From: an uncultured Candidatus Rokubacteria bacterium | GTDB taxonomy: Bacteria > Methylomirabilota > Methylomirabilia > Rokubacteriales > CSP1-6 | DNA length: 64,000 nt | Assembly: GCA_963771355.1 (NCBI GenBank) | Contig: CAVYTA010000001.1 | Location: 64,001 to 128,000 of the forward strand | Direction: 5' to 3' | Shown: positions 1 through 64,000 of the stretch, one piece after another | How the letters are laid out: each line of letters starts with the position of its first letter | Numbering within the stretch: the stretch's first letter is position 1 | Program-made: the position numbers and the translations under genes | Notes under the pieces: generated by a model | What the model was told of the DNA's origin: nothing | The model's input: the letters and a program-made list of their open reading frames with translations, nothing else | Database searches by the model: none

Positions 1-573
1 CGGGCTCAAGGATCTGCTCGACCCGCGCTGGAAGGGCAAGCTGCTCCTGCCGGACGTGCGCGTGATGGGCGACACCTTCTGGCCCATGACCGCGGCGCGG
101 CTCAGCCTGGGCGACGACATCATCAAGCGGCTCTTCGTGGACCAGGAGCCGGTGCTGAGCCGCGACAACCGCCAGGTGGCGGAGTTCATGGTGCGCGGGC
201 GCTACCCCATCGCGCATCGGCGTCAACCCGCAGATCCTCGCCACGTACCAGAAGCAGGGCCTCGGCCAAGAACCTCAAGCTCCTGCACTTCGCCGAGATG
301 GCCACCATGAGCTCGAGCAGCAGCACGATCTGGCTGGTCAATCGCGCGCCGCATCCCAACGCGGCCAAGGTCTTCATCAACTGGCTCCTCACCCGGGACG
401 CGCAGGTCGCGTGGGCCAAGGAGGTGGAGACGAACAGCCGGCGGGTGGGGATCGAGCCGGGCAACCCGCAGTACGCGGTGCCGCCCGAGGCCAAGTTCAT
501 GCAGATCGACGCCGAGGAGAACCTGCCCGAGGTCGTGAAGACGCAGGACATCGCCCGGGCCGTCATCAAGTAG
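1..573 (+). CDS. ABC transporter substrate-binding protein (Fe3+/thiamine/polyamine class), 3' part, frameshifted near 215
   Basis: The window opens with [11 protein letters not shown] and the C-terminus has [15 protein letters not shown], both typical of this SBP class. ORFs 56-310 and 298-573 join through a frameshift. Confidence 0.8.
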
Positions 574-599
574 GCCGATACCAGCGTAGGTCCAGGTCG

Positions 600-1700
600 A
601 TCGAAACGGTCCTCACGCTCGCCGAGGTCAGCAAGGTCTTCCCGCCGCACGTGGCGGTGGACCGCGCGTCGCTGGACGTCCGGCGGGGCGAGGTGTTCAC
701 CCTCCTCGGTCCCAGCGGCTGCGGCAAGACCACCACCCTGCGTCTCGTCGCCGGGCTCGAGCGGCCGGACGGGGGCGAGATCACGCTGCGCGGCCGCGTG
801 GTGGCCTCGGTCGCCGCGGCGGATCTTCGTCCAGCCGAACCAGCGCAACCTCGGGCATGGTCTTCCAGTCCTACGCCATCTGGCCGCACATGACCGTGTT
901 CGACAACGTGGCGTACCCGCTGACCCTTCGGGGCCTCGCGCGCGCGGCGATCCGGGAGCGGGTGGCGCGCGTGCTGGACCTCGTCGGCCTCGCCGGCATG
1001 GAGACGCGGACGGCCACGCTCGCTGAGCGGCGGGCAGATGCAGCGCCTGGCGCTCTGCCGGGCGCTCGTCTACGAGCCGGACCTCCTGCTGCTCGACGAG
1101 CCCTTCAGCAACCTCGACGCCAAGCTCCGCGAGCAGATGCGGCTGGAGCTGCGGCTCCTCCAGCGGCGGCTCGGGATCACCGTGCTCTTCGTCACCCATG
1201 ACCAGATCGAGGCGCTCAGCCTCTCCGACCGCATCGCGGTGATGCAGCGCGGGCGCGTGGAGCAGGTGGGCCCGCCGCGGAGCCTGTACGAGCGGCCGGC
1301 GTCCGCCTTCGTGCGCGACTTCGTGGGGTCGACGGTGATCCTGCGCGGGCGGGTCAGCGCGCTCGGGCCGGACGGAGTCAGCGTGGCGATGAACGGGGCG
1401 CTGGCCGGCCGGACGCTCGCGGGACGCTCGGTGTCCGCCACCGCGCTGGCGCCGGGGGCGGACGTGCACGTGGCGATCCGCCCCGAGGACATCGAGGTGG
1501 ACGGCGCGCGGCCCGACGGCGGGACCCTTCCCGGCGTGATCGACACGCTCCTCTTCGTGGGGGACCGCTACGAGGCCCGGGTGAGCCTGGGCGGGGAGCA
1601 GCGCATCGTGCTGCTCGTGCCCCGGACGCGCGAGTGGAAGGAGGGCCAGGCGGTGTCGCTCGCCTTCCCGCCGGACACGGTGAGCGTGTGGCCGGCGTAG
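600..1700 (+). CDS. ABC transporter ATP-binding subunit (PotA/FbpC-like), frameshifted, start uncertain
   Basis: Walker [11 protein letters not shown]-loop MVFQSYA, Walker B LLLLDEP and H-loop VTHDQ are spread over three frames (ORFs 411-893, 857-1201, 1038-1700). Confidence 0.9.
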
Positions 1701-3408
1701 CAACGCCCATCCCGCTGCGCCCGGCCTGGCGCGTCGAGACGCAATCCCTCGTCGGCACGGCGGTCCTTGCCGTGGTCTCGTTCGCCGTGGTCTACCCGGT
1801 GCTGCTCGTCGTGCTCCAGAGCTTCCAGACCGCGCTGCCCGGGCAGCCGGCGCGCTATGGCCTCGACGGCTGGCGCGCGGCGCTGGCCGAGCCCGCGCTG
1901 CGCAGCTCGCTCTGGAACACGCTGACGGTGACGTTCGTGCGCCAGCTCCTCTCCCTGCCGCTGGCCGTCCTCGTCGCGTGGCTGCTGGCACGCACCGACC
2001 TGCCCGGACGCCGGGGGATCGAGTTCGCCTTCTGGGCCGCGTTCTTCCTGCCGCCGCTCACGGTGACGCTGAGCTGGATCCTCTTGCTGGATCCGGAATA
2101 CGGGCTGATCAACACGAGCCTCGCCGCGCTGCCGTTCTTCGGCAAGGGCCCGTTCAACATCTACTCGTTCTGGGGCATCGTCTGGGTTCACGTGATCACG
2201 GGCTCGCTCACGGTGAAGGTCATCCTCCTCACGCCGGCCTTCCGCAACATGAACGCGTCCTTCGAGGAGGCCTCGCGCGTCGCCGGCGCGAGCACGCTGC
2301 GGACCGCGCTGCGCATCACCGTGCCCGTCATGGCGCCGGTGATCCTGTCGGTGCTGCTGCTGGGCACCATGGTGTCGCTCCAGACCTTCGAGGTGGAGCA
2401 GGTGCTGGGCACGCCGTTCCGCTTCTTCGTCTTCAGCACCACGATCTACGACCTCCTGGTCACGCGCGTGCCCCGCTACGACGCGGCCACGGCGCTGGCG
2501 GTGCTGGTCCTGGCCTCCATGCTCCCGCTCATCCTCGCCCAGCAGTGGCTGACGCGCGGCCGCCGCTACACCACGGTGACCGGGCAGTTCCAGAACAAGC
2601 GGCACGCGCTCGGGCGCCTGGCGGTGGCCGGCGCTGGCCCTCGCGCTCGGGCTGGTGGCGATCGTGCTGGGCGTGCCCGTCGTGTTCGCGCTGCTGGGCA
2701 CCTTCATGAAGCTCTTCGGCTTCTTCAACGTGCCGGAGCCCTGGACGCTCGACAACTGGAAGACCGTCCTCGCCGATGATCTCTTCGCGAGCTCGCTGCG
2801 CAACACGCTGGTGCTGGCCGTCGGCACCGCGGTGGCGGCGGTCTTCCTGCACTCGCTCATCGCCTACATCGCCGTGCGCACGCGCTACGCCGGCCGGCGG
2901 CTGCTCGACTTCGTCTCCTGGCTGCCCTTCACGGTGCCCGGCGTGATCCTGGGCCTCGCGCTTCTGTGGCTCTTCCTCGGCACGCCGCGTGCTGCGGCCG
3001 CTCTACGGGACCACCGCGGTGCTGATCGCGGCGGGGCTCATCTCCGGCATGCCGCTCGGCGTGCAGATCATCAAGAGCGGGCTCATGCAGCTGGGCGGCG
3101 AGCTGGAGGAGGCCTCCCGCATCGCCGGGGCCACTTGGTGGACCACCTACCGCCGTATTGTCTTGCGGCTGATGGCGCCGACCCTCATGGCGGTGGGGAT
3201 GATCACCTTCGTGGGCGCCGCGCGGAACATCGCGAACATCGCGCTGCTCAGCACCACCGCCAACCGGCCCCTGGCCATCCTGCAGCTCGACTACATCGCC
3301 CAGAAGAAGCTCGAGGAGGCGGTGGTCATCGCCAGCATCATCATGCTGATCTCGCTGGCCGGCGCGCTGGCCGCCTATGTCCTGGGCGTGCGCGGCAATG
3401 TCGGCTGA
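1688..3408 (+). CDS. ABC transporter permease (FbpB-like, two permease domains), frameshifted near 2620 and 2985
   Basis: Many TM segments and two EAA motifs ([20 protein letters not shown]) in consecutive frames. Confidence 0.88.
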
Positions 3409-3427
3409 GAGAGACAAGGAGTCGCGC

Positions 3428-4230
3428 GTGAGGCTAGACGGCAAGGTCGCGATGGTCACGGGGACCAGCCCCAATATCGGGGCCGGCATCGCCGGCGGGC
3501 TGGCGGAGGAGGGGGCCAAGGTGGTCTGCGTGGACGTGAGCGCGGACAATGCGCGGGAGTGCGCGGCCTGGATCACGGGACGCGGCGGCCAGGCCCTTGG
3601 CCTGACCTGCGACGTGACCGACGAGGCGCCAGGTGGAGGCGATGGTCGCCCGGGCGCGCGAGGCCTACGGCGGGATCGACGTCCTGGTCAACAACGCGGG
3701 CGATTCTCGGCGGCCAGAGCGTGCTCGAGATGCCGCTCGAGCGCTGGAACCGGCAGCTCGCGGTGAACCTCACCGGGACCTTTCTCTGCACCAAGCACGT
3801 GGGCCGGCTCATGGTCGAGCGCGGCACCCGGGGCAGCATCATCGTGATCGTCTCCACGGCCGGGCATCAGGGCCAGCCGGGCAATATCGGCTACTGCACG
3901 AGCAAGAGCGGCCTGCTCAACTTCACCCGCGCCGCCGCCATGGACCTCGCGCGGCACGGGATCCGCGTGAACAGCCTCACGCCGACGGCAACGGACGTCG
4001 AGGAGGGCCACCAGCGCGCGGAGGCCTGGGGCCGGCCGCGGCCCGCGCGGAGCGCCCGCATGCTCGACTTCGCGCGGATGATCCCGACCGGCGCGCTGCC
4101 CAGCCCGCGGCACTATGCGCGGGCCGCCGTGTTCCTGGCCTCCGACGACGCCGAGATGGTCACCGGCATGGACCTGCGTGTGGACGCGGGCGCGATCGCC
4201 AAGTACTGGCCCTGGGTGCCCAGTACCTGA
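3428..4230 (+). CDS. SDR family oxidoreductase, frameshifted near 3630 and 3700
   Basis: N-terminal LDGKVAMVTGTSPNIGAG, then DVLVNNA, catalytic YCTSK and GIRVNSL. Confidence 0.88.
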
Positions 4231-4288
4231 CCTCGCCGGGAGGGTGGCCGGCGGCGGCCGAGCGCCCTCCTCGAGCCGATCGGAGGTC

Positions 4289-4317
4289 TTGACAGGAGGC
4301 GGCCGGGCCTGTATGGT
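4289..4317 (+). promoter_or_regulatory. sigma-70-type promoter of the cold-shock gene
   Basis: TTGACA (4289-4294), 17-bp spacer, TATGGT (4312-4317), about 170 nt upstream of the CSP start. Confidence 0.75.
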
Positions 4318-4368
4318 GAGTTCAGGTTTCAGGTTCATCCGGTTACATGCTTCTCGAGATTCGAGATC

Positions 4369-4410
4369 AAACGCCGCGAGGACCCCTGGTCCCGCGGTGT
4401 TTTTGTTTGT
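4369..4410 (+). promoter_or_regulatory. Terminator-like hairpin in the cspA 5' leader
   Basis: Stem aaacgccgcg(a)ggacc-cct-ggtcccgcggtgttt followed by a T-rich tract. Confidence 0.5.
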
Positions 4411-4488
4411 CCTCCATTTCAGGAGGGCTCCCCGCCATGGTGGCGGGTTTCACCGAGGCGCAAGCCTCAGAAGAAAGAGGTCGGTTCA

Positions 4489-4689
4489 ATGGCACAGGGA
4501 ACGGTTAAGTGGTTCAACGACGCAAAGGGCTACGGCTTCATCACCCAGGAGGCGGGCGACGACGTGTTCGTCCACTTCAACGCCATCCAGGCGCAGGGTT
4601 TCAAGAGCCTGGCCGAGGGCGATAAGGTCGAGTTCGAGGTGACCAAGGGCCCCAAGGGGCTCCAGGCCGCCAACGTCCGCAAGGTCTAA
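4489..4689 (+). CDS. cspA: Cold-shock protein
   Basis: 66 aa: [15 protein letters not shown] (RNP1), DVFVHF (RNP2), KGLQAANV. Confidence 0.97.
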
Positions 4690-4714
4690 CGCGAACCCTG
4701 CGTTGAACCCGGAG

Positions 4715-4750
4715 GCCGGGTCCCCTATCGGGGGCCCGGCTTTTTGTTTT
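4715..4750 (+). terminator. Intrinsic terminator after cspA
   Basis: gccgggtcccc-tatc-gggggcccggc followed by tttttgtttt. Confidence 0.85.
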
Positions 4751-4751
4751 C

Positions 4752-4896
4752 CCACCTGCCATAGAGTAGCCGCATGGCCCGCCCGCTCGAGCGCGTCGCG
4801 TGGGAGTCGTGCGTCCTCACCGATCTCGTCATCCGGGCCCCACTTGCCCCAGTTGCGGACCTGCAGGCAGAGCTTGCGCAGGGTCTCCTCGCTCAT
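4752..4896 (-). pseudogene. N-terminal remnant of a cyclase/kynurenine formamidase-family protein
   Basis: RBS (aagaggag) plus ATG at 4896 gives MSEETLRKLCLQVRNWGKWGPDDEIG, the usual cyclase N-terminal motif. The similarity stops abruptly and runs into the cspA terminator. Confidence 0.6.
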
Positions 4897-4940
4897 CGGG
4901 TCGGTGCTCCTCTTTCTTGTGTGGATGTCGGGCGGGGCAG

Positions 4941-5777
4941 TCAGGCGGGAGTCTGGAGCGGGGGCAGCGCGTCCCCGATCAACCGGCCGCACACCACCAT
5001 CTCGGGGCTGGTCTTGCGATAGGTGTCGAGCGCGCTGCGGACCGCGGCGAACTCTCCCTCCGGCGGCATCGGCGGCGCGGGGGGCAGGGACGGCAGCGCG
5101 GCGAACAGGGCCGGGATCTCGGCGTCCACCGCGGCCAGGAGCTTCTGGCCCGCGGCCAGCGTGGTCGCATCGGTCAGGCGCGGACGCAGGATGGTGGCGA
5201 TATGCGCGAGGAAGGCCGGCCACGACGCGAGCATCCGGTAGAGGCCGGGGACGAAGGGTTCGCCGTCCACGGTGGTGCCGAGCGAGGCCAGCACCGCCTG
5301 CTGCGCGGGCGGCAAGGCGGTCGGCTCGACGAGCGGTGGCAAGGGGCCAACGGCCGGCGGCGGCGCCCACTCGCGCGTGACGCGGGGGTGGCCCGGCGGT
5401 CGGTCTCCGTTCAGCAAACGCCGGAGCAGCCCCGAGAGCACGAGATTGACGGGGCTCACCCTCACGAAGCTGGCGCAAGCTGACCTGATCGTGCGCTCGC
5501 CCGTTTCGTCCACGCCCCACACCCGGAGGGCATCCCGGGAGATGGGCGCGAGCGGCGGGACCGCGAGTCCCTCCGCGGCGCGCCACGCGGCGGCCTGCGC
5601 GGTGCCGCTCGCGAAGGCGGGCCCCAGCGCGGCCCAGGTCCAGGGGAGCCAGCCGGGGCGCGTGGCCAGGTGCCGCTGCAGCGAGGAGACGTACGGAACG
5701 GCCCAGAGCCGCCGGACCTCGGCGTAGATCGCGGCCATCTCGCCGGTGGCATCGCGCTCCCGCAGCTCGGCCAGCAT
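4941..5777 (-). CDS. Hypothetical protein resembling the DehI halocarboxylic acid dehalogenase repeat fold
   Basis: Two similar halves (AIYAEVRRLWAVPYVSSLQRHLA / GEPFVPGLYRMLASWP). The family call is by resemblance only. Confidence 0.5.
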   Translation of the reverse strand: MLAELRERDATGEMAAIYAEVRRLWAVPYVSSLQRHLATRPGWLPWTWAALGPAFASGTAQAAAWRAAEGLAVPPLAPISRDALRVWGVDETGERTIRSACASFVRVSPVNLVLSGLLRRLLNGDRPPGHPRVTREWAPPPAVGPLPPLVEPTALPPAQQAVLASLGTTVDGEPFVPGLYRMLASWPAFLAHIATILRPRLTDATTLAAGQKLLAAVDAEIPALFAALPSLPPAPPMPPEGEFAAVRSALDTYRKTSPEMVVCGRLIGDALPPLQTPA

Positions 5778-5781
5778 CGCC

Positions 5782-6015
5782 TTACAGACCCAGCTCCCGG
5801 CGGACCCGCTCCCGGTCGAAGCCGGCGGCGGTGAGGGCGCGGAGGATGAGGGCCACGTGCTTCTTCGTGAGGTCCTGGGGGCCATGGCCCGGGAGCGTGA
5901 TCTTGACGCCGGGACCCTCGTACTGCACGTGCCCGGTCATCCCGCCCTTGAGCTTCCGGAAGCCGTTGCTCAGCAGCCAGGTCTCCATCTCACGGCGGGT
6001 AACCTGGTTGCTCAC
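5782..6015 (-). CDS. HicA-like toxin (dsRBD-like fold)
   Basis: 77 aa: LLSNGFRKLKGGMTGHVQY...ITLPGHG.DL matches the HicA G-F..G.H...P.H..DL pattern. Confidence 0.7.
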   Translation of the reverse strand: MSNQVTRREMETWLLSNGFRKLKGGMTGHVQYEGPGVKITLPGHGPQDLTKKHVALILRALTAAGFDRERVRRELGL

Positions 6016-6046
6016 GGTGGGCCGCGGGCCGGCTGTGCGCTGCGTC

Positions 6047-6487
6047 CTACCGCGATCCCTCGGGCGGCTCGCACGCCACCGTGCCCATGTCGGCGGGCAC
6101 GCTCACTTCCAGGATCTCGAGCGTATCGGAGGTGGCGATCTCGTTGTGCCGGAGGCCGCCCGGGATGTAGAGGGACTCGCCGGCCTGGAGCCGGATCGTC
6201 TGCCCGTCCTCGAACTCGAGATCCACCCAGCCCTTGAGCGCGTAGACGAACTGGCCATCGCAGACGTGATAGTGCCAGCCGGTGGGCTTGGTCATGCCCG
6301 CGGTGGCCGACATCACCTGCGCCCGCATCCGCCCGCTGCTCGCGGCCGAGACGCCCAGGTCCTGATACTTCAGGAAGCTGCGCCGCCCTTCGACCATGGG
6401 CGCATTGGCGGGCGTCGCATAGGCGAGCTTGCCCGCGGGATGAACAGATGGGGATGTGGCGGTCGCTGTCGCGGTGTCGTTTCTCAT
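6047..6487 (-). CDS. Cupin domain protein
   Basis: GWHYHVCDGQFVY and GESLYIPGGLRHNE cupin motifs. RBS ggag upstream. Confidence 0.88.
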   Translation of the reverse strand: MRNDTATATATSPSVHPAGKLAYATPANAPMVEGRRSFLKYQDLGVSAASSGRMRAQVMSATAGMTKPTGWHYHVCDGQFVYALKGWVDLEFEDGQTIRLQAGESLYIPGGLRHNEIATSDTLEILEVSVPADMGTVACEPPEGSR

Positions 6488-6809
6488 GGTGGCCCTCCGG
6501 CCCCGACTCTACCACGGTCGGAGCGGGCGGAAGTGGGCCGGTCGGGCAGGCTCAACGAGACATTGGAAGCCAGGATGGAGACCATCTTCAGGTGCTGCCA
6601 AGTGGGCACGATGCGAGGGGAGGCTGCCCGAGCCTCAGGCGCGCCACCCGCTCCTGTCCGATTTCCGTGTTTAAGTAAATCTGGTAAGTCCGCGTTCCTA
6701 CACCGGCTCGCGCCTGCTCTGTTTGTTGGATCGACCGATGCATTTCGCCTGGGCAGCCGGGAACGACAGGTGCGGCGTCGCACGAGGCGGCGCCCAGGAG
6801 GGGGACGCC

Positions 6810-8426
6810 ATGACTGACCAGCTGGAGCTCCTCACGCGGCTCGAGACCTATGTGGGTGCGGCGTTCGTGGCCTTCTACGGCTTCGAGCGCTTCCGGAAGC
6901 CGCCGTCGGAGCCGGGGGCGCGCCAGGCGGCCTATCCGAGCCGGGCCACCACCACCGCGGCCTCCTACTACACTGCGGTGTTCCTCTACTGTGGGATCGG
7001 GGTGCTCCTCTACGGCACCCTGCTCTTCTCGCCCTCCGTGCTCGAGAAGATCTGGGCGCTGGTCCCCCAGCTGGGCGACGAGGTGCCGAGCGCGCTCCGG
7101 CAATCGCCCTCCGTGGTGGTGGCGCTCCTGCTCACCGTGCTGCTGTCCAAGGTGCCGGCGCTGGCCGCGCTGGACACTTTCGTTCGCACCCGGCTCCAGC
7201 ACATGGCGGCCATCCCGCATGAAGTCCGGCGCATGGCCGTCGAGCTGAAGCGGGCCGCGTTCCGGCCGGCCAGCGACGCCGAGCACGCGGAGATTGCCCC
7301 CGCGCTCCTGGCGCAGGGGTTCGACGAGGCCGACGTGAGGAACGCGACCGGCGACACGCTCATGGCGCGCTGGTTGCGTCTGGCCACGCTGATGCGGCGG
7401 ATGGAGGCCTGGGAGGCGGAAGGCGGCTTGAATGAGTACTTCATCGACTGTCCCGGCGAGCTGGACGGCCTGCGGGAGCGCTACCGGGAAATCGGCGCCA
7501 AGGTGCGCCGGGCCTATGGTTTCGCGCGAGGGCCCGCGGCCGAGGCGCTGGGCGCTCCCGACGCGCGGGCACTGGAGATGATGGCGGCGTACCGCGAAGA
7601 TGTGGCGGCGGCGCTGGACGCCCTGGTCCGAGATCTCCACGACGCGATCAGCCGCGCGGTGCTCCTCAGCGAGTTCACGGAGCACCGCCGGGCGCGCCGG
7701 CTCGGCGGGCTGGGCTTCGAGCTGGGGATCCAGCCCGTGGGGCATATCTCGCTCAACAGCCTCATGATGCTATTCACGGCGGGCAGCGTGCTCTTCATGT
7801 TCGGATTTACCGTGCTGCCCAGCCGACGACCGGACGAGTCGCCGGTGGATCTCGTGCTCCGCTCGGTGATGATCGCGGCCATCTATTGCGTCTCTATCTG
7901 GTGCGCGCTGGGCCCGAAGACCTACTGGGCTTCCGCCCGCCGCGCGGCCGGGTCCACCCGGCCGTGGTGCGCCTATCTGCTCTCGGCCCTCGCCGCGGCC
8001 GTCGGCGGCGCCGCGGTGAGCCTCGGAACAAAGGTGCTCTACCACGCGAACTTCACCGAGGCCTGGGCCCGATTCGGCCAGGGCCTCCCGTGGATCTTCC
8101 TGACTTTTGTCGTCGCCTATGCCGTGGCGGCGCTGGCCGACGACGAACCGGCCGATCTGGTTGCGGTCGGCCTCGGCGGGCGGCCTCTGTGGCTGGTCGA
8201 GGCAGCGGTCATGGTCGCCGTGATGGTCCCGGTGTCGCTGCTGGTGTACCGCTTGCTCCTCGACACGACGCCGCTGGACAGAATGCCGGCGCTGACTCAG
8301 GTGGTGGTGACCGTGGGCATCGTCAGCTTCGCGATCGGCGCCCTCGTGCCCCGCTGGTACCGGCACGCTCCGTCGGACAAGGGCGCCTCGGGACTCGTCG
8401 CCGCGGCCGCGACGGCGGGCATCTGA
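6810..8426 (+). CDS. Hypothetical polytopic membrane protein
   Basis: RBS ggagggg before ATG 6810. About 3 N-terminal and 6 C-terminal hydrophobic segments flank a soluble helical region. Confidence 0.75.
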   Translation: MTDQLELLTRLETYVGAAFVAFYGFERFRKPPSEPGARQAAYPSRATTTAASYYTAVFLYCGIGVLLYGTLLFSPSVLEKIWALVPQLGDEVPSALRQSPSVVVALLLTVLLSKVPALAALDTFVRTRLQHMAAIPHEVRRMAVELKRAAFRPASDAEHAEIAPALLAQGFDEADVRNATGDTLMARWLRLATLMRRMEAWEAEGGLNEYFIDCPGELDGLRERYREIGAKVRRAYGFARGPAAEALGAPDARALEMMAAYREDVAAALDALVRDLHDAISRAVLLSEFTEHRRARRLGGLGFELGIQPVGHISLNSLMMLFTAGSVLFMFGFTVLPSRRPDESPVDLVLRSVMIAAIYCVSIWCALGPKTYWASARRAAGSTRPWCAYLLSALAAAVGGAAVSLGTKVLYHANFTEAWARFGQGLPWIFLTFVVAYAVAALADDEPADLVAVGLGGRPLWLVEAAVMVAVMVPVSLLVYRLLLDTTPLDRMPALTQVVVTVGIVSFAIGALVPRWYRHAPSDKGASGLVAAAATAGI

Positions 8427-8461
8427 CTTTGACGCGGGACGAATTCCGCTGCGCGGGCCGG

Positions 8462-9361
8462 TCAGCTGAGCTGGGGCCGCACGCGCTCCGCGAAGCCGGC
8501 CATCTGCTCCTCCAGCTCGCGGCCGTCGGTGGCGAGGAACTCGCAGACGAGGTGCTCGACGCCGACGGCCGCCAGCTCGCCGATCTGCTCGACCAGCGCG
8601 GCGGGCGCTCCGGCCAGGACGCGTCCGGCATGGGCGGACTTCGGCGCGGTCTCGCCCGGTCGCAAGATCCGGACGTCGTTCCGTAAGGTCAGCGCCGGCA
8701 CGGTGGCCCGTCCGCGGGCGTGGCAGAGCCGCGCGATTTCCGCCTGACCGGCGCGCAGCTCCTCCACCGGCCGGTTGATCGGGTGCCAGGCGGCGCCGAA
8801 CTCGGCGGTGCGGCGTAGCGCGGCCTTGCTGTGGCCACCCACCCAGATGGGCGGATGCGGCTTCTGGAGGGGCTTGGGCTCGAAGACGAGGCCGCTGAAC
8901 TGGGTGTAGGTGCCGTTGAAGGCGGGGTCAGGGCGAGTCCAGAGCTCCTGCATGGCGCGGAGATACTCGTCGGTCATCGCGCCGCGCTCCTTGAAGGGCA
9001 CCCCCAGCATGGCGCTCTCGGCGGCCACCCAGCCCGCGCCGATCCCGAACAGCACACGGCCGCCACTGAGCGCGTCGAGCGAGGCGATCATCTTGGCGGT
9101 GACGACCGCGTTGCGGTAGGGGACGATCAGCACCGTGGTGCCGAGCTGGACGCGGCTGGTGGCGCCGGCGGCCACGCCGAGCGTGATCAAGGGATCGAAG
9201 ATGGTCTCGCCGAAGTTCACCACGTTGGCATGCGGCACCACCACGTGGTCGCTGACCCAGACCGAGTCATAGCCGAGCCGCTCGGCCTGGACGGCGGTGG
9301 CCTTGATGATCTCGGGGGTGGCGAGGTGCCGGCAGTTGGGGATCCAGACGCCGATTTTCAT
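8462..9361 (-). CDS. LLM class (F420/flavin-dependent) oxidoreductase
   Basis: GYDSVWVSDH, LGTTVLIVPYR, SLDALSGGR, PKPLQKPHPPIWVGG. Confidence 0.92.
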   Translation of the reverse strand: MKIGVWIPNCRHLATPEIIKATAVQAERLGYDSVWVSDHVVVPHANVVNFGETIFDPLITLGVAAGATSRVQLGTTVLIVPYRNAVVTAKMIASLDALSGGRVLFGIGAGWVAAESAMLGVPFKERGAMTDEYLRAMQELWTRPDPAFNGTYTQFSGLVFEPKPLQKPHPPIWVGGHSKAALRRTAEFGAAWHPINRPVEELRAGQAEIARLCHARGRATVPALTLRNDVRILRPGETAPKSAHAGRVLAGAPAALVEQIGELAAVGVEHLVCEFLATDGRELEEQMAGFAERVRPQLS

Positions 9362-9433
9362 GGAGCGAATCTACATCATTTGCGCTCCGGCGTGGGCTTC
9401 CGAACCTACCCCTCTTCGGCTAGCATTCTCTCC

Positions 9434-11017
9434 ATGGACGGCAAGGAGGCGGGGCGGCCCGGAGAGGGCCTCTACACGCCGGCGGACCTGGCGGGCCTCG
9501 GCTTCGATCCCGTGCGGGATCTCGGCCAGCCGGGCGAGTATCCGTTCACCCGCGGGATCTATCCCACGATGTACCGGGGCCGCCTCTGGACGATGCGGCA
9601 GTATGCGGGCTTCAGCACCGCGGAGGAGACGAATCGTCGGTTTCGCTACATGCTCGAGCGCGGCATGTCCGGCATCAACATCGCCTTCGACCTGCCCACC
9701 CAGCACGGGCTCGACTCCGACCACGTGCGTGCCCGCGGAGAGGTCGGCAAGGTGGGGGTGCCGATCAGCTCGCTCCGGGACATGGAGGTGCTCTTCGACG
9801 GCATCCCGCTCGAGCAGGCCAGCCCGGCGAACGCCATCAATGCCCCGGCGGCGGTGATCCTCGCCATGTACGTGGCCCTGGCGGAGAAGCAGGGTCTGCC
9901 CCTCGATCGCCTCGCCGGGAGCACGCAGAACGACATCCTCAAGGAGTTCATCGCGCGCGGCACCTACATTTTCCCCCCGGTCCCGTCGCTGCGGTTGGTC
10001 ACCGACATCATCGAGTTCTGCGCCGACCGGCTTCCGCGCTGGAACTTCATCAATGTCTGCGGGTACCACATGCGGGAGGCCGGCTCGACCCTGGTCCAGG
10101 AGGTGGGCTTCGGGCTGGCGGACGCCATCACCTATGTGCAGGCGGCCATCGAGCGCGGCGTACCGGTGGACCGGTTCGCGCCACGCTTCGCCTTCAACTT
10201 CACCGCGGGGACGGACCTCTTGCGCGAGGCGGCGAAGTTCCGGGCCATGCGGCGGCTGTGGGCCCGCCTGATGCGCGAGCGCTTCGGTGCCACGAAGCCG
10301 GCGAGCTGGGCGTTCCGGACCGGCGCCGGCTCGGGCGCGAGCCAGCTGACGGCGCAGCAGCCGACCAACAACATCATCCGCGTCACTCTCAACGCCCTGG
10401 CCTCCATCCTCGGGGGCGCCCAGTCGCTGCACACCGCCGCCTACGACGAGGCGCTGGCTCTGCCCACGGAAGCCTCCGTGCAGCTCGCGCTCCGGACCCA
10501 GCAAGTGCTGGCGCACGAGTCGGGGCTGGCCGAGGTGGTCGATCCGCTGGCGGGGTCTTACTACGTGGAGACGCTCACCGCCGAGATCGAGTCGGGCGCG
10601 CGCGCCCTCATCGCCGAGATCGAGGGACGGGGCGGGATGGTGAAGGTGATCGAGTCCGGCTGGGCGCAGCAGCAGATCGCCGACGCTTCCTGGGAGCACC
10701 AGCGCGAGATCGAGACGGGCGAGCGGGTCGTGGTCGGCGTCAACCGGTACGTGGAGGACGAGCCGGCGCGGGTAGCCATCCACCAGCACGTGGAGGCGGT
10801 GGCCGCGGACCGCCGGACGGCGCTGGTCTCCCTGCGGGCCGAGCGCGACGCGCCGGCGGTGGCGCGGGCGCTCGAGACGCTGCGCGCCGCCGCGCACGGC
10901 GGGGTCAATCTGGTCCCCGTGCTCGTGGAGGCGGTCAAGGCGTACGCGACCGTGGGCGAGATCTGCGACGTCCTCCGCGAGGCGTTCGGCGAGTACCGGG
11001 CCGTCCAGGCCTACTAG
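9434..11017 (+). CDS. Acyl-CoA mutase (methylmalonyl-CoA mutase family) substrate-binding subunit, no B12-binding domain
   Basis: PGEYPFTRG, WTMRQYAGF, QNDILKEF, GYHMREAG, YDEALALP, DPLAGSY. Confidence 0.92.
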   Translation: MDGKEAGRPGEGLYTPADLAGLGFDPVRDLGQPGEYPFTRGIYPTMYRGRLWTMRQYAGFSTAEETNRRFRYMLERGMSGINIAFDLPTQHGLDSDHVRARGEVGKVGVPISSLRDMEVLFDGIPLEQASPANAINAPAAVILAMYVALAEKQGLPLDRLAGSTQNDILKEFIARGTYIFPPVPSLRLVTDIIEFCADRLPRWNFINVCGYHMREAGSTLVQEVGFGLADAITYVQAAIERGVPVDRFAPRFAFNFTAGTDLLREAAKFRAMRRLWARLMRERFGATKPASWAFRTGAGSGASQLTAQQPTNNIIRVTLNALASILGGAQSLHTAAYDEALALPTEASVQLALRTQQVLAHESGLAEVVDPLAGSYYVETLTAEIESGARALIAEIEGRGGMVKVIESGWAQQQIADASWEHQREIETGERVVVGVNRYVEDEPARVAIHQHVEAVAADRRTALVSLRAERDAPAVARALETLRAAAHGGVNLVPVLVEAVKAYATVGEICDVLREAFGEYRAVQAY

Positions 11018-11158
11018 CCCGCGTCTGTCTCGGACCAGGGGTTGTCGTCGGGCCCGTCTCCCGCTAAACTCAGGCGTGAACGCGTATTTCTTTAGTCGTA
11101 CAGATAGGTATCGGAATATTCGAGAGCCCCTCCCAGAGCCCCGAGGACCCGTCCGGCC

Positions 11159-13387
11159 ATGAGAATCACTTACCGGCTTGTCACTGCCATCTGTCTCGCC
11201 GTGCTCGTGGTCGTCGGGGGCTTCGCCTTCCTCCAGATCCGCGAGGAACGGACCCGCCTCGTGCGGGACCTCGAGCGACGGGCGGCCCTCCTGGCCGAGG
11301 GGCTGAAGGAGGCGGTGGGTCCGGTCATGGGCACCGGCTCCACGGCCCCCATCGAGCGGATCCTCAAGCGGTTCGGGCGCCCGAATCAGGTGGTGGTGGT
11401 CTACGACCGCTTCGCGAGCCCGATCGCGGTCATCCCGGACTCGGCGCGGGCTCAGATCCCCTCCATGCCGGAGATCACCGAGGCCCTCTCCACCGACTCG
11501 GCCCGACAGGGCTTCCGGCAGATCGACGAGCGCCGTGTCTACGTGTATGCGACGCCGCTGTCCCGGAACGATCGGCCGGTCGGGGCGCTGGCGGTGTTCC
11601 TGGACGCCTCGCATCTCGCCGCCGCGGAGCGGTCGCTATGGCAGCACAACGCCATCCGCTTCCTCGTCCTCGCCCTGGTGCTGTCCGGGATCACGGTCCT
11701 CCTCGTGCAGATCTCGGTCGCGCGGCCGATGGCCCGGATGGCGGAATGGACCAAATCGCTCAAGAGCGGCCGTCCCGGGCCCCCGCCGGACGCCGCCGAC
11801 GCGAGCCTGTTCGGCCCCCTGGCGTTCGAGGTGACTGGCCTCGCCCGGCGTCTCTATCGGGCGGAGCAGGCCGCCGAGCAGGAAGCCGCCCTCCGCCTCC
11901 GCGGGGAGTCGGTGTGGACGGAGGAGCGCCTGAAGCAGTTCGTGAACCTCCAGGTGGGTGGGCCGTTCTTCGTGGTCTCGAACCGGGAGCCCGTGTCCCA
12001 CGTGTTGAAGGACGGCAAGATCGTCACCCAGACTCCGGCGAGCGGGCTGGTGACGGCCATGGAGCCCGTGCTCCGAGCGTGCGGCGGGGTCTGGGTGGCC
12101 CACGGCAACGGGGACGCCGACCGCGAGATGTCCGACGAACGCGGCCGCCTCGGTGTCCCCGTGGACGATCCGCGCTACACCCTGCGGCGCGTGTGGCTCA
12201 CGTCGGCGGAGGAGTTTGGCTACTACTACAGCTTCTCGAACGAGGGCCTCTGGCCGCTGTGCCACATCGTCCACACCCGCCCGCAGTTCCGCCCCGAGGA
12301 CTGGGAGCAGTACAAGGCGGTGAACCGGAAGTTCGCCCTGGCCCTCATCGACGAGATGGACGGCGTGGAGGCTCCGCTGGTCCTGATCCAGGACTACCAC
12401 TTCGCCTTGCTGCCTCTCTACGTGAAGGAGGCCCGACCGGATGCCCGGGTGGCGATCTTCTGGCACATCCCGTGGCCCAACTTCGAGGCCTTCGGCATCT
12501 GCCCGTGGCAGACCGAGATCCTGCAGGGCATGCTCGGCGCCGACCTGATCGGCTTCCACACCCAGTATCACTGCAACAACTTCCTGGAGACGGTGGAGCG
12601 CGCCATCGAGGCCCGGGTGGACTGGGAGCACTTCTCGGTGACCCGCGGCCAGCGGGTCACCCGGGTGAAGCCGTTTCCGATCAGCGTCGCGCCCGAGCCC
12701 CTCGACGCGGTGACCAGCACCCGGGCCGAGGTCCTGGCCGGTCTCGGGCTGTCGTCGATCGAGTTCATGGGAGTGGGCGTGGAGCGCGTGGACTACACCA
12801 AGGGACTGGTCGAGCGCTATCGCGCCCTCGAGCGCTTTTTCGTGCTCTACCCGGAGTACAAGGAGCGGGTGACCTTCGTCCAGGTGGCCTCGCCCAGCCG
12901 GAGCCTCATCAAGCGCTACCAGGACTTCCAGCGCGAGGTCGAGCAGACGGTCTCGGAGGTCAATAGCCGGCTCGCGACCAAGGGCTGGCGCCCTATCATC
13001 TATCTGGACCGGCACCACGATCACCGGGAGATCGTTCCCCTCTACCGGCACGCCGACTTCTGCATGGTGACCTCGCTCCACGACGGCATGAATCTCGTCG
13101 CCAAGGAATTCGTGGCCGCCCGCGAGGACGAGCACGGCGTCCTCGTGCTGAGCCGGTTCACCGGAGCGGCCCGCGAGCTCACCGATGCGATCGTGGTCAA
13201 CCCCTACGACCTCGACGAGCTCGCCGAGGCTATCCGGACCGCGGTGACCATGCCGGCCGAGGAGCAGCGGACCCGGATGCTTCGCATGCGACAGTCGGTC
13301 CGCGAGCACAACATCTACCGGTGGGCCGGGCTCCTGCTCCGAGACCTGTCGCGGATTCCCGAGGAGGCGCTCGGGAAGCTTCCTTGA
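11159..13387 (+). CDS. otsA: Trehalose-6-phosphate synthase (GT20) fused to an N-terminal TM-extracytoplasmic-TM-HAMP-like module
   Basis: GT20 motifs VVSNR, LWPLCH, QDYH, HIPWP, RVDYTKG and DGMNLVAKE. The first ~250 aa have two TM helices around a sensor-like domain. Confidence 0.88.
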
Positions 13388-13400
13388 GCGCGCCGCGCCC

Positions 13401-14252
13401 TCACGCCGCCGCGATCGTCTCGATGAGACGCACGTCTTCGGGGGAGAGCTCGAAGTCATAGGCTCCGAGATCCTCCCGCATGTGGGCGGGGTCCGTGGTG
13501 CCGGTCAGCGGCTGCATGCCGACCTGGAGCGCGAAGCGGAAGACCACCTGCGCCGGCGTCCGCCCCACGCGTCTGACAATCTCGGCGAACGCGGGCGTGC
13601 GCAGATGTCCGATGTTCGCGGTCAGCAGCGAGAAGCCCTGGTAGACGATGCCGCGCTCGCGGCAGAAGGCGCGGATCTCGCCGTCCCAGCCGTTCTGGGC
13701 AAAGCAGCGGTTCTGGACGAAGGCCGGCGGCGTCGCCGCGCGCGCGCAGAGGAGCTCGAGCTGGTCGAGGCCCACATTGCTCACGCCGATGAAGCGCGTC
13801 TTGCCCGCCGCGTGCAGCTCCTCCATGGCGGTCCAGACCGCGAGGTCGGAGGCGGCGAGCCCGACCCGGCGTGAGGGCCCGTGCAGCACGTAGGAGTCGA
13901 GGCGCTCCACGTGCAGGTGCTCCAGCGAGCTGGCGAAGGACTGGCGCACCTGGGTCGCCTCGTCCGCGTCGGGGTCATAGGGCAGGCGGTGGTCCTGACC
14001 TCCCACCGAGGTGAACTTGGTCTGGAGGAAGAGCTCGTCGCGCTTCACGAGGCCCTCGGCAATGGCGGCCCGGACGGCGGCGCCCACGCCCGCCTCGTGA
14101 TAGTGCCGGCGCTGATTGGCGGTGTCGATGCCGCGGAATCCCGCCTCGATCGCCAGGCGCGTCAGCCGCTCCGTCTCCAGCTCCTTCCAGGCGGTGCCGT
14201 AGAGGAAGCTGGGTACCGGCGTGCCCGCGACCGTGAGCTGGCGAGTCGTCAC
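13401..14252 (-). CDS. Aldo/keto reductase
   Basis: YGTAWK, GFRGIDTA, RDELFLQTKF, IGVSN. Confidence 0.9.
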   Translation of the reverse strand: MTTRQLTVAGTPVPSFLYGTAWKELETERLTRLAIEAGFRGIDTANQRRHYHEAGVGAAVRAAIAEGLVKRDELFLQTKFTSVGGQDHRLPYDPDADEATQVRQSFASSLEHLHVERLDSYVLHGPSRRVGLAASDLAVWTAMEELHAAGKTRFIGVSNVGLDQLELLCARAATPPAFVQNRCFAQNGWDGEIRAFCRERGIVYQGFSLLTANIGHLRTPAFAEIVRRVGRTPAQVVFRFALQVGMQPLTGTTDPAHMREDLGAYDFELSPEDVRLIETIAAA

Positions 14253-14320
14253 CGACGGATCATAGGGGACGCGTCGCGGGCTGTGCAAGCGCCGCCCGGA
14301 GTGTGGTCAAATCGGAGCCC

Positions 14321-15847
14321 ATGCATCTCGGCGCCCTCCTTTCCCGCCACGCGCGGTATCGGCCGCAGCACCTCGCCCTCGTCTTCGAGCGCCACCGGCT
14401 CACCTTCGAGGCCCTGAACCGCCGGGTGAACCGGCTGGCCAATGCGCTGCTGGCGGCCGGTCTCTTCAAGGGGGACAAGGTCGCCACGGTGCTGCCGAAT
14501 TGCCTGGAGCAGATCGAGGTCTACTGCGCCGTCGCCAAGTGCGGCCTCGTCGCGGTGCCGTTGAGCCCGCTGCTCCAGGAGGCCGGGCTCGTGACCCTGC
14601 TCGGCAACTCGGACGCGAAGCTGGTCATCTCCACGGCGGTGTTCACGGCCACGCTCGATCGCGCGCGGGCCCAGGTGCCGGGCGTCCGGGCCGACCGCTG
14701 GCTGCTCATCGAAGGCGCCCGGCCGGGCTATCGTGGCCTCGACGAGCTGGTCGGCGCCGCGTCGGAGGCGGAGCCCCCGGACGCCGGCCTCACCGGCGCC
14801 GATCCGTACAACATCATCTATTCCAGCGGCACCACCGGCGAGCCCAAGGGCATCGTGCACACGCACGAGATTCGCGCCGGCTACTGCACGCTGTTCGCCT
14901 CGGTGTTCCGGATGTCGCCGGAGAGCGTCTTCCTCCACGCGGGGTCCATGGTCTTCAACGGCGCCTTCCTGGATCTCATGCCCTGGATGTTCCTCGGCGG
15001 GACCTATCTCCTGCATCCGGCCTTCGACGCCGGCCGCATGCTCGCCGAGATCGAGCGCTCCCGGGTCACCCACCTGGTCCTGGTGCCGTCGCAGATCATC
15101 GCGCTCCTGAATCATCCGCAGTTCGATCCGGCGCGGCTTGGCTCCATCGAGATGATCCAGTCGGTCGGCGCGCCGTTGCACCTCGAGTACAAGCATCGGC
15201 TCAACGCCGCCCTCCCCGGCCGCTTCTACGAGCTCTACGGGCTCACCGAGGGGTTCATGACGGTCCTGGACCGGACGGACGCGGTGCGCAAGGCGGGTTC
15301 CGTGGGCGTGCCCATCGGCTTCTACGAGATGCGCATCATGGACGAGGCCGGGCGCGAGGTGCCCACCGGCGAGATCGGTGAGATCTGCGGCCGCGGCCCG
15401 CTCATGATGGAGGGGTACTACAAGCGCCCCGATCTGACCGCCAAGGCCATCGTGGACGGGTGGCTCCACTCGGGCGATCTCGGCTATGTGGACGAGGAAG
15501 GCTATCTCTATCTCGTGGACCGGAAGAAGGACATGATCATCTCGGGCGGGGTGAACGTCTATCCCCGCGACATCGAGGAAGTGGCCATCCAGCACGAGGC
15601 GGTGGTCGAGGTGGCGGTGTTCGGCGTCGCGGATCCGCGCTGGGGGGAGACGCCGGTGGCGGCGGTGGTGCTGCACGCCGGCCGCCCCATCGAATCCGCC
15701 GAGCTGGCGGAGTGGATCAACGCGCGCGTGAGCGCCAAGTTCCAGCGGGTGTCCGACGTGATGATCGTCGCGGAGTTCCCGCGCAATGTCGCGGGCAAGA
15801 CACTCAAGCGCGTGCTGCAGGAACAGTACCGGAGAGCGTGCCCTTGA
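14321..15847 (+). CDS. AMP-dependent acyl-CoA synthetase
   Basis: YSSGTTGEPKG, YGLTE, SGDLG, DRKKDMIISGG, PRNVAGK. Confidence 0.95.
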   Translation: MHLGALLSRHARYRPQHLALVFERHRLTFEALNRRVNRLANALLAAGLFKGDKVATVLPNCLEQIEVYCAVAKCGLVAVPLSPLLQEAGLVTLLGNSDAKLVISTAVFTATLDRARAQVPGVRADRWLLIEGARPGYRGLDELVGAASEAEPPDAGLTGADPYNIIYSSGTTGEPKGIVHTHEIRAGYCTLFASVFRMSPESVFLHAGSMVFNGAFLDLMPWMFLGGTYLLHPAFDAGRMLAEIERSRVTHLVLVPSQIIALLNHPQFDPARLGSIEMIQSVGAPLHLEYKHRLNAALPGRFYELYGLTEGFMTVLDRTDAVRKAGSVGVPIGFYEMRIMDEAGREVPTGEIGEICGRGPLMMEGYYKRPDLTAKAIVDGWLHSGDLGYVDEEGYLYLVDRKKDMIISGGVNVYPRDIEEVAIQHEAVVEVAVFGVADPRWGETPVAAVVLHAGRPIESAELAEWINARVSAKFQRVSDVMIVAEFPRNVAGKTLKRVLQEQYRRACP

Positions 15848-15902
15848 CATGCGGCGGAGGGGGCGCTATTGCTACCGCTACTCAACGCCAAGGAGGCAAT
15901 CC

Positions 15903-16097
15903 ATGTACTCGTACGTGAAGCAGGTCGGAATCCCTACCGTGCTGGCGCAGGAAGCACCCGCCTTCGCCGCTTCCTTCGTGATCGCGGAGGTGTTCTACAA
16001 GTTCCACAGCTTCACGCTGGAATGCGCCGCCTTCCTGGTCACCTGGTACGGACTCAGCTGGGTGCAGTCCTTGATCGTCGGATCGCGTGCCAAGTAG
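15903..16097 (+). CDS. Small (64 aa) membrane protein
   Basis: Strong RBS aggagg. MYSYVKQ...IAEVFYKFHSFTLEC with two hydrophobic segments. Confidence 0.75.
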   Translation: MYSYVKQVGIPTVLAQEAPAFAASFVIAEVFYKFHSFTLECAAFLVTWYGLSWVQSLIVGSRAK

Positions 16098-16115
16098 CGC
16101 CCGGCCCACGCCCCC

Positions 16116-19100
16116 GTGACCCTCGATCCTCGCGCGCTCAACTCGCTCCGCTGGCGCTCTGTCGGCCCGCACCGCGGCGGCCGCGTGGTGGCGGTGGCCG
16201 GCCATCCCACCGAGCCCTCGACCTTCTACTTCGGGGCCTGCGCCGGCGGGGTGTGGAAGACCACCGACGGCGGCACCTACTGGGAGAACGTCTCCGACGG
16301 CTTCTTCGAGACGGCCGCGGTGGGGGCCATCGCGGTGGCGCCGTCGGCGCCCAGTGTGGTCTACGCGGGCACCGGGGAGGCATGCATCCGCGGCAACGTC
16401 TCCCACGGCGACGGCGTCTACCGCTCCGACGACGGCGGCCGCACGTGGAGAAACGTGGGATTGAAGGACAGCCGGCACATCGGCCGCGTGCGCGTGCACC
16501 CGCGCGATCCCGACACCGTGTACGTGGCAGCGCTGGGGCGTGCCTGGGGGCCGAACCGCGAGCGCGGCGTGTTCCGCTCGCGCGACGGGGGCGCCACCTG
16601 GCAGCACGTCCTCGCCAAGAGCGAGCGGGCGGGGGCGGTGGATCTCTCGCTGGATCCGGCGAATCCGCGCAGCCTCTTCGCGGCGGTGTGGCAGGCCCAG
16701 CGGTTTCCTTCGCGCATGTCGAGCGGCGGCCCCGAGTCCGGCCTCTGGCAGTCCACCGACGGCGGCGACACGTGGACCGATATCAGCCGGAACCCGGGGC
16801 TGCCGCGCGGCGTGCTCGGGCGCATCGGCGTGGCTGTCTCGCCCGCCGACGGCCGGCGCGTCTACGCGGTGGTGGAAGCCGAGGACGGCGCGCTGTTCCG
16901 ATCGGACGACGCCGGGGCCACCTGGCAGCGCGGCAGCGAGGAGGCGGGACTGCGCGGCCGGCCCTGGTACTACATGCACGTGGTGGCCGATCCCACCGAC
17001 GTGGACACCGTCTGGATCATGGACTACTCGCTGTGGAAGTCCATCGACGGCGGCAAGACCTTCGTCGAGTGGGCGACGCCGCACGGCGACAACCACGACC
17101 TCTGGATCGATCCCACCGACGCGCGCCGGATGATCGAGGGCAATGACGGCGGCGCCTGCGTCTCCTTCAACGGCGGACTGTCCTGGTCGACCATCTACAA
17201 TCAGCCCACCGCGCAGTTCTACCACGTGTGCGCGGACGATCAGCAGCCGTACCGGATCTACGGCTCCCAGCAGGACAACTGGGCGATCAGCCTGCCCAGC
17301 CAGTCCCATCGCGGCGCCATCACCCCCATCGACTGGGTGCAGCCGGGCGGCGGGGAGAGCGGCTACATCGCGGTGAAGCCCGGGGATCCCAGCATCGTGG
17401 TGGGGGGCGCGGTGGGCAGCGGGCCCGGCATGGGCCGGCTCATCCACTACGACCATCGCACCGGGCAGGAGCGCATCATCAGCGTGTGGCCCGAGGGCTA
17501 TGGCATGGGCACGCCGCCCTCCGAGCACCGCTACCGGTTCCAGTGGACGTTCCCGGTGTTCTACTCGCGCTGGGAGCCGCGCGAGCTGTGGATCGCGGGC
17601 AACCGCATCTTCCGCTCCGTGGACGACGGACAGCACTGGGAGATCGCCAGTGACGATCTCACCCGCAACGACGTGACGAAGATGGGGCCGTCGGGCGGGC
17701 CCATCACCAACGACAATACCGGCGCCGAGGTCTACGGCACCATCTTCGCGCTGGTGGAGTCGCCGCACGAGCGCGACGTGCTGTGGGCGGGCACCGACGA
17801 CGGGCTGGTCCACCTCTCCCGCGATCGCGGGCGGAGCTGGCAGCCGGTGACGCCGCCGGAGCTGCCCGAGTGGGCGCTGATCAGCGTGCTGGAGCCCTCG
17901 CCGCACGACGCGGCTACCTGCTACCTGGCGGCCACGCGCTACAAGCACGACGACACGCGCCCCTATCTCTTCCGGACCACGAACTACGGGGGCACCTGGA
18001 CCCGGATCAGCGACGGCCTGCCGGCGGGCGAGTTCACGCGGGTGATCCGCGAGGATCCGGCCCGGCGTGGGCTCTTGTACTGCGGCACCGAGACCGGGGT
18101 GTGGGTGTCGCTCGACGACGGCGGGTCCTGGACGCGGCTGCGCGGCAATCTGCCGGTGGCGCCCATCCACGACCTCGTCGTCAAGAACGGCGACCTCGTC
18201 GCGGCCACCCACGGACGCTCCTTCTGGATCCTCGACGACCTCTCCCCCCTGCATCAGATGGCGGATGCGATCACCACCGCCGACGCCCAGCTCCTGGTGC
18301 CACGCCGGACGGTCCGGTGGCGGGCGTACAAGGGACACGGGATGAAGCCGGGACCCAACCGCGAGGTCGCTTACAACATGGCCGGGTCCCTCGGGTATGC
18401 CTATCGGCAGGTGGAATCACCATCGGGCGAGAAGGAAGCACGGCTCCTCGACGCGGGCGAGAATCCGCCCGGCGGCGTGATCGTGCATTACTGGCTGCGC
18501 GAGGCGCCGGCCGGTGAGGTGGTGATCACCTTCCTCGACGGCGACGGGCGCGAGATCCGCTCGTTCACGAGCCGGAAGGACAAGGTGACGCCGGAGAGCC
18601 CGGGGGCGGCGGCCGGCGGCGGGGAAGAGCCGCAGCCCGCGCTGGACCCGCCGGCGCCGGAAAAGGGCGACGAGCCGCATCCGACCCGGAGCGCGGGCGC
18701 CAATCGCTTCGTCTGGAACCTGCGGGGACCCGACGCGACCAAGCTCCCCGATAACAAGGGCCGGGGCGGCACCATGGACATGCTGGCGGGACCACGCGTC
18801 CCGCCGGGGACCTATCAGGTGCGGCTGTCCGTCAGCGGCCGCACGATCATGCAGCGCTTCGAGCTCGTGAAGGATCCGCGGGTGCCCGCCTCGGACGCGG
18901 ATCTCCGCGAGCAGTACACGTTGGCGAAGAAGGCCCATGACCTCCTCTCGCGCGTGCACGACGAGGTGCTGCGGATTCGCGACGTCCGCGCCCAGGCGGA
19001 AGGTTGGGCGGGGCGCGTGGACAACCCCGCCATCAAGGGGGCCGCCGCGACGCTCGCGCGCACGCTGACCACCATCGAGGAGGCGCTGATCCAGGTGCGC

Positions 19101-19349
19101 TCCGAGGACCCGCGCATGCATCCCGCCAAGCTCAATACCCGGATCGGCACCATGGTCACGCTCATCGAGTACTCCGACGCCGCCCCTACCCAGGCCCTCC
19201 GCGAGCTGACCGACGATCTTGCCCGCCGGGCCGAGGCGGAGCTGGCCCGGCTGGACCGGACTCTCGCGGACGACGTCGCCCGGTTCAACGCGCTCTGCCG
19301 GGACCATGGCGTCGCCGCCATCGTCCCGAAGCCGCGCGAGGGGGGCTGA
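16116..19349 (+). CDS. VPS10/BNR-repeat glycosyl-hydrolase-like beta-propeller protein
   Basis: Repeated Asp-box S/TxDGGxTW, N-terminal WRSVGPHRGGRV, ATHGRSFWILDD. No signal peptide visible. Confidence 0.88.
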   Translation: MTLDPRALNSLRWRSVGPHRGGRVVAVAGHPTEPSTFYFGACAGGVWKTTDGGTYWENVSDGFFETAAVGAIAVAPSAPSVVYAGTGEACIRGNVSHGDGVYRSDDGGRTWRNVGLKDSRHIGRVRVHPRDPDTVYVAALGRAWGPNRERGVFRSRDGGATWQHVLAKSERAGAVDLSLDPANPRSLFAAVWQAQRFPSRMSSGGPESGLWQSTDGGDTWTDISRNPGLPRGVLGRIGVAVSPADGRRVYAVVEAEDGALFRSDDAGATWQRGSEEAGLRGRPWYYMHVVADPTDVDTVWIMDYSLWKSIDGGKTFVEWATPHGDNHDLWIDPTDARRMIEGNDGGACVSFNGGLSWSTIYNQPTAQFYHVCADDQQPYRIYGSQQDNWAISLPSQSHRGAITPIDWVQPGGGESGYIAVKPGDPSIVVGGAVGSGPGMGRLIHYDHRTGQERIISVWPEGYGMGTPPSEHRYRFQWTFPVFYSRWEPRELWIAGNRIFRSVDDGQHWEIASDDLTRNDVTKMGPSGGPITNDNTGAEVYGTIFALVESPHERDVLWAGTDDGLVHLSRDRGRSWQPVTPPELPEWALISVLEPSPHDAATCYLAATRYKHDDTRPYLFRTTNYGGTWTRISDGLPAGEFTRVIREDPARRGLLYCGTETGVWVSLDDGGSWTRLRGNLPVAPIHDLVVKNGDLVAATHGRSFWILDDLSPLHQMADAITTADAQLLVPRRTVRWRAYKGHGMKPGPNREVAYNMAGSLGYAYRQVESPSGEKEARLLDAGENPPGGVIVHYWLREAPAGEVVITFLDGDGREIRSFTSRKDKVTPESPGAAAGGGEEPQPALDPPAPEKGDEPHPTRSAGANRFVWNLRGPDATKLPDNKGRGGTMDMLAGPRVPPGTYQVRLSVSGRTIMQRFELVKDPRVPASDADLREQYTLAKKAHDLLSRVHDEVLRIRDVRAQAEGWAGRVDNPAIKGAAATLARTLTTIEEALIQVRSEDPRMHPAKLNTRIGTMVTLIEYSDAAPTQALRELTDDLARRAEAELARLDRTLADDVARFNALCRDHGVAAIVPKPREGG

Positions 19350-19354
19350 AGCCG

Positions 19355-20353
19355 ATGGCGAAGCGCAACGCTCCCGTCGCCGGCCCGGAGGACGAGATCC
19401 GCATCGAGAACCGCGCTACCTACTGGCCGGTGGCGCCGGTGGACCTCCTGGTGGCGGCGCCGCTGGTGGCCAAGCTGCTCTTCCGTGCGTCGCCAATCGG
19501 GCGGATCGTGCAGGCGGTGACCCTCGGCGCCTACCTGGGGAGCGTCGCTCGTGACTGGCGCGACCGGCGCAAGGTTCTCCGTATCGCCTTCCTCCGGGAG
19601 TTCGGCGCCGACCTGCGCCACCTCGTGCCCATGCCGCGAGAGGTTCGTGAGCGCGAAGTGGCGGTGCTGGCGGCCCGCCTCAACGAGGAGCTGGTCCTCG
19701 AGCGCATCCCGAGGCGCGAGGCGGCGGTCGCCATCGAGCGGCATCTGACGGACTACATCGCCGGCATCACCGGGCAGCGTGTGCGGACCAGCGCGGAAGT
19801 CCGCGGCTTCGCCCTGGTGGGCCTCGCGCTGCCGTTCGCGCTGGGCGCCTGCGATGTCCTGTCCGGCGACGTGGCCATCTTCCGGGACACCGGCCTCTTC
19901 GAGCCGCACATCATCGCGCACGAGTTCAGCCACCGGAGGGGCTACTGGAACGAGCTGGACGCGCAGGTGCTCGCCTATCAAGCGCTGGTCGCGTCCGGCG
20001 AGCCCGCCTTCGCCCAGTCCGCGCTCTTCGAGCGGTTCTATCGCAACCTGCGCGTGCTCGCGGGCGGGGACGAGGCGGAATTCCAGCGCCTCGTGGCCGG
20101 GACCGTGCTCCGGCCCGAGCTCCGCGACGCGATCGGCTCGTTACGGCCGCCGTCCGGCCGGATCGCGGGACGGGTCGATGCCGGGATGCGGCGGGTCTAC
20201 GACGCGCGCATGCGGGTGATGGGCCAGAACGGCATCTCCGACTACGACGCGGGCTTCACGAACTTCCTCTACACGTTCGAGACGAGCGCCACCGCCCGGC
20301 AAGTGCCGCCGCCGGCGGGCGCGCTCCATCGCCGCCCGCCCGCGGCGCCCTGA
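19355..20353 (+). CDS. DUF3810-like putative zinc metalloprotein
   Basis: HIIAHEFSHRRGYWNELDAQ (HExxH plus a downstream E). Confidence 0.6.
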   Translation: MAKRNAPVAGPEDEIRIENRATYWPVAPVDLLVAAPLVAKLLFRASPIGRIVQAVTLGAYLGSVARDWRDRRKVLRIAFLREFGADLRHLVPMPREVREREVAVLAARLNEELVLERIPRREAAVAIERHLTDYIAGITGQRVRTSAEVRGFALVGLALPFALGACDVLSGDVAIFRDTGLFEPHIIAHEFSHRRGYWNELDAQVLAYQALVASGEPAFAQSALFERFYRNLRVLAGGDEAEFQRLVAGTVLRPELRDAIGSLRPPSGRIAGRVDAGMRRVYDARMRVMGQNGISDYDAGFTNFLYTFETSATARQVPPPAGALHRRPPAAP

Positions 20354-20358
20354 CCGGC

Positions 20359-21180
20359 ATGCGCCTCGGCATCGTGCTGCCCCGAACGGAGACGGGCGGC
20401 CAGCCGCTGACGACCGGGAGCCTGACCGATGCGGCCCGTCGCATCGAGGAGGCCGGCTTCGACAGCGCCTGGGTGTTCGACTCCCTCGGCCGCGGCCGTC
20501 TCCTGCCCGACCCGTTGACCGCGCTCGCCGTGGCCGGCACGGTCACGCGCCGCCTCGAGCTGGGCACGGGGGTGCTACAGGTCCCACTGCGACGGCCGAT
20601 GGAGCTGGCCCACCGCGTGCTCACCACGCACCTCGTCTGCGGCGGGCGACTCCGACTCGGCGTGGGGGCGGGGTCGACCGCGGCGGACTTCGCGGCGGTG
20701 GGCGTGGACTTCACCTCCCGCTTCCGCCAGCTCGACGAGTCCCTCGGCATCATGCGGCAGCTCTGGGCGGGCGGCCGCGTCGGCGCCGCCGAGCTGGGAG
20801 CGCCGTGGCCGGTGGCCGCGGGCGGTCCGCCGATCCTGATCGGGTCCTGGGCGGGGTCCCGCTGGATCGAGCGCGCGGCCAAGGAGTTCGACGGCTGGGT
20901 GGCGTCAGGCGCTCGGAGCTCGTGGCGGCTCATCGCCGAGGGAATCGCGCGCTTCCGCGCGCTCGGAGGCAAGCGGGCCGTCCTCACCAACGTGAACGTG
21001 CGCCTCGCCGAGCAGCCGAGCCCGGACGGGCCGGACGATCCCTTCGATCTCATCGGGCCGCGATCGGTGGCCGTCGATCGGCTGCGCCACGTCCGGGAGC
21101 TGGGCTTCGACGACGTGGTGCTGGTCGCCTCGCGGCACGACGCCGCCCATCTCCGGGAGCTCCGCGAGCTCGGCGCCTAG
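20359..21180 (+). CDS. LLM class flavin-dependent oxidoreductase
   Basis: AGFDSAWVFD, DPLTALA, LELGTGVL, GRLRLGVGAG. Confidence 0.88.
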   Translation: MRLGIVLPRTETGGQPLTTGSLTDAARRIEEAGFDSAWVFDSLGRGRLLPDPLTALAVAGTVTRRLELGTGVLQVPLRRPMELAHRVLTTHLVCGGRLRLGVGAGSTAADFAAVGVDFTSRFRQLDESLGIMRQLWAGGRVGAAELGAPWPVAAGGPPILIGSWAGSRWIERAAKEFDGWVASGARSSWRLIAEGIARFRALGGKRAVLTNVNVRLAEQPSPDGPDDPFDLIGPRSVAVDRLRHVRELGFDDVVLVASRHDAAHLRELRELGA

Positions 21181-21785
21181 AGCTTGGGGATCTTCAGGGT
21201 CTTGCTGATCATCAGGCTACCGGAGAGAAAGAACAGCAGGACGGGGAGGTGCAGCTCCGCGCCGAGCACGCGGACCGGGTAAAGCGCGCCCAGGTAGAAG
21301 GCGAGCATCACGAGCCCGAGGGGCACGATGCTCGTGGGGATGGGTGTCCCCTCGAAGTGGTGGACCTTTCCCGTCTCGGTGGCGAGCTCGTCGGCGGTGA
21401 TGTTGAAGCGGGCCAGGCGGCTCAGCCCGCAACCCACGAAGTACATGAGGATGAGCTGATCGAGCCGGCTGTTGAGGCCCGCGGCGAAGGCGATGCCGGC
21501 CGGGGCCACGCCGAAGGAGATCACGTCGGCGAGCGAGTCCATCTCCCGCCCCATCGGGGACGCCGCGTGCCGCCAGCGCGCGATGCGTCCGTCCAGGACA
21601 TCGAAGACGAAGGCCAGGGGAATCAGGAGGGCCGCCACGTAGAGCTGGCGCCGGTCCCCGGTGGCGAGGAATCCCATGGCCTCGAACAGGGCGGCGACGC
21701 CGCAGAAGCCGTTGGCGATGGTGAAAAGATCCGCCAGGTGAAAATTGCGGATCATGGAGAAGTGCGTGCGCGGCGGGGACGCCAT
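21177..21785 (-). CDS. pssA: CDP-diacylglycerol--serine O-phosphatidyltransferase
   Basis: CDP-alcohol phosphotransferase motif DVLDGRIAR..GREMDSLADVISFG, plus RLARFN and FEGTPIP. Confidence 0.9.
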   Translation of the reverse strand: MASPPRTHFSMIRNFHLADLFTIANGFCGVAALFEAMGFLATGDRRQLYVAALLIPLAFVFDVLDGRIARWRHAASPMGREMDSLADVISFGVAPAGIAFAAGLNSRLDQLILMYFVGCGLSRLARFNITADELATETGKVHHFEGTPIPTSIVPLGLVMLAFYLGALYPVRVLGAELHLPVLLFFLSGSLMISKTLKIPKL

Positions 21786-21896
21786 GCCGACCATCCTGCC
21801 CGGAGGCCGTGTCATGGTCAAGCTTGCCCGGAAGCGCGAGGGCGTCCCGCCCAGAACCGGGACGCCCTCGTTATCGATAGAGCTCGAGACGCTCGC

Positions 21897-23693
21897 TCAG
21901 ACGGGTCCGTACTGCCGTCGCAACGATTCGAGCAGCGCCTGAACGGGCCACGCCTGGCCCACGCCCACGAGCGAGGTCTGTACGTACAGCGGATCGACCA
22001 TGGTGCTGCCGATGCCGGCGCCGAGCGGGACGCTCGAAACCGCCGGTGCGAACTCCCGCCGCTCCGGACCCGGCTGCAGAACCCGTTCGAGCCCGTGGAG
22101 TCGAGGCAAGCCCGCGCCGCTGCGGCCGGGGCCGAAGGGGTAGGGGACGCACATCGATCGGATCGTGTTGAAGAGCGCGGCGACGCGCTCCTGGGTCCGG
22201 GCGCGCAGCGGCCCGAGGAAGGCGGGATGATGGGCGAGCAAGAGGGCGGCGAGACCGGTCACGTGGGGCGCCGCCATCGAGGTGCCCGACTGCGACTCGA
22301 AGCCGCCGGGGACGGTGGACACGATAGCCACGCCCGGAGCGCACACCGCCACCTCCGGGCCGATACAGCTGAAGCTCGGCGAGAAAATGCCATCCGGGGC
22401 GATCAGGCTGGGCCGCACCGTGGTGGCCTCCCACGTCTCGTCCGGATACTCGTTGAGGCGCCCGACCGCGCCGACCCCGAGCGTATAGGGCGATGACGCC
22501 GGATAGAGCACCGGGCCGCCGGAATTGCCTCCCGCCACGACGCAGGCGATCCCATGGAGCGCGGCCTCCTCGAGCTTCTGCTCGATCGCGAGCGAGCGCT
22601 GCACGCTACCTAGGCTCAGGTTGACGACGTCGATCTCGAGATCGAGGCAATAGTTCAGGGCCTCGAGGAGGCTGCTGAACCGGCCGCCCGGGAATACCTT
22701 CACCACATGGATCTCCGCCTCCGGCACGAAGCCGCGAAGCGCCTTGCCCGATTCGTCATGGGCGGCGATGATACCGGCGCAGTGCGAGCCGTGACCGACG
22801 ACGTCGTGCGTCCAGGTTTGAGCGTCGGCGCCGTTCATCAGGTCCACGCCGTGCCGGATGTGGCGAAGCAGCGAGTGGGTGGTGTCCACCCCGGAATCCA
22901 CGATAGCGATCCGCACCCCCTTACCCGTGAGTGTCTCCGGGAGTCGGTCGAGGCCCATCTGGCGCTGTCCCCACCCATACCGGAAGTTCCCCGGGAACCC
23001 GACCAGGGTCTCCTCGATGGCGCGGAGCCGGACCACGTTGACCTCGCCGTCCAGCAGCTCCGGCTCGGTGAGGTAGACATCCCAGTAGTTGCTCGGCGCG
23101 CTCGCAAACAGGGAGCGCGGGCGCTGCCCCGGCAGCGTGAGCAGGGGCAGGGTGATCTCGCCCCGCTTGTCCGTTCGTCCCTCCTGGGGGAAGCCCTCAC
23201 CGGCGAGGCTCACGCCGACATGGGCGAGCGGCTTCTCGGCGTCGCCGATCACCCGGAAGCGGATCTGGCGGGTCTCGACGCTGCCGGCATGGTTCCAGGA
23301 GGCGAGCCGCGTCGGCGCGGGGCGTGAGAGTCCGGCCGGCGTCCCGTATTCGAGCGCAGCGTCCTCCTCGAGGAGGAGCGGCGGGGGAAGCATCTGGCTG
23401 ACCAGCTCCGCACGGTCGTGATCGATTCGCACCACGTACACCTCGGTCGCCTCGTCGGGGACCAGCGAGTAGGCGGAGACCGCCCGTCGCGGGCGTAGCA
23501 CGCGCACGATGTCCAGACCCGGAAGCTGTCCGATCACGGCGCGCACGGCGCCGGCCGGCATGGGCCGTAGGCCTGCGTTGAGTGCCTGGCTTCCACGCCG
23601 CGGGGCGAGGATGAACTGCCGCTTGCCTTGCTGCAGGATTCGCGTCGCCGGCGGCGGCGTCACGCTCGGGGGCCTGATGCCTTCATCGGCCAT
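21897..23693 (-). CDS. S8 (subtilisin-like) serine peptidase with a long N-terminal region and no signal peptide
   Basis: Catalytic triad IAIVDSG / GHGSHCAG / SGTSMAAPHV and oxyanion AGGN. RBS ggagg before ATG 23693. Confidence 0.93.
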   Translation of the reverse strand: MADEGIRPPSVTPPPATRILQQGKRQFILAPRRGSQALNAGLRPMPAGAVRAVIGQLPGLDIVRVLRPRRAVSAYSLVPDEATEVYVVRIDHDRAELVSQMLPPPLLLEEDAALEYGTPAGLSRPAPTRLASWNHAGSVETRQIRFRVIGDAEKPLAHVGVSLAGEGFPQEGRTDKRGEITLPLLTLPGQRPRSLFASAPSNYWDVYLTEPELLDGEVNVVRLRAIEETLVGFPGNFRYGWGQRQMGLDRLPETLTGKGVRIAIVDSGVDTTHSLLRHIRHGVDLMNGADAQTWTHDVVGHGSHCAGIIAAHDESGKALRGFVPEAEIHVVKVFPGGRFSSLLEALNYCLDLEIDVVNLSLGSVQRSLAIEQKLEEAALHGIACVVAGGNSGGPVLYPASSPYTLGVGAVGRLNEYPDETWEATTVRPSLIAPDGIFSPSFSCIGPEVAVCAPGVAIVSTVPGGFESQSGTSMAAPHVTGLAALLLAHHPAFLGPLRARTQERVAALFNTIRSMCVPYPFGPGRSGAGLPRLHGLERVLQPGPERREFAPAVSSVPLGAGIGSTMVDPLYVQTSLVGVGQAWPVQALLESLRRQYGPV

Positions 23694-23730
23694 TGGGGGA
23701 TCCTCCATGGTAGACGGTGTTTCCGTTCCC

Positions 23731-23764
23731 GATGGGGCGGACGGTCCCGGCCGTCCGCCCCATC
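23731..23764. repeat. Perfect 14-bp inverted repeat (intercistronic hairpin)
   Basis: gatggggcggacgg-tcccgg-ccgtccgccccatc between the Q-rich gene and the peptidase. Confidence 0.85.
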
Positions 23765-23816
23765 CCGCTGTCGAGCCGGTCTACGTCACGAAACGCTGCA
23801 TCAGCAGGACGCTGCA

Positions 23817-24267
23817 TCAGCCGGCGTAGGTCAGGATGCCGCGACCCGCCGCGCCGGAATACTGGGGCTGTCCCGCCCAGCCCCCGGTGGCCTGCCAGGG
23901 CGACGGCCAGAGCTGCGACTGGCCATACTGCGGCTGGCCGAACGGCGACTGCCCGAACGGCGCACTGCCCGAACGGCTGCATCTGCCCGAACTGTGGCGG
24001 CCCGAACTGGCCCGGCACATGGCCAAAGAGACTCTGCGGGGTCAAGCCGGCCAGGGGCGACCCGGCAATCTGCTGTGTGAGGCCGGCGAGCTGCGCTTGC
24101 TGAAGGCTCTGTGCCACCAGGTTCACGATCGAGCTCTGCGGGACGAGGCCGATGATCGGCACGAAGCCCGCCATCGGCGGCTGGCCGAACTGCTGGTACG
24201 GCCCGGGCTGGTGTCCGAGCGCTCCTAGGGGTGCGAACGCGTGCTGGGTGGAGGTGTCGAACATCAT
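23817..24267 (-). CDS. Gln/Pro/Gly-rich low-complexity protein with (S/Q)PFGQ repeats, apparent 1-nt insertion near 23963
   Basis: RBS aaaggag before ATG 24267. ORFs 23683-24267 and 23817-24026 join if one base is removed from the 15-bp repeat (cagtgcgccg to cagtcgccg), giving ~149 aa ending GILTYAG. Confidence 0.75.
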
Positions 24268-24320
24268 TCGGACTCCTTTCTGGTGTCTGGGATGAGGTAC
24301 CGGCCGACGTGGAGAGGCAT

Positions 24321-24336
24321 CGCAATCCGCTTGCCA
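24321..24336 (-). promoter_or_regulatory. sigma-54 (-24/-12) promoter
   Basis: TGGCAAGCGGATTGCG (GG-N10-GC), about 55 nt upstream of the Q-rich gene. Confidence 0.75.
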
Positions 24337-24528
24337 GCTTCGGCAGACGACGGCAAGACGCTACCGACAAATGCATTTCTCGATCTGGTCGATGGGGGCG
24401 CGGATTGCCGTGCGCGGAAGCGGGCGCCAGAGCGCCACACGTGCGGCATCCCGAGCTCGAGAGGAGGAGCGGAAGTTCGGGAGCTTAGCGGCGGTGTGGC
24501 GGTTCCGCCCGCGGTGAGCGCCCGCGTC

Positions 24529-25533
24529 TCACTGGCGCTCGCCCGGAGAGATCCCGTGCCGCTTGGTCAGCCGATAGAGCGTGCGGCGGTGGATACCGAG
24601 GAGCTGGGCGGCGAGCTTCTTGTTCCACCCCGCTTCTTTCAGCGCCCGCCGCAAATGGCCTTTGACCACCTCTTGAAGGCTCAAGGGCGGTGCGGCGGCG
24701 GCTCCCGCCCCTTCGACGGCATCGACGAGCTTGCGCGGCAGGTCCTCAGGGGAGAGGAGGGAACTCGCGCTCAGGGCGGCGGCCTGCTCGACGGCGTGCT
24801 GGAGCTCACGGACGTTTCCAGGCCAGTCGTAGGCGACGAGCCGGGCCATGGCCTCGGGGGTGATGCGGCACGCCGGCCGGGCGTTCACGTCGGCGTAGGC
24901 TTCCAGGAAATGACGCGCGAGGAGGGGGATGTCCTCACGGCGCTCCCGCAGCGGAGGCAGGGAGATCGTCACGACGCTCAGCCGGTAAAAGAGATCCTCC
25001 CGGAACTTGCCGTCCGCGACGAGCGCGCCCAGATCCTTGTTCGTGGCGGCGATGACCCGGACGTCGACCTTGAAGCGATCGGTTCCGCCTACCCGCCGCA
25101 CCTCGCGCTCCTGGAGCACGCGCAGGAGGCGCGCCTGCACGCCGGGGCTGACCTCGCCGATCTCATCGAGGAAGCACGTCCCTCCCCCCGCCACCTCGAA
25201 GAGTCCCCGCTTGTCCGCGACGGCGCCGGTGAAGGCCCCCTTTGTATGGCCGAAGAGCTCGGTCTCCAGCAGGCTTTCCGCGAGCGCGCTGCAGTCGACG
25301 GGGACGAACGGCTGGTCGCTCCGGCGGCTCGCGGTATGGACGGCCCGCGCGATCAGCTCCTTGCCGGTGCCGGTCTCTCCCTGGATGAGGACGGTGCTCG
25401 TCGTCGGGGCCACGCGCGCGACCATCCGGTACACCTCGAGCATCGGCTCCGCGATGCCCACGATACCGTGGATCTCGCCGCTCGGATCGGTCGCCGCCGG
25501 GGCGGTCTCCGTGAACCGGGACTGGGCCATCAC
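24529..25533 (-). CDS. sigma-54 enhancer-binding protein (AAA+ and Fis-type HTH) without an N-terminal regulatory domain
   Basis: GETGTGKE, ELFGHTKGAFTGA, FLDEIGE, WPGNVREL and a C-terminal HTH. Only ~22 residues precede the AAA+ domain. Confidence 0.93.
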   Translation of the reverse strand: MMAQSRFTETAPAATDPSGEIHGIVGIAEPMLEVYRMVARVAPTTSTVLIQGETGTGKELIARAVHTASRRSDQPFVPVDCSALAESLLETELFGHTKGAFTGAVADKRGLFEVAGGGTCFLDEIGEVSPGVQARLLRVLQEREVRRVGGTDRFKVDVRVIAATNKDLGALVADGKFREDLFYRLSVVTISLPPLRERREDIPLLARHFLEAYADVNARPACRITPEAMARLVAYDWPGNVRELQHAVEQAAALSASSLLSPEDLPRKLVDAVEGAGAAAAPPLSLQEVVKGHLRRALKEAGWNKKLAAQLLGIHRRTLYRLTKRHGISPGERQ

Positions 25534-25674
25534 TTCCTCCTTCGACGCGGTCGAGGGTCGGTCATTCGGGGATGTCGGTGGACGCGTGCGTTCGGAGGTG
25601 ACGACGGATCAGTGCGGACTATCGTGGCGCGGAGTTAGAGTCATTTCGGTGACGTTCGGACTCTCGACGAATTC

Positions 25675-25704
25675 ACGCTAGCCCCGGCATCGGGGGGCTG
25701 TCAA
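25675..25704 (-). promoter_or_regulatory. Possible sigma-70 promoter for the activator gene
   Basis: Minus strand TTGACA-N18-TAGCGT. Confidence 0.45.
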
Positions 25705-25787
25705 GCAAATCCGGGAAATGTGACTCTTCGGTTGCGATCAGAGCCGGCGAGAGGCGACCGCGGCGAGATCCATCGGCGTCCCGGATC

Positions 25788-26705
25788 CTAGACGGGCCCG
25801 GATGCCGTCCGCCCGGCCACTTGCGGGGTGGTGGGCCCGTCGCCCATCAGCGTCGTGCGCCGCATGTCCCGCGGCTCGTGGGCCGGGAATGGACGCGCGC
25901 GGTGCATGGTCTGGCGGTTGTCCCAGATGACGAGGTCGTGCACCCGCCATGCGTGCGCGTAGACGAACTGGCGCTGGGTGGCGTGCTCGACCAGATCGCG
26001 CAGGAAGGCACGCGCCTCCGGCACCGGCCAGTCGAGGATGCCGCCGGCGTGCGAGGAGAGATACAGCGACTTCCGGCCCGTGACCGGGTGCGTACGCACC
26101 AGCACCTGGCGGACGGGAGCGAAGCGCTCGCGCTCCTCGTCGGTGAAGTCGGTGAAGCCAAGGATCGAGCGCGAGAAGATCTGGGAGTGCTCGCAGATCA
26201 GGCCCTCGACCTCTGCCTTGGTCTCGGCGTCCAGCGCGTCGTAGGCCGCCCGCATATCGGCGAACTCCGTGTTGCCGCCACGGGACGGAACGCTGCGAGC
26301 GTGGAGCAGGGAGTACTTCGCCGGGGTGGGCTTGAACGAGCTGTCGGAGTGCCAGAGGCGATTGCCCAGGCCGAACAGCCGCGGCCGGTCGTCCCGCTTG
26401 AACACCTGGTTGTCCTTGTTCAGGTTCGACACGTCCGCAAAGGTGGTGGGCAGGCGCGCGTCATTGTCCGCGCGGAGGCCGGTGCCGATGGCGTGCTCGA
26501 TGTCGCCCAGGCCGCGCGTGAAGGCGAGCTGCTGGTCGTTGTCGAGCTTCTGGTCGTGGAAGACCAGCACCGCGTACTGATCCATGCCGGCGTGGACGGC
26601 GGCGTTCTCCTCGGGCGAGAGGGGACGCCGGAGGTCGAGGCCCTCGACCTCGCCGGCGAAGCAGGGCCCGACCTGACGGATGCGGATCGACGTGGCCACG
26701 GTCAT
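25788..26705 (-). CDS. TauD/TfdA family 2-oxoglutarate-dependent dioxygenase
   Basis: NRLWHSDSSF (HxD), GGNTEFADMRAAYD, WDNRQTMHR. Confidence 0.93.
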   Translation of the reverse strand: MTVATSIRIRQVGPCFAGEVEGLDLRRPLSPEENAAVHAGMDQYAVLVFHDQKLDNDQQLAFTRGLGDIEHAIGTGLRADNDARLPTTFADVSNLNKDNQVFKRDDRPRLFGLGNRLWHSDSSFKPTPAKYSLLHARSVPSRGGNTEFADMRAAYDALDAETKAEVEGLICEHSQIFSRSILGFTDFTDEERERFAPVRQVLVRTHPVTGRKSLYLSSHAGGILDWPVPEARAFLRDLVEHATQRQFVYAHAWRVHDLVIWDNRQTMHRARPFPAHEPRDMRRTTLMGDGPTTPQVAGRTASGPV

Positions 26706-26928
26706 GGCATGCCTCCGTAGAGCGGTTTCGTGGCCGGGGCCGCGCCCTCGGCCAGCGTTGCCAGCCTCGCCCAGGCGATGTCCGGATGTACGCGCCCGTC
26801 CAGGAGCTTCCCGTCCAGGCCTGCCGAGTGCTGGCGCCGGGTCATCCGTTCGATCCTGCCCTGAGGCCCTCGCCGGGTCAAGTTGCCCCGGCGGTCGGCC
26901 CCGGATGTGAAACACTCGAGACATACGG

Positions 26929-27351
26929 ATGGAGCCCCGGGACATCGAACGAGGGGACGCCCGGCTGCGGAAGGCGGCGATCCTGGCCTTGCTGCTCACG
27001 CTCGGGGTGGGCGCGGGCGCGATTGTCGGGCTGCAGCACTGGCTCGACTCGCTGCGAGTGCGGCCCGCTCCGGAGGCGAGGCAGGCGCTCGCCACGGCAC
27101 TGGTGTGGAGCACCGGCACGATCTGCGTCGTGATCCTGGCCGCGGCCGTCCACGCGTGGCGACTGGGCGCGCGCGTCCGCGACGCGTCTCGATTTCCGCC
27201 GCCGGGGATGCGGGTCATCCGCGACACGGTCGTTCTTCATGGGTCGGCGGCCCGGCGTCGAGGCCAGCTCTTGCAGGGACTCGCGGTGGCACTGGTGCTG
27301 GGCGGGGTGGGCCTGTTCGTGGCCGCGTTGCGTCTGTATTCAGCGCCGTGA
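26929..27351 (+). CDS. Hypothetical membrane protein (3 TM)
   Basis: Three hydrophobic segments and an RFPPPG loop. Confidence 0.65.
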   Translation: MEPRDIERGDARLRKAAILALLLTLGVGAGAIVGLQHWLDSLRVRPAPEARQALATALVWSTGTICVVILAAAVHAWRLGARVRDASRFPPPGMRVIRDTVVLHGSAARRRGQLLQGLAVALVLGGVGLFVAALRLYSAP

Positions 27352-27527
27352 GGCGACGGGGCTGGCGCGAGCGGACAAGGTGATTGAATGAGGTGCCGCG
27401 GTCATGGGGTCCACGCCACGCGACTCACGACCGAGTAGCCGGCTTCCCGAAAGCCCCCCAACTTTGCTACTCTTTGCGGGAGCCGGGGCCGAGGTCAGGG
27501 CCTCGCCACAGGGGGACGTCGAGCGCG

Positions 27528-28460
27528 ATGCCGAGCAATACGAAAGAGCTCAGGATCTGGATGAATGGGAAGCTGGTCTCACAGGCGGAGGCGGTGCTGC
27601 CGGTGAACAGCGCGGCGGTGTTCTACGCCACCAACGTCTTCGAGGGCCTTCGGGCCTACTGGAACGAGAAGGACGGAGAGCTCTATGCCTTCCGCCTGGC
27701 CGAGCACTTCGCCCGGCTGCGGGAGTCCATGAAGATGATGCGGTTCACCGTGCCCTACGCCGACCTCGATCTCTACGAGGCGGTGCGCGACACGCTCAAG
27801 GGCAACGAGCTGCGCGAGGACGTGCACATGCACCTGGTGGCCTATGTGAGCGGCGCCGGGCTCGACGCCACGTCGCCCACCGGGCTCTACATCAATCCGC
27901 GCCGTCGCGCGCGCATCGCCGAGGGCGCGGGGCTGAATTGCTGCATCACCTCGTGGCAGCGCACCTCGGACAATGCCATCCCCATCCGGCTCAAGTCCGG
28001 CTCCAACTACCAGAACGGCCGCCTCGCCACGCTCCAGGCCAAGGCCGACGGCTATGACGCGCCCATCTTCCTGAATCAAGGCGGGACGGTGGCGGAGGGG
28101 TCCGGGGCCACCTTCTTCATGATCCGGCGCGGGCAGCTCATCACGCCGCCGCTGACCAGCGACATCCTCGAGTCCATCACGCGGACCACCCTCATCGAGT
28201 CCATCGCGCCGGCGCTGGGCATGGAGGTGGTGGAGCGGCACATCGCGCGCACGGAGCTCTACGTCGCCGACGAGGCCTTCTTCTGCGGCAGCGGCTACGA
28301 GATCACGCCGATCCTGTCCGTGGACCGCTTCAAGCTGGGTCAAGGCGGGGTGGGGCCGCTCACGCAGCGGCTGATGGACACCTACATGAACGTCGTGCGC
28401 GGCGTGGACTCGCGCTTCCCGGAGTGGCGGACGCCCGTCTACCGCGCGGTCACCGTCTAG
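27528..28460 (+). CDS. ilvE: Branched-chain amino acid aminotransferase family (PLP class IV)
   Basis: VFEGLRAY, LKSGSNY, AEGSGATFF, ILESITR, ADEAFFCG. Confidence 0.85.
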   Translation: MPSNTKELRIWMNGKLVSQAEAVLPVNSAAVFYATNVFEGLRAYWNEKDGELYAFRLAEHFARLRESMKMMRFTVPYADLDLYEAVRDTLKGNELREDVHMHLVAYVSGAGLDATSPTGLYINPRRRARIAEGAGLNCCITSWQRTSDNAIPIRLKSGSNYQNGRLATLQAKADGYDAPIFLNQGGTVAEGSGATFFMIRRGQLITPPLTSDILESITRTTLIESIAPALGMEVVERHIARTELYVADEAFFCGSGYEITPILSVDRFKLGQGGVGPLTQRLMDTYMNVVRGVDSRFPEWRTPVYRAVTV

Positions 28461-28526
28461 CCCGCCCGCATCATGCCGGTGCGCGCTCGATCCGGGCGCG
28501 CGCCGGCCGAGCTTCTACTCCTGCTT

Positions 28527-29348
28527 CTACTCCAAGAATCCGTTCAGCTCCGGCGTGGGCACCGACGTGTCCACGTACACGAAGGTCCCCCTGTCCTTCA
28601 CCTCGCGCGCGGCGGCGAGGAGTCCCGTCATCGCCGCGCGGTAGAGTGAGGTGGCGAGGCTGATCCGCTTCACGCCCGCCGCCGTCAGCTCGGCCACCGT
28701 GAACGACTTGCCCTTGATGCCCACCATGAAGTTGAACGGCTTCTTCAGCGCCGCGCACACTGCCTTCACCGAGGCCAGATCGGGCAGCCCCGGCGCGAAG
28801 AGCACGTCGGCCCCCGCCTGCTCGAAGGCCTGGAGCCGCGCGATGGTGTCGGCCAGGTCCGGATTGCCGCGCAGGAAATTCTCCGACCGCGCGGTGAGGG
28901 TGAACGGGAAGGGCAGCGCGCGTGCCGCCTTCACCGAAGCCGCCACGCGCTCGGCGGCGGTGGCGAGATCGTAGAGCGGCCTATCCTTGTCGCCGGTGGC
29001 GTCCTCGATGGAGCCGCCGATGAGGCCCACCTCCGCGGCGCGGCGGATGGTCTCGGCCGCGTCCGACGGCTTGTCGCCGAAGCCTTTTTCCAGATCCGCC
29101 GCCACCGGGAGGTCGGTGGCCAGCACGATGGCGCGGGCATGGGCCAGCGCCTCGTCGCGCGACACCTTGCCGTCGCGGCGACCGAGCGTGCCGGCCTGCG
29201 CCCCGCTCGAGGTGGCCAGGGCCTGGAAGCCGAGGCCGGCGAGGATGCGCGCGGAGGCGCCGTCCCAGGGATTGGGAATCACGAAGGAGCCGGGCGCCTC
29301 GTGCAGCGCGCGGAAACGAATGGCCTTGTCCTGCTGGCTGGTGGGCAT
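28527..29348 (-). CDS. Isocitrate lyase/PEP mutase family protein
   Basis: PNPWDGASA, ATSS, ADLEKGF, GGSIED, GADVLFAPG. Confidence 0.9.
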   Translation of the reverse strand: MPTSQQDKAIRFRALHEAPGSFVIPNPWDGASARILAGLGFQALATSSGAQAGTLGRRDGKVSRDEALAHARAIVLATDLPVAADLEKGFGDKPSDAAETIRRAAEVGLIGGSIEDATGDKDRPLYDLATAAERVAASVKAARALPFPFTLTARSENFLRGNPDLADTIARLQAFEQAGADVLFAPGLPDLASVKAVCAALKKPFNFMVGIKGKSFTVAELTAAGVKRISLATSLYRAAMTGLLAAAREVKDRGTFVYVDTSVPTPELNGFLE

Positions 29349-30410
29349 CAGGCGTTCCTGTAGGCGGCCAGCACCGCCTGCGCCATCGCGCGGGTGGTGG
29401 CGGTGCCGCCCTGGTCGGGAGTGAGGGTCTTGCCGTCGCGGTAGACGCGGCCCACCGCGGCCTCGAGGCGCTGGGCATCGGCGCCCAGGCCCATGTGCTC
29501 GAGCATGAGCGCGGCGGAGAGAATGGTCGCGGTGGGATTGGCGATGCCGCGTCCCGCGATGTCGGGAGCGGAGCCATGGACCGACTCGAAATACGCCCAG
29601 CCGTCGTCGCCGAAGTTGCCCGAGGGCGCCAGCCCGAGCCCGCCGGCGGTCTCCGCGCCCAGGTCCGAGAGGATGTCGCCGTAGAGGTTCATGCAGAGGA
29701 CCACGTCCATGGACTTCGGGAAAGCGCACCAGGCGCCGCGCGGCGTCGTCCACGTGGAAGTGCTCGAACTCGATCCCGCTCGCCGCGCGCACCACGCGCT
29801 CGGCGATCTCCTGGAAGAGCCCGTCGGTCTGGCGCATCACGTTCGACTTGGTGACGCAGGTCACCTTGCCGGGCTTGCCCCGCGCCTTGCGCTTCTTGGC
29901 GAGATCGGCGGCGAAGCGGGCGATGCGCTCGGCGCCGCGCGGCGTGACCACCTTCACCGCGAAGCGGCCCTCGGTGCCGTACTCCTTCAGGGTCCGCCCG
30001 GTGCGGTCGCTGAGGTCGGGCATGAGCCGGACGAGATCGGCCAGCTGGCCCTCGCGCCCCGGATAGATCCCTTCGCTGTTCTCGCGGAGGAGCACATAGT
30101 CGATGCCCTCGGGATCGGCCAGCGGCGAGCGCATCCCCGGGTAGAACCGGATCGGCCGGATGCCGGCCCACGCGCTCATCTCCCAGCGAAGCCAGGACAC
30201 CACCTGCGAGGTGGCCGGACCGGCGGCGCCGAAGAGTACGCCATCCGCCTCGCGCGCGGCCCGCTTGGTTTCCTCCGGCAGCGGCGCGCCCTGTGGCGGC
30301 GTGAGAATCTTGAGCGGCAGGCCCGTGCCCATCAGGAGCTCGCAGGTGGCGTCCACCACCTCGATCCCGATGCCCTCGCCGGGCAGCGCGACGATCGTCT
30401 TCATGGCCAT
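29348..30410 (-). CDS. Isocitrate/isopropylmalate/tartrate dehydrogenase family, frameshift near 29715
   Basis: [20 protein letters not shown], then in a second frame NLYGDILSD and [13 protein letters not shown]. Confidence 0.88.
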
Positions 30411-30444
30411 CAGGGATTCCTCCTTTGGAGGGCCTACGATAGCA

Positions 30445-31923
30445 CTAGAGTGGTTGCTGCGACTGGGCCAGGCAGAAGGCGTTGAGATAGGGCTCGAGCG
30501 CGCGGGACAGCTCGCGCCGCCCGTGGGTCGCGGTGGCGAGCCGCTCCACCGCCTCGGCGACGCGGTCGCGGAGCCGTGCTTCATCCACCGAAACCATCCG
30601 ACCGCCCTGAAGGACCCAGCGTCCCGCGATCATCACCCCATCGATGGCCAGCCCGCTCTCGCCATTCACGACCTGGAGCGTCACGTCGCGCAACGGCACG
30701 TAGCTCACGTGCCGGAGATCGAGAAAGACCAGATCGGCCTGGTACCCCTCGGCGACGCGGCCGAGCTGGGGAAAGCCGAGCAGAGCGGCGCCGCCGGCGG
30801 TGGCCATCAGGAGGACGTCATCGACCGAGAGCCACTCACGCGGATCACCGGTACGGACGCGGGAGAGATAGGCGGCGAGACGGAGGGCCTCGAACACGCT
30901 TTGAGAATCCGAGGTGTTGGCGCCGTCGGTGCCGATCGCCATCCGGACGCCGGCGGCGTGGAGCGCGTGAGCGGGCGCGATGCCCGAGCCGAGGCGAAGA
31001 TTGCTCAGGGGATTGTGGGCCACCGCCGCTCCGCGGTCGGCCAGGCGACGGATGTCGTCGGCGTCGATCCAGATCGCATGCGCCGCGCTGAACGCCGGCC
31101 CGAGCAAGCCGAGTGACTCGAGGTGGGCGGTGAGGCTCCGGCCGTAGCGCGCTCGGCCCGCGAGCGCCTGCACCTTCGACTCCGCGAGGTGGGTCTGGAG
31201 CGGCGCATGCCACTCCCGCGCCAGATCCCGGCAGCCGGTGAGCAGCTCGTCCGTGCAGTGGAGCGGGATGGTAGGTCCGAGGCCGGGAAGGAGCCGGGAG
31301 CGATCGAAGGGCCAGCGCTGGAGAATCTCGCGGCAGGCGGCGAGGCTGGTCTCGGTGGGCGCGGCCTGGATGCGGCGGAGCCGCTCGCGCTCCGCTTCCG
31401 GAAACGCGTCCAGCAGGCCGGGGATGGCCGCATAGAGCGTGCGATCGCTGATCATCGGGGCCACCACCGCGCGGAGCCCGACTTCGCGATAGCCCTCCGC
31501 CACCGCGAACACCCCCTCGACGCTCGGGACGGGAAACTCGACGAAGAGGTCATAGCAGGCGGTGGAGCCCTTGCGCACCATCTCCACCGCCGAGAGCATC
31601 GCGCAGAGCCGCTTGTCCTCGAGCGTCCGCTCGGCGGTGATGGTGGGGTTCGCGTTGAGCAAGAGCTCCAGCGACCAGCGATCGCCCGCGAGGCCCTTGC
31701 CGAGGGCGCCGTGGGCATGCGTGTGGGCGTTGACGAGCCCGGGCAGGAGCAGGCGATCCCGCGCGTCGATGACCTCGGCCTCGGGCGGCGCGGCGAGCCC
31801 GGGCGGGCCGACCGCGCGAATGGTGTCGCCCTCGAGCAGGACGTCAGCGGGCTCCCCGCGATGAGCGGGCAGGCTCAGGATGCGGCCGCCACGGATGACC
31901 TGGAACCGGCGCGGGGCGGACAT
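30445..31923 (-). CDS. Amidohydrolase (AtzA/TrzA/deaminase-like)
   Basis: PGLVNAHTH, THLAE, AHAIW, HNPLSNLRLGSG, IGTDG. Confidence 0.9.
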   Translation of the reverse strand: MSAPRRFQVIRGGRILSLPAHRGEPADVLLEGDTIRAVGPPGLAAPPEAEVIDARDRLLLPGLVNAHTHAHGALGKGLAGDRWSLELLLNANPTITAERTLEDKRLCAMLSAVEMVRKGSTACYDLFVEFPVPSVEGVFAVAEGYREVGLRAVVAPMISDRTLYAAIPGLLDAFPEAERERLRRIQAAPTETSLAACREILQRWPFDRSRLLPGLGPTIPLHCTDELLTGCRDLAREWHAPLQTHLAESKVQALAGRARYGRSLTAHLESLGLLGPAFSAAHAIWIDADDIRRLADRGAAVAHNPLSNLRLGSGIAPAHALHAAGVRMAIGTDGANTSDSQSVFEALRLAAYLSRVRTGDPREWLSVDDVLLMATAGGAALLGFPQLGRVAEGYQADLVFLDLRHVSYVPLRDVTLQVVNGESGLAIDGVMIAGRWVLQGGRMVSVDEARLRDRVAEAVERLATATHGRRELSRALEPYLNAFCLAQSQQPL

Positions 31924-31928
31924 GACGG

Positions 31929-33010
<1,082 letters not shown>

Positions 33011-33014
<4 letters not shown>

Positions 33015-34519
33015 GCGCCCGGCCAGGGCCGAATCGCCGGTGGGAACTCCTCGTCGAGGCTGCGGCCGGCCCAATGATAGGCGGGGAAGCCCGCCCACAC
33101 CCGCTCCGCGGAGCGCCGCGCGGCCGACCGCACCTCGGTCTCGTCGCACACGAGGAGGCGCTTGTTCTCGAGCAGCACCCGCCCATCGCAGATCACCGTG
33201 TGCACCATGTCCGGCGAGCCCTGGTAGATGAGGGCGCGAATGGGATCCGTGAAGGGCCCGATGTGCAGGTTGTCCCAGTCCAGCATCACGATGTCGGCCT
33301 TGGCTCCAGGAGCGAGCCGCCCCAGGTCGTCCCGGCGGAGGGCGCGCGCTCCCCCGAGGTTGGACGCGTTGAAGACCGCCATCGCCGGCGCTGCCTCGTG
33401 GCTCTGCTCGAAGAGCTTGCAGGCGAGCGCCGCCGTCCGCATCTCGCTCAGGATGTCGAGTGGATAGACGTCGGTGCCCATCACCATGTTGACGCCGGCG
33501 GCGCGGTAGCGGTCGAAGCTCTCCAGCGTGATCCCGCGTCGGGCGAAGCCGGCCGGCGCGTGCACCACCGACGCGCCCGAGCTCGCGAGGATCTCGAGAT
33601 CGCCCCCATGCGGGTAGGCGGTGGCGCGGTGTCCGCTCAGGTAGACGGCATGCGCGAGGAGGACGTCGGGCCCGAGGATCCCTTCGTCGCGCAGCACCGC
33701 CGCCGGAGTCTTGCCGGTGTCCCGCACCGTGTCCAGGAATTCCATCACCTGCTCGCAGAAGTGCATGGTGAGCCCGACTCCCAGCCGGGTCGCCAGGACG
33801 CGGGCCTCGCGCAAGAGGCGCGGCGTGGCGTTGTAGAACTCGTCGACGGTGACCAGGCCGCGCACCCGGCCGTCGGCGGCGCCGTCGTAGCTCTCGATGA
33901 AGGCGGCGGTCGCCTCCAGCGCCCGGAGACCGGCGGCCTCGTCGATCACCCGGTGGAGGCGGCCGTCGCCGTCGAAGAAATAGCGGCCGCTCAGGGCCAC
34001 CGGCGCGTGATAGATCCGCACGCCGAAGGCGGTCGTCTCCTCCACCATGGTCGCTCCCGCATCCGGTCCGCCCGGCGCGAAGGGGATCACGGTGGTGATA
34101 CCGTGGCGGACCAGCGAGGCGAGCCCGAACCGCAGGGAGGCCCGCCCGTCGGCGTCCCGCATGAACGACGTGCCGCCGTCGCCGCGCGTGGGCAGATAGT
34201 TGAGAAAGCCCGACCGGAAGAAGTCGCGTCGGCCGCCATCGATCAAGAGCCGGCCGCCCTCCTGCGCGGAGACGTGCGCATGCCCGCTGATCTGCCCCGG
34301 GATCACCAGCTTGCCCCGCGCATCGATGGTCTGCGCCCGCGGCCCGGCATAGGCACTGCCCACGTGCACGATGCGATCGGCGGCATAGACGACGACGCCG
34401 TCCCGGATGAGGCGATGCTCGGTCCCGTCGAAAGCGACGACCAGGCCGCCCTCGATGCACGTGCGGGGCGCCGTCGAGGTCCCCGTGACCGTCCCCGTGG
34501 TGGTCCCCGTCGAGGTCAT
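33011..34519 (-). CDS. Amidohydrolase (chlorohydrolase/deaminase-like)
   Basis: PGQISGHAH, MHFCE, LAHAVY, MGTD, GAKADIV. Confidence 0.88.
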
Positions 34520-35349
34520 GCGTGGATGGCTCCGCCGCGGAGGCGCTCGCTGCGGCGACGCAGGAGCTCGACCACCGCCATGAGGATGAGGGAGACGGCG
34601 ATCAGCACGACGGCGGCGGCGACTACGGTGGGGCTCATGGTCTCGCTGACGCCGCTGAAGATCTGCCGGGGCAAGGTCCGCTGCTCGGGACTGCCCACGA
34701 AGAGGATGACGAGGAGCTCGTCGAACGAGGTCACGAAGGCGAAGACCGCTCCGGACAGGACGCCGGGGAGGATCAGCGGCAGCGTGACCATCCGGAAGGT
34801 CTGGAGCGGCGAGGCGCCGAGGCTGGCCGCCGCTCGCGGCAGGTTTTGATCGAAGCCCTGCAGGGTGGCCGCGATGGTGATGACGACGAAGGGAAGCGCC
34901 AGCACGGTATGCGCGAGCACCAGCCCTCCGAACGTGCCCACCAGACCGAGCCGCGCATAGTAGTAGAACAGCGCCACCGCGACCATGACCGGCGGGATGA
35001 TGAGGGGCAGGGCGAGCAATCCGAAGAGCACGGGCTTGAGCCGGCTGCGCAGCCCCTGCAGCCCGAAGGCGGCCAGCAGTCCGACCGTGGTCGCCACCAC
35101 CGTCGTCACCACCGCCAGCACGAGACTGTTCCAGGTGGACTGCGTCCAGAGAGGGCCCGTCGTGAATTCGCGGTACCAGCGCAGGGACCAGGCCGGCAGC
35201 GGGTAGACGAGCAGCTCCCCCGAGGTGAAGGACAGCGGCAGGATGACCAGGATGGGCAGGATCAGGTAGCCCATCACGAGCAGGGTGAGCGCGCGGATGC
35301 CGACGTGGGAGAGCCGCTCCAGCCAGGTGGCGTGCGGGGGCAGGGCCAT
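34516..35349 (-). CDS. ABC permease (PotC-like)
   Basis: SLRWY, AHTVLALPFV, AAASLGA, FVTSFDE. Confidence 0.92.
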   Translation of the reverse strand: MALPPHATWLERLSHVGIRALTLLVMGYLILPILVILPLSFTSGELLVYPLPAWSLRWYREFTTGPLWTQSTWNSLVLAVVTTVVATTVGLLAAFGLQGLRSRLKPVLFGLLALPLIIPPVMVAVALFYYYARLGLVGTFGGLVLAHTVLALPFVVITIAATLQGFDQNLPRAAASLGASPLQTFRMVTLPLILPGVLSGAVFAFVTSFDELLVILFVGSPEQRTLPRQIFSGVSETMSPTVVAAAVVLIAVSLILMAVVELLRRRSERLRGGAIHA

Positions 35350-35350
35350 G

Positions 35351-36568
35351 TCAGCGCACCGCGAGACGGTCCAGGCCGACGATGCGCCCGAGCACGAGGT
35401 AGATCAGGGAGACCACGATGAGCAGAATGGTGCCCAGGGCGGAGGCCATGCCCCAGTTCACCGCGATATTGGTGAAGTAGGCGATGAAATACCCGATCAT
35501 CTGGTCGCCCGGCCCGCCCACCAGGGCCGGCGTGACGTAGTAGCCGAGCGCGAGGACGAAGACGAGGCTGGCCCCCGCGGCGATGCCGGGAAGCGCCTGC
35601 GGGACATAGACTCGCAGGAAGGCCGTCCAGGGCGGCGCCCCCAGCGACGAGGCCGCGCGCATCAGCTCGGGCGGGATGCCCTTCAGCACGCTGTAGAGCG
35701 GCAGCACCATGAAGGGCAGCAGCACGTGCACCATGGCGATGTACAGGCCGAGCCGGTTGAAGATCAGGGGCATCGGCCTGTCGATCACGCCGAGCCCGAC
35801 GAGCGCCTGGTTCACCACGCCCTGGTTCTGGAGCAGGATGACCCACGCGGTGCTCCGCACGAGGAGCGAGGTCCAGAAGGGAATGAGGACGAGGATGAGG
35901 AGTGCGTTGGCGCGCGCCGGCGACGAGCCGGCCATGGTGGCCGCGACCGGGAAGCCCAGCAAGACACACAGGAGGGTGACCACCACGCTGATCGACAGCG
36001 TCCGGCCCAGCAGGCCGAGGAAAATGGCGGAGTCGCCGGGGACCCGCTCCAGGTCCCCGCTGGTGCCGTGCCGCAGGTCGAGCGCGGTGAGGAGGTAGAA
36101 CGGCGTGAGCACGTGCCGCTCGCGCCGGATGGTTTGCCAGTAGATGGATTCGCCCCAGCGGGCGTCGATGGAAACGAGCTGCTCGCGCATGCTTCCCGGG
36201 CGCTGGAGATCCACGCGATTGCCGGTGCCGGTGATCAGGCCCCGGAAGCCCGGCAGGTTGTGATTGAGCCGGCGGCCGAGGAGAGGCAGCGCGGTGCTGC
36301 CGGATAGGGCGACGAGGTCCTCGGCCACCGCGCGGTAGGCGGCTTCGTCGGGGAGGCCGCTCCCGTTCCAGTGCGCGAGGGTGGCCACGGTACGCGGCAG
36401 CCACCCCGGCACGTCCGAGTTGTCCACGCTCCGGAAGAGGAAGAAGCCGAGGGGCGCGACGAAGAACAGCGCGAGGAAGACGATGGACGGCGCCACCAGG
36501 GCGAGCATGACGACCTGATGGCGCCGTTGCGCGCGGCGGACCCGCGCGGGGAGGTCCGTCGTCCTCAC
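35351..36568 (-). CDS. ABC permease (PotB-like)
   Basis: PFWTSLLVR, LPFMVLPLY, RAASSLGA, YYVTPALVGG. Confidence 0.92.
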   Translation of the reverse strand: MRTTDLPARVRRAQRRHQVVMLALVAPSIVFLALFFVAPLGFFLFRSVDNSDVPGWLPRTVATLAHWNGSGLPDEAAYRAVAEDLVALSGSTALPLLGRRLNHNLPGFRGLITGTGNRVDLQRPGSMREQLVSIDARWGESIYWQTIRRERHVLTPFYLLTALDLRHGTSGDLERVPGDSAIFLGLLGRTLSISVVVTLLCVLLGFPVAATMAGSSPARANALLILVLIPFWTSLLVRSTAWVILLQNQGVVNQALVGLGVIDRPMPLIFNRLGLYIAMVHVLLPFMVLPLYSVLKGIPPELMRAASSLGAPPWTAFLRVYVPQALPGIAAGASLVFVLALGYYVTPALVGGPGDQMIGYFIAYFTNIAVNWGMASALGTILLIVVSLIYLVLGRIVGLDRLAVR

Positions 36569-37635
36569 TGAGCCGCGAACTTCACGAATCTCTGGAGCAG
36601 CGAGTCGCCGTTGGCCAGCCAGAATCCCAGGTACAGCTTCCCGAGCTGGAGCGAGGCCTTGTCCATGTGCTGGCCGGGCAGGGTGGCCTTTTCCGCGTCG
36701 GTGAGCAGCGCGTAGGCATCGCGGTTCGCCGGCCCGTAGCTGATCACGCGCACGAAGTCGGCCTGCTGCGGCGCCCCCACCGCGTACTGGATGAACTTGA
36801 TGGCCAGGTCCTTGTTCTTCGAGCCCTTCATGATGGCCCAGTACTGGCAGCCCGACACGTGGCCGGCGCCGAGCTCCATCTTGAGATTGAGGTTGTTCGT
36901 CTTGTTGGCGGACGCCACCCGGCCATTCCAGGCGTACGCCATCGCCACCTCACCCGACGCGAGAAGGGTGATGGACTCGGCTCCGTTCTTCCACCAGTGG
37001 ATGTGCGGCTTGAGCTCGTCCAGCTTCTTGAGCGCCCGCTCCACGCCGCCCGGCGCGGCCAGCACCTCCATCACCTTGGCCGGCGGCACGCCGTCCGCCA
37101 TGAGGGCGATCTCGAAGGTCTGCTCGGCCCGGTAGAGCAGACCGCGCTTCCCCGGCCACTTCGTCACGTTCCAGAAATCGGCCCAGGTCTTCGGTCCATC
37201 CTTGATCCGGTTGCCGTCGTACGCCAGTCCTCCGGACACGAAGAGGTAGGGCACGCCGCACTCGCTGATGCCGCCCACCTCGCGGAAGAGCCTCGGGTCG
37301 AGGTGCTTCGACCAATCCACCTTCTCGAGCAGGCCTTCCTCACAGCCCGTCGCCACGTTGATGGCGGTGGTGGTGACGATGTCCCAGATCAGGTTGCCGG
37401 TCTCGACCTGGGAGCGGATCTTGGCCAGCTCCTGGTTGAACGATTCTTCCTGGATCTGGATCTTGTTCGCATTGGCGAATGGCCCATAGAACACTTTCCG
37501 CTCCGCGTCGGCGCTGGAGCCTCCCGCGTTGCCGACGGTGAACTTGGCCTGGGCGCCGGCGTCAGGCGGGGCGATCCCACCCACTAAGGTCAGCGTGGCG
37601 GCGAGGGCGATCCAGAAACGCGATGTGCTCAGCAT
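36565..37635 (-). CDS. ABC substrate-binding protein (PotD/polyamine-opine class)
   Basis: Signal peptide ending AGA-Q, WADFWNVTKWPGKR, EIALMADGV, YAWNGR. Confidence 0.9.
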   Translation of the reverse strand: MLSTSRFWIALAATLTLVGGIAPPDAGAQAKFTVGNAGGSSADAERKVFYGPFANANKIQIQEESFNQELAKIRSQVETGNLIWDIVTTTAINVATGCEEGLLEKVDWSKHLDPRLFREVGGISECGVPYLFVSGGLAYDGNRIKDGPKTWADFWNVTKWPGKRGLLYRAEQTFEIALMADGVPPAKVMEVLAAPGGVERALKKLDELKPHIHWWKNGAESITLLASGEVAMAYAWNGRVASANKTNNLNLKMELGAGHVSGCQYWAIMKGSKNKDLAIKFIQYAVGAPQQADFVRVISYGPANRDAYALLTDAEKATLPGQHMDKASLQLGKLYLGFWLANGDSLLQRFVKFAAQ

Positions 37636-37793
37636 GGGATCCTCCGGACCAGCGGGCAAGTGAAGTAGAGCGCTCGGCTCGGGCGACGGCACCGTGGCCC
37701 CCGACGCAGGTGACCAATGGCGCAAGCCTCGTCGAACTCCTCGGCGATGTCAATACGCCGGGGGGCCCGCCGACTGCGCTAGAATCCTGCCCC

Positions 37794-39218
37794 ATGAGCC
37801 CCGCCCCGCCGTCCTCCGCCCGCCGATCCGTCGACGCCATCGTGCTCGGCCGCGTGGTCACGCTGAACCGGGCCCGTGACGTTCTGCTCGATGGCGCGGT
37901 CGCCATCGCGGGCGGGGACATCGTGGCGGTGGGCCCGCGAGAGGAGGTTCTCCGCTCGAATCAGGCGCGTCAGACGATCGGGGGGCCTCGCGCCATCGTC
38001 CTTCCCGGCATGATCGACACCCACACGCATTGCACGCAGTGTTTCGTCCGTGCCCTCACCGCCAACGAGCTGCCGATGATCCCTCGGGTGTACGTCCCCG
38101 CTCAGCGCTCGCTGTCGCCGGCGCAGGCGCATGCGACGGTCCGGCTCATCGCCGCCCAGCTCATCCGCGCGGGCGTCACCACGCTGTGCGACGGGACGGT
38201 GATCGGGGCGCACGAGGAGGCCACCCTCGCGGCCCTCGAAGAGGTCGGGATCCGCGCGTGCGTGGCCCGCGGCGCCCCCGACCAGGACTTCACGCACGCC
38301 GCGCTCTACAGCCAGCTCTCCGAGCGGTCCTCGGTCACGCCGCGGCCGGGCGAGGCGGAGGCGGAGCTCACGCGGACGGCGGCCTTCCTCGCGCGCTACC
38401 CGGCCCGTGGCGCCGGGCTGATCCGAGGCGCGGTCAACGTCTCGGCCCTGCCGAGCTTCTCGGAGACCTACTTCCGTCTCGCCGCTGCGCTGGCGCGAGA
38501 GCGCGACGCCACCCTCCAGGTGCACGTGGCGCGCGACCGCGAGGAGGTGGAGTTCGCGCTCTCGGTGTGGGGGCGCCGGCCCATCGAACGCCTGGCCGAC
38601 ATGGGTGTCATCGATCGCCATCTGGTTGCCGTGCACGCCGTGCTCGCGAGCGGGCCCGAGATCGACCTGCTCGCGAAGGGCGGCGCCGCGCTGACCCACT
38701 CCCCCATGGAGTGCGTCTACAACCTGAATGCCATCCCCGACGTGCAGCGGTTCCGGAACGCGGGGATCCCCGTCGGCCTCGGCTGCGACAATCAGGGCAA
38801 TGACATGCTGGCGACCATGCGGGCGACGCTCCTCATCCAGGGGGCGGTGTGGGGCATCCCGCGCTATGAGCCCGACTATCTGACCGCGGACGACGTGCTG
38901 GAGATGTCCACCATCGAAGCTGCGCGCGTCCTGCGCTGGGACGATCGGATCGGATCGCTCGAGGCGGGCAAGGCCGCCGACGTCACCGTGCTCGATGGCG
39001 ACGCGCCGCACCTCGTGCCCACTCAGGACCTCGTGACCGAGATCGTGCGCTTCGCCACCCGCGCCGAGGTGACCCACGTGATGGTGAACGGCCGACTGCT
39101 CCTCGACCAGGGCCGGCACACGACGATCGATCTGGAGAAGCTGCGCGGGGAGGCGGAGGCCGGGGCGGCCCATGTCCACGCGATGGTAGCGGGGAGGCGC
39201 TACCGACCCCTCCGCTAG
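37794..39218 (+). CDS. Amidohydrolase (deaminase-like), divergent from the ABC operon
   Basis: PGMIDTHTH, QVHVA, AVHAV, LGCD, IGSLEAGKAAD. Confidence 0.88.
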   Translation: MSPAPPSSARRSVDAIVLGRVVTLNRARDVLLDGAVAIAGGDIVAVGPREEVLRSNQARQTIGGPRAIVLPGMIDTHTHCTQCFVRALTANELPMIPRVYVPAQRSLSPAQAHATVRLIAAQLIRAGVTTLCDGTVIGAHEEATLAALEEVGIRACVARGAPDQDFTHAALYSQLSERSSVTPRPGEAEAELTRTAAFLARYPARGAGLIRGAVNVSALPSFSETYFRLAAALARERDATLQVHVARDREEVEFALSVWGRRPIERLADMGVIDRHLVAVHAVLASGPEIDLLAKGGAALTHSPMECVYNLNAIPDVQRFRNAGIPVGLGCDNQGNDMLATMRATLLIQGAVWGIPRYEPDYLTADDVLEMSTIEAARVLRWDDRIGSLEAGKAADVTVLDGDAPHLVPTQDLVTEIVRFATRAEVTHVMVNGRLLLDQGRHTTIDLEKLRGEAEAGAAHVHAMVAGRRYRPLR

Positions 39219-39343
39219 CACTTGCCTGTCCTCGGTCGCCCCGCGCCGCTATACGTCCTTCGTCCAATATCCCGCCCGGGATCGTCGCGCCTAAAGTGAG
39301 GACACTCTCGCCCGTGCTTTCAACCGAGAGTCAGGAGACCCAC

Positions 39344-39970
39344 ATGACGACGGTGAATCTTCGAGGCGGATGGCGGTGGCTCGCGATTGTGGGGATGGTG
39401 CTCGGCACCGTCTCGGGCGCGCAGGCCGGCCCGGTCACGGACCAGCTCAGGGATGATCTGGCCCGGGTGTTCCGGGTCATCGAGGAGACCAGCGTCGAGC
39501 GCGCCGGCGCGAACGGCATCGACGTGGGAAAGCGCCGCGAAGCGATCCGGAGGGTCGCCGCCCCCGTCTTCGACTGGCGCGAGATGACCAGCCGCACCCT
39601 CGGGCAGCACTGGCAGGCGCGCAGCGAGGCGGAGCGGACGGAGTTCGTGCAGATCTTCAGCGACCTCGTCAATCGCGCGTACATCACCCAGCTCGAGCGC
39701 TACAGCGGCGAGGCCATCCGCTACATCAGTGAGCGGATCGAGGGGGACCTGGGAGGGGTGAGCACCCGGTTCGTGACCAAGCAGGGCCGGGAGATCCCGG
39801 TCGACTACCGGGTCATCAGCCGCGACGGACGCTGGCGCATCTACGACGTGGTCGTGCAGGGCGTGAGCCTCGTGAGCAACTACCGCTCCCAGTTCGACAA
39901 GGTGATCCGGAGCTCGTCCTATCCCGAGCTGGTCAAGCGGATCAGGGACATGGACGTCGCCGCCCGCTAG
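39344..39970 (+). CDS. mlaC: MlaC/Ttg2D phospholipid-binding periplasmic protein
   Basis: Signal peptide, FDWREMTSRTLGQHW, WRIYDVVVQGVSLVSNYRSQF. Confidence 0.88.
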   Translation: MTTVNLRGGWRWLAIVGMVLGTVSGAQAGPVTDQLRDDLARVFRVIEETSVERAGANGIDVGKRREAIRRVAAPVFDWREMTSRTLGQHWQARSEAERTEFVQIFSDLVNRAYITQLERYSGEAIRYISERIEGDLGGVSTRFVTKQGREIPVDYRVISRDGRWRIYDVVVQGVSLVSNYRSQFDKVIRSSSYPELVKRIRDMDVAAR

Positions 39971-40027
39971 TCCCTCGAGACCTCGGACGGGCACCCCTCA
40001 CAGCGCGCGGGCCCGAGATGGACTATC

Positions 40028-41584
40028 ATGGGCCCGATGAGGCAGGTGGCCCGCCTGCTCGCCCTTCTCGCCCTGTCCGTGGCGGGGCTCGTCTCCGCCG
40101 CGCCGCCCGCGCGCGCGACCGACCCGCCGCCCGTCGGGCAGATCACCTACGCCGTCCACTTCACGCTGGCCCCGCGCTGGCTCGACCCCGGCGAGAACGA
40201 GGGCACGATCACGCCCTACATGATCTTCTACGCCGTCCACGACGCTCTCGTGAAGCCGATGCCCGCCGGCCCGACCACCGGGAGCCTCGCCGAGTCGTGG
40301 ACCGTCTCCCCGGACGGGCTGGTGATCGAGTTCCTGCTGCGGAACGGCGTTCGCTTCCACAATGGCGACCCGCTCACCGCGGAGGACGTGAAGTTCTCCT
40401 TCGAGCGCTACAAGGGCGCCTTCGGCGACCTCCTCAAGGACCGGGTGAAGGAGGTGCGGGTGGTGGACGCGCGTCGCGTCCAGTTCCGCCTCAAGGAGCC
40501 CTGGCCCGATTTCCTCACGTTCTACGGCACCACCGCCACCAGCGCGGGATGGATCGTGCCGAAGAAGTACGTCGAGAAGGTGGGCGAGGAGGGCTTCAAG
40601 AAGGCCCCGATCGGAGCGGGGCCCTACCGGGTGATCAACGTGGTGCCGGGCATCGAGATGACGCTGGAGGCGTTCGAAGGCTACTGGCGGAAAGTGCCGC
40701 GCGTGAAGCGGCTGGTGCTCCGCAGCCTCCCCGACGAGACCACGCGCGGCGCCGCGCTGAAGCGGGGCGATGTGGACATCGCCTATTTCCTCAACGGGCC
40801 CATCGCCGAGGAAGTGCGGCGCACGCCGGGGCTCAAGCTGATGGCGGTCCGGAGCAATGCCATTTTCTTCCTCGACTTTCGCGACCAGTGGGAGGCGGGC
40901 TCGCCCTGGCGCGATCCGCGGGTGCGGCGCGCGGCCAGCCTGGCGGTGGATCGACCCACCCTCAATGCCGCCGAGCAGCTCGGCTATGCGGGCCTCACCG
41001 GCAATATCGTGCCGAGGTCGATGGAGTTCGCCCTACCCATCGACCCGGATCCCTACGATCCGGCGCGGGCGCGGCGGCTCCTCGCCGAGGCGGGCCACCC
41101 GCGCGGGTTCGACGGCGGCGAGTTCACCATCGCGCCGCCTTATGAGGGCGCGGGCGAGGCCATCGCGAGCAACCTGGCCGCGGTGGGCATCCGGATGAAG
41201 ATCCGCACCATGGAGCGCGCGGCCTTCTTCTCCGCCTGGCGCGAGGGCAAGCTCAAGGGGGTGGTCTTCGGCGGCCTGGGTCCGGCCGGCAACGCCGCCT
41301 CGCGGCTGCAGATCCTGGCCATCAAGGGCGCGCCCTATGCGGCCGGCGTGCTGCCGGAAGTGCAGGACCTCTACGAGCAGCAGGCGCGCGAGCTCGACCG
41401 GCGCAAGCGCGAAGAGATCCTGCACCAGATCCAGCGGCTGCTCCACGAGCGGGCCGTCTACGCGCCGATCTGGGAGAACGGATTCATCCGCGGCGTGGGG
41501 CCGCGGGTGGACGAGCCGGCGCTCGCCCTCATCCCCTACTTCCCATACTCGGCCCCCTACGAGGAGCTGCGGCTCAAGCCATGA
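40028..41584 (+). CDS. ABC peptide/nickel substrate-binding protein (family 5)
   Basis: LAESW, FHNGDPLTAEDVKFS, PIGAGPY, DPRVRRA. Confidence 0.92.
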   Translation: MGPMRQVARLLALLALSVAGLVSAAPPARATDPPPVGQITYAVHFTLAPRWLDPGENEGTITPYMIFYAVHDALVKPMPAGPTTGSLAESWTVSPDGLVIEFLLRNGVRFHNGDPLTAEDVKFSFERYKGAFGDLLKDRVKEVRVVDARRVQFRLKEPWPDFLTFYGTTATSAGWIVPKKYVEKVGEEGFKKAPIGAGPYRVINVVPGIEMTLEAFEGYWRKVPRVKRLVLRSLPDETTRGAALKRGDVDIAYFLNGPIAEEVRRTPGLKLMAVRSNAIFFLDFRDQWEAGSPWRDPRVRRAASLAVDRPTLNAAEQLGYAGLTGNIVPRSMEFALPIDPDPYDPARARRLLAEAGHPRGFDGGEFTIAPPYEGAGEAIASNLAAVGIRMKIRTMERAAFFSAWREGKLKGVVFGGLGPAGNAASRLQILAIKGAPYAAGVLPEVQDLYEQQARELDRRKREEILHQIQRLLHERAVYAPIWENGFIRGVGPRVDEPALALIPYFPYSAPYEELRLKP

Positions 41585-42723
41585 ACTATCAGCGAATCTC
41601 CGCCGACTGCCACATCGACATGCCGTGGATGCCCCCCGAGCTCTTCACTGCCAATGCCTCGGCCGCGCTGCGCGACCGCATGCCGTACGTCACCGACGGG
41701 CCGGACGGCCCGCGCTGGACGTCGAGGAACGGGGCGGCCTTCGGGCTGGCCGGCGGGGTGGGGCCCTCGGGACAGAAGTACGTCCCCGGCATGCACTATC
41801 GGGCGGACGTGATGGCCTCCACCGGCCTCTACGAGGACGGCAAGAAGGGCATCCGCCGGCCCACGGACCCGGACCTCCGTATCCAGGACATGGAGCGCGA
41901 CGGGGTGCAGGCGGAGGTGATCTTCGGCATCCTGGGGGCGGCCACGCGGCTGGACGACCACGAGGCGGCCGCGGAGATGTTCCGTATCTACAACGACTGG
42001 CTGCTGGACTTCTGCCGCCACTATCCGGATCGCCACATCGGCCTGGCCTGCCTGCCCTATGGCGACATCGGCGCGGCGGTGCGTGAGATCCACCGCGTGG
42101 CCCGGATGGGCCTGCGCGGGCTCGAGCTTTCTTGCTCCTGGGACATGGAGCCCATGTGGCACCCCACCTGGGAGCCGCTCTGGCAGGCGGTGAGCGAGGT
42201 GGGCCTGCCGCTGCACTTCCACACCTTCCCCACCATGCCGCCCGGCGTCCGCGAGAAGGCCACCGGCCTCACCAAGCGCGCCGCCCTCTTCACCAGCGTC
42301 TCGGGCTTCCAGATGAACCTCATCAATATCCTGGCCGCCGTGATCGGGAGCGCGGTGCTCGAGCGCTACCCGCGCCTACGGATCTCCTTCGGCGAGAGCG
42401 GCATCGGCTGGCTGCCCTATGCGCTGGATCGCATGGACTTCGAGTGGGAGGACCGCTTCCGCGACCTCGGTCTGACCATGAGGCCCAGCGATTACTGGAG
42501 GCGGCAGTGCAAGGCCACCTTCCAGTTCGACCGGATCGGCACCCAGCTGGTGCACGAGATCGGCGAGGACACGCTCATGTGGGGCTCGGACTATCCTCAC
42601 GGCGACGGCGTGTGGCCGGAGTCCTCGAAGTACATCGAGGAGCAGTTCGGGCACCTGCCGCCGGCCACCGTGCGGAAGATCGTCTGCGAGAACGCGGGGA
42701 AGTTCTACGGGCTGATTCCATAG
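41581..42723 (+). CDS. Amidohydrolase_2 family protein
   Basis: ISADCH, DMERDGV, YNDW, HFH, MWGSDYPH. Confidence 0.9.
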   Translation: MNYQRISADCHIDMPWMPPELFTANASAALRDRMPYVTDGPDGPRWTSRNGAAFGLAGGVGPSGQKYVPGMHYRADVMASTGLYEDGKKGIRRPTDPDLRIQDMERDGVQAEVIFGILGAATRLDDHEAAAEMFRIYNDWLLDFCRHYPDRHIGLACLPYGDIGAAVREIHRVARMGLRGLELSCSWDMEPMWHPTWEPLWQAVSEVGLPLHFHTFPTMPPGVREKATGLTKRAALFTSVSGFQMNLINILAAVIGSAVLERYPRLRISFGESGIGWLPYALDRMDFEWEDRFRDLGLTMRPSDYWRRQCKATFQFDRIGTQLVHEIGEDTLMWGSDYPHGDGVWPESSKYIEEQFGHLPPATVRKIVCENAGKFYGLIP

Positions 42724-42734
42724 CCGGGAGAGTC

Positions 42735-42878
42735 ATGCGCACGATCGTGATGTCCCTTGCCGTCCTCTCGCTGTGCACCCTGGCCTTCGCCGGATGCATG
42801 ACCATGTCCGACGAGGAGCGCTGCAAGAAGGAAGGCGGCGTCTGGAACAACAGGATGTGCGAGCGGCAGGCGAGGTAA
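42735..42878 (+). CDS. Small lipoprotein (47 aa)
   Basis: RBS ggag. Lipobox-like FAGC followed by CKKEGGVWNNRMC. Confidence 0.65.
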   Translation: MRTIVMSLAVLSLCTLAFAGCMTMSDEERCKKEGGVWNNRMCERQAR

Positions 42879-42922
42879 CGACATCGCGCGGGGTGACGCT
42901 GCGTCGCGCGAGGGTCGCGCCG

Positions 42923-43360
42923 CTAGCGGGGCGGAGGCGGCGGCGGGGCCGGCGGATTCGGGATCCACACCCACTGGTAGGCGGTGTGGACGCCATCCCC
43001 GCGGAGCTCGTACCGCCCGTGCTGATACCGCACGACCTGCGGAGCAGCGGGCGCGGCATTCGCCCGGCCCGAGTAGACCGGCGACGGGGAGTAGGCCGGC
43101 GCGGGCGCGTAATAAGGCGGCGGGGACGAGTAGTAGACGGGCGCGGGCGCGTAGACGGGCGCCGGGGCGACGACGACCGCGGGCCGAGGAACGGTGTGGG
43201 CTAGCACTTCTCCCGCGATGATCAGCGGGGCAAAGAGGGCGAACGCGGCCAGGCCGATCACGCCCGCCCCGTGTCCGTGGCGGCCTCCGGCCTGAGCTGC
43301 GGGCGCGGCGATCGCGACGAGGACGGTAGCAACGAGCAGAGCCGCGACGATTCGCCTCAT
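42923..43360 (-). CDS. Secreted Pro/Tyr-rich (PXPV-like) protein
   Basis: RBS ggagg, signal peptide ending AQA, and APAPVY repeats. Confidence 0.75.
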   Translation of the reverse strand: MRRIVAALLVATVLVAIAAPAAQAGGRHGHGAGVIGLAAFALFAPLIIAGEVLAHTVPRPAVVVAPAPVYAPAPVYYSSPPPYYAPAPAYSPSPVYSGRANAAPAAPQVVRYQHGRYELRGDGVHTAYQWVWIPNPPAPPPPPPR

Positions 43361-43418
43361 GGTGACCCTCCCACGGGATGCGAACTGGCCTTCATCTACC
43401 CATCGCGACGGAGGCCTG

Positions 43419-44294
43419 TCAAGTGGCGGCGCGTAGGGCTCGGGCCTCGGCGAAGAGCAGGTCGCGGTCGCCCTGGGGTACCGGGTAGCGCGAATAGCCC
43501 GTCGCCGTCCGGGCCCGGGCCAGCGCGAGGGCCTCGGACTCGAAGAACAGCGCGACGGCGGCAAGGTCCTCCTGGATCTCCGCGCGGCGCGCCGTCGCTC
43601 CGGGGTGCTCCAGCAGCTCGAGCGCCAGTGACTCGAGGGCCTCACGCGAGGCACCCCGAAGAAGCGCGCTCCACCCGGTCGATGCCTCCACCGGTAGCCG
43701 GCGGAAACCGATGACCGTTGAATAAACGGCGGCCGCGGCGCTTGAATAAACAGCGGCCGCGGCGCTCGAGTAGGCGGCCTCGCCGATGATTCGTTGGCGC
43801 GCGCGCGGTATCGGATGACCGACGAAGCGGAGAAGGCGGGCGAGAGCATGGAACGCCTCGCCGGTCGCGTCTCGGGATCGGAAGGCGCCGTGGAGCTCGA
43901 ACGACGGGAAGGCCTCTGGCCCGGTGGTCAGGCAGAAGAAGGTCTCGCGCCCGTCGACTCGGATCCCGATATAGGGGTAGAGGAACGGGAACGCGCTCGC
44001 CACATTGCGCCGGGGCCGCAGCGTCTGGATGAGCCGGATCTCGGTCAGCGATGCCGCCAGGTCCGACGCGCAGACCTCCCACGTGATCGTCGCCGCGGCC
44101 TTCACGAGCGCGCGGCGCTTGCGCTCGTTCTTCTTGCGCCCCGCGGTCCGATACTGCGCCAGGCGGCGGCGCAGGCTCCCGGCCTTGCCCACATAGAGGA
44201 GGGCGCCCGCCGCGTCGAGGAAGCGGTAGACACCGGGCGCGGTCGGCACTCCGGCCAGGAAGTCGACGCCGAACCTCTGGTCGAAGAGCCGCAC
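43419..44294 (-). CDS. GIY-YIG nuclease (UvrC N-terminal-like)
   Basis: PTAPGVYRF...LLYVGKAGSLRRRL..Y, E.RLIQ..RP..N. Confidence 0.85.
   Translation of the reverse strand: MRLFDQRFGVDFLAGVPTAPGVYRFLDAAGALLYVGKAGSLRRRLAQYRTAGRKKNERKRRALVKAAATITWEVCASDLAASLTEIRLIQTLRPRRNVASAFPFLYPYIGIRVDGRETFFCLTTGPEAFPSFELHGAFRSRDATGEAFHALARLLRFVGHPIPRARQRIIGEAAYSSAAAAVYSSAAAAVYSTVIGFRRLPVEASTGWSALLRGASREALESLALELLEHPGATARRAEIQEDLAAVALFFESEALALARARTATGYSRYPVPQGDRDLLFAEARALRAAT
43718..43779. repeat. In-frame 24-bp tandem repeat inside the GIY-YIG gene
   Basis: ttgaataaac(g/a)gcggccgcggcgc twice plus a degenerate copy. Encodes AYSSAAAAVYSSAAAAVYST. Confidence 0.85.
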
Positions 44295-44449
44295 GGGCGC
44301 ATCGTCTCAGCCAGGCGCGCCCTCGCGAAGCTTTTCTGCCGGGCAATGCCGCACCGGTCAGGGAGGGGCCGCGACTTCCGCCTGCCCTCACGGAGCAAAA
44401 GCGATCGCGCCGGCAGGGAGATAGCGACGACTTCGAACTCCGGCGGTCC

Positions 44450-44465
44450 TGGCAGCGCGGTTGCA
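44450..44465 (+). promoter_or_regulatory. sigma-54 promoter
   Basis: TGGCAGCGCGGTTGCA (GG-N10-GC), 33 nt before ATG 44499. Confidence 0.7.
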
Positions 44466-44498
44466 ATACTCACTCCCGAGCACAAGGAGGACTCTCCC

Positions 44499-44717
44499 AT
44501 GGCAAGCCGAGCGAAGACCGCGCGCCGCAAGACCACGAGCTCGACCCGTTCCGCCAAGGCTGGCCGGCCGCCCAAGGAGCCGGTGCTCCCGCCACGGGTG
44601 CGACGCCGTCAGAAGTCCGCGACCGCGGCGGTCAACAAGGGAACCACGCTACAACAGGCCGCCGAGGGGCCTCGGGCCGCCTGGCCCGCCAGCCGGCCGA
44701 TGTTCAAGAAGGGCTAG
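44499..44717 (+). CDS. Small highly basic protein (72 aa)
   Basis: RBS aaggagg. Lys/Arg/Ala/Thr-rich sequence MASRAKTARRKTT...MFKKG. Confidence 0.7.
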   Translation: MASRAKTARRKTTSSTRSAKAGRPPKEPVLPPRVRRRQKSATAAVNKGTTLQQAAEGPRAAWPASRPMFKKG

Positions 44718-44783
44718 CCGTCGTTCGGGCGCGTCCCGTCGGGGCGGGGCGCGAGAGCTTGTGGATGGCGGTATGATCCCCGC

Positions 44784-46280
44784 ATGCGGGTGCTCCTGCT
44801 GGCCATGCCCGACTCCTTCGAGCACATGGCGACGGTCGCCATCCGGATGCCCAATGGCGCCCTGACCTCCCTGGCCGGCAACGTGGATGCCCACCATTCG
44901 GTGGCCGTCGCCGACCTCGTGCTGGTCCAGTCTCGTGTTCGGGCGGTGGTGGAGCGGCTCGTGCGCGAGCAGGCGCCGGACGTGGTGGGGCTCTCGGTGA
45001 TGACCTTCCAGCGCCACACCGCCCAGCGTCTCATCGAGCTGGTGCGCGCGCTCCGTCCGGGCGTCCGGATCGTGGTCGGCGGGTACGACCCCAGCCTGGC
45101 GCCGGAGGCCTATACCCGGCCCGGTCCCGGCGCCGCCGACTTCATCGTGCGCGGGGAAGGCGAGCTGACCTTCCGGGCGCTGCTCCGCGCCCTGGAGCGG
45201 GACACCGCCTTCGACGCGATTCCGGGACTGACCTTCAGAGTCGGAGATCTCGTCGTCGAGAACCCCGCGCGCCCCGTGAGCGGCCTCGAGGACGGCGCCA
45301 TCGCGCTGCCCAACCGCGCCGCGCGCGTGCTGCACGGCTTCACCATGGTCGGCCGTCAGGTGGACGTGGTCGAGACCTCGCGCGGCTGTACCTTCGACTG
45401 CAGCTTCTGCTCCATCATCGAGATGCGGGGGCGGAACTTCCATTCCTACGGGTTCGAGCGCGTGCTGGCCGACATCCGCGACGCGCGGGCCCATGGCGCG
45501 CGGTCCATCTTCATCGTGGACGACAACATCACGCTCGACGTGCGACGGTTCGAGGCGCTGTGCCGGGCGATCGTGGACGCGGGCCTGTCGGACCTCGAGT
45601 ACCTCGTGCAGGCCATGACCTCGGCCATCGCCAACCACGGCCACACCCTGGCGCCGCTGATGCGGCGGGCCGGGTTCCGGTGGGTCTTCCTGGGGATCGA
45701 GAACATCCTCGAGGAGGACCTCGCCTTCCTGCGGGCGAGCGCCAAGAACCGCGCGCGCGAGGGTGGCGCGCCGGCGGGCAACGCCGCGGTGCGGGCCATC
45801 GAGCTCCTGCACCGGCACGGCATGCTGGTGGTCGGCGGGCTCATCGTCGGCAACCCCACCGACACGCGCGAATCGATCGAGGCGAACCTCGAGTTCGCGC
45901 GGCGCTACGTGGACTACCCGTACATCCAGCACCCCACGCCCTATCCCCGCACGCCCATGACGCGGGAGTTCCGCGCCCGCGGCCTGATCATCAACGAGCG
46001 TCTGGACGAGTACGACGGCACCACCGCGGTGGTCCGCAGCGAGCACCTGGACGCCGAGGAGATCGAGTTCATGCGGTGGCGCGCCGAGCGGTGGATGAAG
46101 CTGCGCCACCTGCCGAAGGCCCTGGTCCGCCGACCGTGGTTCGCGCTCCGGTATGGCGGGAAGATGTTCGCCCACACCTTCCGGGGCAGCACGCTCAAGT
46201 CCCTGCTGGGGCTGGAGGACGAGCGCCGGGCGTTCGCCCGCTATCGCGCCATCCGGGCGCGCGAGCGAACCTACCTCTGA
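44784..46280 (+). CDS. Cobalamin-binding radical SAM protein
   Basis: B12-binding-like PDVVGLS..IVVGG, SRGCTFDCSFC (CxxxCxxC), VDDNI, TPYPRT. Confidence 0.92.
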   Translation: MRVLLLAMPDSFEHMATVAIRMPNGALTSLAGNVDAHHSVAVADLVLVQSRVRAVVERLVREQAPDVVGLSVMTFQRHTAQRLIELVRALRPGVRIVVGGYDPSLAPEAYTRPGPGAADFIVRGEGELTFRALLRALERDTAFDAIPGLTFRVGDLVVENPARPVSGLEDGAIALPNRAARVLHGFTMVGRQVDVVETSRGCTFDCSFCSIIEMRGRNFHSYGFERVLADIRDARAHGARSIFIVDDNITLDVRRFEALCRAIVDAGLSDLEYLVQAMTSAIANHGHTLAPLMRRAGFRWVFLGIENILEEDLAFLRASAKNRAREGGAPAGNAAVRAIELLHRHGMLVVGGLIVGNPTDTRESIEANLEFARRYVDYPYIQHPTPYPRTPMTREFRARGLIINERLDEYDGTTAVVRSEHLDAEEIEFMRWRAERWMKLRHLPKALVRRPWFALRYGGKMFAHTFRGSTLKSLLGLEDERRAFARYRAIRARERTYL

Positions 46281-46302
46281 GGCCGAGTCGGGCCGCTGAA
46301 CC

Positions 46303-46409
46303 CGGGGCGCGGGCGCCCCATTCCCGAGGCCGGCGCGGGACAGCGGGGGTAAGCGCGGGCGTGTAACTTTGCGCTTTCCTTGAGGCGTCCACCTGGCACT
46401 CCCGTTGCA
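46303..46409 (+). promoter_or_regulatory. Palindromic enhancer (46303-46320) plus sigma-54 promoter (46394-46409)
   Basis: cggggcgcgggcgcccca lies 91 bp before TGGCACTCCCGTTGCA. Confidence 0.75.
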
Positions 46410-46511
46410 CTCGCTCCAGTCCAGCTTCCGGAGCACGCGTTGAAAAGGGGAGACCGTGCGATTGAAGAGCCGCTGAGCCGAGTCGCGATTGCGGTGGGCA
46501 CAGAAGATGAG

Positions 46512-47081
46512 ATGGGCGGCACCAGCGCGTATCCGGCCGACTTGGCGCGCGAGGTGACGTGCCGAGACGGCACCCGCGTACGCCTGCGGCCCATCCGACC
46601 CGAGGATGCGCCGCGGCTCCAGGCGTTGCATGCGCGACTCAGCCGGGAGACGATCTACCAGCGCTTCTTTGGCGCCACGCCGCGACTTCCGACGCCCTGG
46701 GCCCGCTTCCTGGCCGAGGTGGACTATCGCGGGCGCCTGGCCCTGGTCCTCGAGCGGGGGCCGGCCACTGACCCCGAGCTGATCGGGGTTGGCCGCTACG
46801 AGCCGACCACCGAGCCGGGCACGGCCGAGGTCGCGTTCGTCATCGAGGACCGGTGGCAGGGCAAGGGGCTCGGCACCGTGCTCTTCACCGCGCTTCTCAC
46901 CGCCGCGCGGGAGCGCGGGATCCGCCGCTTCCGGGCCGACGTGCTCGCCGACAACCGACGCATGCTCGACCTCATCACGCGGTTCACATGCGTGGACTCA
47001 CGCGAAACCCGGGACGCGATCACGAGTCTGGTATTCTCTCTCCCGCCGGCCGGACCGACCACCCGCACGAAGGAGGCATGA
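46512..47081 (+). CDS. GNAT acetyltransferase (stand-alone Pat/PatZ-type GNAT domain)
   Basis: RLRPIRPED, LSRETIYQRFF, VDY, AEVAFVIEDRWQGKGLG, VLADNRRML. Confidence 0.88.
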   Translation: MGGTSAYPADLAREVTCRDGTRVRLRPIRPEDAPRLQALHARLSRETIYQRFFGATPRLPTPWARFLAEVDYRGRLALVLERGPATDPELIGVGRYEPTTEPGTAEVAFVIEDRWQGKGLGTVLFTALLTAARERGIRRFRADVLADNRRMLDLITRFTCVDSRETRDAITSLVFSLPPAGPTTRTKEA

Positions 47082-47959
47082 TGGCAGGGCGCACGAGCTT
47101 CGAGGTTGTGATCGGCACGGATGGCTCCGCCTCCGGGCGCGCCGCCGTGGATGCCGCTGCGCACTTTCCCTGGCCCGCCGGCGCCGGCGCGGTGCTTGTG
47201 GTGGCGAGCCGGGGCGTGCTCGAGTGGTCGCCGGCGGCACGGGCGCTGGCGCAAGGCGCGGCGCAGCGAGTGGGAGCACGCGCGCTCCGGGCGCTCCGTC
47301 GGCGGTGGCCGACAGCCCAGGCGCGGTACCCCTTGCAGTCTCCGAGCGGCGCGCTCCTCGCCGCTGCGCGGTCCGGCCGGGGTGGCGCCATCGTGGTGGG
47401 ATCCGGAGGGCGTGGCGTGCTCGGGCGGCTACTGCTCGGCAGCGTGTCGCGGCAGGTGGTCCAGGCGGCCGCTTGCCCGGTGCTCGTCGTCAAGGGCCGT
47501 TTGAGGCGGGCGCGCCGCTTCACCATCGGGGTGGACGGCTCGGCCAATTCCCGGCGCGCGGCCGCGATGGTGGCGCGCCTGTCCATCCCCCCGGGGGGGC
47601 GGGTGACCTTGGTCTCCGTGATCGAGCCGATTCGCGTTCCCTCCGGAGCCCTGATGCCCGCGCGCATCGGCGGCACGTTGCGCGCGGAGGCGGCGCGCCT
47701 CACCGCCGAGCGGCGGCGGAAGATGGAAAGGGCCCAGCGGCAGCTGCGGATCCGGCTTCGCCGGGCCGGCTGGAAGGTGCGGGAGGTGGTCCGCGTCGCC
47801 ACGCCCCTGGAGGGGTTGCTCGACGCGGCGAATGCCAGCCGGACCGATGTACTCGTCATCGGGGCCCGCGGCACCGGCGGTGTCTCGCGGCTGCTGCTGG
47901 GCAGTGTCGCGGAAGGGGCCATGACCAGGGCACCGATGTCGGTCCTGGTGGTCCGCTAG
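47078..47959 (+). CDS. Tandem universal stress protein
   Basis: Two USP domains: GTDGS...GSGGRG..LLLGSVS and GVDGS...GARGTG..LLLGSVA. Confidence 0.92.
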   Translation: MMAGRTSFEVVIGTDGSASGRAAVDAAAHFPWPAGAGAVLVVASRGVLEWSPAARALAQGAAQRVGARALRALRRRWPTAQARYPLQSPSGALLAAARSGRGGAIVVGSGGRGVLGRLLLGSVSRQVVQAAACPVLVVKGRLRRARRFTIGVDGSANSRRAAAMVARLSIPPGGRVTLVSVIEPIRVPSGALMPARIGGTLRAEAARLTAERRRKMERAQRQLRIRLRRAGWKVREVVRVATPLEGLLDAANASRTDVLVIGARGTGGVSRLLLGSVAEGAMTRAPMSVLVVR

Positions 47960-48071
47960 ACCAGCGCGGCCTCGACGCACCCCAAGTTTTAGAATTCCGT
48001 CCCCTCGCGGCACGGCTACAATCTTTGCGTGGGGGCGCCCGTGACTTGGGCGCCGGAGGGACGAGGCGGGC

Positions 48072-49478
48072 ATGAGCGACCAACGGGTGCTGATCGTCGA
48101 CGACGAGCCGGATATGGTCGAGAACTGCGCGCGTATCCTGGCGCGTGCGGGCTACCAGTGCCTGACCACGACCGATCCCGAGCACGCCCTGGGCCTCGTG
48201 GAGTCCGAGCACCCCGACCTCCTGATCACCGACCTCAAGATGCCGGGGCTCGACGGGATGGAGCTGATCCGCCGCGCCCGGCAACTGGATCCGGCGCTGC
48301 CGATCATCGTCATCACCGCCTTCGCCACCATCGAGTCGGCGGTGGCCGCCATCAAGGAAGGCGCCTTCGACTACTTGCCCAAGACTTTCTCGGTGGACCA
48401 GCTCCGGGTGGCGACCGACCGTGCCCTGGGGCACCGGACGCTGCAGCTCGAGAACCGGAACCTCCGCGCGCAGCTCCGTGGGACCTTCGGGTTCGAGAAC
48501 TTCATTGGCCGGAGCCCCGAGATGTCCGAGGTCTTCGAGCTGGTGCGCAAAGCCGGTCGCTCGGAGGCCAATATCCTGGTCCAGGGAGAGTCGGGCACGG
48601 GCAAGGAGCTGGTCGCCCGCGCCGTGCACGCCAATAGCCCCCGGGTGGCCGAGCCGTTCATCGCGGTGGACTGCGCGTCCCTGCCCGAGCACCTCCTCGA
48701 GTCTGAGCTCTTCGGGCACGAGAAGGGGGCGTTCACGGGCGCGGTGAAGAGCAAGCCCGGCCTGATGGAGACGGCCAACCGGGGCACGCTCTTCCTGGAC
48801 GAGATCGCCGAGCTGCCGGTGAGCCTCCAGGTGAAGCTGCTGCGGTCGCTCCAGGAGCGGCAGGTGCGGCGCGTCGGCGGCACCACCCTCATCCGGTGCG
48901 ACGTGCGCATCGTGTCCGCGACCAATCGGGACCTGCGCGACCTGGTGGCCAAAGGGCAGTTTCGCGAGGAGCTCTTCTATCGGGTCAACGTGATCGCGAT
49001 CCAGCTCCCGCCGCTGCGCGAGCGGGCGGGCGACGTGCCGCTGCTCGCGCAGGCCTTCCTCAAGCGCTACCGCCAGCGCGACATCCAGGGATTTGACGAG
49101 GGCGCCATGGCCGCGCTCGAGCGCTATCCGTGGCCGGGCAATGTCCGCGAGCTGCAGAACATCGTCGAGCGCGCGTGCGCGCTGGCGGAGGGCGATCGCA
49201 TTACGCGCGCGGACTTGCCGGTCTACTTGCTCGAGCGGGCCTCGCCCGCTGCCGCGTCGCGTGGCTCACCCGCCCTCCCCGCGCGCGATGGGGCGGGCGC
49301 CTCGGGGCCGCCGCCGACCCTCCGGGAGGCCAAGCAGCGCTGGCTCCAGGATCTCGAGGGCGCCTATCTTCGCGACCTCCTGGCTCAGCATGGCGGGAAT
49401 ATCTCCGCCGCGGCAAAGATCGCCGGCATCGACCGGAAGACATTTCACCGGTTGCTCAGCCGATACGGAGTCCGCTAG
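48072..49478 (+). CDS. sigma-54-dependent response regulator (NtrC/AtoC family)
   Basis: REC domain (VDDE, TDLKMPG), GESGTGKE, GAFTGA, WPGNVREL and HTH. Confidence 0.95.
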   Translation: MSDQRVLIVDDEPDMVENCARILARAGYQCLTTTDPEHALGLVESEHPDLLITDLKMPGLDGMELIRRARQLDPALPIIVITAFATIESAVAAIKEGAFDYLPKTFSVDQLRVATDRALGHRTLQLENRNLRAQLRGTFGFENFIGRSPEMSEVFELVRKAGRSEANILVQGESGTGKELVARAVHANSPRVAEPFIAVDCASLPEHLLESELFGHEKGAFTGAVKSKPGLMETANRGTLFLDEIAELPVSLQVKLLRSLQERQVRRVGGTTLIRCDVRIVSATNRDLRDLVAKGQFREELFYRVNVIAIQLPPLRERAGDVPLLAQAFLKRYRQRDIQGFDEGAMAALERYPWPGNVRELQNIVERACALAEGDRITRADLPVYLLERASPAAASRGSPALPARDGAGASGPPPTLREAKQRWLQDLEGAYLRDLLAQHGGNISAAAKIAGIDRKTFHRLLSRYGVR

Positions 49479-50164
49479 CTGCGCCTGGCGCGCTCGGAAG
49501 GTTGGACAGGCGGGCGTTCGGCGCGCCGTTTCAGGTTCCCGAACTGGCGCGTCTGCATGACCCAGTGCGCGGGCTCCCAGAAGAGCAGATCCGCGATCAC
49601 CTGCAGGAACCGCGGACGAGCGGAGGCGTAACCGCTGACCACAAGCCGCGTACGCCCTTCGGGCAATTCTTTCAGCTGGAACCCCCACAATGCATCGACA
49701 TAGAAGTGGGGCCGCGATCCTGCAGTGTCGAAGGGGCGCCCGCTGCGCAGATTGATCGGCGCTCGCAATCCAAGGAAGCGCTCCGCGTCGAGCGCCGCGA
49801 CCTCGAACCAGGCGCCGCCGCTCGGGGTTGATGCCAGGCGATCCCCCACCGACAAGTTCTGCCATTCGGGGTGGATCTGCTCGGCGCTCGGCACGCCACC
49901 GTTGTCGAGGCGGTCCCAGCTGTACCAGCCGGCCCGATCGCAGCCCATCTGCATGAGCCATGGCCACACTCGCGACGGTGGGACGTCGATCGTCACGGCC
50001 ATCGTCGCGCCGCGCCGCCCGCCGGGAATCAGATCGCCGCCGGGATACGACTGTCGCACTTCCTCGTCTGAGGCGCCCCAGCGAAGTATGCGAGGCCGTA
50101 CGGCCAGCGCGTAGACTCCTGCCGAGAGAGCGAGCATCGCGACGAGCCGACGAGCGGGTGTCAT
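49475..50164 (-). CDS. SRPBCC-like hypothetical protein
   Basis: WGASDEE, AVTIDVPPSRVWPWLMQMG.DRAGWYSWD. RBS ggagg. Confidence 0.75.
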   Translation of the reverse strand: MTPARRLVAMLALSAGVYALAVRPRILRWGASDEEVRQSYPGGDLIPGGRRGATMAVTIDVPPSRVWPWLMQMGCDRAGWYSWDRLDNGGVPSAEQIHPEWQNLSVGDRLASTPSGGAWFEVAALDAERFLGLRAPINLRSGRPFDTAGSRPHFYVDALWGFQLKELPEGRTRLVVSGYASARPRFLQVIADLLFWEPAHWVMQTRQFGNLKRRAERPPVQPSERARRS

Positions 50165-50338
50165 GGTCGCTGCCTCCTGTCCAAGAGTAGCTCCTCGCCC
50201 CGCTGCGCGGGATCGAGCTCACTGAGGGCGTCGTCCTCATCGCCAAGGTAGGCGGCCTTGCACATTTGAGAAGGATGTCCATGGTATCGGCGAGTTGGAG
50301 TTTTCGGCCCTCCGTGGCAAGCTGCCACCGGCCCCCAA

Positions 50339-50857
50339 ATGCCTAGCCCCGCGACACTCCTGTTTCGCGTTGCTCAACTCCTCTACTTCATGGCGCCAGC
50401 GTACATCGCCAACATGGCTCCACCCTTTGTCCGATACTGGAACGGATGGAATCGTCCCATCAGTCAGCGCTGGCTCGGTAACCACAAGACCGTCATGGGC
50501 TTCGGGTTTGGCGTGCTGGCGGCGGTGGTGGTCACGTTTGTCCAGTCGCGCGTTGCCTGGGAGGGAGCTCTCGTCTCCTCTGGTCACTGGACCGCGCTTG
50601 GACTGCGCTTTGGTGTCGGCGCCATGGCTGGCGACAGTGCGAAGAGTTTCGTGAAGCGGCGCGTCGGGATTGCTCCGGGCAAGTCCTGGATCCCCTGGGA
50701 CCAATTGGACTTTGTGCTGGGCGCGCTCATATTCACTTGGGGGTGCTCCCCATTGTCATGGCCCGATCTAGCAACAATTCTGCTCCTCAGCACGGGAGGG
50801 CATATTCTCATCAATCATCTCGGCTACTGGATCGGGATACGAGACGTGAAATGGTAG
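50339..50857 (+). CDS. CDP-archaeol synthase (CarS/DUF46)-like cytidylyltransferase
   Basis: PAYIANMAP, LGNHKT..G, GAMAGDSAKSFVKRR.GI.PG, DQLDF and a C-terminal GIRDVKW. Confidence 0.8.
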   Translation: MPSPATLLFRVAQLLYFMAPAYIANMAPPFVRYWNGWNRPISQRWLGNHKTVMGFGFGVLAAVVVTFVQSRVAWEGALVSSGHWTALGLRFGVGAMAGDSAKSFVKRRVGIAPGKSWIPWDQLDFVLGALIFTWGCSPLSWPDLATILLLSTGGHILINHLGYWIGIRDVKW

Positions 50858-51002
50858 TGCTGATCCTTGGGGCGAGATCAATCGCAACGACTTCGAGGTC
50901 AGAAGACGTGATCTCGCCGGGTGAGATGACCACGATGAAACCAACGACCGGGATGAAAAGGTCAAACGGTGGCGAACTCGGCGGAGCGCTGGTGGCGCTC
51001 TA

Positions 51003-51575
51003 GTGACGGCCACATCCCTTCCGCGCGATCAGACGGCGTACCGTCACCCGGTTGATGAGGTGGTGGCGACGCTCGACACGGACCCGGAGCGTCGGCTTGA
51101 GCCAGGGGGAGGCGCGCGCCCGGCTCGACCGCTACGGCAGGAACGAGCTGGACTGGGGAGAAGCCGGTCCCGGCGTGGCGGAAGTTTCTCGCCCAGTTCC
51201 ACGACGTGCTCGTCGTCTTCCTGCTCATCGCGACCGCGATCTCGGCCGGGCTGTGGCTCTACGAGCTCGGCTCCGCCTTGCCCTACGAGGCGATGGCGAT
51301 CCTTGCCGTCGTGCTGCTCAACGCGGTCATGGGCTACGTCCAGCAGTCACGAGCGGAGCAAGCGGTGGCGGCGTTACGGCAGATGTCGGCGGCGGACGCC
51401 CGTCCTGCAGGAGGATGGCGGACGCTGGACGGTGCAGGGCGACCCGACCGAGGGCGCGCTCGTCGTCGCCGCGCGGAAGGCCGGGCTGCAGGACGTGCGC
51501 TGCGCGGCGGTGGGAAGCTCGGCGCTGTGGCTCCGCGAGCTGAGCAAGATGGCATCGCGCTTCAGAGGGGCGTGA
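51003..51575 (+). pseudogene. Collapsed cation-transporting (Ca2+-type) P-type ATPase
   Basis: N-terminal GLSQGEARARLDRYGRNEL plus TM1-2 and QQSRAEQAVAAL, joined to GDPTEGAL and then a last-TM-like tail. DKTGT and TGES are missing. Confidence 0.8.
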
Positions 51576-51633
51576 GCAAGCAGCGCGCTCCACGCGGCGA
51601 GAGCTGAGAAGATGTCCCCTGGAGGAGTGAACA

Positions 51634-53997
51634 ATGGGTAGCGTGCTGTCACGAGACGAGCTCAGCGCCATCGATGCGTACTGGCGGGCGGCGAACTATC
51701 TCTCCGTCGGCCAGATCTACCTCCTGGACAACCCCCTGCTCCGGCAACCCCTCACGCCTGAGCACATCAAGCCCCGGCTGCTCGGTCACTGGGGCACGAC
51801 GCCGGGGCTGAACTTCATCTACGCGCACCTGAACCGGGCGATCAGGAAGTACGACCTCGACATGATCTACGTGTGCGGCCCCGGCCACGGCGGCCCGGGG
51901 ATGGTCGCCAACACGTATCTCGAGGGCACGTACAGCGAACTGTACGCGAGCATCTCGCAGGATGCCGAGGGGATGCGACGCCTCTTCAAGCAGTTCTCCT
52001 TCCCGGGCGGGATCCCGAGTCATGCCTCTCCCGAGACCCCCGGCTCGATCAACGAGGGCGGCGAGCTCGGCTACTCGCTGGCGCACGCCTACGGGGCTGC
52101 GTTCGACAACCCCGATCTGATCGTCGCGTGTGTGGTGGGGGACGGGGAGGCCGAGACCGGCGCTCTGGCGACGGCCTGGCACTCAAACAAGTTCCTCAAT
52201 CCCGCCACCGACGGCGCCGTCGTGCCGATCCTGCACCTGAATGGCTACAAGATCGCCGGTCCGACCGTCCTGGCCCGGATCGGCCGGCAGGAGCTCGAGA
52301 GCCTCCTGGTCGGCTACGGCCATGAGCCTCACTTCGTCGAGGGTACCGACCCCGAGGTCATGCACGAGCAGATGGCGGCGAGCTTGGACACCGTGATCGA
52401 ACGGATCCGCGCCATCCAGCAGGACGCGCGGGGCGGGGCCGGGGCCCGGCGGCCGCGCTGGCCCATGATCGTCCTGCAGACGCCCAAGGGCTGGACCGGT
52501 CCGAAGGAGGTCGACGGCAAGAAGACCGAGGGTTCCTGGCGGTCACACCAGGTGCCGCTCGCCGAAGTGGCCACGAACGAGGCGCACCGCCGGCAGCTCG
52601 AGCAGTGGATGAGGAGCTACCGGCCCGAGACCCTCTTCGACGAATCGGGCCGCCTCGTGCCGCAGATCGCCGCCCTGGCGCCGGTCGGATTACGGCGCAT
52701 GGGCGCCAATCCGCATGCCAACGGCGGCCTTCTCCTCAAGGATCTGATGATGCCGAACTTCCGCGACTTCGCGGTCGACGTCCCCAAGCCCGCAACTAAG
52801 TTCGCCGAGGCCACCCGGGTCCTCGGCGTCTTCCTGCGCGACGTCATGCGACTGAATCGCGATCGGCGAGACTTCCGTGTCTTCGGGCCCGACGAGACCG
52901 CCTCGAATCGCCTGGGCGCGCTGTTCGAGGTCACCGATCGTACGTGGCTGGCCGACCGGCGCGCGGAGGACGAGTCGCTCGGTCCCGACGGGCGCGTCAT
53001 GGAGATCCTGAGCGAGCACACCTGCCAGGGCTGGCTCGAGGGCTATCTCCTCAGCGGGCGTCACGGGTTCTTCTCGTGCTACGAGGCCTTCATCCACATC
53101 GTCGACTCGATGTTCAATCAGCACGCGAAGTGGCTGAAGGTGTGCAGGGAGATCTCCTGGCGCCGGCCGGTCGCGTCTCTCAACTACCTGCTCACGTCTC
53201 ATGTCTGGCGCCAGGACCACAACGGTTTCTCCCACCAGGATCCCGGCTTTCTTGACGTCGTCGTCAACAAGAAAGCCGACGTGATCCGCGTCTACCTGCC
53301 GCCGGACGCGAACACCCTGTTATCGGTCGCCGACCATTGCCTGCGGAGCCGGAACTACGTCAACGTCATCGTGGCCGGCAAGCAGCCCGGCCTCCAGTAC
53401 CTCGACATGGATGCCGCCATCAAACACTGCACGGCCGGCATCGGCATCTGGGAGTGGGCGAGCAACGACCGGGGGAGCGAGCCCGACGTCGTGATGGCCT
53501 GCGCGGGCGACGTGCCGACCCTTGAGACGCTCGCGGCGGTCTCGCTGCTGCGTCAGCATCTCCCGACGCTTAGGGTCCGGGTGATCAATGTCGTCAATCT
53601 CATGAAGCTCCAGCCGACGAGGGAGCACCCGCACGGGCTCTCCGATCGGGAGTTCGACACCCTGTTCACGACGGACAAGCCGATCATCTTCGCGTTCCAC
53701 GGCTACCCGTGGCTGATCCATCGTCTCACCTACCGGCGGACCAACCACCAGAACCTCCACGTGCGAGGCTACAAGGAGGAGGGCACCACGACGACGCCCT
53801 TCGACATGGTCGTGCTGAACGAGCTCGACCGGTTCCATCTGGTGGTGGACGTGATCGACCGCGTGCCGGGGCTGGGGACGACGGCCGCCTACGCCAAGCA
53901 GGCGATCCGCGACAAGCTCATCGAGCACCGGCAGTACATCGAGCGATACGGCGAGGACATGCCAGAGGTCCGCGAGTGGACGTGGAGCGGAGAATAA
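51634..53997 (+). CDS. xfp: Phosphoketolase
   Basis: [42 protein letters not shown]. Confidence 0.97.
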
Positions 53998-54010
53998 GGG
54001 ATGCCAGACG

Positions 54011-54661
54011 TCATGATGGAGGGTCGTCGACACCGCCGGGCGCCTTGTTCAGGCGCAACAGCCCCTCGAACCGTACTGACCGCGTCAGCCACGACGTGCT
54101 CGCACTCACCAGCAGCGCGACCACCGTCCCCACGGTGGCCGCGAGCATGTCGTGCTGGGCGTCCCAGGGATCCCCTTGCGCCCCGACGAAGGCGATGCCT
54201 AGATCGGGTCGCGCGAGTTGAGCCACCCCTGCTTCGATGATCTCCCAGGCACCGGCGAGGGCGAGCTGGGTCATGAAGGCCAGATAGAAGAGGAGCAGGC
54301 CCCGCGCGCCAGTCCGCCGACGGAACACTTCCAGCAGAGGATACGTGAGGCAGAGACCGAAGGCGAAGTGGACGACGCGGTCGAAGTCATTGCGCTCGAG
54401 CCCGAATGCCGTCTGGAGCCAATGGCCGAGGGGTACCTGCGAGTAGGTATAGTGGGCGCCCACGGTGTGCAAGACCAGAAAGCCGGCGATGAGCGCGTAT
54501 GAGACCGACGACAGGGGAAAAGCCCGCCTGCCGAAGACGAGGCCGCCGACAAAGGTCATGGGCAGGATGCTGGCCAGTACCCAGTTTCCTGGGTCCAACG
54601 GGGCGCGGCCCAGGGCCGCCCAGAAGACGAGATACCCTCCCAGCAACATGTTCGGACTCAT
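54011..54661 (-). CDS. DUF2238 (YjdF-like) membrane protein, copy 2
   Basis: HTVGAHYTYSQVP, RNDFDRVVHF, WEIIE, GAQGDPWDAQHDM. Confidence 0.85.
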   Translation of the reverse strand: MSPNMLLGGYLVFWAALGRAPLDPGNWVLASILPMTFVGGLVFGRRAFPLSSVSYALIAGFLVLHTVGAHYTYSQVPLGHWLQTAFGLERNDFDRVVHFAFGLCLTYPLLEVFRRRTGARGLLLFYLAFMTQLALAGAWEIIEAGVAQLARPDLGIAFVGAQGDPWDAQHDMLAATVGTVVALLVSASTSWLTRSVRFEGLLRLNKAPGGVDDPPS

Positions 54662-54669
54662 GGAGGATT

Positions 54670-55336
54670 CTATCCAGCAGGCGACGACCCCGCAACCGAT
54701 CGTGCTTCCGGCTTCCCCACCGCTGGAAGGCGGCCGCGATCGCGGTCGACAGAAGCGCGCCCAGGGCGGCCAGCGACATGTCCTTGTGCGCGTCCCACGG
54801 GTCCCCTTGCGCCCCGAGATAGGCGATGCCAAGCTCTCCGCCAAAGACCATGGCGGCGCCCCACTCGATCAGCTCGTACGTCGCCGAGCTCGACATAGTC
54901 AGGTCCATCGGGAGGAAATAGCCCCAGAAACCCCGAAGCGCCGTGGCGCGGACGAACGCCTCCCTGACCGGTTGGGTCAGGAGCAGGCCGTAGATGAAGT
55001 GCACGATGCGGTCGAAGTTATTCCGCTGCCAGCCGAGCGCCCCGTTGAGGCTCTTGCCGGTGATCGCGGTGAACCACGCGTCGTAAGGGACCTCGGAGTA
55101 CGTGTAGTGCGCTCCGACGGCGTGGAACGTGAGAAAGAGGAAGATCAGCGTATAGGACAGCCGAGACAGTGGGACGCGCCGTCGAGTAAGCGCGAGGAGG
55201 GCTACGGCGAGAGGGTGAGGACGTTTTCGAGGGCCCAATCCGCCCGGTGGCGGGGCGCGATGGCGAGGCCGAGCCAGACGAGCGCGAAGAGCGCCGCGAG
55301 GAGCGCGACATAGCGGCGCTCCGCGACGCCACCCAT
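54670..55336 (-). CDS. DUF2238 (YjdF-like) membrane protein, copy 1, apparent 1-nt frameshifts near 55213 and 54717
   Basis: DWALEN, HAVGAHYTYSEVP, RNNFDRIVHF, YELIEW, GAQGDPWDAHKDM. Confidence 0.8.
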
Positions 55337-55379
55337 GACAGGCATGAGAGCGCCAACGTACTCCCGGGCGAGCGAGACG

Positions 55380-55538
55380 TCAACGGTCTCGAGCGATGCT
55401 CGCCAGGACCGCCTCGTGCAGGAAGCCATTGGTCGCCATGATCCCATGCTCGTTGACCAGACTTGGGGCCCGATAGTCGATTGACATGAAGCCACCGAAA
55501 ACGACGCCGTCGGGCTTCACCACACCCGGATTTCGCAT
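55380..55538 (-). pseudogene. C-terminal fragment resembling CysQ/inositol monophosphatase
   Basis: My translation gives ...IDYRAPSLVNEHGIMATNGFLHEAVLASIARDR*, similar to the family C-terminus. The rest of the gene is absent. Confidence 0.45.
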
Positions 55539-55657
55539 GCGATACTGAACTCCCGGAAGCGCCAGTAGCGCAACCCCAAGGTCAGCGCGATGAGATCCGT
55601 CTTGTCGTCCATCTCCGCCAGCGCGACCACCACGAGCGAACTGATCAGGGGCATCAT
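55517..55657 (-). pseudogene. N-terminal fragment of a TMEM165/GDT1 (UPF0016) protein
   Basis: SLVVVALAEMDDKTDLIAL resembles the ExGDKT motif. Truncated after ~30 aa. Confidence 0.6.
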
Positions 55658-56955
55658 CGCTGCGCTCGCATCAGCCATCCTGCCGCCAGGCCGGTTGCAC
55701 ACAGCAACACTCCGAGGCCGATCGCCAGCGGCTCCAGCTGCGTCATCATGAAGGCCACCGACCCGAGCCCGAGCACCGGCAACACGGGAATGCCGCCCAC
55801 GGTCCCCGCGACCGCGAACGGGCGTGGCAGCTCCGGGCGCGTGCGCCGGAGAAGGATTACCGTCCCGTTCACCGCGAGAAACACGACATAGACCGCGAAA
55901 TCCGTCACCGCGGCGACCACGGCAAAATCGCCGAACAAGGCAAACGTTCCCGCGACCAGCGCCACCGCCACGATCGCGCGAATCGGGGTGCGCCGACGCT
56001 GATGGACGAACGCGAAGGAGCGTGGCATCGCCCCGGCCTTCGCCATCCCGTACATGACCCGCGACGCGGCGGTCACCACGAGGAGTGTGGTGTTGGTCGT
56101 CGTCATGACGGCGATCGCCGCCACGACGGTGGCACCTCGGTCTCCCAGCACGTGGGCCATCACATCGGCCAGCGGGCGCGGCGAAGCGGCGAGCGTGTCG
56201 GCGCCGAGCACGCTCACGGCGGCGACCGCCACGGCGATGTAGAGCCCGGTCGACAGCCCGAGCGCGAGCAGCAAGGCGCGGGGCACGGTCCGCGTCGGAT
56301 CGCGTGTTTCTTCTGCGAGCGTGATGACTTCATCGAACCCGATGAAGGCGAAGAACACGAGTGCCGCCGCCCCAAGCACACCTCCGACGCCATGCCCGGA
56401 CAGGAGATCTACGTCTCCGACATGGGGTACCCCTATGGCGATGACGAGCACCAGCCCGCCGACCTGGACCGCGCTCAAGGCGACCGTGAGCCGGGCGGAG
56501 TGCTTGACCCCCACCATCGCGATGGTGGACACCACGGTCAGAAGACCGAGGGCTGTCGCCCGCGCATCGATGTCCAGGAAGTAGCCCGCGTAACGCGCAA
56601 ACCCGATCGACACCGTAGCTGCAGCCACAACCAAGCCCATGATCATCGTCCAGCCAACGACGAACGCGACCCACTCCGGCATCGCCCGGCGCGTGTACTC
56701 GTATTCGCCCGCGGCGCTGGGGAACATCGAGCTGAGTTCGGCATAGCTGAGACCAGTCAGAGCGCTCAACACGGCAGCGACGAGAAACGCCAGCCAGACG
56801 AGCGGGCCCGCGTGTGCGGTGGCGGCGCCAAGCAAAACGTAGATCCCCGCCCCGATGATGATTCCCACGCCGCCGGCGGTGACTTCCATGAGGCCGAGCA
56901 CACGACGGAGCGACGTGGCAGGGTCGATGGGGTTCGGGCCGGCGCCGTTGGCCAT
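55654..56955 (-). CDS. APC family amino acid permease
   Basis: GIIIGAGIY, SYAELSSMFP.AAGEY, FFAFIGFD, AEETRDP. About 12 TM. Confidence 0.92.
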   Translation of the reverse strand: MANGAGPNPIDPATSLRRVLGLMEVTAGGVGIIIGAGIYVLLGAATAHAGPLVWLAFLVAAVLSALTGLSYAELSSMFPSAAGEYEYTRRAMPEWVAFVVGWTMIMGLVVAAATVSIGFARYAGYFLDIDARATALGLLTVVSTIAMVGVKHSARLTVALSAVQVGGLVLVIAIGVPHVGDVDLLSGHGVGGVLGAAALVFFAFIGFDEVITLAEETRDPTRTVPRALLLALGLSTGLYIAVAVAAVSVLGADTLAASPRPLADVMAHVLGDRGATVVAAIAVMTTTNTTLLVVTAASRVMYGMAKAGAMPRSFAFVHQRRRTPIRAIVAVALVAGTFALFGDFAVVAAVTDFAVYVVFLAVNGTVILLRRTRPELPRPFAVAGTVGGIPVLPVLGLGSVAFMMTQLEPLAIGLGVLLCATGLAAGWLMRAQR

Positions 56956-57031
56956 GAGCGTTGGTTCACACGATGCAGAGGCTGCCGGCGTAGATCAGCA
57001 CGTCGAAATCGTTCGTTTCATCGCGATCATC

Positions 57032-57340
57032 TTACCCGGCGAGATCACGTTTTCTGGCCTCGAACTCGTCGCGGTTGATCTCGCCCCGGGCATACCGCTC
57101 TCGCAAGATCTCGAGCGCCGTGTCCTTCCCCGGCGCTCGGCCCTGTGCGACGAGCCAGCGAATGCCGAGCACGGTGCCGGTGATCAAGATCGCCCAGAAT
57201 AACAGCATCATACCGAGACCCCAGACTCCCCACATCGGATGCATCCCCCAGTGCCACTCATAGACCCGCTCCTGCGCCCATGCCGAGCCCGGCACGAGAA
57301 GTATCGCCAGCAGCGGCAGCCGGATTCCTAGACGTTCCAT
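57032..57340 (-). CDS. SHOCT-domain membrane protein
   Basis: Signal peptide, HWGMHPMWG, a TM segment and ALEILRERYARGEINRDEF. Confidence 0.85.
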   Translation of the reverse strand: MERLGIRLPLLAILLVPGSAWAQERVYEWHWGMHPMWGVWGLGMMLLFWAILITGTVLGIRWLVAQGRAPGKDTALEILRERYARGEINRDEFEARKRDLAG

Positions 57341-57468
57341 GTATCCTCCGCCTCTCCTACCAGCGCCAGGTCCTTGCTCGGCAGCGGCCGCCGGCGAGTC
57401 ACTGCGCCGTTGTGCGGCATCAACGGCCCGGCGACTTCATGTGCTGTCTCTCTGAAAAAAACCGTCAG

Positions 57469-57484
57469 AGCAAGGGGGGTGCCA
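57469..57484 (-). promoter_or_regulatory. sigma-54 promoter (leftward)
   Basis: Minus strand TGGCACCCCCCTTGCT (GG-N10-GC). Confidence 0.72.
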
Positions 57485-57692
57485 TCACGAGGCCGGCGCC
57501 AGTGCCCTCGTAAGTGACCGAAACAGCGCGCGAGGGCCGGGACCCCTCTGCGCTCGCATTCTGCTCCGGCCTGCGCACATCGTCCGGCACTGCCCCACGT
57601 GGGACGATGCCTTCCCGACCCCAATGACAGTGCGCGCCAACCCGAACACGGCGCGGGCATGAAGCTCGACGGAGCCGGTAATCCGATTCGCG

Positions 57693-57810
57693 CGGGGCAC
57701 GGCTGCCCCGATAGGGGCTCGCCCCGCCTCACCTCGCGCCCCGCCTTAGCGCCGAGAAACTCTGAAGGGCCTGGAATCACTGCAGAACCCTTCCTGGCAT
57801 TACCATTGCT
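57693..57810 (+). promoter_or_regulatory. Palindromic enhancer (57693-57710) plus sigma-54 promoter (57795-57810)
   Basis: cggggcacggctgccccg lies 102 bp before TGGCATTACCATTGCT. Confidence 0.78.
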
Positions 57811-57875
57811 GTTCTTGTCTGGTGCCTGATCGGGCGAGAGAACCGAATCGCCTGCCCCTCGGACAAGGAGACTTC

Positions 57876-58664
57876 ATGTCGCTGAAGGACCTGCTCGTCA
57901 TCGCGGACAATGACCCGACCTACGCGGCCCGCCTCGACATCGCGCTCGCGCTGGCTGCCGAGCATCACGCACACCTGACAGGGCTGTACGTGATGCCGCC
58001 GCCCCTGAAGCCGATCCTCGAGCTTGAGGACGCGGCCCGACGGGCGGCGGCGGTCTTCGCCGAGCGTGCGGGACGGACCACGGTATCCACGGATTGGCGG
58101 GTCGCGGAGGGCGACATCGTGCGTGTGGCGAGCGAGCAGGCCCGCTATGCGGACCTGACCGTGCTCCCCCAGGGCATCGACCTCGGGTTCGCCTCCGCCG
58201 ACCTCGCGCGGCTGCCCCAGGAGCTGGCCCTCGGAGTGGGCCGTCCCGTGCTGGTCATCCCGCGCCATGGCTCGTTCCCCAAGGTGGGCGGCCGGGTGCT
58301 GGTGGCCTGGAACGGGAGCCGCGAGGCCACGCGGGCGGTCCACGACGCTCTGCCCTTGTTGCGCCGGGCCGAGCAGGTCACCGTTCTGTCGATCAATCCG
58401 GACGCCGCTGCGGAGCGCCGCCTGCCTGGTGCGCATGTCTCCCGGCACCTCACCCGTCATGGAGTGACCGTGCAGGCGACGCCGACCATCACCGGTGCCG
58501 ATGTCGCCGTCGGCGACCTCCTGCTCTCCTATGTCGCCGATCACGACATCGACCTCGTCGTGATGGGCGCCTACGGGCACACCCGACTGCGCGAGATGGT
58601 CCTCGGCGGGGCCACCCGGACGCTGCTCCGGCACATGACGGTGCCGGTGCTGATGTCGCATTGA
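57876..58664 (+). CDS. Universal stress protein (tandem type)
   Basis: GRPVLVIP, VAWNGSREATRA, DLVVMGAYGHTRLRE..GGAT. Confidence 0.93.
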   Translation: MSLKDLLVIADNDPTYAARLDIALALAAEHHAHLTGLYVMPPPLKPILELEDAARRAAAVFAERAGRTTVSTDWRVAEGDIVRVASEQARYADLTVLPQGIDLGFASADLARLPQELALGVGRPVLVIPRHGSFPKVGGRVLVAWNGSREATRAVHDALPLLRRAEQVTVLSINPDAAAERRLPGAHVSRHLTRHGVTVQATPTITGADVAVGDLLLSYVADHDIDLVVMGAYGHTRLREMVLGGATRTLLRHMTVPVLMSH

Positions 58665-58675
58665 GGGCGCGCCCG

Positions 58676-58920
58676 ATGGACGGAAGAGTGTTCTATCGCA
58701 TCGTCGTCGCGGTAGATTTCTCGCCGCCTTCCGAAGAGGCGTGGGATCATGCCAGGCGGCTGGCGGCCCTCTCGGACGCGGAGTTGATTCTTACCCACGT
58801 CGTGGCCGCGGCCCCTGGGTTTGTGGGCGGATCGCTCACGCGCACGCGGATCGCCGAGGTCCAGGCCTCGCTGCGCCGCTGGGCGGACGACAAGCTGACA
58901 AAGTGGACGGCCGGTGCTGT
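58676..58920 (+). pseudogene. Truncated universal stress protein
   Basis: RIVVAVDFSPPSEEA...LILTHVV is a USP N-terminus. The C-terminal G..G..GSV motif is absent and the sequence runs into the next promoter. Confidence 0.7.
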
Positions 58921-58953
58921 CGGTCCGCGCACTATCATGATGGGATGGTCACC

Positions 58954-58969
58954 CGGCACCTCGGTTGCA
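58954..58969 (+). promoter_or_regulatory. sigma-54 promoter
   Basis: CGGCACCTCGGTTGCA (GG-N10-GC), about 100 nt before ATG 59071. Confidence 0.65.
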
Positions 58970-59070
58970 CTTAGTATTCGTAGAGGTTGGGGGCCTGACG
59001 GTCGCTGCACCGGCTGGGACCCCCGAACGCGGGTGGATGATTGGCCGCCACCGGGCGCGGGAGAGTCATC

Positions 59071-59535
59071 ATGTTGGTCCAAGAGCTGAGCAGGCAGGAG
59101 AGTCTAGACCTGTTGGCGCACAGGCGTCTGGGGAGATTGGCGTGTGCCCAGGGGGCGCAACCCTATGTCGTGCCCGTCTACTTCGTTTATCACGAGCGAT
59201 CGCTCTATAGCTTTGCCACGGTCGGGCAAAAGATCGAGTGGATGCGCGCCAACCCGCTGGTCTGCGTCGAAACGGACGAGGTGGTGAGCCCGCAGCAGTG
59301 GGTGAGCGTCATCGTGTTCGGTCGCTACGAGGAGCTGCCGGATACGCCACAATGGCAGAGCGCACGCACACTCGCCCACACGCTGCTGAAGCAGACCGCC
59401 ATGTGGTGGGAGCCGGCCTACGTGAAGACGATTCACTGCGGTGCACAGCGTCCGCTGATACCGGTCTTCTACCGCATTCACATCGATCAAATTACCGGCC
59501 ACCGCGCCACCCCGGAGCCGGGCGGCATCGTCTGA
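59071..59535 (+). CDS. Pyridoxamine 5'-phosphate oxidase-like (NimA-like) flavin-binding protein
   Basis: GRLACA..QPYVVP, GQKIEWMRANPLVC, WVSVIVFG, ITG. Confidence 0.88.
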   Translation: MLVQELSRQESLDLLAHRRLGRLACAQGAQPYVVPVYFVYHERSLYSFATVGQKIEWMRANPLVCVETDEVVSPQQWVSVIVFGRYEELPDTPQWQSARTLAHTLLKQTAMWWEPAYVKTIHCGAQRPLIPVFYRIHIDQITGHRATPEPGGIV

Positions 59536-59586
59536 CGCTCGGTAGTCGGTGCTCGACTCGGGCGAGGCCGGCGGCTCCGCGCCGGA

Positions 59587-59691
59587 TGGGGCGGCGATGT
59601 CCCACCGGGGTGCCGGCTTCCCATTCCCCCTCGCGCTCTGCGAAGTAACCACGTGTGTTCGTTCACCTCTTCGGGTGGCATTTCCGTTGCA
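59587..59691 (+). promoter_or_regulatory. Palindromic enhancer (59587-59604) plus sigma-54 promoter (59676-59691)
   Basis: tggggcggcgatgtccca lies 89 bp before TGGCATTTCCGTTGCA. Confidence 0.78.
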
Positions 59692-59745
59692 CTCTTTCGT
59701 CGCCATGACCGGGCGACCAAGTTCAGGAAGCCGAGGAGGCCACCA

Positions 59746-60192
59746 ATGAGCCGAATTCGACGCGTGCTGCACCCCACCGATTTCTCCGGCGCCTCCGCCG
59801 CCGCCTTCGCGCGGGCCGTCGAAACGGCCAGGTCCAGCCGGGCCGAACTCTTGGTTGTCAATGTCATCCCGCCCACCTTTCTGCCGATCGGCAATGGATA
59901 TATCTCGCCTACGGTGTACGAGGACATGGAAGCCTCCGCGCGCGCCTATGCTCAGAAGCACCTGACGGCGTTGGTCGCCAAGGCAAAGAAAGCGGGCGTT
60001 CGCGCGAAGGGGCTGCTCATGGAGGGCCCGCCGCACGAGCGCATCGTGCAGGCGGCCCGCCGCAAACGGGCCGACCTCGTGGTGATCGGCACACACGGGC
60101 GGACCGGTCTTGCCAAGTTCTTTCTCGGGAGCGTTGCAAGCCGGGTGCTCGCCATCTCGCCGTGTCCTGTCCTGACGGTGCGCGGCAAATAG
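59746..60192 (+). CDS. Universal stress protein
   Basis: LHPTDFS, ADLVVIGTHGRTG...LGSVA, CPVLTV. RBS gaggagg. Confidence 0.95.
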   Translation: MSRIRRVLHPTDFSGASAAAFARAVETARSSRAELLVVNVIPPTFLPIGNGYISPTVYEDMEASARAYAQKHLTALVAKAKKAGVRAKGLLMEGPPHERIVQAARRKRADLVVIGTHGRTGLAKFFLGSVASRVLAISPCPVLTVRGK

Positions 60193-60241
60193 TCCCAAAC
60201 GACCCGGTACCGGGGTTTGGCTCCGGAGGAGGGAACGCACG

Positions 60242-60847
60242 ATGAACACACTCGATGACGTGCGCGAAGTACGAGAAGCTTCCACCGCTTCGCTGGTGGC
60301 GGTGATCGCGATCATGATCGCCAGCGCGCTCGGCTTCGTGCTGCTCACGGCGCCGCTCGCGAAGCTCATGGGTTCCGGCGGGGGCGCGCTGCCGGCGGCG
60401 ATTCACGGTCTCATGGCGTTCCTGTACCTCTTCGTCGGGACCATTGGCCTGTACCTCGGTTGGCGTCTCCTGACCGGACATATCCGGGCATTCGCCGACC
60501 TCCAGCTGCTGGCGGTGGTGGCCGCCACCTTCTCGTTTCTCGCCATCTGCTTCGGGAACTGGCTTTACATCTACTATCGGGCCCCGGTGTCGGATAGCCC
60601 ACGGTCCTACTTCGTCAAGAACATGCCCGAGGTGCACCGGATCTTCTTCGAGTTCAAGGAATTCAGCGCGTTGTTCACACTGCCGCTGGCGGTCTGCGCT
60701 GCGTTCATCCTGTGGCGATACGGAATCCAGACGCTCGAGCGCCCCTGGTTGCGCTACAGCGTGGCCGTGCTCATGGGGCTGGCCTTCTTCTATCTCGTGG
60801 TCGCCTTCGGTCTGGGCGCCGCGGTTACCAAGCTCCGACCTGCCTGA
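60242..60847 (+). CDS. Hypothetical membrane protein (~5 TM)
   Basis: RBS gaggg. Hydrophobic segments with AIHG, GNWLYIYYR and VHRIFFEFKE. Confidence 0.75.
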   Translation: MNTLDDVREVREASTASLVAVIAIMIASALGFVLLTAPLAKLMGSGGGALPAAIHGLMAFLYLFVGTIGLYLGWRLLTGHIRAFADLQLLAVVAATFSFLAICFGNWLYIYYRAPVSDSPRSYFVKNMPEVHRIFFEFKEFSALFTLPLAVCAAFILWRYGIQTLERPWLRYSVAVLMGLAFFYLVVAFGLGAAVTKLRPA

Positions 60848-60862
60848 CGGGGGAGGACGAAT

Positions 60863-61279
60863 ATGAGCCCGACAACGAGCACTGCCAAGCCGGACGAGAA
60901 GAACGTCGAAGTGGCCTGGACTCCGTCGACGCGCGAGCGCATCCCGGGAGGGATCGCGGTGGGGGCGTTGATGGCGGCCATGGTGGGGATGCTGACCCTC
61001 GCGGTGGTGAACGTTTTCACCGCTGGGTCGAAGGCCTTCAACGTCTGGGTCCATGAGGTGGGCAAGCTCTGGATGCCGGGCGCCGCAGGCATCGGGCCCT
61101 ACTCGGGCAAGGAGACGCTGGCGCTGGTGGCCTGGCTGGGCACCTGGCTGATCCTGCACTTCGCCCTGCGGAACAAAGATCTGGAGATCTCGCGCTGGTT
61201 CATCGTCTTCCTGGTGGGCGTGGGAATCGCCACCACTTTGATCTGGCCGCCGGTGTTCGAGTACCTGGCCGGACATTAA
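60863..61279 (+). CDS. Hypothetical membrane protein (3 TM)
   Basis: RBS ggagg. GIGPYSGKE loop and C-terminal WPPVF. Confidence 0.75.
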   Translation: MSPTTSTAKPDEKNVEVAWTPSTRERIPGGIAVGALMAAMVGMLTLAVVNVFTAGSKAFNVWVHEVGKLWMPGAAGIGPYSGKETLALVAWLGTWLILHFALRNKDLEISRWFIVFLVGVGIATTLIWPPVFEYLAGH

Positions 61280-61296
61280 CGAAGGGGAGGTATGTC

Positions 61297-61617
61297 ATGA
61301 AGCGTGTGATCGTGGGCCGTGCGATGGTTGGGCTTCTGGGGCTCGGGCTCGTCCTTGGTCCGACGCTGCCCGCGCGCTCCGGGCCCGGAATGGACGACGA
61401 GCGGATGGCCCAGATGATGAAGATGATGGGCGATATGCAAGAGCAGATGAAGGGGATGCGGCAGCAGATGCAGGGGATGGGCCCGATGCATGGGCGGATG
61501 GAGCACATGATGGGAGAGATGGGGCGGATGCGCGCCTTGATGGAGCAGCATCGCGGCCAGATGATGCAGCATTGCGCCGAGGGGAAACCCGCCCAGCCCC
61601 CCGTGCCGCACAAGTAG
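61297..61617 (+). CDS. Exported methionine-rich protein
   Basis: Signal-like N-terminus followed by 20 Met in 60 residues. Confidence 0.75.
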   Translation: MKRVIVGRAMVGLLGLGLVLGPTLPARSGPGMDDERMAQMMKMMGDMQEQMKGMRQQMQGMGPMHGRMEHMMGEMGRMRALMEQHRGQMMQHCAEGKPAQPPVPHK

Positions 61618-61636
61618 CCTGGCGCCGGAGGCGGAC

Positions 61637-61888
61637 ATGATCGATCGGGATGCGCTGATCACCTACCTGGCCGTAGTCCTCCGTGGCCCCGTCGAGGTCC
61701 TGACGCTTCGCCCGTTCAAGGACGCTCCCGCCGAAGCGGAAGACGCGCTGGTGATCGCGCATCCGCGCTGGTACCCGACGCTGACCGCCGGGACGCGACG
61801 AGCGCTCATCGGCTTCGCGCAGCGGCTCATGGCGAACGGCCCCGTCGATCCCGCGCGCGTCCTGGAGCTGCTCGGAGGCCGGTCGTGA
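61637..61888 (+). pseudogene. Probable internally deleted phosphotransferase (APH-like) gene
   Basis: RBS ggagg. The N-terminus (YL..VLRGPVEVL) is joined to a C-terminus (LVIAHPRWYP.L...RRAL..F) that I recall from APH-family proteins encoded before APS-kinase-like genes. No kinase core is present. Confidence 0.45.
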
Positions 61889-63036
61889 GCTGGGCGATCT
61901 GGATTACCGGCCTTCCCGGCAGCGGCAAGTCGGCCATCGCCCGTGCCGCGGCGGCCGAGCTGAGGCGGCTCGGCCGGCCGGTGGCGCTGCTCGAGCTCGA
62001 CGAGATCAGGAAGAGCATCACGCCGACGCCGCGTTACACCGACGCCGAACGCGACGTCGTGTACCGGGCGCTAACCTATCTGGCGGCCATGCTGACGGAG
62101 GTGAAGGTGCCGGTGTTCATCGACGCGACTGCCCACCGGCGCGCCTGGCGCGACCTGGCTCGGGCGGTGATCCCGCACTTCGCTGAGGTCCAGCTCGTCT
62201 GTCCCCTGGAAGTCTGCCAGGAACGGGAGCGGACCCGGCCCCTCGGCCACGCCCCGCGGGACATGTATCGCCAGGCGGGATCGCCCCGCGCCACCGTGCC
62301 CGGCGTCAACGTGCCCTATGAAGCGGCGGCGTCGCCGGAGGTGGTGATCGACACCGGAGGGGAGAGCGTGATGGAGGGCGCGGCGCGGGTTGTTCAGCTC
62401 GCGCAAGAGCTCGCCGCCCGGGCCGCCGGGGGCGCGGTCCCGCCCGCCGCCGAGCCCGCGGAACCCGGCTGGGCCATCTGGATCACCGGCCGGCCGGGAA
62501 GCGGAAAGAGCACGCTGGCGACGCGCGCGGCGGCTGCCCTCGCGGCGCGCGGCGTGCATGCGCGCGTGCTCAATCATGCCAGCGTCCGCAGCTTCCTGCT
62601 CGGCGATGGTGCGATCGGGGAGGGGGAGCAGGACTTCATCTACCGCGTCCTCGCCTACGCGGCGAAGCTCCTGACCGAGGCCGGCATGTCGGTGATCGTC
62701 GACGCCACCGCGTCACGCCGCGTCTGGCGCGAGGCGGCGCGCTCCCTCATCCCGTGCTTTGCGGAAGTCCAGCTCCTCTGCCCCGCCGAGATCTGTCTCG
62801 AGCGCGAGCGCGCCGTCCACTGGGGGCTCGCCTCCGGTCTCGATGTCTCTCGCGGCGGCACCGCGAGGGCCCCCGACATCGTGCTGGACTACGAGGAGTC
62901 GTCGCGCCCGGATCTCGCGCTCCGGACGGATGTGCACGACATCTGGACCGAAGTGGAGCAAGTCCTCATTCTCGTCCAGCGTCTGAGAAGCGCGCTGGCC
63001 AATCGGCCCGAAACACCCGAAAGGGGAATGCCATGA
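61885..63036 (+). CDS. Tandem adenylyl-sulfate-kinase-like (CysC-like) protein, two P-loop domains
   Basis: WAIWITGLPGSGKS and WAIWITGRPGSGKS, each followed by DATA..R.WR and FAEVQL.CP.E.C.ERE. Confidence 0.85.
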   Translation: MSWAIWITGLPGSGKSAIARAAAAELRRLGRPVALLELDEIRKSITPTPRYTDAERDVVYRALTYLAAMLTEVKVPVFIDATAHRRAWRDLARAVIPHFAEVQLVCPLEVCQERERTRPLGHAPRDMYRQAGSPRATVPGVNVPYEAAASPEVVIDTGGESVMEGAARVVQLAQELAARAAGGAVPPAAEPAEPGWAIWITGRPGSGKSTLATRAAAALAARGVHARVLNHASVRSFLLGDGAIGEGEQDFIYRVLAYAAKLLTEAGMSVIVDATASRRVWREAARSLIPCFAEVQLLCPAEICLERERAVHWGLASGLDVSRGGTARAPDIVLDYEESSRPDLALRTDVHDIWTEVEQVLILVQRLRSALANRPETPERGMP

Positions 63037-63464
63037 TCGTCAGAGAGTTGATGACCGGAGCGGTGATCACCGCGCCGCCGTGGATGCCCATCCTCGAGGC
63101 GCGCAATCTCATGATCAAGGAGCGTATCCGCCACCTGCCGGTGAGGGCCCCCGGCGGCGAGCTGCTCGGCATGATCACCGATCGGGACATCCGGTTGAAC
63201 TTGCCGTCCCAGGCTACCAGCCTCTCGGTGTGGGAGATCAAACACCTGCTGTCGAAGCTTACCGTCGACGAGGTCATGACGCAGGCGGTGATCACCGTGG
63301 GGCCGGACCGCCCCGCCCGCGAGGCCGCCCGGCTGATGATGGAGCACCAGATCGGGGCGTTGCCCGTCGAGGACGGCGGGTGTCTGGTCGGCATCGTCAC
63401 CGAGACCGACGTGCTGCGGGCCTTCATCCGCATGGATACGCCCCTGGCAAGCCGGCGCAGCTGA
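63033..63464 (+). CDS. CBS domain protein (AcuB-like)
   Basis: IRHLPV..LLGMITDRDI and IGALPV..LVGIVTETD. Confidence 0.92.
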   Translation: MIVRELMTGAVITAPPWMPILEARNLMIKERIRHLPVRAPGGELLGMITDRDIRLNLPSQATSLSVWEIKHLLSKLTVDEVMTQAVITVGPDRPAREAARLMMEHQIGALPVEDGGCLVGIVTETDVLRAFIRMDTPLASRRS

Positions 63465-63514
63465 TGCGCCGCGCGTGTTAGCTGGAGATCGACGAGGTCG
63501 CCGCCCGCCTAGCT

Positions 63515-63621
63515 CGGGGCATCCATGTCCCATTTCCGGGTCTCGACGCAACAGCACCATGATGACGCATACGCCGAATCTCTTGGATTCACGGCATTCC
63601 TGGAGTGGCACCTCGATTGCT
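63515..63621 (+). promoter_or_regulatory. Palindromic enhancer (63515-63532) plus sigma-54 promoter (63606-63621)
   Basis: cggggcatccatgtccca lies 91 bp before TGGCACCTCGATTGCT. Confidence 0.78.
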
Positions 63622-63649
63622 CTCCCGTAATGAGCGGGAGGTGCATCTT

Positions 63650-64000
63650 TTGGAGAAGCAGCTCGAATCGAAGCGACTCTCGCTTCAGGATATCCGGGGA
63701 CGGCTCGATACTCCGCTCATCGGTCACCATCTCTATCTCCTGGAGGAAGTGGAGTCGACCAATGTGAGCCTGCGCGCCATTGCCCGAGCGGGCGGTGCCG
63801 AGGGCACGGTGGTGGTGGCCGAGTCCCAGACGCATGGGCGCGGGCGGCACGGCCAGCCCTGGTTCTCGCCCCCTGGCGTCAATCTCTATGCCTCGGCGCT
63901 ATTCCGTCCAAGCTTCCTTCCGCGGGACGCCGCATCGTTCTCCTTCGTCGCCTCGCTCGCGGTGTACGACGCCCTCCGGGAGCTGGGTGGCGAGCCGGGC
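63650..64000 (+). CDS. birA: Biotin--protein ligase (no HTH), runs off the window
   Basis: Not in the ORF track. My translation from TTG 63650 (RBS gggagg) gives EEVESTN...EGTVVVAESQTHGRGRHGQPWFSPPGVNLYAS. Confidence 0.88.
   Translation, partial: MEKQLESKRLSLQDIRGRLDTPLIGHHLYLLEEVESTNVSLRAIARAGGAEGTVVVAESQTHGRGRHGQPWFSPPGVNLYASALFRPSFLPRDAASFSFVASLAVYDALRELGGEPG

Follow-up and report, generated by a model that had tools for sequence, protein, structure and literature searches.

In the window analysed here, the whole stretch of 64,000 nucleotides from an uncultured Candidatus Rokubacteria bacterium, we identified a single copy of a gene pair encoding a glutamine-rich protein and a subtilisin-like (S8) protease without signal peptide, with all parts on the minus strand. 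Such pairs are apparently widespread and undescribed: no description of this S8 family or of its partner, motif strings included, was found in the literature searched, in which subscription journals and supplements were mostly uncovered. The first-pass annotation, made from the letters alone, had likewise recognised no described pathway. Judged from sequence comparisons, the locus is on balance probably the form taken in Rokubacteria by a widespread precursor-plus-subtilisin module: the S8 protease would cut its Q-rich neighbour after [L/F]-x-P-Q and free short hydrophobic, predicted-helical segments, which would associate with membranes or with one another within the cell. The whole would be best read as a protease-only, RiPP-like release system.

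A family of signal-less subtilisins with a Q-rich partner

The S8 family is large (I9-like prodomain, Ig-like insert, subtilisin domain and no signal peptide), with hosts in Rokubacteria, Oxalobacteraceae, Cupriavidus, Bacillus and Streptomyces. A gene encoding a Q-rich protein with PQ motifs lies directly upstream of the protease gene in 62 of 70 family loci (scored by script, 11 of 81 loci having been dropped beforehand as short of 500 nt upstream or of the S8 start) and in none of 99 other S8 loci, a control consisting mostly of viral contigs (96/101) and including 80 loci from a diverse-alignment search that gave generic S8 patterns in viral contigs only. A chance neighbourhood of the two genes was rejected. 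When loci are collapsed at 60% S8 identity, the linkage stands at 18/20, including four partners added by eye. The locus sample is biased, comprising 80 of at least 120 matches to one motif that about a quarter of the representatives carry; 7 of 80 metagenome loci were dropped as non-members, and the S8 tree is a quick version from which rows below 330 columns or more than 85% identical were left out.

The linked pair was found in Rokubacteria, Streptomyces, Kitasatospora and one Bacillus-like locus, and homologues of the partner in Duganella, Massilia, Rugamonas, Noviherbaspirillum and Steroidobacter. Partner genes are labelled hypothetical and have no Pfam or NCBIfam match above cut-off. Between partner and protease, a stem of at least 10 bp is present in 41 of 65 loci (6.3 expected). 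S8 proteases are known to mature precursor peptides (cyanobactin PatA/PatG, LanP), and precursor, stem-loop and enzyme form a common layout in RiPP-type operons. The conservation across phyla strongly supports the earlier proposal of a dedicated low-complexity partner in a precursor-hairpin-protease arrangement. The first-pass annotation had also asked whether homologues repeatedly carry an upstream Q-rich gene with a sigma-54 motif: the gene recurs, but the motif is one clade's addition and not a family trait.

A stand-alone I9-like ORF is present in 42 loci, usually between partner and protease, and is absent from the window's clade. No signal-like stretch was detected in 233 family S8s or 116 partners. 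The 64 ORFs that neighbour 15 of the loci include no ABC/HlyD/TolC exporter, C39 peptidase or tailoring enzyme; 18 of these ORFs are without Pfam match. Several loci occupy fixed chromosomal sites, beside efp/earP, gltX or a lactate permease gene, and no plasmid or phage sequence matched the canonical precursor (searched with the low-complexity filter on). Few genomes carry the module: 4 of the 251 examined in the phylum do, and its presence within the genus is patchy (2 of 7 genomes besides the window's); a genome-wide search revealed no second partner-like gene in the window's genome. Six RNA runs contain 0.06-0.41 of the words of the stretch, a whole-stretch figure that is not resolved by gene.

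The window's activator, partner and protease

The first-pass annotation had described a sigma-54 activator with GAFTGA and without sensory domain, a -24/-12 promoter, a ribosome-binding site, a perfect 14-bp hairpin and a signal-less S8 protease with a complete triad, and each of these elements was recovered. The activator gene (24529..25533, minus strand) encodes a 334-aa enhancer-binding protein composed of Sigma54_activat, AAA lid and Fis-type HTH_8 domains in Pfam, with GAFTGA at residue 99. Its six orthologues are 69-76% identical, none with an N-terminal domain, and their HTH is nearly identical. Upstream, a weak sigma-70-like promoter candidate for this gene (25675..25704, minus strand; perfect -35, 18-nt spacer, 3/6 at -10) falls under the threshold of the promoter scan, which found none. 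The sigma-54 promoter, TGGC-N7-TTGC, lies at 24322..24336 (minus strand), with TGGCA and TTGC invariant in 8/8 aligned loci; such a box is present in 9/9 activator-bearing loci versus 1/44 others (0.96 expected). A palindrome, GTGAG-N9-CTCAC (24514..24532), about 195 nt upstream of the -24 box, is a candidate activator binding site in which TGAG and CTCA are invariant in 8/8 aligned loci; it overlaps the activator stop codon, which may account for some of this conservation. RpoN is encoded in the genome, which completes the sequence features expected of a sigma-54-dependent unit (enhancer-binding protein with GAFTGA and HTH, -24/-12 box, RpoN). The pair is likely switched on by its own activator, which would bind the palindrome and open the sigma-54 promoter; by the loci compared, this regulatory module is an add-on of one Rokubacteria clade, not a family feature. 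A search for a wider regulon gave three palindrome-plus-box pairs in the genome, with about two expected by a rough estimate; the two further pairs were dropped, both being inside coding-like sequence.

The partner gene (23817..24267, minus strand) is preceded by a ribosome-binding site at 24273..24281 (minus strand), and aligned relatives have a similar A/G-rich site. The earlier description of a low-complexity ORF of ~149 aa requires reading through one base near 23963; as assembled, the ORF has 194 aa (24267-23683, minus strand) and leaves the Q/P/G frame past codon 101. The first-pass annotation overlooked this one-base frameshift, as well as the catalytically dead members of the family. 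We compared four DNA runs, from near strains whose identity with the same strain is not established. The extra base is absent from the contigs of X1 and X5 (two each, all depth at the place), and 16 bases (one 15-nt repeat plus one) are missing in the X7 contig, X14 having no coverage there. All three covering public runs restore the partner frame, and the frameshift is likely an assembly error; orthologues L001 and L003 are intact.

A perfect 14-bp hairpin without U-tract (23731..23764, minus strand) separates partner and protease. The 121-nt region around it folds with a z of -2.8 (4/200 shuffles as good), and similar stems are present in L001, L003, L154, L165, L173 and L184. A role as intrinsic terminator was rejected for want of a U-tract, and a terminator scan found none. 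Another hairpin, 12 bp, GC-rich and also without U-tract (21838..21869, minus strand), directly follows the protease gene on its 3' side and was not called as a terminator; Rfam gave three sub-threshold chance matches only. A single transcript would span partner and protease, with the U-less stem keeping partner mRNA in excess.

The protease gene (21897..23693, minus strand) encodes an I9-like prodomain (~22-115), an Ig-like/CarboxypepD_reg-like insert (~135-230) and a subtilisin domain (~235-535), followed by a low-confidence tail with a terminal helix in the AF2 model (pLDDT 89). Pfam matches of the insert are weak (Big_1 and CarboxypepD_reg, each in 14/59 members). The catalytic set is intact (D265/H300/N389/S471, numbering from the second residue), and the N-terminus has no hydrophobic stretch. 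The best structural match of the model is unprocessed pro-subtilisin E (Z 44.4, rmsd 2.6, 344 aligned). The protease is predicted to be synthesised as a zymogen whose prodomain covers the active site. The stand-alone I9-like protein of other clades would act as a second brake; in the window's clade its gene is missing and the sigma-54 switch is present. Prediction of a complex between S8 residues 130-545 and partner residues 30-101 gave a score of 0.17 and a mark of 0.32, values that speak neither for nor against binding.

Predicted cleavage and competing explanations

Tandem glycine-zipper cassettes of 44-46 aa, flanked by [L/F]xPQ|G and LLPF, make 41 of 66 family partners candidate multi-core precursors (119 cassettes in total, 114 of them of 44-46 aa), and all 116 Met-starting homologues contain one to six cassettes. 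Outside the positions fixed by the search, P4 is L/F in 82% and P1' is Gly in 94%; the far side reads F-x-[AVM]-D-P. Both flanks place a hydrophobic residue at P4 and Pro at P2, the classic preference of subtilisins. Cores vary by clade with a Gln-ending site kept, for instance ELQ|SFW (L118, L121, L174), VQPQ|D (L010) and IEVQ|GW (L183). They average 31% Gly and a GRAVY of 0.55, without Cys, and were modelled in a canonical precursor as helix-turn-helix (pLDDT 62); a fold search with this model returned generic helical hairpins only (best Z 6.0). Cleavage of canonical partners at LxPQ|G and LLPF| would free 44-46-aa Gly-zipper helical hairpins from polyQ spacers.

The window's partner is uncharged overall and rich in Q, G, P and aromatic residues (Q17, G16, P13%, one Asp, one Arg, no Cys), with short FGQ repeats; "prion-like", as it was first called, describes its composition only. 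No complete cassette is present: the best domain scores 10.4 bits against the cassette profile (first 101 residues valid), the clade's profile matches the canonical one only at the PQG motif (HHalign 7%), and only the N-side motif of the flanks is found. This partner is degenerate, yet retains two putative sites, LVPQ44|S (after 24136) and LTPQ78|S (after 24034), a pair of LxPQ|S motifs that recurs in 0.26% of shuffles. Cleavage at these sites would yield a helix of 34 aa, amphipathic in part, and an uncharged tail of 71 aa made up of Q, G, P and aromatic residues. Since signal peptides, exporters and tailoring enzymes are missing, the products presumably stay with the producer: they would work in its cytoplasm or in the inner membrane, or exit only on lysis.

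Alternatively, the cores could leave the cell as bacteriocin-like antimicrobials, perhaps in cyclised form, and the genes for export and immunity would then lie elsewhere. The hydrophobic Gly-zipper cores fit this explanation (a weak PF13436 match, E 0.019, below cut-off and not found in the window's partner; one homologue is named 'glycine zipper family protein'), as do the cationic amphipathic cores of L118/L121/L174 and L183 and flanks resembling the GLTPH/L and FAGDDAE of cyanobactins, as given in the available parts of the sources (PMC9366434; bioRxiv 2020.03.17.996157). Two distant relatives also adjoin RiPP enzymes (L147: TIGR03975, 671 bits). We nevertheless consider it unlikely, given the lack of exporter, C39 peptidase and tailoring enzyme in the 64 ORFs, of signal peptides and of a PatG-type insert between Asp and His, the fixed chromosomal sites of several loci, and the degenerate, uncharged cores of the window.

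Catalytically defective members bear on a further alternative. Of the 67 loci in which every triad position could be classed as intact or substituted, 57 keep DHNS; roughly 20 of the 137 complete representatives have a change at D, H or S. In seven loci from at least four lineages, a Q-rich partner is retained beside a triad-defective S8, which indicates that cleavage is not the whole story (for that of G163, whose contig begins 57 nt before the S8, no partner was found). By a definition drawn after inspection of the data, the cut motif is present in 45/49 partners of intact proteases versus 0/7 of defective ones; other definitions give 42/49 versus 2/7 (p 0.003) and 46/49 versus 4/7 (p 0.02), and the link is not significant once kin are collapsed at 60% (p 0.10-0.22). 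The partner could have a structural role, assembling itself into a granule, coat or amyloid-like polymer and remaining largely uncut, with the S8-fold protein mainly as binding partner or assembly factor. The retained partners, the composition of the window's protein and the non-catalytic surface offered by the Ig-like insert are compatible with such a role. It appears doubtful, slightly less probable than exported bacteriocins: most loci, the window's included, keep an intact triad, fixed-length cassettes with invariant flanks suit cutting better than a scaffold, and 13% Pro is unfavourable for amyloid, which high Pro content disfavours.

It is improbable that the partner serves, in the manner of seed prolamins, as a glutamine (nitrogen) store that sigma-54 controls and the protease mobilises. 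Partners contain ~20% Gln in polyQ spacers of varying length, and sigma-54 often serves nitrogen control; however, the conserved part is the Gly-rich core and not the Gln spacer, L136, L162 and L174 have little Gln, sigma-54 control is confined to one clade, and the store would be co-induced with the enzyme degrading it. Equally improbable is a decaying module, with a real frameshift and a degenerate partner no longer productive: the one-base shift, the missing full cassette and the few carriers in the genus would agree with decay, but the frame is restored in the covering runs, another window gene changes frame near 29350, which points to assembly indel errors, and promoter, palindrome, hairpin, triad and the orthologues L001 and L003 are intact.

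Extending the preferred release module, we tentatively envisage, as a possibility, an export-free, protease-gated system across phyla. PolyQ spacers would keep several glycine-zipper hairpins soluble until a signal triggers their release by the subtilisin, a zymogen restrained until then by two I9 propeptides, its own and a stand-alone one; the cell's own membrane would be permeabilised or remodelled, as by protease-activated pore formers. In some lineages the pair would have become a polymer assembled with the help of a pseudoprotease, and in Rokubacteria it would have come under a sigma-54 switch of its own. The release module, if borne out, would be an unannotated class of ribosomal peptide systems, missed by mining rules built on tailoring enzymes and exporters, that yields hundreds of new natural peptide cores and a subtilisin family with predicted cleavage behind Pro-Gln. 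It would also be a rare case in bacteria of polyglutamine spacers occurring naturally, and of S8 pseudoproteases that keep a conserved partner. The window's organism belongs to an uncultured phylum; cultured carriers exist in Duganella, Massilia, Cupriavidus, Bacillus and Streptomyces.

Comparison with known systems

Four assignments of the protease were rejected: PatA/PatG (TIGR03895, 29.2 bits versus a cut-off of 421), type VII mycosins (TIGR03921, 118.6 versus 278.75 bits; no hydrophobic N-terminus), LanP systems (no LanB/C/M/KC beside 15 loci, 0% Cys in the cores and no Cys in the window's partner) and IetAS/S8 anti-phage systems (weak partial IetS matches of at most 32 bits, no partner AAA ATPase among neighbours). 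Sensor-less sigma-54 activators such as PspF and HrpR/S consist of AAA+ and HTH only and lie beside their target promoter. The window's activator resembles them in both respects; it scores under all NCBIfam cut-offs, PspF included (281 versus 444 bits), and no anti-activator gene was identified here. Glycine-zipper bacteriocins and microcins (CdzC/D, class II) have Gly-rich hydrophobic helical hairpin cores like those predicted in canonical members of the family and absent from the window's partner; the family differs in several cores per gene, no double-glycine leader and no linked C39-ABC or type I exporter at 15 loci and the window's locus.

Fungal kexin systems have dibasic sites and an oxidase partner; those described here are bacterial, have no signal peptide or oxidase partner and would be cut at Gln/Phe. 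They have in common tandem peptide repeats and a clustered S8-clan protease, as in the gigA/kexB epichloecyclins (PMC10540207, in the part available). PopC of Myxococcus xanthus, compared by description only, is likewise a subtilisin that lacks a signal peptide; it has an N-terminal extension, and PopD is its small inhibitory partner. PopC cuts a single surface protein, p25, and the available part of the source describes no repeat precursor (PMC6434023). PopC is nonetheless secreted, so that a cytoplasmic site is not proven for the present family (PMC6434023).

Cyanobactin PatA/PatG and PagA/PagG offer, in the portions of the sources available, a further likeness: cytoplasmic subtilisin-like proteases, a multi-core precursor and recognition sequences on both sides of the core, with GLTPQ and F[SA]ADP as the counterparts in canonical members of this family, of which the window's partner has the N-side motif only. 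The PatG-type insertion, which we take to lie between Asp and His, is absent from the window's S8, where this spacing is 35 residues and the model is subtilisin-like. It carries a capping helix in the PatG protease domain, according to the part available (bioRxiv 2020.03.17.996157). The module described here further differs in having no heterocyclase or prenyltransferase, one protease and not two, cores of 44-46 aa and not 6-20, and an I9-like prodomain, an Ig-like insert and a stand-alone I9-like gene.

The protease family and its upstream partner gene

Homologues of the signal-less subtilisin-like protease (S8) of the window align over the full length at 50-91% identity, and a profile search yielded well over 100 full-length family clusters at 50% identity. 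The AF2 model of the window S8 (pLDDT 89) has as its best structural match the unprocessed pro-subtilisin E (Z 44.4, rmsd 2.6, 344 aligned), and modelling suggests a prodomain resembling the subtilisin inhibitory prodomain (I9-like), followed by an Ig-like insert and the catalytic domain. The insert shows weak Big_1 and weak CarboxypepD_reg matches, each in 14 of 59 members. A simple hydropathy test detected no signal-like stretch in 233 full-length family S8s. Among 149 representatives, 105 have the DHNS residues, 12 are incomplete and about 20 are altered at Asp, His or Ser. Named carriers include Cupriavidus necator and a Bacillus sp., and family members also occur on Streptomyces and Kitasatospora plasmids. 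Assignment to mycosins or IetS was ruled out by family tests.

A metagenome motif scan gave at least 120 matches, of which 80 were taken; 73 of these are family members and, with 8 loci from other searches, form a set of 81; in 70 of them the sequence includes the S8 start and reaches 500 nt beyond it. The first-pass annotation had suggested testing whether Q/P/G-rich ORFs recur upstream of peptidase homologues. They do: a scripted search found a Q-rich or PQ-motif gene immediately upstream of S8 in 62 of the 70 family loci, versus 0 of 99 other, mostly viral, S8 loci. The eight scripted misses comprise five loci with such a gene on inspection, one too short and two distant relatives (L119 and L147); with loci collapsed at 60% identity, the linkage holds in 18/20. 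A scan of 64 ORFs neighbouring 15 loci turned up no exporter, C39 peptidase or tailoring enzyme.

The two distant relatives lie downstream of Pro-rich heptad repeat ORFs, accompanied in L147 (2554-6654, plus strand) by a TIGR03975 radical SAM methyltransferase and in L119 (minus strand) by two methyltransferases, one of which we take to resemble borosin enzymes; both are candidate new RiPP clusters. A sister S8 group (L238 and L239 in genomes G097 and G079; plasmid loci L110, L112 and L113) lies beside a small 80-90-aa gene, I9-like by eye in L238/L239, with no adjacent Q-rich precursor.

Partner cassettes and the predicted cut site

Of 66 partners, 41 are tandem arrays; together these hold 119 cassettes, of which 114 have a length of 44-46 aa. 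Cassettes start with [L/F/M]xPQ↓G(F/W/L) (arrow, predicted cut) and end with GR(L/M/F)LPF; x[A/V/M]DP comes next, then a polyQ spacer. Some positions of this consensus were fixed beforehand by the search pattern. The cores are Gly-rich (31%), hydrophobic, mostly +1 and Cys-free, and are modelled with moderate confidence as helix-turn-helix. Canonical precursors, those with tandem glycine-zipper cassettes, end in T[L/V/I]H in 97 of 116 cases, which brings to mind the C-terminal His degrons of Lon. Partner homologues from Duganella, Massilia, Rugamonas, Noviherbaspirillum, Pseudoduganella and Steroidobacter are nearly always annotated as hypothetical. A 76-120-aa ORF similar to the S8's prodomain separates partner from protease in 42 loci; L123, L149 and L179 share a different small helical protein (94-119 aa) at this place.

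In other clades a Gln-ending site remains but the cores differ: ELQ precedes cationic amphipathic repeats, VQPQ precedes Bacillus-like repeats, and a basic core stands behind an acidic leader. The precursors of L118 (1791-2957), L121 and L174 carry at least four near-identical repeats. Each repeat opens at ELQ↓SFW and is a cationic amphipathic helix; downstream of the precursor come a stand-alone I9-like gene and then the S8. L010 (1-2162), a Bacillus-like copy at a prophage contig edge, comprises a repeat precursor, a small I9-like gene and S8. Two genes (1311-2207, plus strand) upstream of the L183 S8 each encode an acidic leader, then Gln, then a core that is basic or amphipathic; judged from sequence, the first resembles the precursor of a cationic antimicrobial peptide.

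Both cassette flanks present a hydrophobic P4 and Pro at P2, which subtilisins prefer, and the S8 prodomain and stand-alone I9-like proteins have a conserved terminal Leu at the matching place. The motif, defined post hoc after the data were seen, occurs in 45/49 partners of intact proteases versus 0/7 of triad-defective ones (42/49 versus 2/7 and 46/49 versus 4/7 under alternative definitions), and the association is no longer significant with kin collapsed at 60%. It backs the cut-site reading as a supporting trend, not as proof.

The window locus and its clade

The elements described by the first-pass annotation were recovered, all on the minus strand. They are a sigma-54 activator of 334 aa (AAA+, lid, HTH) without sensory domain, a -24/-12 box (24336-24322), an RBS (24281-24273), a perfect 14-bp hairpin (23764-23731) and the S8 gene (23693-21897), whose product keeps the D/H/N/S set intact and lacks a hydrophobic N-terminus. 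RpoN is encoded in the same genome. The low-complexity ORF is also present, although its annotated length of about 149 aa does not hold as assembled: the ORF has 194 aa and its character shifts past codon 101. Contigs from public sequencing runs X1 and X5 have one base fewer at 23963, and X7 16 bases fewer; a fourth run has no coverage of this place. Read through with X at the frameshift, the partner has 149 aa (Q17/G16/P13%), with a single Asp and a single Arg. The frame change is likely an assembly error; a second apparent one near 29350, in what we take to be a dehydrogenase-like gene, points the same way.

There, a 685-aa ORF (28527-30584, minus strand) seemingly joins this gene to a PEP-mutase-like gene; the true continuation lies in ORF 29710-29348, and the frame change is probably another assembly indel. 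Elsewhere in the window, a 76-aa small hydrophobic ORF without Pfam match precedes a gene (16116-19349, plus strand) for a 1077-aa repeat-propeller-like protein, presumably of BNR/VPS10 type, with no obvious signal peptide.

Of the named relatives, Methylomirabilota/Rokubacteria assemblies stand closest; the module is present in 4/251 genomes of the phylum, and two more have a more distant S8 with a small downstream gene. Activator-bearing loci and the window form a single clade (quick tree, support 99), in which the stand-alone I9-like gene is absent. The sigma-54 motif, whose recurrence upstream was proposed as a check, is restricted to it: the -24/-12 box occurs in 9/9 loci with activator versus 1/44 of those that lack it, where shuffling predicts 0.96. 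At the activator stop, a TGAG-N9-CTCA palindrome is invariant in 8/8 aligned loci, and the activator HTH is nearly identical across 7 orthologues, which fits a dedicated candidate binding site. Stems of at least 10 bp between partner and S8, G-U pairs allowed, occur in 41/65 loci versus 6.3 expected from a block shuffle, and have no U-tract.

Partners of this clade are degenerate against the cassette profile (10.4 bits for the window; 39.8 for L177, left out when the profile was built), and profile-profile similarity to canonical partners is confined to the PQG motif. The window partner retains LVPQ44↓S and LTPQ78↓S; a pair of motifs of this kind is present in 0.26% of shuffles.

Proposed mechanism and known systems

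Most likely, the activator would drive a transcript joining partner and protease, with the stem tilting output toward the partner. The S8 zymogen would mature and cut after LxPQ, and also after LLPF in partners that have it, so that hydrophobic helical segments would come free of the soluble spacers. Since signal peptides and a linked exporter are absent, the segments may act on the producer's own membrane, self-associate or leave on lysis. PopC, however, is a signal-less subtilisin that is secreted (PMC6434023). The boldest reading, a protease-gated intracellular system of membrane-active peptides, has a fairly low probability. As a less likely alternative, the products would be exported bacteriocin-like peptides.

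With low probability, the partner could also be an uncut structural polymer. In at least four lineages the protease is dead yet a Q-rich partner persists, which argues for a second, non-catalytic role. In the triad-defective loci L027, L028 and L029 (Streptomyces/Kitasatospora plasmids), L168 and L191, a central helical domain replaces the cassettes. A glutamine store and, in the window genome, local decay of the module are unlikely alternatives.

Literature searches of incomplete coverage showed no description of the S8-partner family, in line with the initial view that no described pathway has this composition. The logic of a multi-core precursor with a subtilisin is known in cyanobactins (PMC12814516; bioRxiv 2020.03.17.996157; PMC9366434) and in fungal kexin-cut repeats (PMC10540207). 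The cassette flanks resemble the cyanobactin GLTPH/L and FAGDDAE as given there. Unlike in cyanobactins, the S8 fails the PatA/PatG tests, which rules out that assignment, tailoring enzymes are absent from the neighbourhoods scanned and the cores are much longer.

Follow-up and report, generated by a model that had tools for sequence, protein, structure and literature searches.

A gene for an almost uncharged, Gln/Gly/Pro/Phe-rich protein, broken by one surplus base in the window analysed here (a stretch of 64,000 nucleotides from an uncultured Candidatus Rokubacteria bacterium, assembly G000), forms a module with an adjacent pro-subtilisin of the S8 family. The frameshift itself is ordinary, the surplus base being most likely an assembly error; the S8–partner module, by contrast, is unnamed, and its partner proteins are without a Pfam or NCBIfam family. 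In Rokubacteria, the module comprises, in this order, a headless sigma54 activator, a sigma54 promoter, the uncharged Q/G/P-rich gene and a pro-subtilisin without a signal peptide (Table 1). We consider it somewhat likelier to be right than wrong that the 149-residue partner is transcribed from the sigma54 promoter together with the subtilase and is cut inside the cell after hydrophobic-x-Pro-Gln, yielding uncharged amphipathic pieces that self-assemble or coat a surface. The preliminary description of this locus had missed the peptidase, its apparent control by sigma54 and the existence of a wider family.

Table 1. Features of the S8–partner module in the window (strand: -, minus;., not stranded)
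Feature	Position	Strand	Remarks
Pro-subtilisin (S8)	21897..23708	-	PF00082, 131 bits; real start probably ATG 23693
Uncharged Q/G/P/F-rich partner gene	23817..24267	-	149 aa without the surplus base
15-bp (five-residue) repeat coding for the FG/PFGQ stretch	23900..24016	-	Variable between relatives
Surplus base	23963..23963	.	Absent in 7/7 covering runs; most likely an assembly error
LTPQ/S, putative cleavage site 2 (LTPQ|S)	24031..24045	-	Only in some orthologues
LVPQ/S, putative cleavage site 1 (LVPQ|S)	24133..24147	-	Followed by the one predicted helix
Shine-Dalgarno-like AGGAG	24273..24277	-	Before an ATG ATG start; read from sequence
Sigma54 -24/-12 promoter motif TGGCA-N6-TTGC	24322..24336	-	In the window, G006 and G007; predicted function
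Headless sigma54 activator	24529..25533	-	AAA+ with GAFTGA, Fis-type HTH, no receiver domain

On the minus strand, the Q/G/P-rich frame extends from 24267 to about 23965, where the reading shifts to the next frame until the stop codon at 23817. With an unknown codon placed at the shift, its product contains 26 Gln, seven FG dipeptides, one Asp, one Arg and no Lys or Glu, reproducing the composition counted previously. The two true parts of the gene have a third-position GC of 0.87 and 0.90, similar to the 0.86 and 0.88 of neighbouring genes, but the value is only 0.67 in the tail of the 194-aa read-through frame, which was rejected on this ground and because its only record is a one-contig singleton. 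That record also means that the mistranslation anticipated from automated annotation has already entered the databases, and we flag the deposited sequence as wrong. The base at 23963 is missing from all three covering DNA runs and all four RNA runs (seven studies; the DNA run X5 had no coverage), in a comparison that drew on 8 of 24 listed runs, all of them assembled contigs and not the window's own raw reads. These contigs bear out the predicted frameshift near 23963, as does the comparison with homologues: natural relatives (P0133, P0134 and L031) carry an intact frame, not the read-through, and end in G[IV]LTYAG, in agreement with the expected GILTYAG C-terminus. A single intact partner ORF is also present in the same setting in two genomes of the genus. 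Among 105 genes of G000 orthologous to 400 kb of G006, nine (~9%) have a changed frame, and in the reverse comparison 13 of 111 genes of G006 do, so that both assemblies appear error-prone. The absence of the base from seven runs, the intact frame of relatives and the share of broken genes together make an assembly error the most likely explanation. Programmed frameshifting and RNA editing are out, since the base is absent from DNA and RNA contigs of relatives alike. It is highly unlikely that the sampled clone truly carries the extra base as a private mutation, leaving a pseudogene or a gene for the 194-aa form, a possibility that concerns the base only; the evidence does come from other runs rather than from the source reads (the best of which has 0.73 of the sampled words in common), but none of the seven covering runs has the base, the nine broken orthologues and a dehydrogenase gene of the same window are damaged in like manner, and the 194-aa form is a singleton.

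This dehydrogenase gene (isocitrate/isopropylmalate type, window ~29350–30400, minus strand) is split by a frameshift near 29700, the Pfam profile matching at 2–231 in one frame and at 234–348 in another, and its first frame reads on into a PEP-mutase gene to give a false fusion ORF. A probable second surplus base lies at 23788 in the spacer between partner and S8, where X1, X10 and X18 leave out one base at 23788–23789 and X9 and X20 have other indels. The partner genes of loci L032 and L042 also look frameshifted, and low-complexity genes of this kind may often be mis-annotated. ORFs on the plus strand across the partner region, such as a Cys-rich 130-aa frame, were dismissed as antisense shadows.

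In an alignment of 14 window-type relatives (A3), L-V-P-Q is invariant, and the conserved parts of the partner are VP(I)xxLVPQ(S), the helix after this motif, SPW and a C-terminal GRG. The sequence SLFG that continues the second site, LTPQ|S, resembles the core starts of relatives (see below). The suggestion that GL(V/T)PQS marks protease sites is backed by the adjacent subtilase and by enrichment of the motif throughout the family. Tandem Repeats Finder confirms the 15-bp repeat as arrays of 15–16 bp at 23900–24016. The FG stretch that it encodes is the least conserved part of the protein, varying in copy number and being much reduced in orthologues. FG nucleoporins and prion-like domains are low in charge, rich in G/Q/S/P with aromatics, and disordered. 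The window-type partner shares this composition, with low charge, 11% aromatics and predicted disorder, and is in this sense a low-charge disordered chain with aromatic stickers, but no homology to these domains was found. Moreover, unlike them, it has only seven FG dipeptides in a variable stretch, a conserved helix, protease-type motifs and a fixed link to a peptidase. Its repeats are neither conserved in number nor evenly spaced, 94% of shuffled sequences being as even in their aromatics or more so. Since the FG stretch is a variable insert, the nucleoporin or prion analogy drawn earlier is secondary and does not hold as an identity. The model of P0134, an intact relative, is of low confidence (pLDDT 50) and mostly disordered, with a single helix at 45–71. 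No Pfam or NCBIfam family matched P0134, the ESM Atlas returned only unnamed clusters under 0.9 for this protein and one repeat-type partner, and the window-type profile retrieved only seven proteins among 1.84 billion representatives. A composition scan of G000 for paralogues gave five matches, namely, the two halves of the partner gene and an unrelated rest.

The S8 ORF starts 108 bases after the partner stop, and its second Met is nearly invariant among relatives, hence the start preferred in Table 1. The enzyme consists of a propeptide (~28–121), an inserted beta domain (~145–240), a catalytic domain and a low-complexity tail. It has the subtilase fold with an intact triad (D271/H306/S477) and oxyanion residue (N395). 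The best structural match of its model (pTM 0.76) is unprocessed pro-subtilisin E (Z 38, 339 residues, model range 28–542). Pro-subtilisin E and pro-Tk-subtilisin superimpose on residues 28–546 of the model with Z of 37–38, compared to 34 for mature subtilisins, with both propeptide and catalytic domain aligned. The N-terminal propeptide fold of subtilisin (I9) is thus recognizable by structural alignment of the model, and the Pfam I9 profile gives no score on the window sequence. In contrast to these two proenzymes, the window S8 lacks a signal peptide and has a ~100-residue inserted beta domain, a 23-residue loop and a low-complexity tail, and a second, free propeptide copy occurs in many loci of its relatives. 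The loop (421–443) is conserved, replaces subtilisin residue 186 and presumably lies beside the S2′ region. Signal peptides were detected by a hydropathy heuristic in none of 121 S8s and none of 55 partners, and no twin-arginine motif was found in the S8s. The triad and oxyanion Asn are intact in 97 of 121 aligned S8 sequences, and Gln occupies S1-pocket position 166 in 91 of the 121, the window enzyme having Leu. Tails of S8s are rich in A/P/G/Q. The catalytic His or Ser has been lost in 13 of 88 close relatives and in none of 33 distant ones. Enzymes lacking either residue keep a long ORF (e.g. L004/L030 of G034, P0064, P0069 and P0088), and their sequences suggest that they are pseudoproteases, so that some lineages may keep the pair without proteolysis. 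Within the phylum, the S8 is patchy, being found with the window query in 4 of 251 genomes, G000 included.

The activator matches PF00158 from residue 25 and HTH_8, and combines an AAA+ domain bearing GAFTGA with an HTH and no N-terminal sensor, as in the headless class, which we take to be of group IV type. In those upstream activator copies that were called whole, Walker A falls within the first 44–69 residues. A headless activator lies directly upstream in loci of the Rokubacterial clade, and the activator cluster is found in 16 loci. The sigma54 motif is present in 12 of 14 activator loci, compared to 1 of 47 others and 7 of 3000 random windows, and rpoN is present in G000. The ends of two RNA contigs, at 24296 and 24301, fall slightly inside the predicted promoter, a weak hint at most. 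The interval 21700–25800 yielded no sigma70 promoter and no intrinsic terminator, of which ~1 would be expected there by chance. Two plus-strand genes located upstream do not belong to the module, one for a large protein with BNR/Vps10 repeats (16116–19349) and one for a DUF3810-like protein (19004–20353).

At least 1581 relatives of the S8 were found at E 1e-30 or better, the named ones belonging to Polyangia, Paraburkholderia, Trinickia, Massilia, Gammaproteobacteria and Streptomyces. We compared 85 loci, near-duplicates included, drawn from the best 80 of 420 metagenome matches, three genome records and two plasmids. Where at least 900 nt of upstream sequence is present, 63 of 64 loci have an uncharged Q/G/P-rich ORF that ends no more than 1.5 kb before the S8 gene, and 7 of the 21 shorter loci have one as well; the single exception among the 64, L042, has an apparently frameshifted uncharged partner. 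The same filter is passed by 2 of 500 random places in G000 and by 2 of 43 downstream regions, the latter being low-charge Gly/Pro/Gln-rich ORFs downstream of the S8 in L082 and L084. The trait common to all partner types is composition, namely, being uncharged and rich in Q/G/P, and none of four partners scanned matched a Pfam or NCBIfam family. When 669 neighbouring genes of the 85 loci were clustered, the recurring ones were regulators (the sigma54 activator in 16 loci, a LuxR-type response regulator in 19) and small propeptide-like ORFs, the other scanned clusters being lineage housekeeping. No conserved modifying enzyme beside the precursor emerged from these clusters, many loci being short, and no conserved exporter, immunity or modifying gene was found in the flanks of the 32 loci with 5 kb upstream and the 39 with 3 kb downstream. 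A gene resembling an ABC ATPase lies within 5 kb in one of the 85 loci, of which 32 have 5 kb upstream.

In a quick, unrooted S8 tree of 64 rows, computed without bootstrap or outgroup and leaving out 22 of the 85 loci (no partner, short matches or stops), the Rokubacterial enzymes form a clade of 17 rows (support 100) inside a 35-row group (support 99), the remaining 18 rows of which are loci with repeat-type partners. A separate clade of 14 rows (support 100; L069, L071–L074, L077, L093, L099 and L102–L108) has a partner with one Gln-rich helix motif of the LGQLAQQ type and usually a convergent gene for a LuxR-type response regulator. Partners without cores occur in L094, L095, L100, L111 and L112, with Gln/Ala repeats or PFGGQ/PYGGQ-type repeats, and include very Gln-rich proteins of Streptomyces plasmids. 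In L060, L065 and L067, a LuxR-only HTH gene precedes the S8, and unknown ORFs come after it together with a bestrophin-like gene and a gene for a GH19 hydrolase; the S8 of L065 clusters with Paraburkholderia and Trinickia proteins.

Of 55 non-redundant partners, 42 contain the motif hydrophobic-x-PQ[GS], with 124 occurrences in all compared to a mean of 12.7 and a maximum of 23 in shuffled sequences; 24 of 30 partners of the Rokubacterial clade keep it. An LPF-type motif occurs 86 times in 26 partners (shuffle mean 9.3). Among partners found only by their S8 neighbourhood, and with 15–60 residues allowed between the two motifs, the intervening segments are exactly 44 aa long in 53 of 89 cases and 44–46 aa in 64; 19 of the 55 partners have two or more such cores. 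A core profile matches 192 proteins by the core alone, for example in Methylocystis, Massilia, Duganella, Steroidobacter, Sneathiella and Microlunatus. In its best 120 matches, 506 of 542 cores are 44–46 aa long, a figure biased by the 44-residue query and the pattern, and the spacers measure 5–144 aa and are 33% Gln. The consensus at the junctions of these matches is Q[LF]APQ|G[WF]F on one side of the core and [ML]LPF|[SG]A[DG]P on the other. The cores contain 30% Gly with invariant glycines, are mostly neutral or +1, and have an amphipathic helix at their start (mean moment 0.33 versus 0.19 in shuffled sequences). The glycine-zipper family PF13488 scores on 11 of 30 cores (best E 0.02), the scores of the first core lying below the cut-off, and does not match the window-type partner. 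Glycine-zipper bacteriocins, microcins and PSM-beta peptides are likewise small, Gly-rich, amphipathic and helical, and similar in length to the cores. The core profile found nothing better than E 1.3 in the PDB, and a resemblance to PSM-beta peptides was discarded for want of PDB or Pfam support.

The profile of the window-type partner does not match that of the 44-residue core (2%), nor is P0134 matched by the latter. The two types are linked weakly, only via intermediate Rokubacterial partners that keep recognizable core starts and ends (E 1e-9 to 6e-3, values that low complexity can inflate). The terminal TYAG of the window protein aligns with the terminal MAYAG of the family, implying loss of the LPF-type site in the window lineage. 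From these alignments, the Rokubacterial partner looks like a degenerate descendant of repeat-type partners: its PQ sites and a single helix survive, the clean core is gone along with the LPF site, and FG-rich repeats occupy the middle.

The 23 best-scoring small ORFs between partner and S8 all belong to non-Rokubacterial loci, almost all of the repeat type. When 13 of them were aligned, the resulting profile matched the propeptide of the S8 (96%, E 1e-9), and 14 of 22 that could be anchored end within two residues of the conserved Y121 of the S8, suggesting autoprocessing at Y|G. Judged by this similarity, the stand-alone ORFs may encode a free inhibitor of the enzyme. Their best PDB match had E 0.47, and no Pfam family matched them consistently.

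According to the reading that we favour, the sigma54 promoter would drive the partner and the subtilase together, the enzyme would cut its partner in the cytoplasm after hydrophobic-x-Pro-Gln, and the released pieces would assemble among themselves or on a surface. In canonical relatives, the partner is a string of 44–46-residue glycine-zipper cores set between Q[LF]APQ|G and [ML]LPF|[SG] and separated by variable Gln-rich spacers, and the product of the stand-alone propeptide-like gene would restrain the enzyme. Such specificity has precedents among S8 enzymes. Those of Rothia cleave XPQ and LPY sites similar to the ones found here, although they are extracellular and digest a foreign substrate, gluten (PMC8053163). 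The epilancin leader peptidase ElxP, a cytoplasmic S8, reads (L/V)-x-x-Q, with a hydrophobic residue at -4 and Gln at -1 as in the partners (PMC10885120), but no lanthipeptide enzymes are found in the conserved flanks here. Processing of a neighbouring substrate is a common theme in bacterial S8 clades, exemplified by the S8-associated polymorphic toxin system (S8-PTS), in which S8s with signal peptides flank BetaH toxin-immunity pairs and basic cleavage sites are used (PMC9424270, section 3.4). The present S8 is likewise tied to a neighbouring substrate gene, but signal peptides, BetaH pairs and basic sites are not seen. Cyanobactin precursors, too, have multiple cores, recognition motifs on the N- and C-terminal sides and adjacent S8 enzymes (PMC10885120), a layout shared by the repeat-type relatives. 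By contrast, there is here a single S8 with a subtilisin-type propeptide instead of PatA/PatG (TIGR03895, 29 bits versus a cut-off of 421), the 44-residue cores look unmodified, no heterocyclase or tailoring gene is conserved, and the window protein has no clean core. The junctions also differ from the cyanobactin recognition sequences G(L/V)E(A/P)S and AYDG (PMC10885120). Several points speak against cleavage: the motifs might cap a repeat domain that stays uncut, position 166 of the window enzyme is Leu, its partner has lost the LPF site, and several partner types (Gln-helix, Streptomyces) are core-less. A more sweeping version, which we regard as doubtful, is that of a widespread undescribed system for making peptides: a single cytoplasmic subtilase would release glycine-zipper hairpins of a fixed length of 44 residues from a polyprotein with Gln-rich spacers, cutting both ends and possibly joining them head-to-tail by means of its extra loop. 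The free propeptide copy would act as a timer, the products would form an intracellular or surface assembly without exporter or tailoring, and the Rokubacterial form would be derived, with the cores replaced by an FG-rich chain that forms condensates and is freed by the same cleavage.

Alternatively, though this is unlikely, the partner might be an insoluble, prolamin-like amino-acid reserve kept in an intracellular body, which the propeptide-held subtilase digests on need. The Q/P-rich, uncharged composition resembles that of a prolamin and is the only trait common to all partner types; S8s and partners lack signal-peptide-like N-termini, an ABC ATPase-like gene is near the S8 in a single locus, the Rothia enzymes cut XPQ in gluten (PMC8053163), and the gene is present in all four soil or rhizosphere RNA assemblies compared, these runs having been found with this stretch. 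However, nitrogen is not enriched in the partner (17.2% versus 17.8% for the S8), and cores of fixed 44-residue length with invariant glycines imply a defined structure, which a bulk store would not need. The partner could also stay whole as a condensate, gel or fibre, its motifs being structural caps and the S8 binding, chaperoning or turning it over. Low charge, the aromatic content, a mostly disordered model with one helix, similarly A/P/G/Q-rich S8 tails and the persistence of catalytically dead S8s among close relatives are consistent with this idea. It is rendered improbable by the FG stretch being the least conserved part, by the uneven spacing of the aromatics, and by conserved flanks that match known subtilase sites next to enzymes whose triad and oxyanion Asn are mostly intact. 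Finally, release of the cores as exported, membrane-active bacteriocin-like peptides of the glycine-zipper type, possibly closed head-to-tail by the S8, would fit their Gly content and charge, the amphipathic helix start, the sub-threshold glycine-zipper scores and the conserved extra loop, but is quite improbable given the lack of a conserved exporter, immunity or modifying gene in the flanks, of a double-glycine leader or C39 transporter, of a PatA/PatG-type score and of a core in the window protein.

The module, of two to three genes, recurs in many soil bacteria, with carriers among Rokubacteria, Polyangia, Burkholderiales, methanotrophs, Gammaproteobacteria and Actinomycetes. No description of it was found in the literature at the level of titles and abstract starts; subscription papers and supplements may bear on its novelty. 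The products of BN69_1924–1928 are not listed in five supplementary files of the Methylocystis sp. SC2 proteome (PMC9600857), an uninformative result. Since partners contain few Lys and Arg, tryptic proteomics would likely miss them. If cleavage by the subtilase is correct, the module would offer a very simple way of producing peptides that self-assemble or are bioactive, and its subtilases would constitute a subfamily reading Pro-Gln, the bond type behind the poor digestibility of gluten. Cultured carriers, including Methylocystis sp. SC2 (BN69_1926), Massilia, Duganella, Paraburkholderia and Streptomyces, make the question directly testable.

Follow-up and report, generated by a model that had tools for sequence, protein, structure and literature searches.

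Genes and promoters of the island

The window, by which we mean the whole stretch of 64,000 nucleotides that was analysed, contains an island that extends beyond the window end. Its features from 44450 onwards are listed from 5' to 3' (bit scores are those of the palindrome matrix).

44450..44464, +, -24/-12 motif without palindrome; duplicate of the promoter at C1:135037, the palindromes having decayed in the copy at 44450
44499..44717, +, basic ORF of 72 aa, no Pfam match; second copy at C1:135149
44784..46280, +, B12-binding radical SAM gene
46303..46320, palindrome CGGGGC-N6-GCCCCA, 17.1 bits, 91 bp before the motif at 46394
46394..46408, +, -24/-12 motif leading the GNAT, the USP and probably the activator gene
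46512..47081, +, GNAT acetyltransferase, Pat-like, under the NCBIfam Pat cut-off
47081..47959, +, tandem USP
48072..49478, +, receiver-AAA+-HTH sigma-54 activator, GAFTGA intact; likely reader of the palindrome
50339..50857, +, CarS-like gene, no sigma-54 site
51052..51575, +, P-type ATPase remnant; weak Pfam hit under the cut-off, fragments in several frames
51634..53997, +, phosphoketolase; neither sigma-54 site nor palindrome upstream in this genome
57032..57340, -, small membrane protein with SHOCT domain
57470..57484, -, -24/-12 motif leading the SHOCT gene and probably also the next gene, an amino-acid permease
57600..57617, weaker palindrome, 9.8 bits, 133 bp before the motif at 57484
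57693..57710, palindrome, 14.7 bits, 102 bp before the motif at 57795
57795..57809, +, -24/-12 motif heading a USP gene
57876..58664, +, USP
58676..59089, +, broken USP gene; internal deletion of 188 bp in comparison with G002, a relative, frame reading on through the motif at 58954
58954..58968, +, -24/-12 motif without palindrome; adjoins the deletion junctions, within the read-through tail of the broken USP
59071..59535, +, pyridoxamine-oxidase-like (PPOX) protein
59587..59623, two tandem palindromes, 19.2 and 11.0 bits, 89 and 70 bp before the motif at 59676
59676..59690, +, -24/-12 motif leading a seven-gene run, USP through CBS
59746..60192, +, USP
60242..61888, +, four genes without Pfam/NCBIfam match (two membrane proteins, a Met-rich protein, an 83-aa protein)
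61885..63036, +, tandem APS-kinase-like P-loop protein
63033..63464, +, CBS-pair protein, last in the run from 59676
63515..63532, palindrome, 16.4 bits, 91 bp before the motif at 63606
63606..63620, +, -24/-12 motif leading the BirA-like gene and probably the PAS-PAS kinase after it
63650..64000, +, BirA-like biotin ligase, continuing past the window end
C1:128511-130094, PAS-PAS kinase, beyond the window, after the BirA-like gene

The island holds 10 of the 12 USP matches of the genome, and its DosR-type genes are USP, CBS, PPOX and baeRF. Regarding the genes without a known family, a homologue of the 72-aa ORF (60% identical) lies within a palindrome-led operon of a relative, and all four genes of 60242..61888 recur in activator loci of relatives. 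The middle of the island is decaying, as the ATPase remnant, the broken USP and a frameshifted DUF2238 indicate. Rfam families gave no match within the window.

Of the targets named by the first-pass annotation, the USP, GNAT, SHOCT and BirA genes are headed by motifs. The motif at 44450 heads the 72-aa ORF, which is not among the named targets, and then the radical SAM gene. CBS, also named as a target, is reached as the last gene of the run from 59676 and has no promoter of its own. The phosphoketolase, which the annotation counted in the island, is not under a sigma-54 promoter in this genome; no sigma-54 site lies between 47.6 and 57.4 kb, even with a relaxed matrix.

Core motifs and the upstream palindrome

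The strict core that we sought was YGGCA-N6-TTGC, of the GG-N10-GC type. All seven motifs that had been reported beforehand (44450, 46394, 57484 on the minus strand, 57795, 58954, 59676 and 63606) were recovered at their coordinates and on their strands, each followed after 30-130 bp by the start of a same-strand gene. The comparison with background that had been proposed along with them gave 8 core matches in the window against 0.98 expected, and none of 100 shuffles reached 8. Between 44 and 64 kb there were 7 matches, against 0.30-0.39 in simulated sequences (Markov order 1-4, 300 runs each, maximum 3); when the half-sites were left unchanged, the 6-base spacer gave these 7 matches, while the other spacers from 2 to 11 gave 0-2. 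Genome-wide, according to our own gene caller, 72 of 117 sites with the six-base spacer were intergenic and at most 300 bp ahead of a same-strand gene, versus 1-4 for each of the other spacers from 3 to 10. A second dense cluster is found on contig C7, with 12 strict sites within 34 kb.

The genome has one rpoN match (E 9e-62), and the island combines GG-N10-GC motifs upstream of genes, above background, with an activator that has an AAA+ domain, the GAFTGA loop and an HTH. RNA contigs (from 4 of 14 runs, best share 0.28) covered the DNA at a low and even level, intergenic DNA included, and high depth was confined to conserved genes shared with other organisms; therefore, these contigs reveal neither starts nor expression.

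Five of the seven window promoters are preceded, 70-133 bp upstream, by an 18-bp palindrome, YGGGRC-N6-GYCCCR. It was first spotted in a promoter set that included those of this genome, and its matrix was trained on 49 promoters of relatives, this genome and G002 being left out. Between -140 and -60, 9 of 11 island promoters have a site of 8 bits or more, a score attained at 1% of random positions, and none of 77 other intergenic sigma-54 sites does (Fisher p 1e-10). In these promoters the dyad fits the position usual for sigma-54 enhancers, about 80-150 bp upstream of the start. At 245 sites of relatives, in loci chosen for having hits, its offsets peak at -70, -80, -90, -101 and -111, and no site falls at -74 to -76, -85/-86 or -97; these steps of about 10 bp correspond to helical register. 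An IHF-like motif was seen at -30/-29 in 31 of 171 promoters. Regarding other lineages, the palindrome-promoter pattern occurs in 32 of 151 Myxococcota genomes, at most three times each; dyads of this kind thus occur in other lineages too, though not in large sets within that sample.

The sigma-54 wiring that had been suggested for the island is thus supported by rpoN, by motifs far above background and by a shared enhancer-like palindrome in helical register. The grouping of all seven promoters into one regulon is an overstatement, as five carry the palindrome; 44450 and 58954 lack it, appear to have lost it and are probably silent or weak.

The activator, its predicted kinase and the probable signal

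A phosphorylated activator of the NtrC type oligomerises on its enhancer, loops to the closed holoenzyme, often with the help of IHF, and opens the promoter using ATP. This genome has about 24 strong Sigma54_activat matches, and the choice of the NtrC-type regulator at 48072-49478 was originally a guess among them; it now has the co-occurrence across 40 relatives behind it. An orthologue of 48072 is present in 29 of these relatives, and at least two palindrome-promoter pairs were found in 26 of the 29 and in none of the 11 without it, which singles out 48072, although the 40 genomes are not independent and are in several cases fragmented. The exceptions are G013, G029 and G037, with the orthologue and only 0-1 pairs; G012 and G016 have a kinase match and no activator. 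The totals of core motifs are alike, 33-68 in seven genomes without the orthologue versus 33-75 in seven with it. In the activator tree 25 orthologue rows form a single branch (SH-aLRT 99), and among the matches listed in the named genomes there is at least one close orthologue, which speaks to lineage and not to range. We consider it highly likely, from this pattern of occurrence, that 48072 binds the palindrome.

In 12 of 26 loci of relatives, the gene directly upstream of the activator codes for a kinase of one H-box subfamily, and for 13 of 13 such activator-adjacent kinases the best match in this genome is the island kinase. Here the two genes are 15 kb apart; the kinase C1:128511 is nevertheless, with good confidence, the predicted partner of 48072. 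It has two FixL-like PAS domains, both keeping the His at the aligned position of the heme ligand in FixL and FG214, and the model of one of them has as top matches the heme domains of FixL, FG214 and DosP. Judging from these alignments, it is likely that the kinase binds heme and that low oxygen, not some other redox or energy signal, is the cue.

The content of the regulon in relatives, from loci chosen for having hits, comprises USP, CBS, HSP20, HPF (ribosome hibernation), ba3 oxidase and NirK behind the element, together with a DMSO-reductase-type operon, acetate kinase, phosphoketolase, PfkB and ferritin. HSP20, HPF and PfkB belong to the set only in relatives, and tblastn did not find ba3 oxidase, NirK or HPF in this genome.

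The most serious alternative keeps the activator, the palindrome and the regulon and changes the cue to cellular redox or energy state, NO/CO or membrane stress. The sensor does vary: many relatives have a membrane kinase in place of the His-PAS kinase, and among 28 subfamily kinases in the fetched loci 12 are His-PAS, 10 combine membrane helices with a PAS that lacks the heme His, and 6 have other inputs. The distal Arg of FixL, the residue that stabilises bound O2, aligns with Leu in the island kinase (ungapped alignment to 1d06), and the distal His of FG214 with Gly. USP and CBS genes react to many stresses, and FG214, the closest solved PAS domain, is described as redox-switched in the available part of its report. 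Against this, ba3 oxidase, NirK and anaerobic reductase operons stand behind the element in relatives, in one relative (L017) a classical FixL-type PAS is joined to this kinase core, and the general-stress-type genes of this genome are under other, palindrome-free sigma-54 promoters. We regard a non-oxygen cue as rather unlikely.

Far less probable is that another of the 24 or so activators, or a factor unrelated to sigma-54, reads the palindrome and that 48072 is only a target. The strong Sigma54_activat matches are many, the helix-turn-helix of the activator at C6:2691009 looks similar, and a target gene would co-occur with its regulon too. In relatives, however, the 48072 orthologue is the activator within the regulon loci and adjoins the kinase, and the C6 activator, the only other candidate profiled, has an orthologue in G020, a genome with zero pairs (one of five genomes tested). 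Least of all do we expect the motifs to be chance matches or dead remnants, with the genes run by FNR/FixK-type or housekeeping promoters. The mid-island decay and the two palindrome-free promoters would fit this, but the shuffle, Markov and spacer controls and the conservation throughout the order do not. As alternative drivers, sigma-70-type promoters (1 site found versus 1.7 expected) and FNR/FixK boxes TTGAT-N4-ATCAA (none with at most one mismatch in 31 kb of island DNA) were discarded.

On the whole, it seems reasonably likely that the island is one sigma-54 regulon. The predicted heme-PAS kinase would phosphorylate the 48072 activator, which would then bind the upstream palindrome and turn on stress/dormancy-type genes, probably in response to falling oxygen. 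The genes of the activator and the kinase follow genes of palindrome-led runs at distances of 113 and 46 bp, which makes positive feedback likely. For the Rokubacteriales as a whole, chances are slightly better than even that a full DosR-equivalent dormancy switch has been rebuilt on sigma-54, with a single activator clade throughout the order, a single 18-bp enhancer, sensors that can replace one another (heme-PAS, classical FixL-type PAS, membrane kinases, sometimes two adjacent), and hibernation factors, chaperones, high-affinity oxidase and denitrification genes as outputs.

Rokubacteria are common in soils and have no known cultured member. If such a switch exists, its enhancer would let the low-oxygen programme of an uncultured soil lineage be read from sequence. 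The defined set of activator, enhancer and promoter gives exact predictions of start sites, binding site and partner kinase, and through the element several uncharacterised proteins, of 72, 83, 138 and 201 aa, gain a likely physiological setting.

Comparison with known low-oxygen regulons

DosR belongs to the LuxR/NarL type, is served by heme-GAF sensors and works without sigma-54, whereas in the island an AAA+ enhancer-binding protein is the regulator and the sensor domain is PAS. The analogy with DosR drawn in the first-pass annotation gains from the gene content here and in relatives and from the predicted heme-PAS kinase just past the window. The unnamed genes of the DosR regulon table presumably include USP, CBS and PPOX-like proteins, the island has an Rv2629-like hibernation factor (NCBIfam hit under the cut-off), and one relative (L159) has two subfamily kinases side by side, as with DosS/DosT. 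HSP20, PfkB, cation ATPase, ferritin and nitrate-related genes in relatives also recall the Mycobacterium tuberculosis system, as far as the available part of its report goes (PMC4082495).

The lxa locus of Burkholderia cenocepacia, which low oxygen induces, likewise brings many USPs together with acetate kinase, cation ATPase and two-component genes in a compact island. Most of its intergenic regions share a motif, TGA-N6-TCA, ascribed in the accessible text to Anr/Fnr-type factors, whereas here there is no good FNR box (PMC3721108). As for the sensors, the proximal His of the PAS is kept, as are the second His and the Met of FG214 (PMC13060918, in part). The distal residues are not the same as in FixL or FG214, the island kinase reaches a score of 205 where the rhizobial FixL cut-off is 850, and the output is a sigma-54 activator, not FixJ-FixK.

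In Planctomycetes USP and CBS are enriched among predicted sigma-54 targets, and the accessible text of that paper does not mention the Rokubacteria lineage (PMC12316311). Our literature search, which covered few subscription journals, gave no description of this Rokubacteria sigma-54 regulon.

The closest known system is NmpRSTU of Myxococcus xanthus, a published sigma-54 low-oxygen regulon with USP and CBS targets, in which, by the available part of the report, hypoxia induction was shown for one promoter (PMC11841059). Both have an NtrC-type activator with sigma-54, palindromic enhancer sites, a heme-based sensor (predicted here), a self-regulated operon (likely here), and USP, CBS and high-affinity oxidase (here in relatives) among the targets (PMC11841059). 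The NmpR site is GCGCA-N5-TGCGC (PMC11841059), of which there is one exact match here (63455) and no paired sites; as a candidate enhancer of the island it showed no enrichment. The Nmp sensor is the protoglobin kinase NmpU in a four-protein relay (PMC11841059), in contrast to the PAS-PAS kinase here, and instead of the hybrid kinase NmpS and the double receiver NmpT the island has one plain kinase and one single-receiver protein. The sole protoglobin match of the genome is a stand-alone protein of about 180 aa, far from the island. In our tree the 48072 clade is separate from 11 activators beside myxobacterial protoglobin genes (stand-ins for NmpR, from 12 Myxococcota loci), so its clade probably differs from that of NmpR. 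The comparison suggests a survival gene set of the DosR/lxa type wired to a third kind of regulator. The mechanism being textbook and a sigma-54 low-oxygen regulon being already published for Myxococcus, this extends known biology and does not overturn it.

Sigma-54 promoter motifs and their predicted targets

The seven -24/-12 motifs reported in the first-pass annotation were all present at their positions and strands, and all of them fit YGGCA-N6-TTGC. The window contained 8 sites against 0.98 expected, and at least 8 were reached in 0 of 100 shuffles; Markov simulations (order 1-4) gave 0.30-0.39 expected sites for 44-64 kb. The spacer control, based on genes from our own gene caller, is a sharper test than these simulations: genome-wide, 72 of the 117 sites with a 6-base spacer were intergenic and aimed at a gene within 300 bp, the other spacers from 3 to 10 giving 1-4 such sites each. 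Since the genome also encodes rpoN and 24 strong activator domains, these statistics point to a large sigma-54 regulon, and the activator is not nameable by proximity alone. The main features of the island are:

44450: sigma-54 motif; downstream a 72-aa basic ORF, then a radical-SAM gene
46394: sigma-54 motif
48072-49478: receiver-AAA+-HTH activator
57484 (minus strand): sigma-54 motif
57795: sigma-54 motif
58954: sigma-54 motif inside the tail of a USP gene with 188 bp missing relative to the relative G002
59676: sigma-54 motif at the beginning of a run whose final gene is CBS
63606: sigma-54 motif
Continuation of the island over 11 kb past the window: four further sigma-54 motifs; PAS-PAS kinase (C1:128511-130094), lactamase-rhodanese protein, CBS, lone receiver, three further USP genes or pieces, CBS-BON, baeRF protein, cytochrome c and acyl-CoA ligase

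Regarding the targets, Pfam matches bore out the gene identities proposed earlier (GNAT, USPs, the receiver-AAA+-HTH activator, phosphoketolase, SHOCT, PPOX-like, CBS and BirA-like). The target list needed four corrections, at 44450, CBS, 58954 and phosphoketolase; the last is not shown as a target in this genome, because no sigma-54 site was found at 47.6-57.4 kb, even with a relaxed matrix. Ten of the 12 USP matches of the genome fall in the island, and its baeRF protein resembles Rv2629-type hibernation factors with a score below the cut-off. The genes at window 61637-63464 and 63650-64000 (for the 83-aa protein, tandem APS-kinase-like protein, CBS and BirA-like ligase) recur as a group behind the activator in numerous relatives. 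Around its centre (window 51052-55700) the island shows decay, with a P-type ATPase remnant, a DUF2238 sequence broken across several frames and, near 55517-55657, an apparent GDT1-type gene fragment, judged by eye.

Elsewhere in the genome, a second dense sigma-54 cluster (C7:594,500-628,300; L178-L180) contains 12 strict motifs, all of which lack the palindrome described below, and includes two activators, CsbD, LigD, DUF3309, four BON, PRC-barrel and ferritin-like genes. Judged by their first residues, other sigma-54 targets may be catalase, Ku and trehalose synthase. In this lineage general stress responses may be under sigma-54 control. In the window itself, a 333-aa sigma-54 activator with neither receiver nor sensor domain (24529-25530, minus strand) precedes a strict motif at 24336 and a subtilase gene (whole locus 21897-25530).

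A predicted palindromic enhancer and its probable activator

GCCCCA was present in 45 of 69 upstream regions of this island and of the relatives' activator loci, in comparison with 6 of 63 other sites. An unseeded palindromic search of 49 promoters from relatives alone, with this genome and G002 left out, returned TGGGGC-N6-GCCCCA (18 bp; more generally YGGGRC-N6-GYCCCR). When this genome was scanned with the matrix, the palindrome turned up at 9 of the 11 promoters of the island and at 0 of the 77 remaining intergenic sites. Genome-wide, 8 strong palindromes were paired with a relaxed promoter, and every one of these pairs was in the island. Within the window the palindrome lies upstream of 46394, 57484, 57795, 59676 and 63606, and the matrix scan detected none at the 44450 and 58954 promoters. 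The 44450 promoter duplicates the one at C1:135037, and the palindromes of the 44450 copy have decayed. The duplication (window 44337-44717 and C1:135037-135300, 70% identical) includes the small basic ORF, which starts with ATG in the window copy and TTG in the other and had no match in Pfam.

In relatives the offsets of the palindrome from the motif peak near -70, -80, -90, -101 and -111, the gaps between being empty (245 sites in 79 loci, many of them chosen by a pattern that constrains the offset range, not the phase), and 31 of the 171 promoters have an IHF-like motif, scored by consensus, at -30/-29. Judged from sequence, this arrangement is the standard sigma-54 enhancer layout, and five of the seven promoters are predicted to be one enhancer-defined regulon.

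This regulon most likely belongs to the activator at 48072, as guessed in the first-pass annotation. An orthologue was present in 29 of 40 relatives and was not found with two queries in the other 11; at least two palindrome-promoter pairs occurred in 26 of the 29 and in 0 of the 11. The exceptions among the former were G013 and G029 (no pairs) and G037 (one pair), and three genomes of the latter had one pair each. Core motifs were similarly frequent in both groups, with 33-68 per genome without the orthologue and 33-75 with it (seven genomes each). As the relatives share ancestry and some genomes are fragmented, this is a strong association rather than proof of binding. A wider sample gave matches in 97 of the 144 genomes from this order and in 11 of the 55 from others. 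A quick tree built from 133 activators placed the 25 orthologue rows on a single branch (support 99), and the nearest named relative of the 48072 protein among the matches listed was from Candidatus Rokubacteria (70% identical). At 11 of the 26 orthologue loci, the activator gene has directly behind it a strict motif that heads USP or BirA genes. The G002 activator looks frameshifted (L029:9271-10245, pieces 96% and 88% identical), which may be an assembly error, yet its promoters retain the palindrome.

A candidate sensor kinase

Among 26 loci, 12 have a kinase of one H-box subfamily immediately upstream of the activator gene, and 2 have one divergent from it. For each of 13 such kinases, this genome's best match was the PAS-PAS kinase of the island (201-260 bits; runner-up 120-159 bits); a kinase match was found in 26 of 29 activator-bearing genomes, and two genomes had the kinase and not the activator. 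Both PAS domains of the island kinase retain a histidine aligned to the one that binds heme in FixL and in FG214 (for FG214, PMC13060918), and the top structural matches of the second PAS model (pLDDT 87) were the heme domains of FixL, FG214 and DosP. However, the distal arginine of FixL aligns to a leucine, and the kinase inputs vary across the order (of 29 rows, counted after one repeat was dropped, 12 have a His-PAS, 10 combine membrane helices and a PAS lacking the histidine, and 6 have other inputs), which speaks against a simple oxygen interpretation. One relative has two adjacent, divergent kinases of the subfamily, one with a His-PAS and the other a membrane kinase (L159:2953-5993).

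Regulon content and known systems

Behind 171 palindrome-bearing promoters of relatives we found 444 proteins, including 91 USP, 38 CBS, 13 BirA-like, 7 HSP20, 5 HPF, 5 oxidase subunit pairs, 4 baeRF, 3 phosphoketolase, 3 acetate kinase and 3 P-type ATPase. The USP, CBS, BirA, baeRF and phosphoketolase labels came from BLAST to island proteins and the remaining ones from Pfam searches of 84 proteins, almost always a single representative for a cluster, out of 171 clusters. The tested oxidase hits structures of the ba3 type (E 1e-147), one gene is above the NirK cut-off, and DMSO-reductase-type operons also occur behind these promoters. As tblastn found no ba3, NirK or HPF genes in this genome, its version of the regulon would be the protective core. 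The regulon probably responds to low oxygen, and the first-pass interpretation is upheld in substance.

The earlier analogy with DosR held for gene content: that of the relatives' regulon overlaps the M. tuberculosis hypoxia list, which in PMC4082495 includes hspX, pfkB, ctpF, bfrB and Rv2629, as well as the lxa locus of Burkholderia cenocepacia (PMC3721108). Nevertheless, neither a DosR-type nor an FNR-type identity fits. Our literature search, made on article texts with partial journal coverage, found no description of this regulon. The Myxococcota loci L122, L130 and L132 combine a protoglobin-locus kinase, an activator and USP and CBS genes preceded by several sigma-54 motifs; these activators form their own branch, the promoters concerned have neither the NmpR site nor this palindrome, and the loci are possibly a third parallel system.

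The closest published system is NmpRSTU of M. xanthus, for which PMC11841059 describes an NtrC-type activator working with sigma-54, a heme-based sensor, USP, CBS and cbb3 targets, and hypoxic induction for one promoter. Identity with it failed on the site and the kinase: the island enhancer is a different site from that of NmpR, and this genome has no protoglobin kinase. The activator clade is probably different too, 48072 branching apart from the 11 protoglobin-locus activators that stood in for NmpR in the tree. By analogy, the regulon described here would work like NmpRSTU.

Follow-up and report, generated by a model that had tools for sequence, protein, structure and literature searches.

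Nine sigma-54 promoter motifs in a single island of a Rokubacteria genome are preceded by a box of the form YG(G/A)G(G/A)C-N6-G(C/T)C(C/T)CR, which is predicted, almost with certainty, to be a real activator site. The box, with its spacing, helical phasing, tandem copies and confinement to the island, is found in genomic linkage to an NtrC-family regulator and to one kinase family. From the sequence evidence, the regulator (48072-49478) likely acts via the box and would turn on a low-oxygen programme together with a kinase that has predicted heme-binding PAS domains. To our knowledge Rokubacteria are uncultured, and gene regulation is not a subject of the top-ranked literature on them; regulator, box and sensor would open a direct route to the way in which they perceive a loss of oxygen.

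An enhancer box confined to one genomic island

The features are listed below. Coordinates refer to the window, the whole stretch of 64,000 nucleotides that was analysed, except those marked C1.

46303-46320: enhancer box, 91 bp before its sigma-54 motif (17.9 bits)
46394-46409, plus strand: sigma-54 -24/-12 motif, ahead of the GNAT and tandem Usp genes and possibly, by read-through, the regulator gene
46512-47081, plus strand: GNAT acetyltransferase (PF13302, PF00583)
47078-47959, plus strand: tandem-domain universal stress protein (PF00582, twice)
48072-49478, plus strand: NtrC-family regulator, Fis-type HTH with DRKTFHRL helix; likely (predicted) box binder
55654-56955, minus strand: APC-family amino-acid permease, behind the boxed promoter of that strand
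57032-57340, minus strand: SHOCT-domain membrane protein
57469-57484, minus strand: sigma-54 motif of the divergent promoter
57600-57617: weaker box, one mismatch (10.6 bits), 133 bp before the minus-strand promoter
57693-57710: enhancer box, 102 bp before its sigma-54 motif (16.4 bits)
57795-57810, plus strand: sigma-54 motif
57876-58664, plus strand: universal stress protein
59587-59604: enhancer box, 89 bp before its sigma-54 motif (20.7 bits)
59606-59623: tandem second box, at +19, two mismatches
59676-59691, plus strand: sigma-54 motif, ahead of genes for a Usp, two membrane proteins, a small protein, an APS-kinase-like protein and a CBS protein
59746-60192, plus strand: universal stress protein
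61885-63036, plus strand: tandem APS-kinase-like P-loop protein
63033-63464, plus strand: CBS-pair protein; its gene holds the chance motif match at 63298
63515-63532: enhancer box, 91 bp before its sigma-54 motif (18.2 bits)
63606-63621, plus strand: sigma-54 motif, followed by genes for a BirA-like ligase and then the PAS-PAS histidine kinase
C1:128511-130094, beyond the window end: PAS-PAS histidine kinase, behind the sigma-54 motif at 63606-63621
C1:132057, also beyond the window end: single-domain receiver
24529-25533, minus strand: receiver-less sigma-54 activator, outside the system; rejected as binder

The four 18-mers described in the initial annotation are all present at 46303, 57693, 59587 and 63515, as had been reported. 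Their starts precede the TGGC-N7-TTGC motifs at 46394, 57795, 59676 and 63606 by 91, 102, 89 and 91 bp, respectively, also as reported. The weaker copy at 57600 was also recovered in the divergent intergenic region; it precedes the minus-strand promoter at 57484 by 133 bp, and a partner with three mismatches lies 20 bp from it. A fifth exact match in the window, at 63298, had been overlooked. Since this match is internal to the CBS-domain gene and more than 300 bp from any sigma-54 motif, it is regarded as a chance hit.

The 5.5-Mb genome holds 21 matches to the symmetric motif YGGGRC-N6-GYCCCR. Five of them precede a sigma-54 motif by 89-102 bp; these are all in C1:110-133 kb, the fifth being 4.5 kb beyond the window end. 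For the remaining 16, a search of about 300 bp around the match shows no sigma-54 motif. About 0.03 exact matches would be expected by chance across 102 strict promoter windows. A box matrix was then trained on relatives only and scored on the sigma-54-like promoters of this genome. Nine of the 11 in the 25-kb island reach at least 10 bits, compared with a random background of 0.3%; two island promoters are without a box. Outside the island, none of the other 91 strict sigma-54 candidates of the genome reaches 8 bits. The proposal that the box would define a regulon in a genome-wide scan was borne out, but the regulon is local: its nine promoters fall within some 25 kb, with 0/91 elsewhere. 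A dispersed, genome-wide regulon was rejected, as no boxed promoter lies beyond the island.

Conservation and promoter architecture in relatives

Among 151 genomes of the class, the composite of box and promoter gives 69 matches in 34 genomes; the reversed pattern gives one match, and a pattern with an N8 spacer is found in 0/151. At loci picked by regulator homology alone the N6 dyad is present in 24 of 59 promoters (0.6 expected), and in held-out promoters in 21 of 49, other spacers giving 0-1. The genomes compared are kin, and P values are consequently overstated. Relatives of 61-63% GC retain the box as TGGGRCA-N4-TGTCTCA at -116/-117.

Distances between box and promoter peak at 68-73, 78-81, 88-92, 98-104 and 109-112 bp, that is, they are helically phased, and 36 of 42 box pairs are spaced 19-20 bp. 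An IHF-like site with at most two mismatches is present in 45 of 118 promoters, compared with 9 in shuffles. The arrangement is that of NtrC-type promoters, in which helically phased dyads, frequently in pairs, precede the -24/-12 element by about 70-130 bp. Four features are additions to the initial annotation: the second box in tandem at +19/20 bp, the phasing, the IHF-like site and the kinase just beyond the window end.

A genome of 70% GC, in which 16 of 21 exact matches are without a promoter and one in the window is intragenic, could suggest that the boxes are chance GC-rich palindromes or terminator-like hairpins that happen to lie near sigma-54 motifs. This is scarcely credible given the strict N6 spacer, the phasing, the island confinement and the retention of the box at lower GC; the spacer, homology-locus, held-out and island-scan controls refute it.

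The regulator at 48072-49478 as the predicted box partner

The box had been proposed to be the site of one enhancer-binding protein, with the HTH domains of 48072-49478 and 24529-25533 as the two candidates. Comparative evidence supports the proposal, as a prediction from linkage, and favours 48072-49478, which very probably binds the box. The motif is found in 30 of 70 genomes with a 48072 ortholog and in 4 of 81 without. Of 55 regulator loci in relatives, 42 include a boxed promoter, which in many cases is the first to follow the regulator gene. The 48072 protein combines a receiver, an AAA+ domain with GAFTGA and a Fis-type HTH, and, as read from the printed C-termini, is the only one of the genome's 24 activators with the DRKT helix. 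For 24529 (close orthologs, at least 69% identity) the motif occurs in 3 of 12 genomes with and 31 of 139 without an ortholog; there is no association, and 24529-25533 was rejected as the binder. An exact composite match is absent from 40 of the 70 ortholog-bearing genomes. In family f6 it is found in 0/20 genomes, although 13 carry the ortholog, and the five loci of this family hold a single near-match.

A different binder of the box is improbable, whether 24529-25533, any of the 22 further activators or a factor unrelated to sigma-54. The co-occurrence test covered only 2 of the 24 activators (48072 and 24529), and four motif-positive genomes have no match to a 48072 ortholog, which could point to a different binder; however, one of these four has a split ortholog, and in another the ortholog is cut by a contig end inside a boxed cluster. 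The 48072-type regulator gene also usually adjoins a boxed promoter, and the close orthologs of 24529 show no association with the motif.

The kinase and the nature of the signal

The kinase has a PAS-PAS-kinase architecture and is encoded 15 kb from the regulator in the same island. In relatives one kinase family is found near the regulator, with matches at 41 of 55 loci. Alignment shows that both PAS domains keep the proximal His known from FixL and the heme protein FG214; kinase residues H227, H230 and M243 align with H156, H159 and M172 of FG214, and this heme-PAS signature is present nowhere else in the genome. The distal positions differ: the FixL Arg (which we take to be R220 in B. japonicum numbering) aligns with Leu, and the distal His of FG214 with Gly. 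Against the FixL family the kinase scores 205 bits, with a cut-off of 850. At 20 of the 55 regulator loci a membrane sensor without the heme motif is joined to the same kinase core, while the heme motif is present at 17, a count which leaves out two off-frame regex matches (L211, L214); both modules occur at one locus and neither at 19.

The boxed promoters lead to genes for Usp and CBS proteins, a ribosome-hibernation-like factor and the kinase with heme-type PAS domains. Ten of the 12 Usp-domain matches of the genome fall within the island, and its baeRF10 protein gives sub-threshold matches to ribosome hibernation factors of the Rv2629 and MSMEG_1130 type. In three of the six relatives that have ccoN (cbb3 oxidase), the gene is directly behind a boxed promoter, and two of these three turned up only when that prediction was tested; ccoN is absent from this genome. 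A pyruvate:ferredoxin oxidoreductase gene is behind a boxed promoter in one relative locus.

The predicted signal is probably oxygen or redox. A less likely reading is that the same regulator and box answer to something else (energy, stationary-phase or envelope stress, or the level of NO, CO or heme), the heme-type PAS being one swappable input. The replacement of the heme type by the membrane-sensor kinase at 20/55 loci and the distal pocket unlike that of FixL would fit such a signal, as would DVU3305 of Desulfovibrio vulgaris, a sigma-54 regulator of UspA genes which, in the available part of PMC3333781, responds to pH, heat and stationary phase. Against it stand the boxed ccoN and pyruvate:ferredoxin oxidoreductase genes and a target set akin to the NmpR and lxa low-oxygen sets. 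Because the same box also occurs in other phyla before unrelated genes, the box alone is uninformative on the signal. RNA runs, which consist of short assembled contigs partly from other organisms and carry no information on transcript starts, strand or level, were set aside as evidence.

For the low-oxygen reading, a mechanism can be proposed in which the kinase signals low oxygen through its putative heme PAS domains and would phosphorylate the regulator. Dimers of the latter may occupy a single box, or two that are offset by about two helical turns, oligomerise and contact the sigma-54 polymerase through an IHF-type bend, and the activated regulator would turn on the Usp, CBS and ribosome-hibernation-type genes. 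As the kinase, and perhaps the regulator, are behind boxed promoters in this genome, the circuit would have positive feedback.

Comparison with known systems

The reading that we consider best, and fairly likely, is a regulon of the NtrC type for low oxygen or dormancy, similar to that of NmpR in its workings but with a different box, recognition helix and sensor. As described in the available part of PMC11841059, NmpR of Myxococcus xanthus binds GCGCA-N5-TGCGC at sites 14-15 nt apart, and NmpU is a kinase with a protoglobin sensor and a multi-step relay, accompanied by the hybrid kinase NmpS. The NmpRSTU system and the one presented here have in common an NtrC-family regulator, paired dyads upstream of sigma-54 promoters, a heme-type kinase (here predicted) and, as targets, CBS, Usp, cbb3 oxidase (here in relatives only) and their own signalling genes. 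In contrast, the box here is GGRCA/G-N4-T/CGYCC, with sites 1-2 nt apart, and the sensor a single PAS-PAS kinase. GCGCA-N5-TGCGC matches once in the island, where the CBS gene ends, and not as a promoter site; no protoglobin match was found among the proteins scanned. Regulators beside protoglobin kinases form a separate supported clade with the helix S(V/Q/P)RK(V/I)QY, compared with DRKT(F/L/I/V)HRL here. In these quick trees NmpR is represented by NmpR-like rows picked by synteny and box, and an AU test does not reject a joint clade with them (p=0.08).

FNR-type control was rejected. TTGA-N6-TCAA (FNR/Anr/FixK-type) has one match in the island, inside a cytochrome c gene, with none at the island promoters or before the six ccoN genes of relatives. 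Mycobacterial DosR, which also governs clustered Usp-rich survival genes with one upstream dyad, is a LuxR-type regulator and not a sigma-54 activator. In the FixL/FixJ/FixK system the output is FixJ, in place of the sigma-54 activator here; the kinase here shares its PAS fold and proximal His with FixL and with FG214, a heme-PAS protein (PDB 10JX; bioRxiv 10.64898/2026.03.15.711900, available in part), but has different distal residues. The Burkholderia lxa locus likewise has clustered Usp-rich survival genes with a common upstream dyad, there an FNR/Anr-type TGA-N6-TCA motif, and the available part of PMC3721108 describes no sigma-54 activator system for it. DVU3305 resembles the regulator here as a sigma-54 response regulator over UspA-domain genes and its own operon, but its site is GTTGC-N5-GCAAC, and none of the validated D. 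vulgaris motifs in Table S7 matches the box (PMC3333781, as available). In the supplements of PMC3333781 and PMC4641369 box strings are limited to primers and one unrelated site. The motif in written form was not found in the literature by a text search, which logo-only motifs would escape, nor was the system itself found in the papers searched.

The half-site TGGGACA/TGTCCCA is also that of TspR in Acidithiobacillus caldus, whose site is quoted in the available part of the review PMC6335251 as TGTCCCAAATGGGACA. TspR is likewise a sigma-54 two-component regulator; its half-sites face the opposite way (TGTCCCA-N2-TGGGACA), as they do here where two tandem boxes meet, and its targets are sox genes, unlike here. 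The outward, TspR-type dyad was rejected as the primary site, being found in 5+5 of 59 promoters compared with 24 for the inward N6 dyad.

We tentatively suggest that Rokubacteria and relatives may have an independently evolved sigma-54 circuit for low oxygen or dormancy, with a regulator clade unrelated to NmpR, FixJ/FixK and DosR, an 18-bp box of its own, and a kinase core that swaps FG214-like heme PAS and membrane sensors. On that reading the box would be a sequence tag for the genes with which these uncultured soil bacteria survive oxygen loss, the cbb3 oxidase among them where present. The mechanism would be textbook sigma-54 activation and as such only moderately surprising; of more interest are the swap of sensors and what appears to be convergence with NmpR. 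Through the box, unannotated genes, such as those for two membrane proteins and a small basic protein, would also be tied to the same response.

Occurrence of the box and gene content of the island

The four 18-bp palindromes (the box; YGGGRC-N6-GYCCCR in its symmetric form) described in the initial annotation, and their distances to sigma-54 -24/-12 motifs, are confirmed on the sequence; a further exact match is located at 63298, within a CBS gene. The host genome (5.5 Mb, 70% GC; the window is G000:C1:64001-128000) contains 21 exact symmetric matches. Five of these lie 89-102 bp upstream of a sigma-54 motif, all within C1:110-133 kb; the genome-wide scan found no sigma-54 motif near the remaining 16. 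A weight matrix built from the sites of relatives only was applied to the 102 strict sigma-54 candidates of the genome. It scores at least 10 bits in 9 of the 11 candidates of C1:108-136 kb (the island), limits that were set post hoc, after the data were seen; the top nine score ranks are independent of these limits. The objection that the motif might be equally frequent at random positions does not hold, as 0.3% of random positions reach 8 bits. The expectation that the box would define a regulon genome-wide is borne out in part: the scan separates the island promoters, but outside the island none of the 91 candidates reaches 8 bits.

The island is a stress-gene cluster of about 25 kb, in which boxed promoters are found upstream of the following units.

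Within the window: GNAT-Usp-(regulator)
Within the window: SHOCT-permease
Within the window: Usp
Within the window: Usp-membrane proteins-APS kinase-like-CBS
Within the window, kinase past its end: BirA-like-kinase
Past the window end: metallo-beta-lactamase/rhodanese fusion
Past the window end: Usp run
Past the window end: CBS-BON
Past the window end: small basic protein, then baeRF10, cytochrome c and ADP-forming acyl-CoA synthetase

Ten of the genome's 12 Usp-domain matches are inside the island. No box accompanies the promoter motifs at 44450 and 58954. The phosphoketolase gene and those around it (49475-55300), which lack a sigma-54 motif, are left unassigned. The unboxed motif at 58954, upstream of a PNPOx-like gene, is entered by a truncated Usp frame (window 58676-58969) that looks like a rearrangement scar. 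Two paralogous, highly basic proteins of 72 aa (window 44499-44717 and G000:C1:135086-135304; 69% identical), each with a sigma-54 motif upstream, are positioned one at each end of the island, with homologs in four related loci (L051, L052, L053, L212); they have no NCBIfam match and may act in dormancy by binding the nucleoid or the ribosome. Two neighbouring membrane proteins (window 60242-61279), without a Pfam or NCBIfam match, are again found side by side in related islands (L042, L046, L066, L205).

Conservation and promoter anatomy

Across 151 genomes of the class, the composite pattern (box plus sigma-54 motif) gives 69 matches in 34 genomes; the reversed pattern gives one and an N8 spacer none. 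In loci retrieved by regulator homology alone, the N6 dyad is present in 24 of 59 promoters, compared with 0.6 in shuffles and 0-3 for other spacers; 20 additional loci have it in 21 of 49 promoters (other spacers, 0-1). In relatives of 61-63% GC the box takes the form TGGGRCA-N4-TGTCTCA at position -116/-117. These comparisons argue that the box is a real, conserved enhancer.

The anatomy was analyzed in 118 boxed promoters (159 boxes), partly chosen by pattern, which limits the range of distances and not their phase; box-promoter distances group at intervals of 10.2-10.5 bp. Box pairs are spaced 19 or 20 bp apart in 36 of 42 cases. In 45 of the 118 promoters an IHF-like site separates the box from the sigma-54 motif, most often at a single position; shuffled sequences give 9. 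The host genome has five HU/IHF-family genes.

Assignment of the regulator

The host genome encodes about 24 sigma-54 activators. The NtrC-family regulator 48072 (window 48072-49478, +) has orthologs (E up to 1e-135) in 70 of the 151 genomes, and named matches to its HTH region are nearly all from Rokubacteria, Methylomirabilota or NC10; on this basis the host is taken to be a rokubacterium. The composite motif occurs in 30 of the 70 genomes with an ortholog and in 4 of the 81 without; in the window's own family the counts are 23/36 and 2/38. Because the genomes are kin, these counts do not represent independent observations. Of the four exceptions, two have a split or contig-cut ortholog inside a boxed cluster, and the other two are fragmented assemblies. 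A boxed promoter is present in 42 of 55 regulator loci, and the gene order kinase, regulator, boxed promoter, Usp, Usp, BirA-like, Usp, APS kinase-like, CBS, receiver recurs in relatives. The helix DRKT(F/L/I/V/Y)HRL is invariant among the orthologs. Activators adjoining similar boxes in some other phyla form a separate clade with DR(K/R)TLF in common, which fits a role of this helix in reading the box. Against the assignment, 40 of the 70 ortholog-bearing genomes have no exact motif match, and none occurs in family f6. On balance, 48072 is a well-supported predicted binder of the box.

The receiver-less activator 24529 (window 24529-25533, -) shows no association: the motif is found in 3 of 12 genomes with a close ortholog and 31 of 139 without, the cut-off having been placed by us at a gap between 69% and 65% identity.

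The f6 genomes (L060-L064) keep the regulator at 52-53% identity with an unchanged helix; they contain no exact box and a single near-match, in L063. Their regulon may have shrunk or drifted.

Kinase and signal

Two PAS domains are recognized in the kinase of the island (C1:128511-130094); their best structural-sequence matches are the heme PAS domains of FG214 and FixL. The proximal histidine is kept in both (H99, H227); in the comparison with FG214 the second histidine and the methionine are kept as well. This signature has no second occurrence in the genome. Since the distal residues are unlike those of both models, heme is only predicted. On the same kinase core, relatives carry a heme-type PAS in 17 of 55 loci, a membrane module in 20, both in one and neither in 19. 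The membrane module, with the motif LQSYYYG and a length of about 185 aa, takes the place of the heme-type PAS at the kinase N-terminus (L033, L034, L036-L040, L043, L045, L047); three examples scanned gave no Pfam match at E 1e-6.

The expectation that ccoN is boxed wherever present was framed after one boxed case and then checked across the 151 genomes. The gene is present in six, all with the regulator, and was not found in the host. In three, two of them new, ccoN is immediately downstream of a boxed promoter; in two it ends a Usp/CBS run after a sigma-54 motif, one boxed strongly and one weakly (3 bits); the last has no promoter within 466 bp, all the upstream contig there is. No FNR box was found upstream of ccoN in any of the six. 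A low-oxygen role of the regulon is probable.

Comparison with known systems and other lineages

The DosR regulon has cargo in common with the island under a different regulator. The same applies to lxa. The mode of action of M. xanthus NmpR (PMC11841059) is like that predicted for the 48072 system, whereas box, site spacing, sensor and helix all differ. Protoglobin synteny and the box served to select NmpR-like regulators in Myxococcota-related genomes, and these constitute a clade of their own; as the AU test does not reject joining it with the 48072 clade (p=0.08), independence of the two systems is no more than likely. No description of the box or regulon was found in the literature listings searched, whose reach was open-access text other than figure logos and bioRxiv supplements. 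The phylum goes unmentioned in PMC12316311.

The TspR site, given in PMC6335251 as TGTCCCA-AA-TGGGACA, has the same half-site as the box in the opposite orientation. Its form matches the junction of two tandem boxes of the present family, and the true TspR dyads may flank the published site on either side.

A related box, YGGGACG-N4-(C/T)GTCCCR, is found in Verrucomicrobiota and certain other lineages from soil, 99-106 bp before sigma-54 motifs that precede MacB/HlyD-type exporters (L077, L085, L087, L090, L094, L100, L103, L107, L146 and similar); it probably marks a distinct regulon under another activator. Achromobacter (L073, L096) has the same pattern 92 bp upstream of the sigma-54 motif of glnA, whose promoter is an expected place for NtrC sites. 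At Desulfobacterales-type loci (L075, L099, L122, L142, L081), with acyl-CoA synthetase or transport genes downstream, the box adjoins another activator clade with the helix DR(K/R)TLFRK, a pairing that suggests a helix-to-box recognition code.
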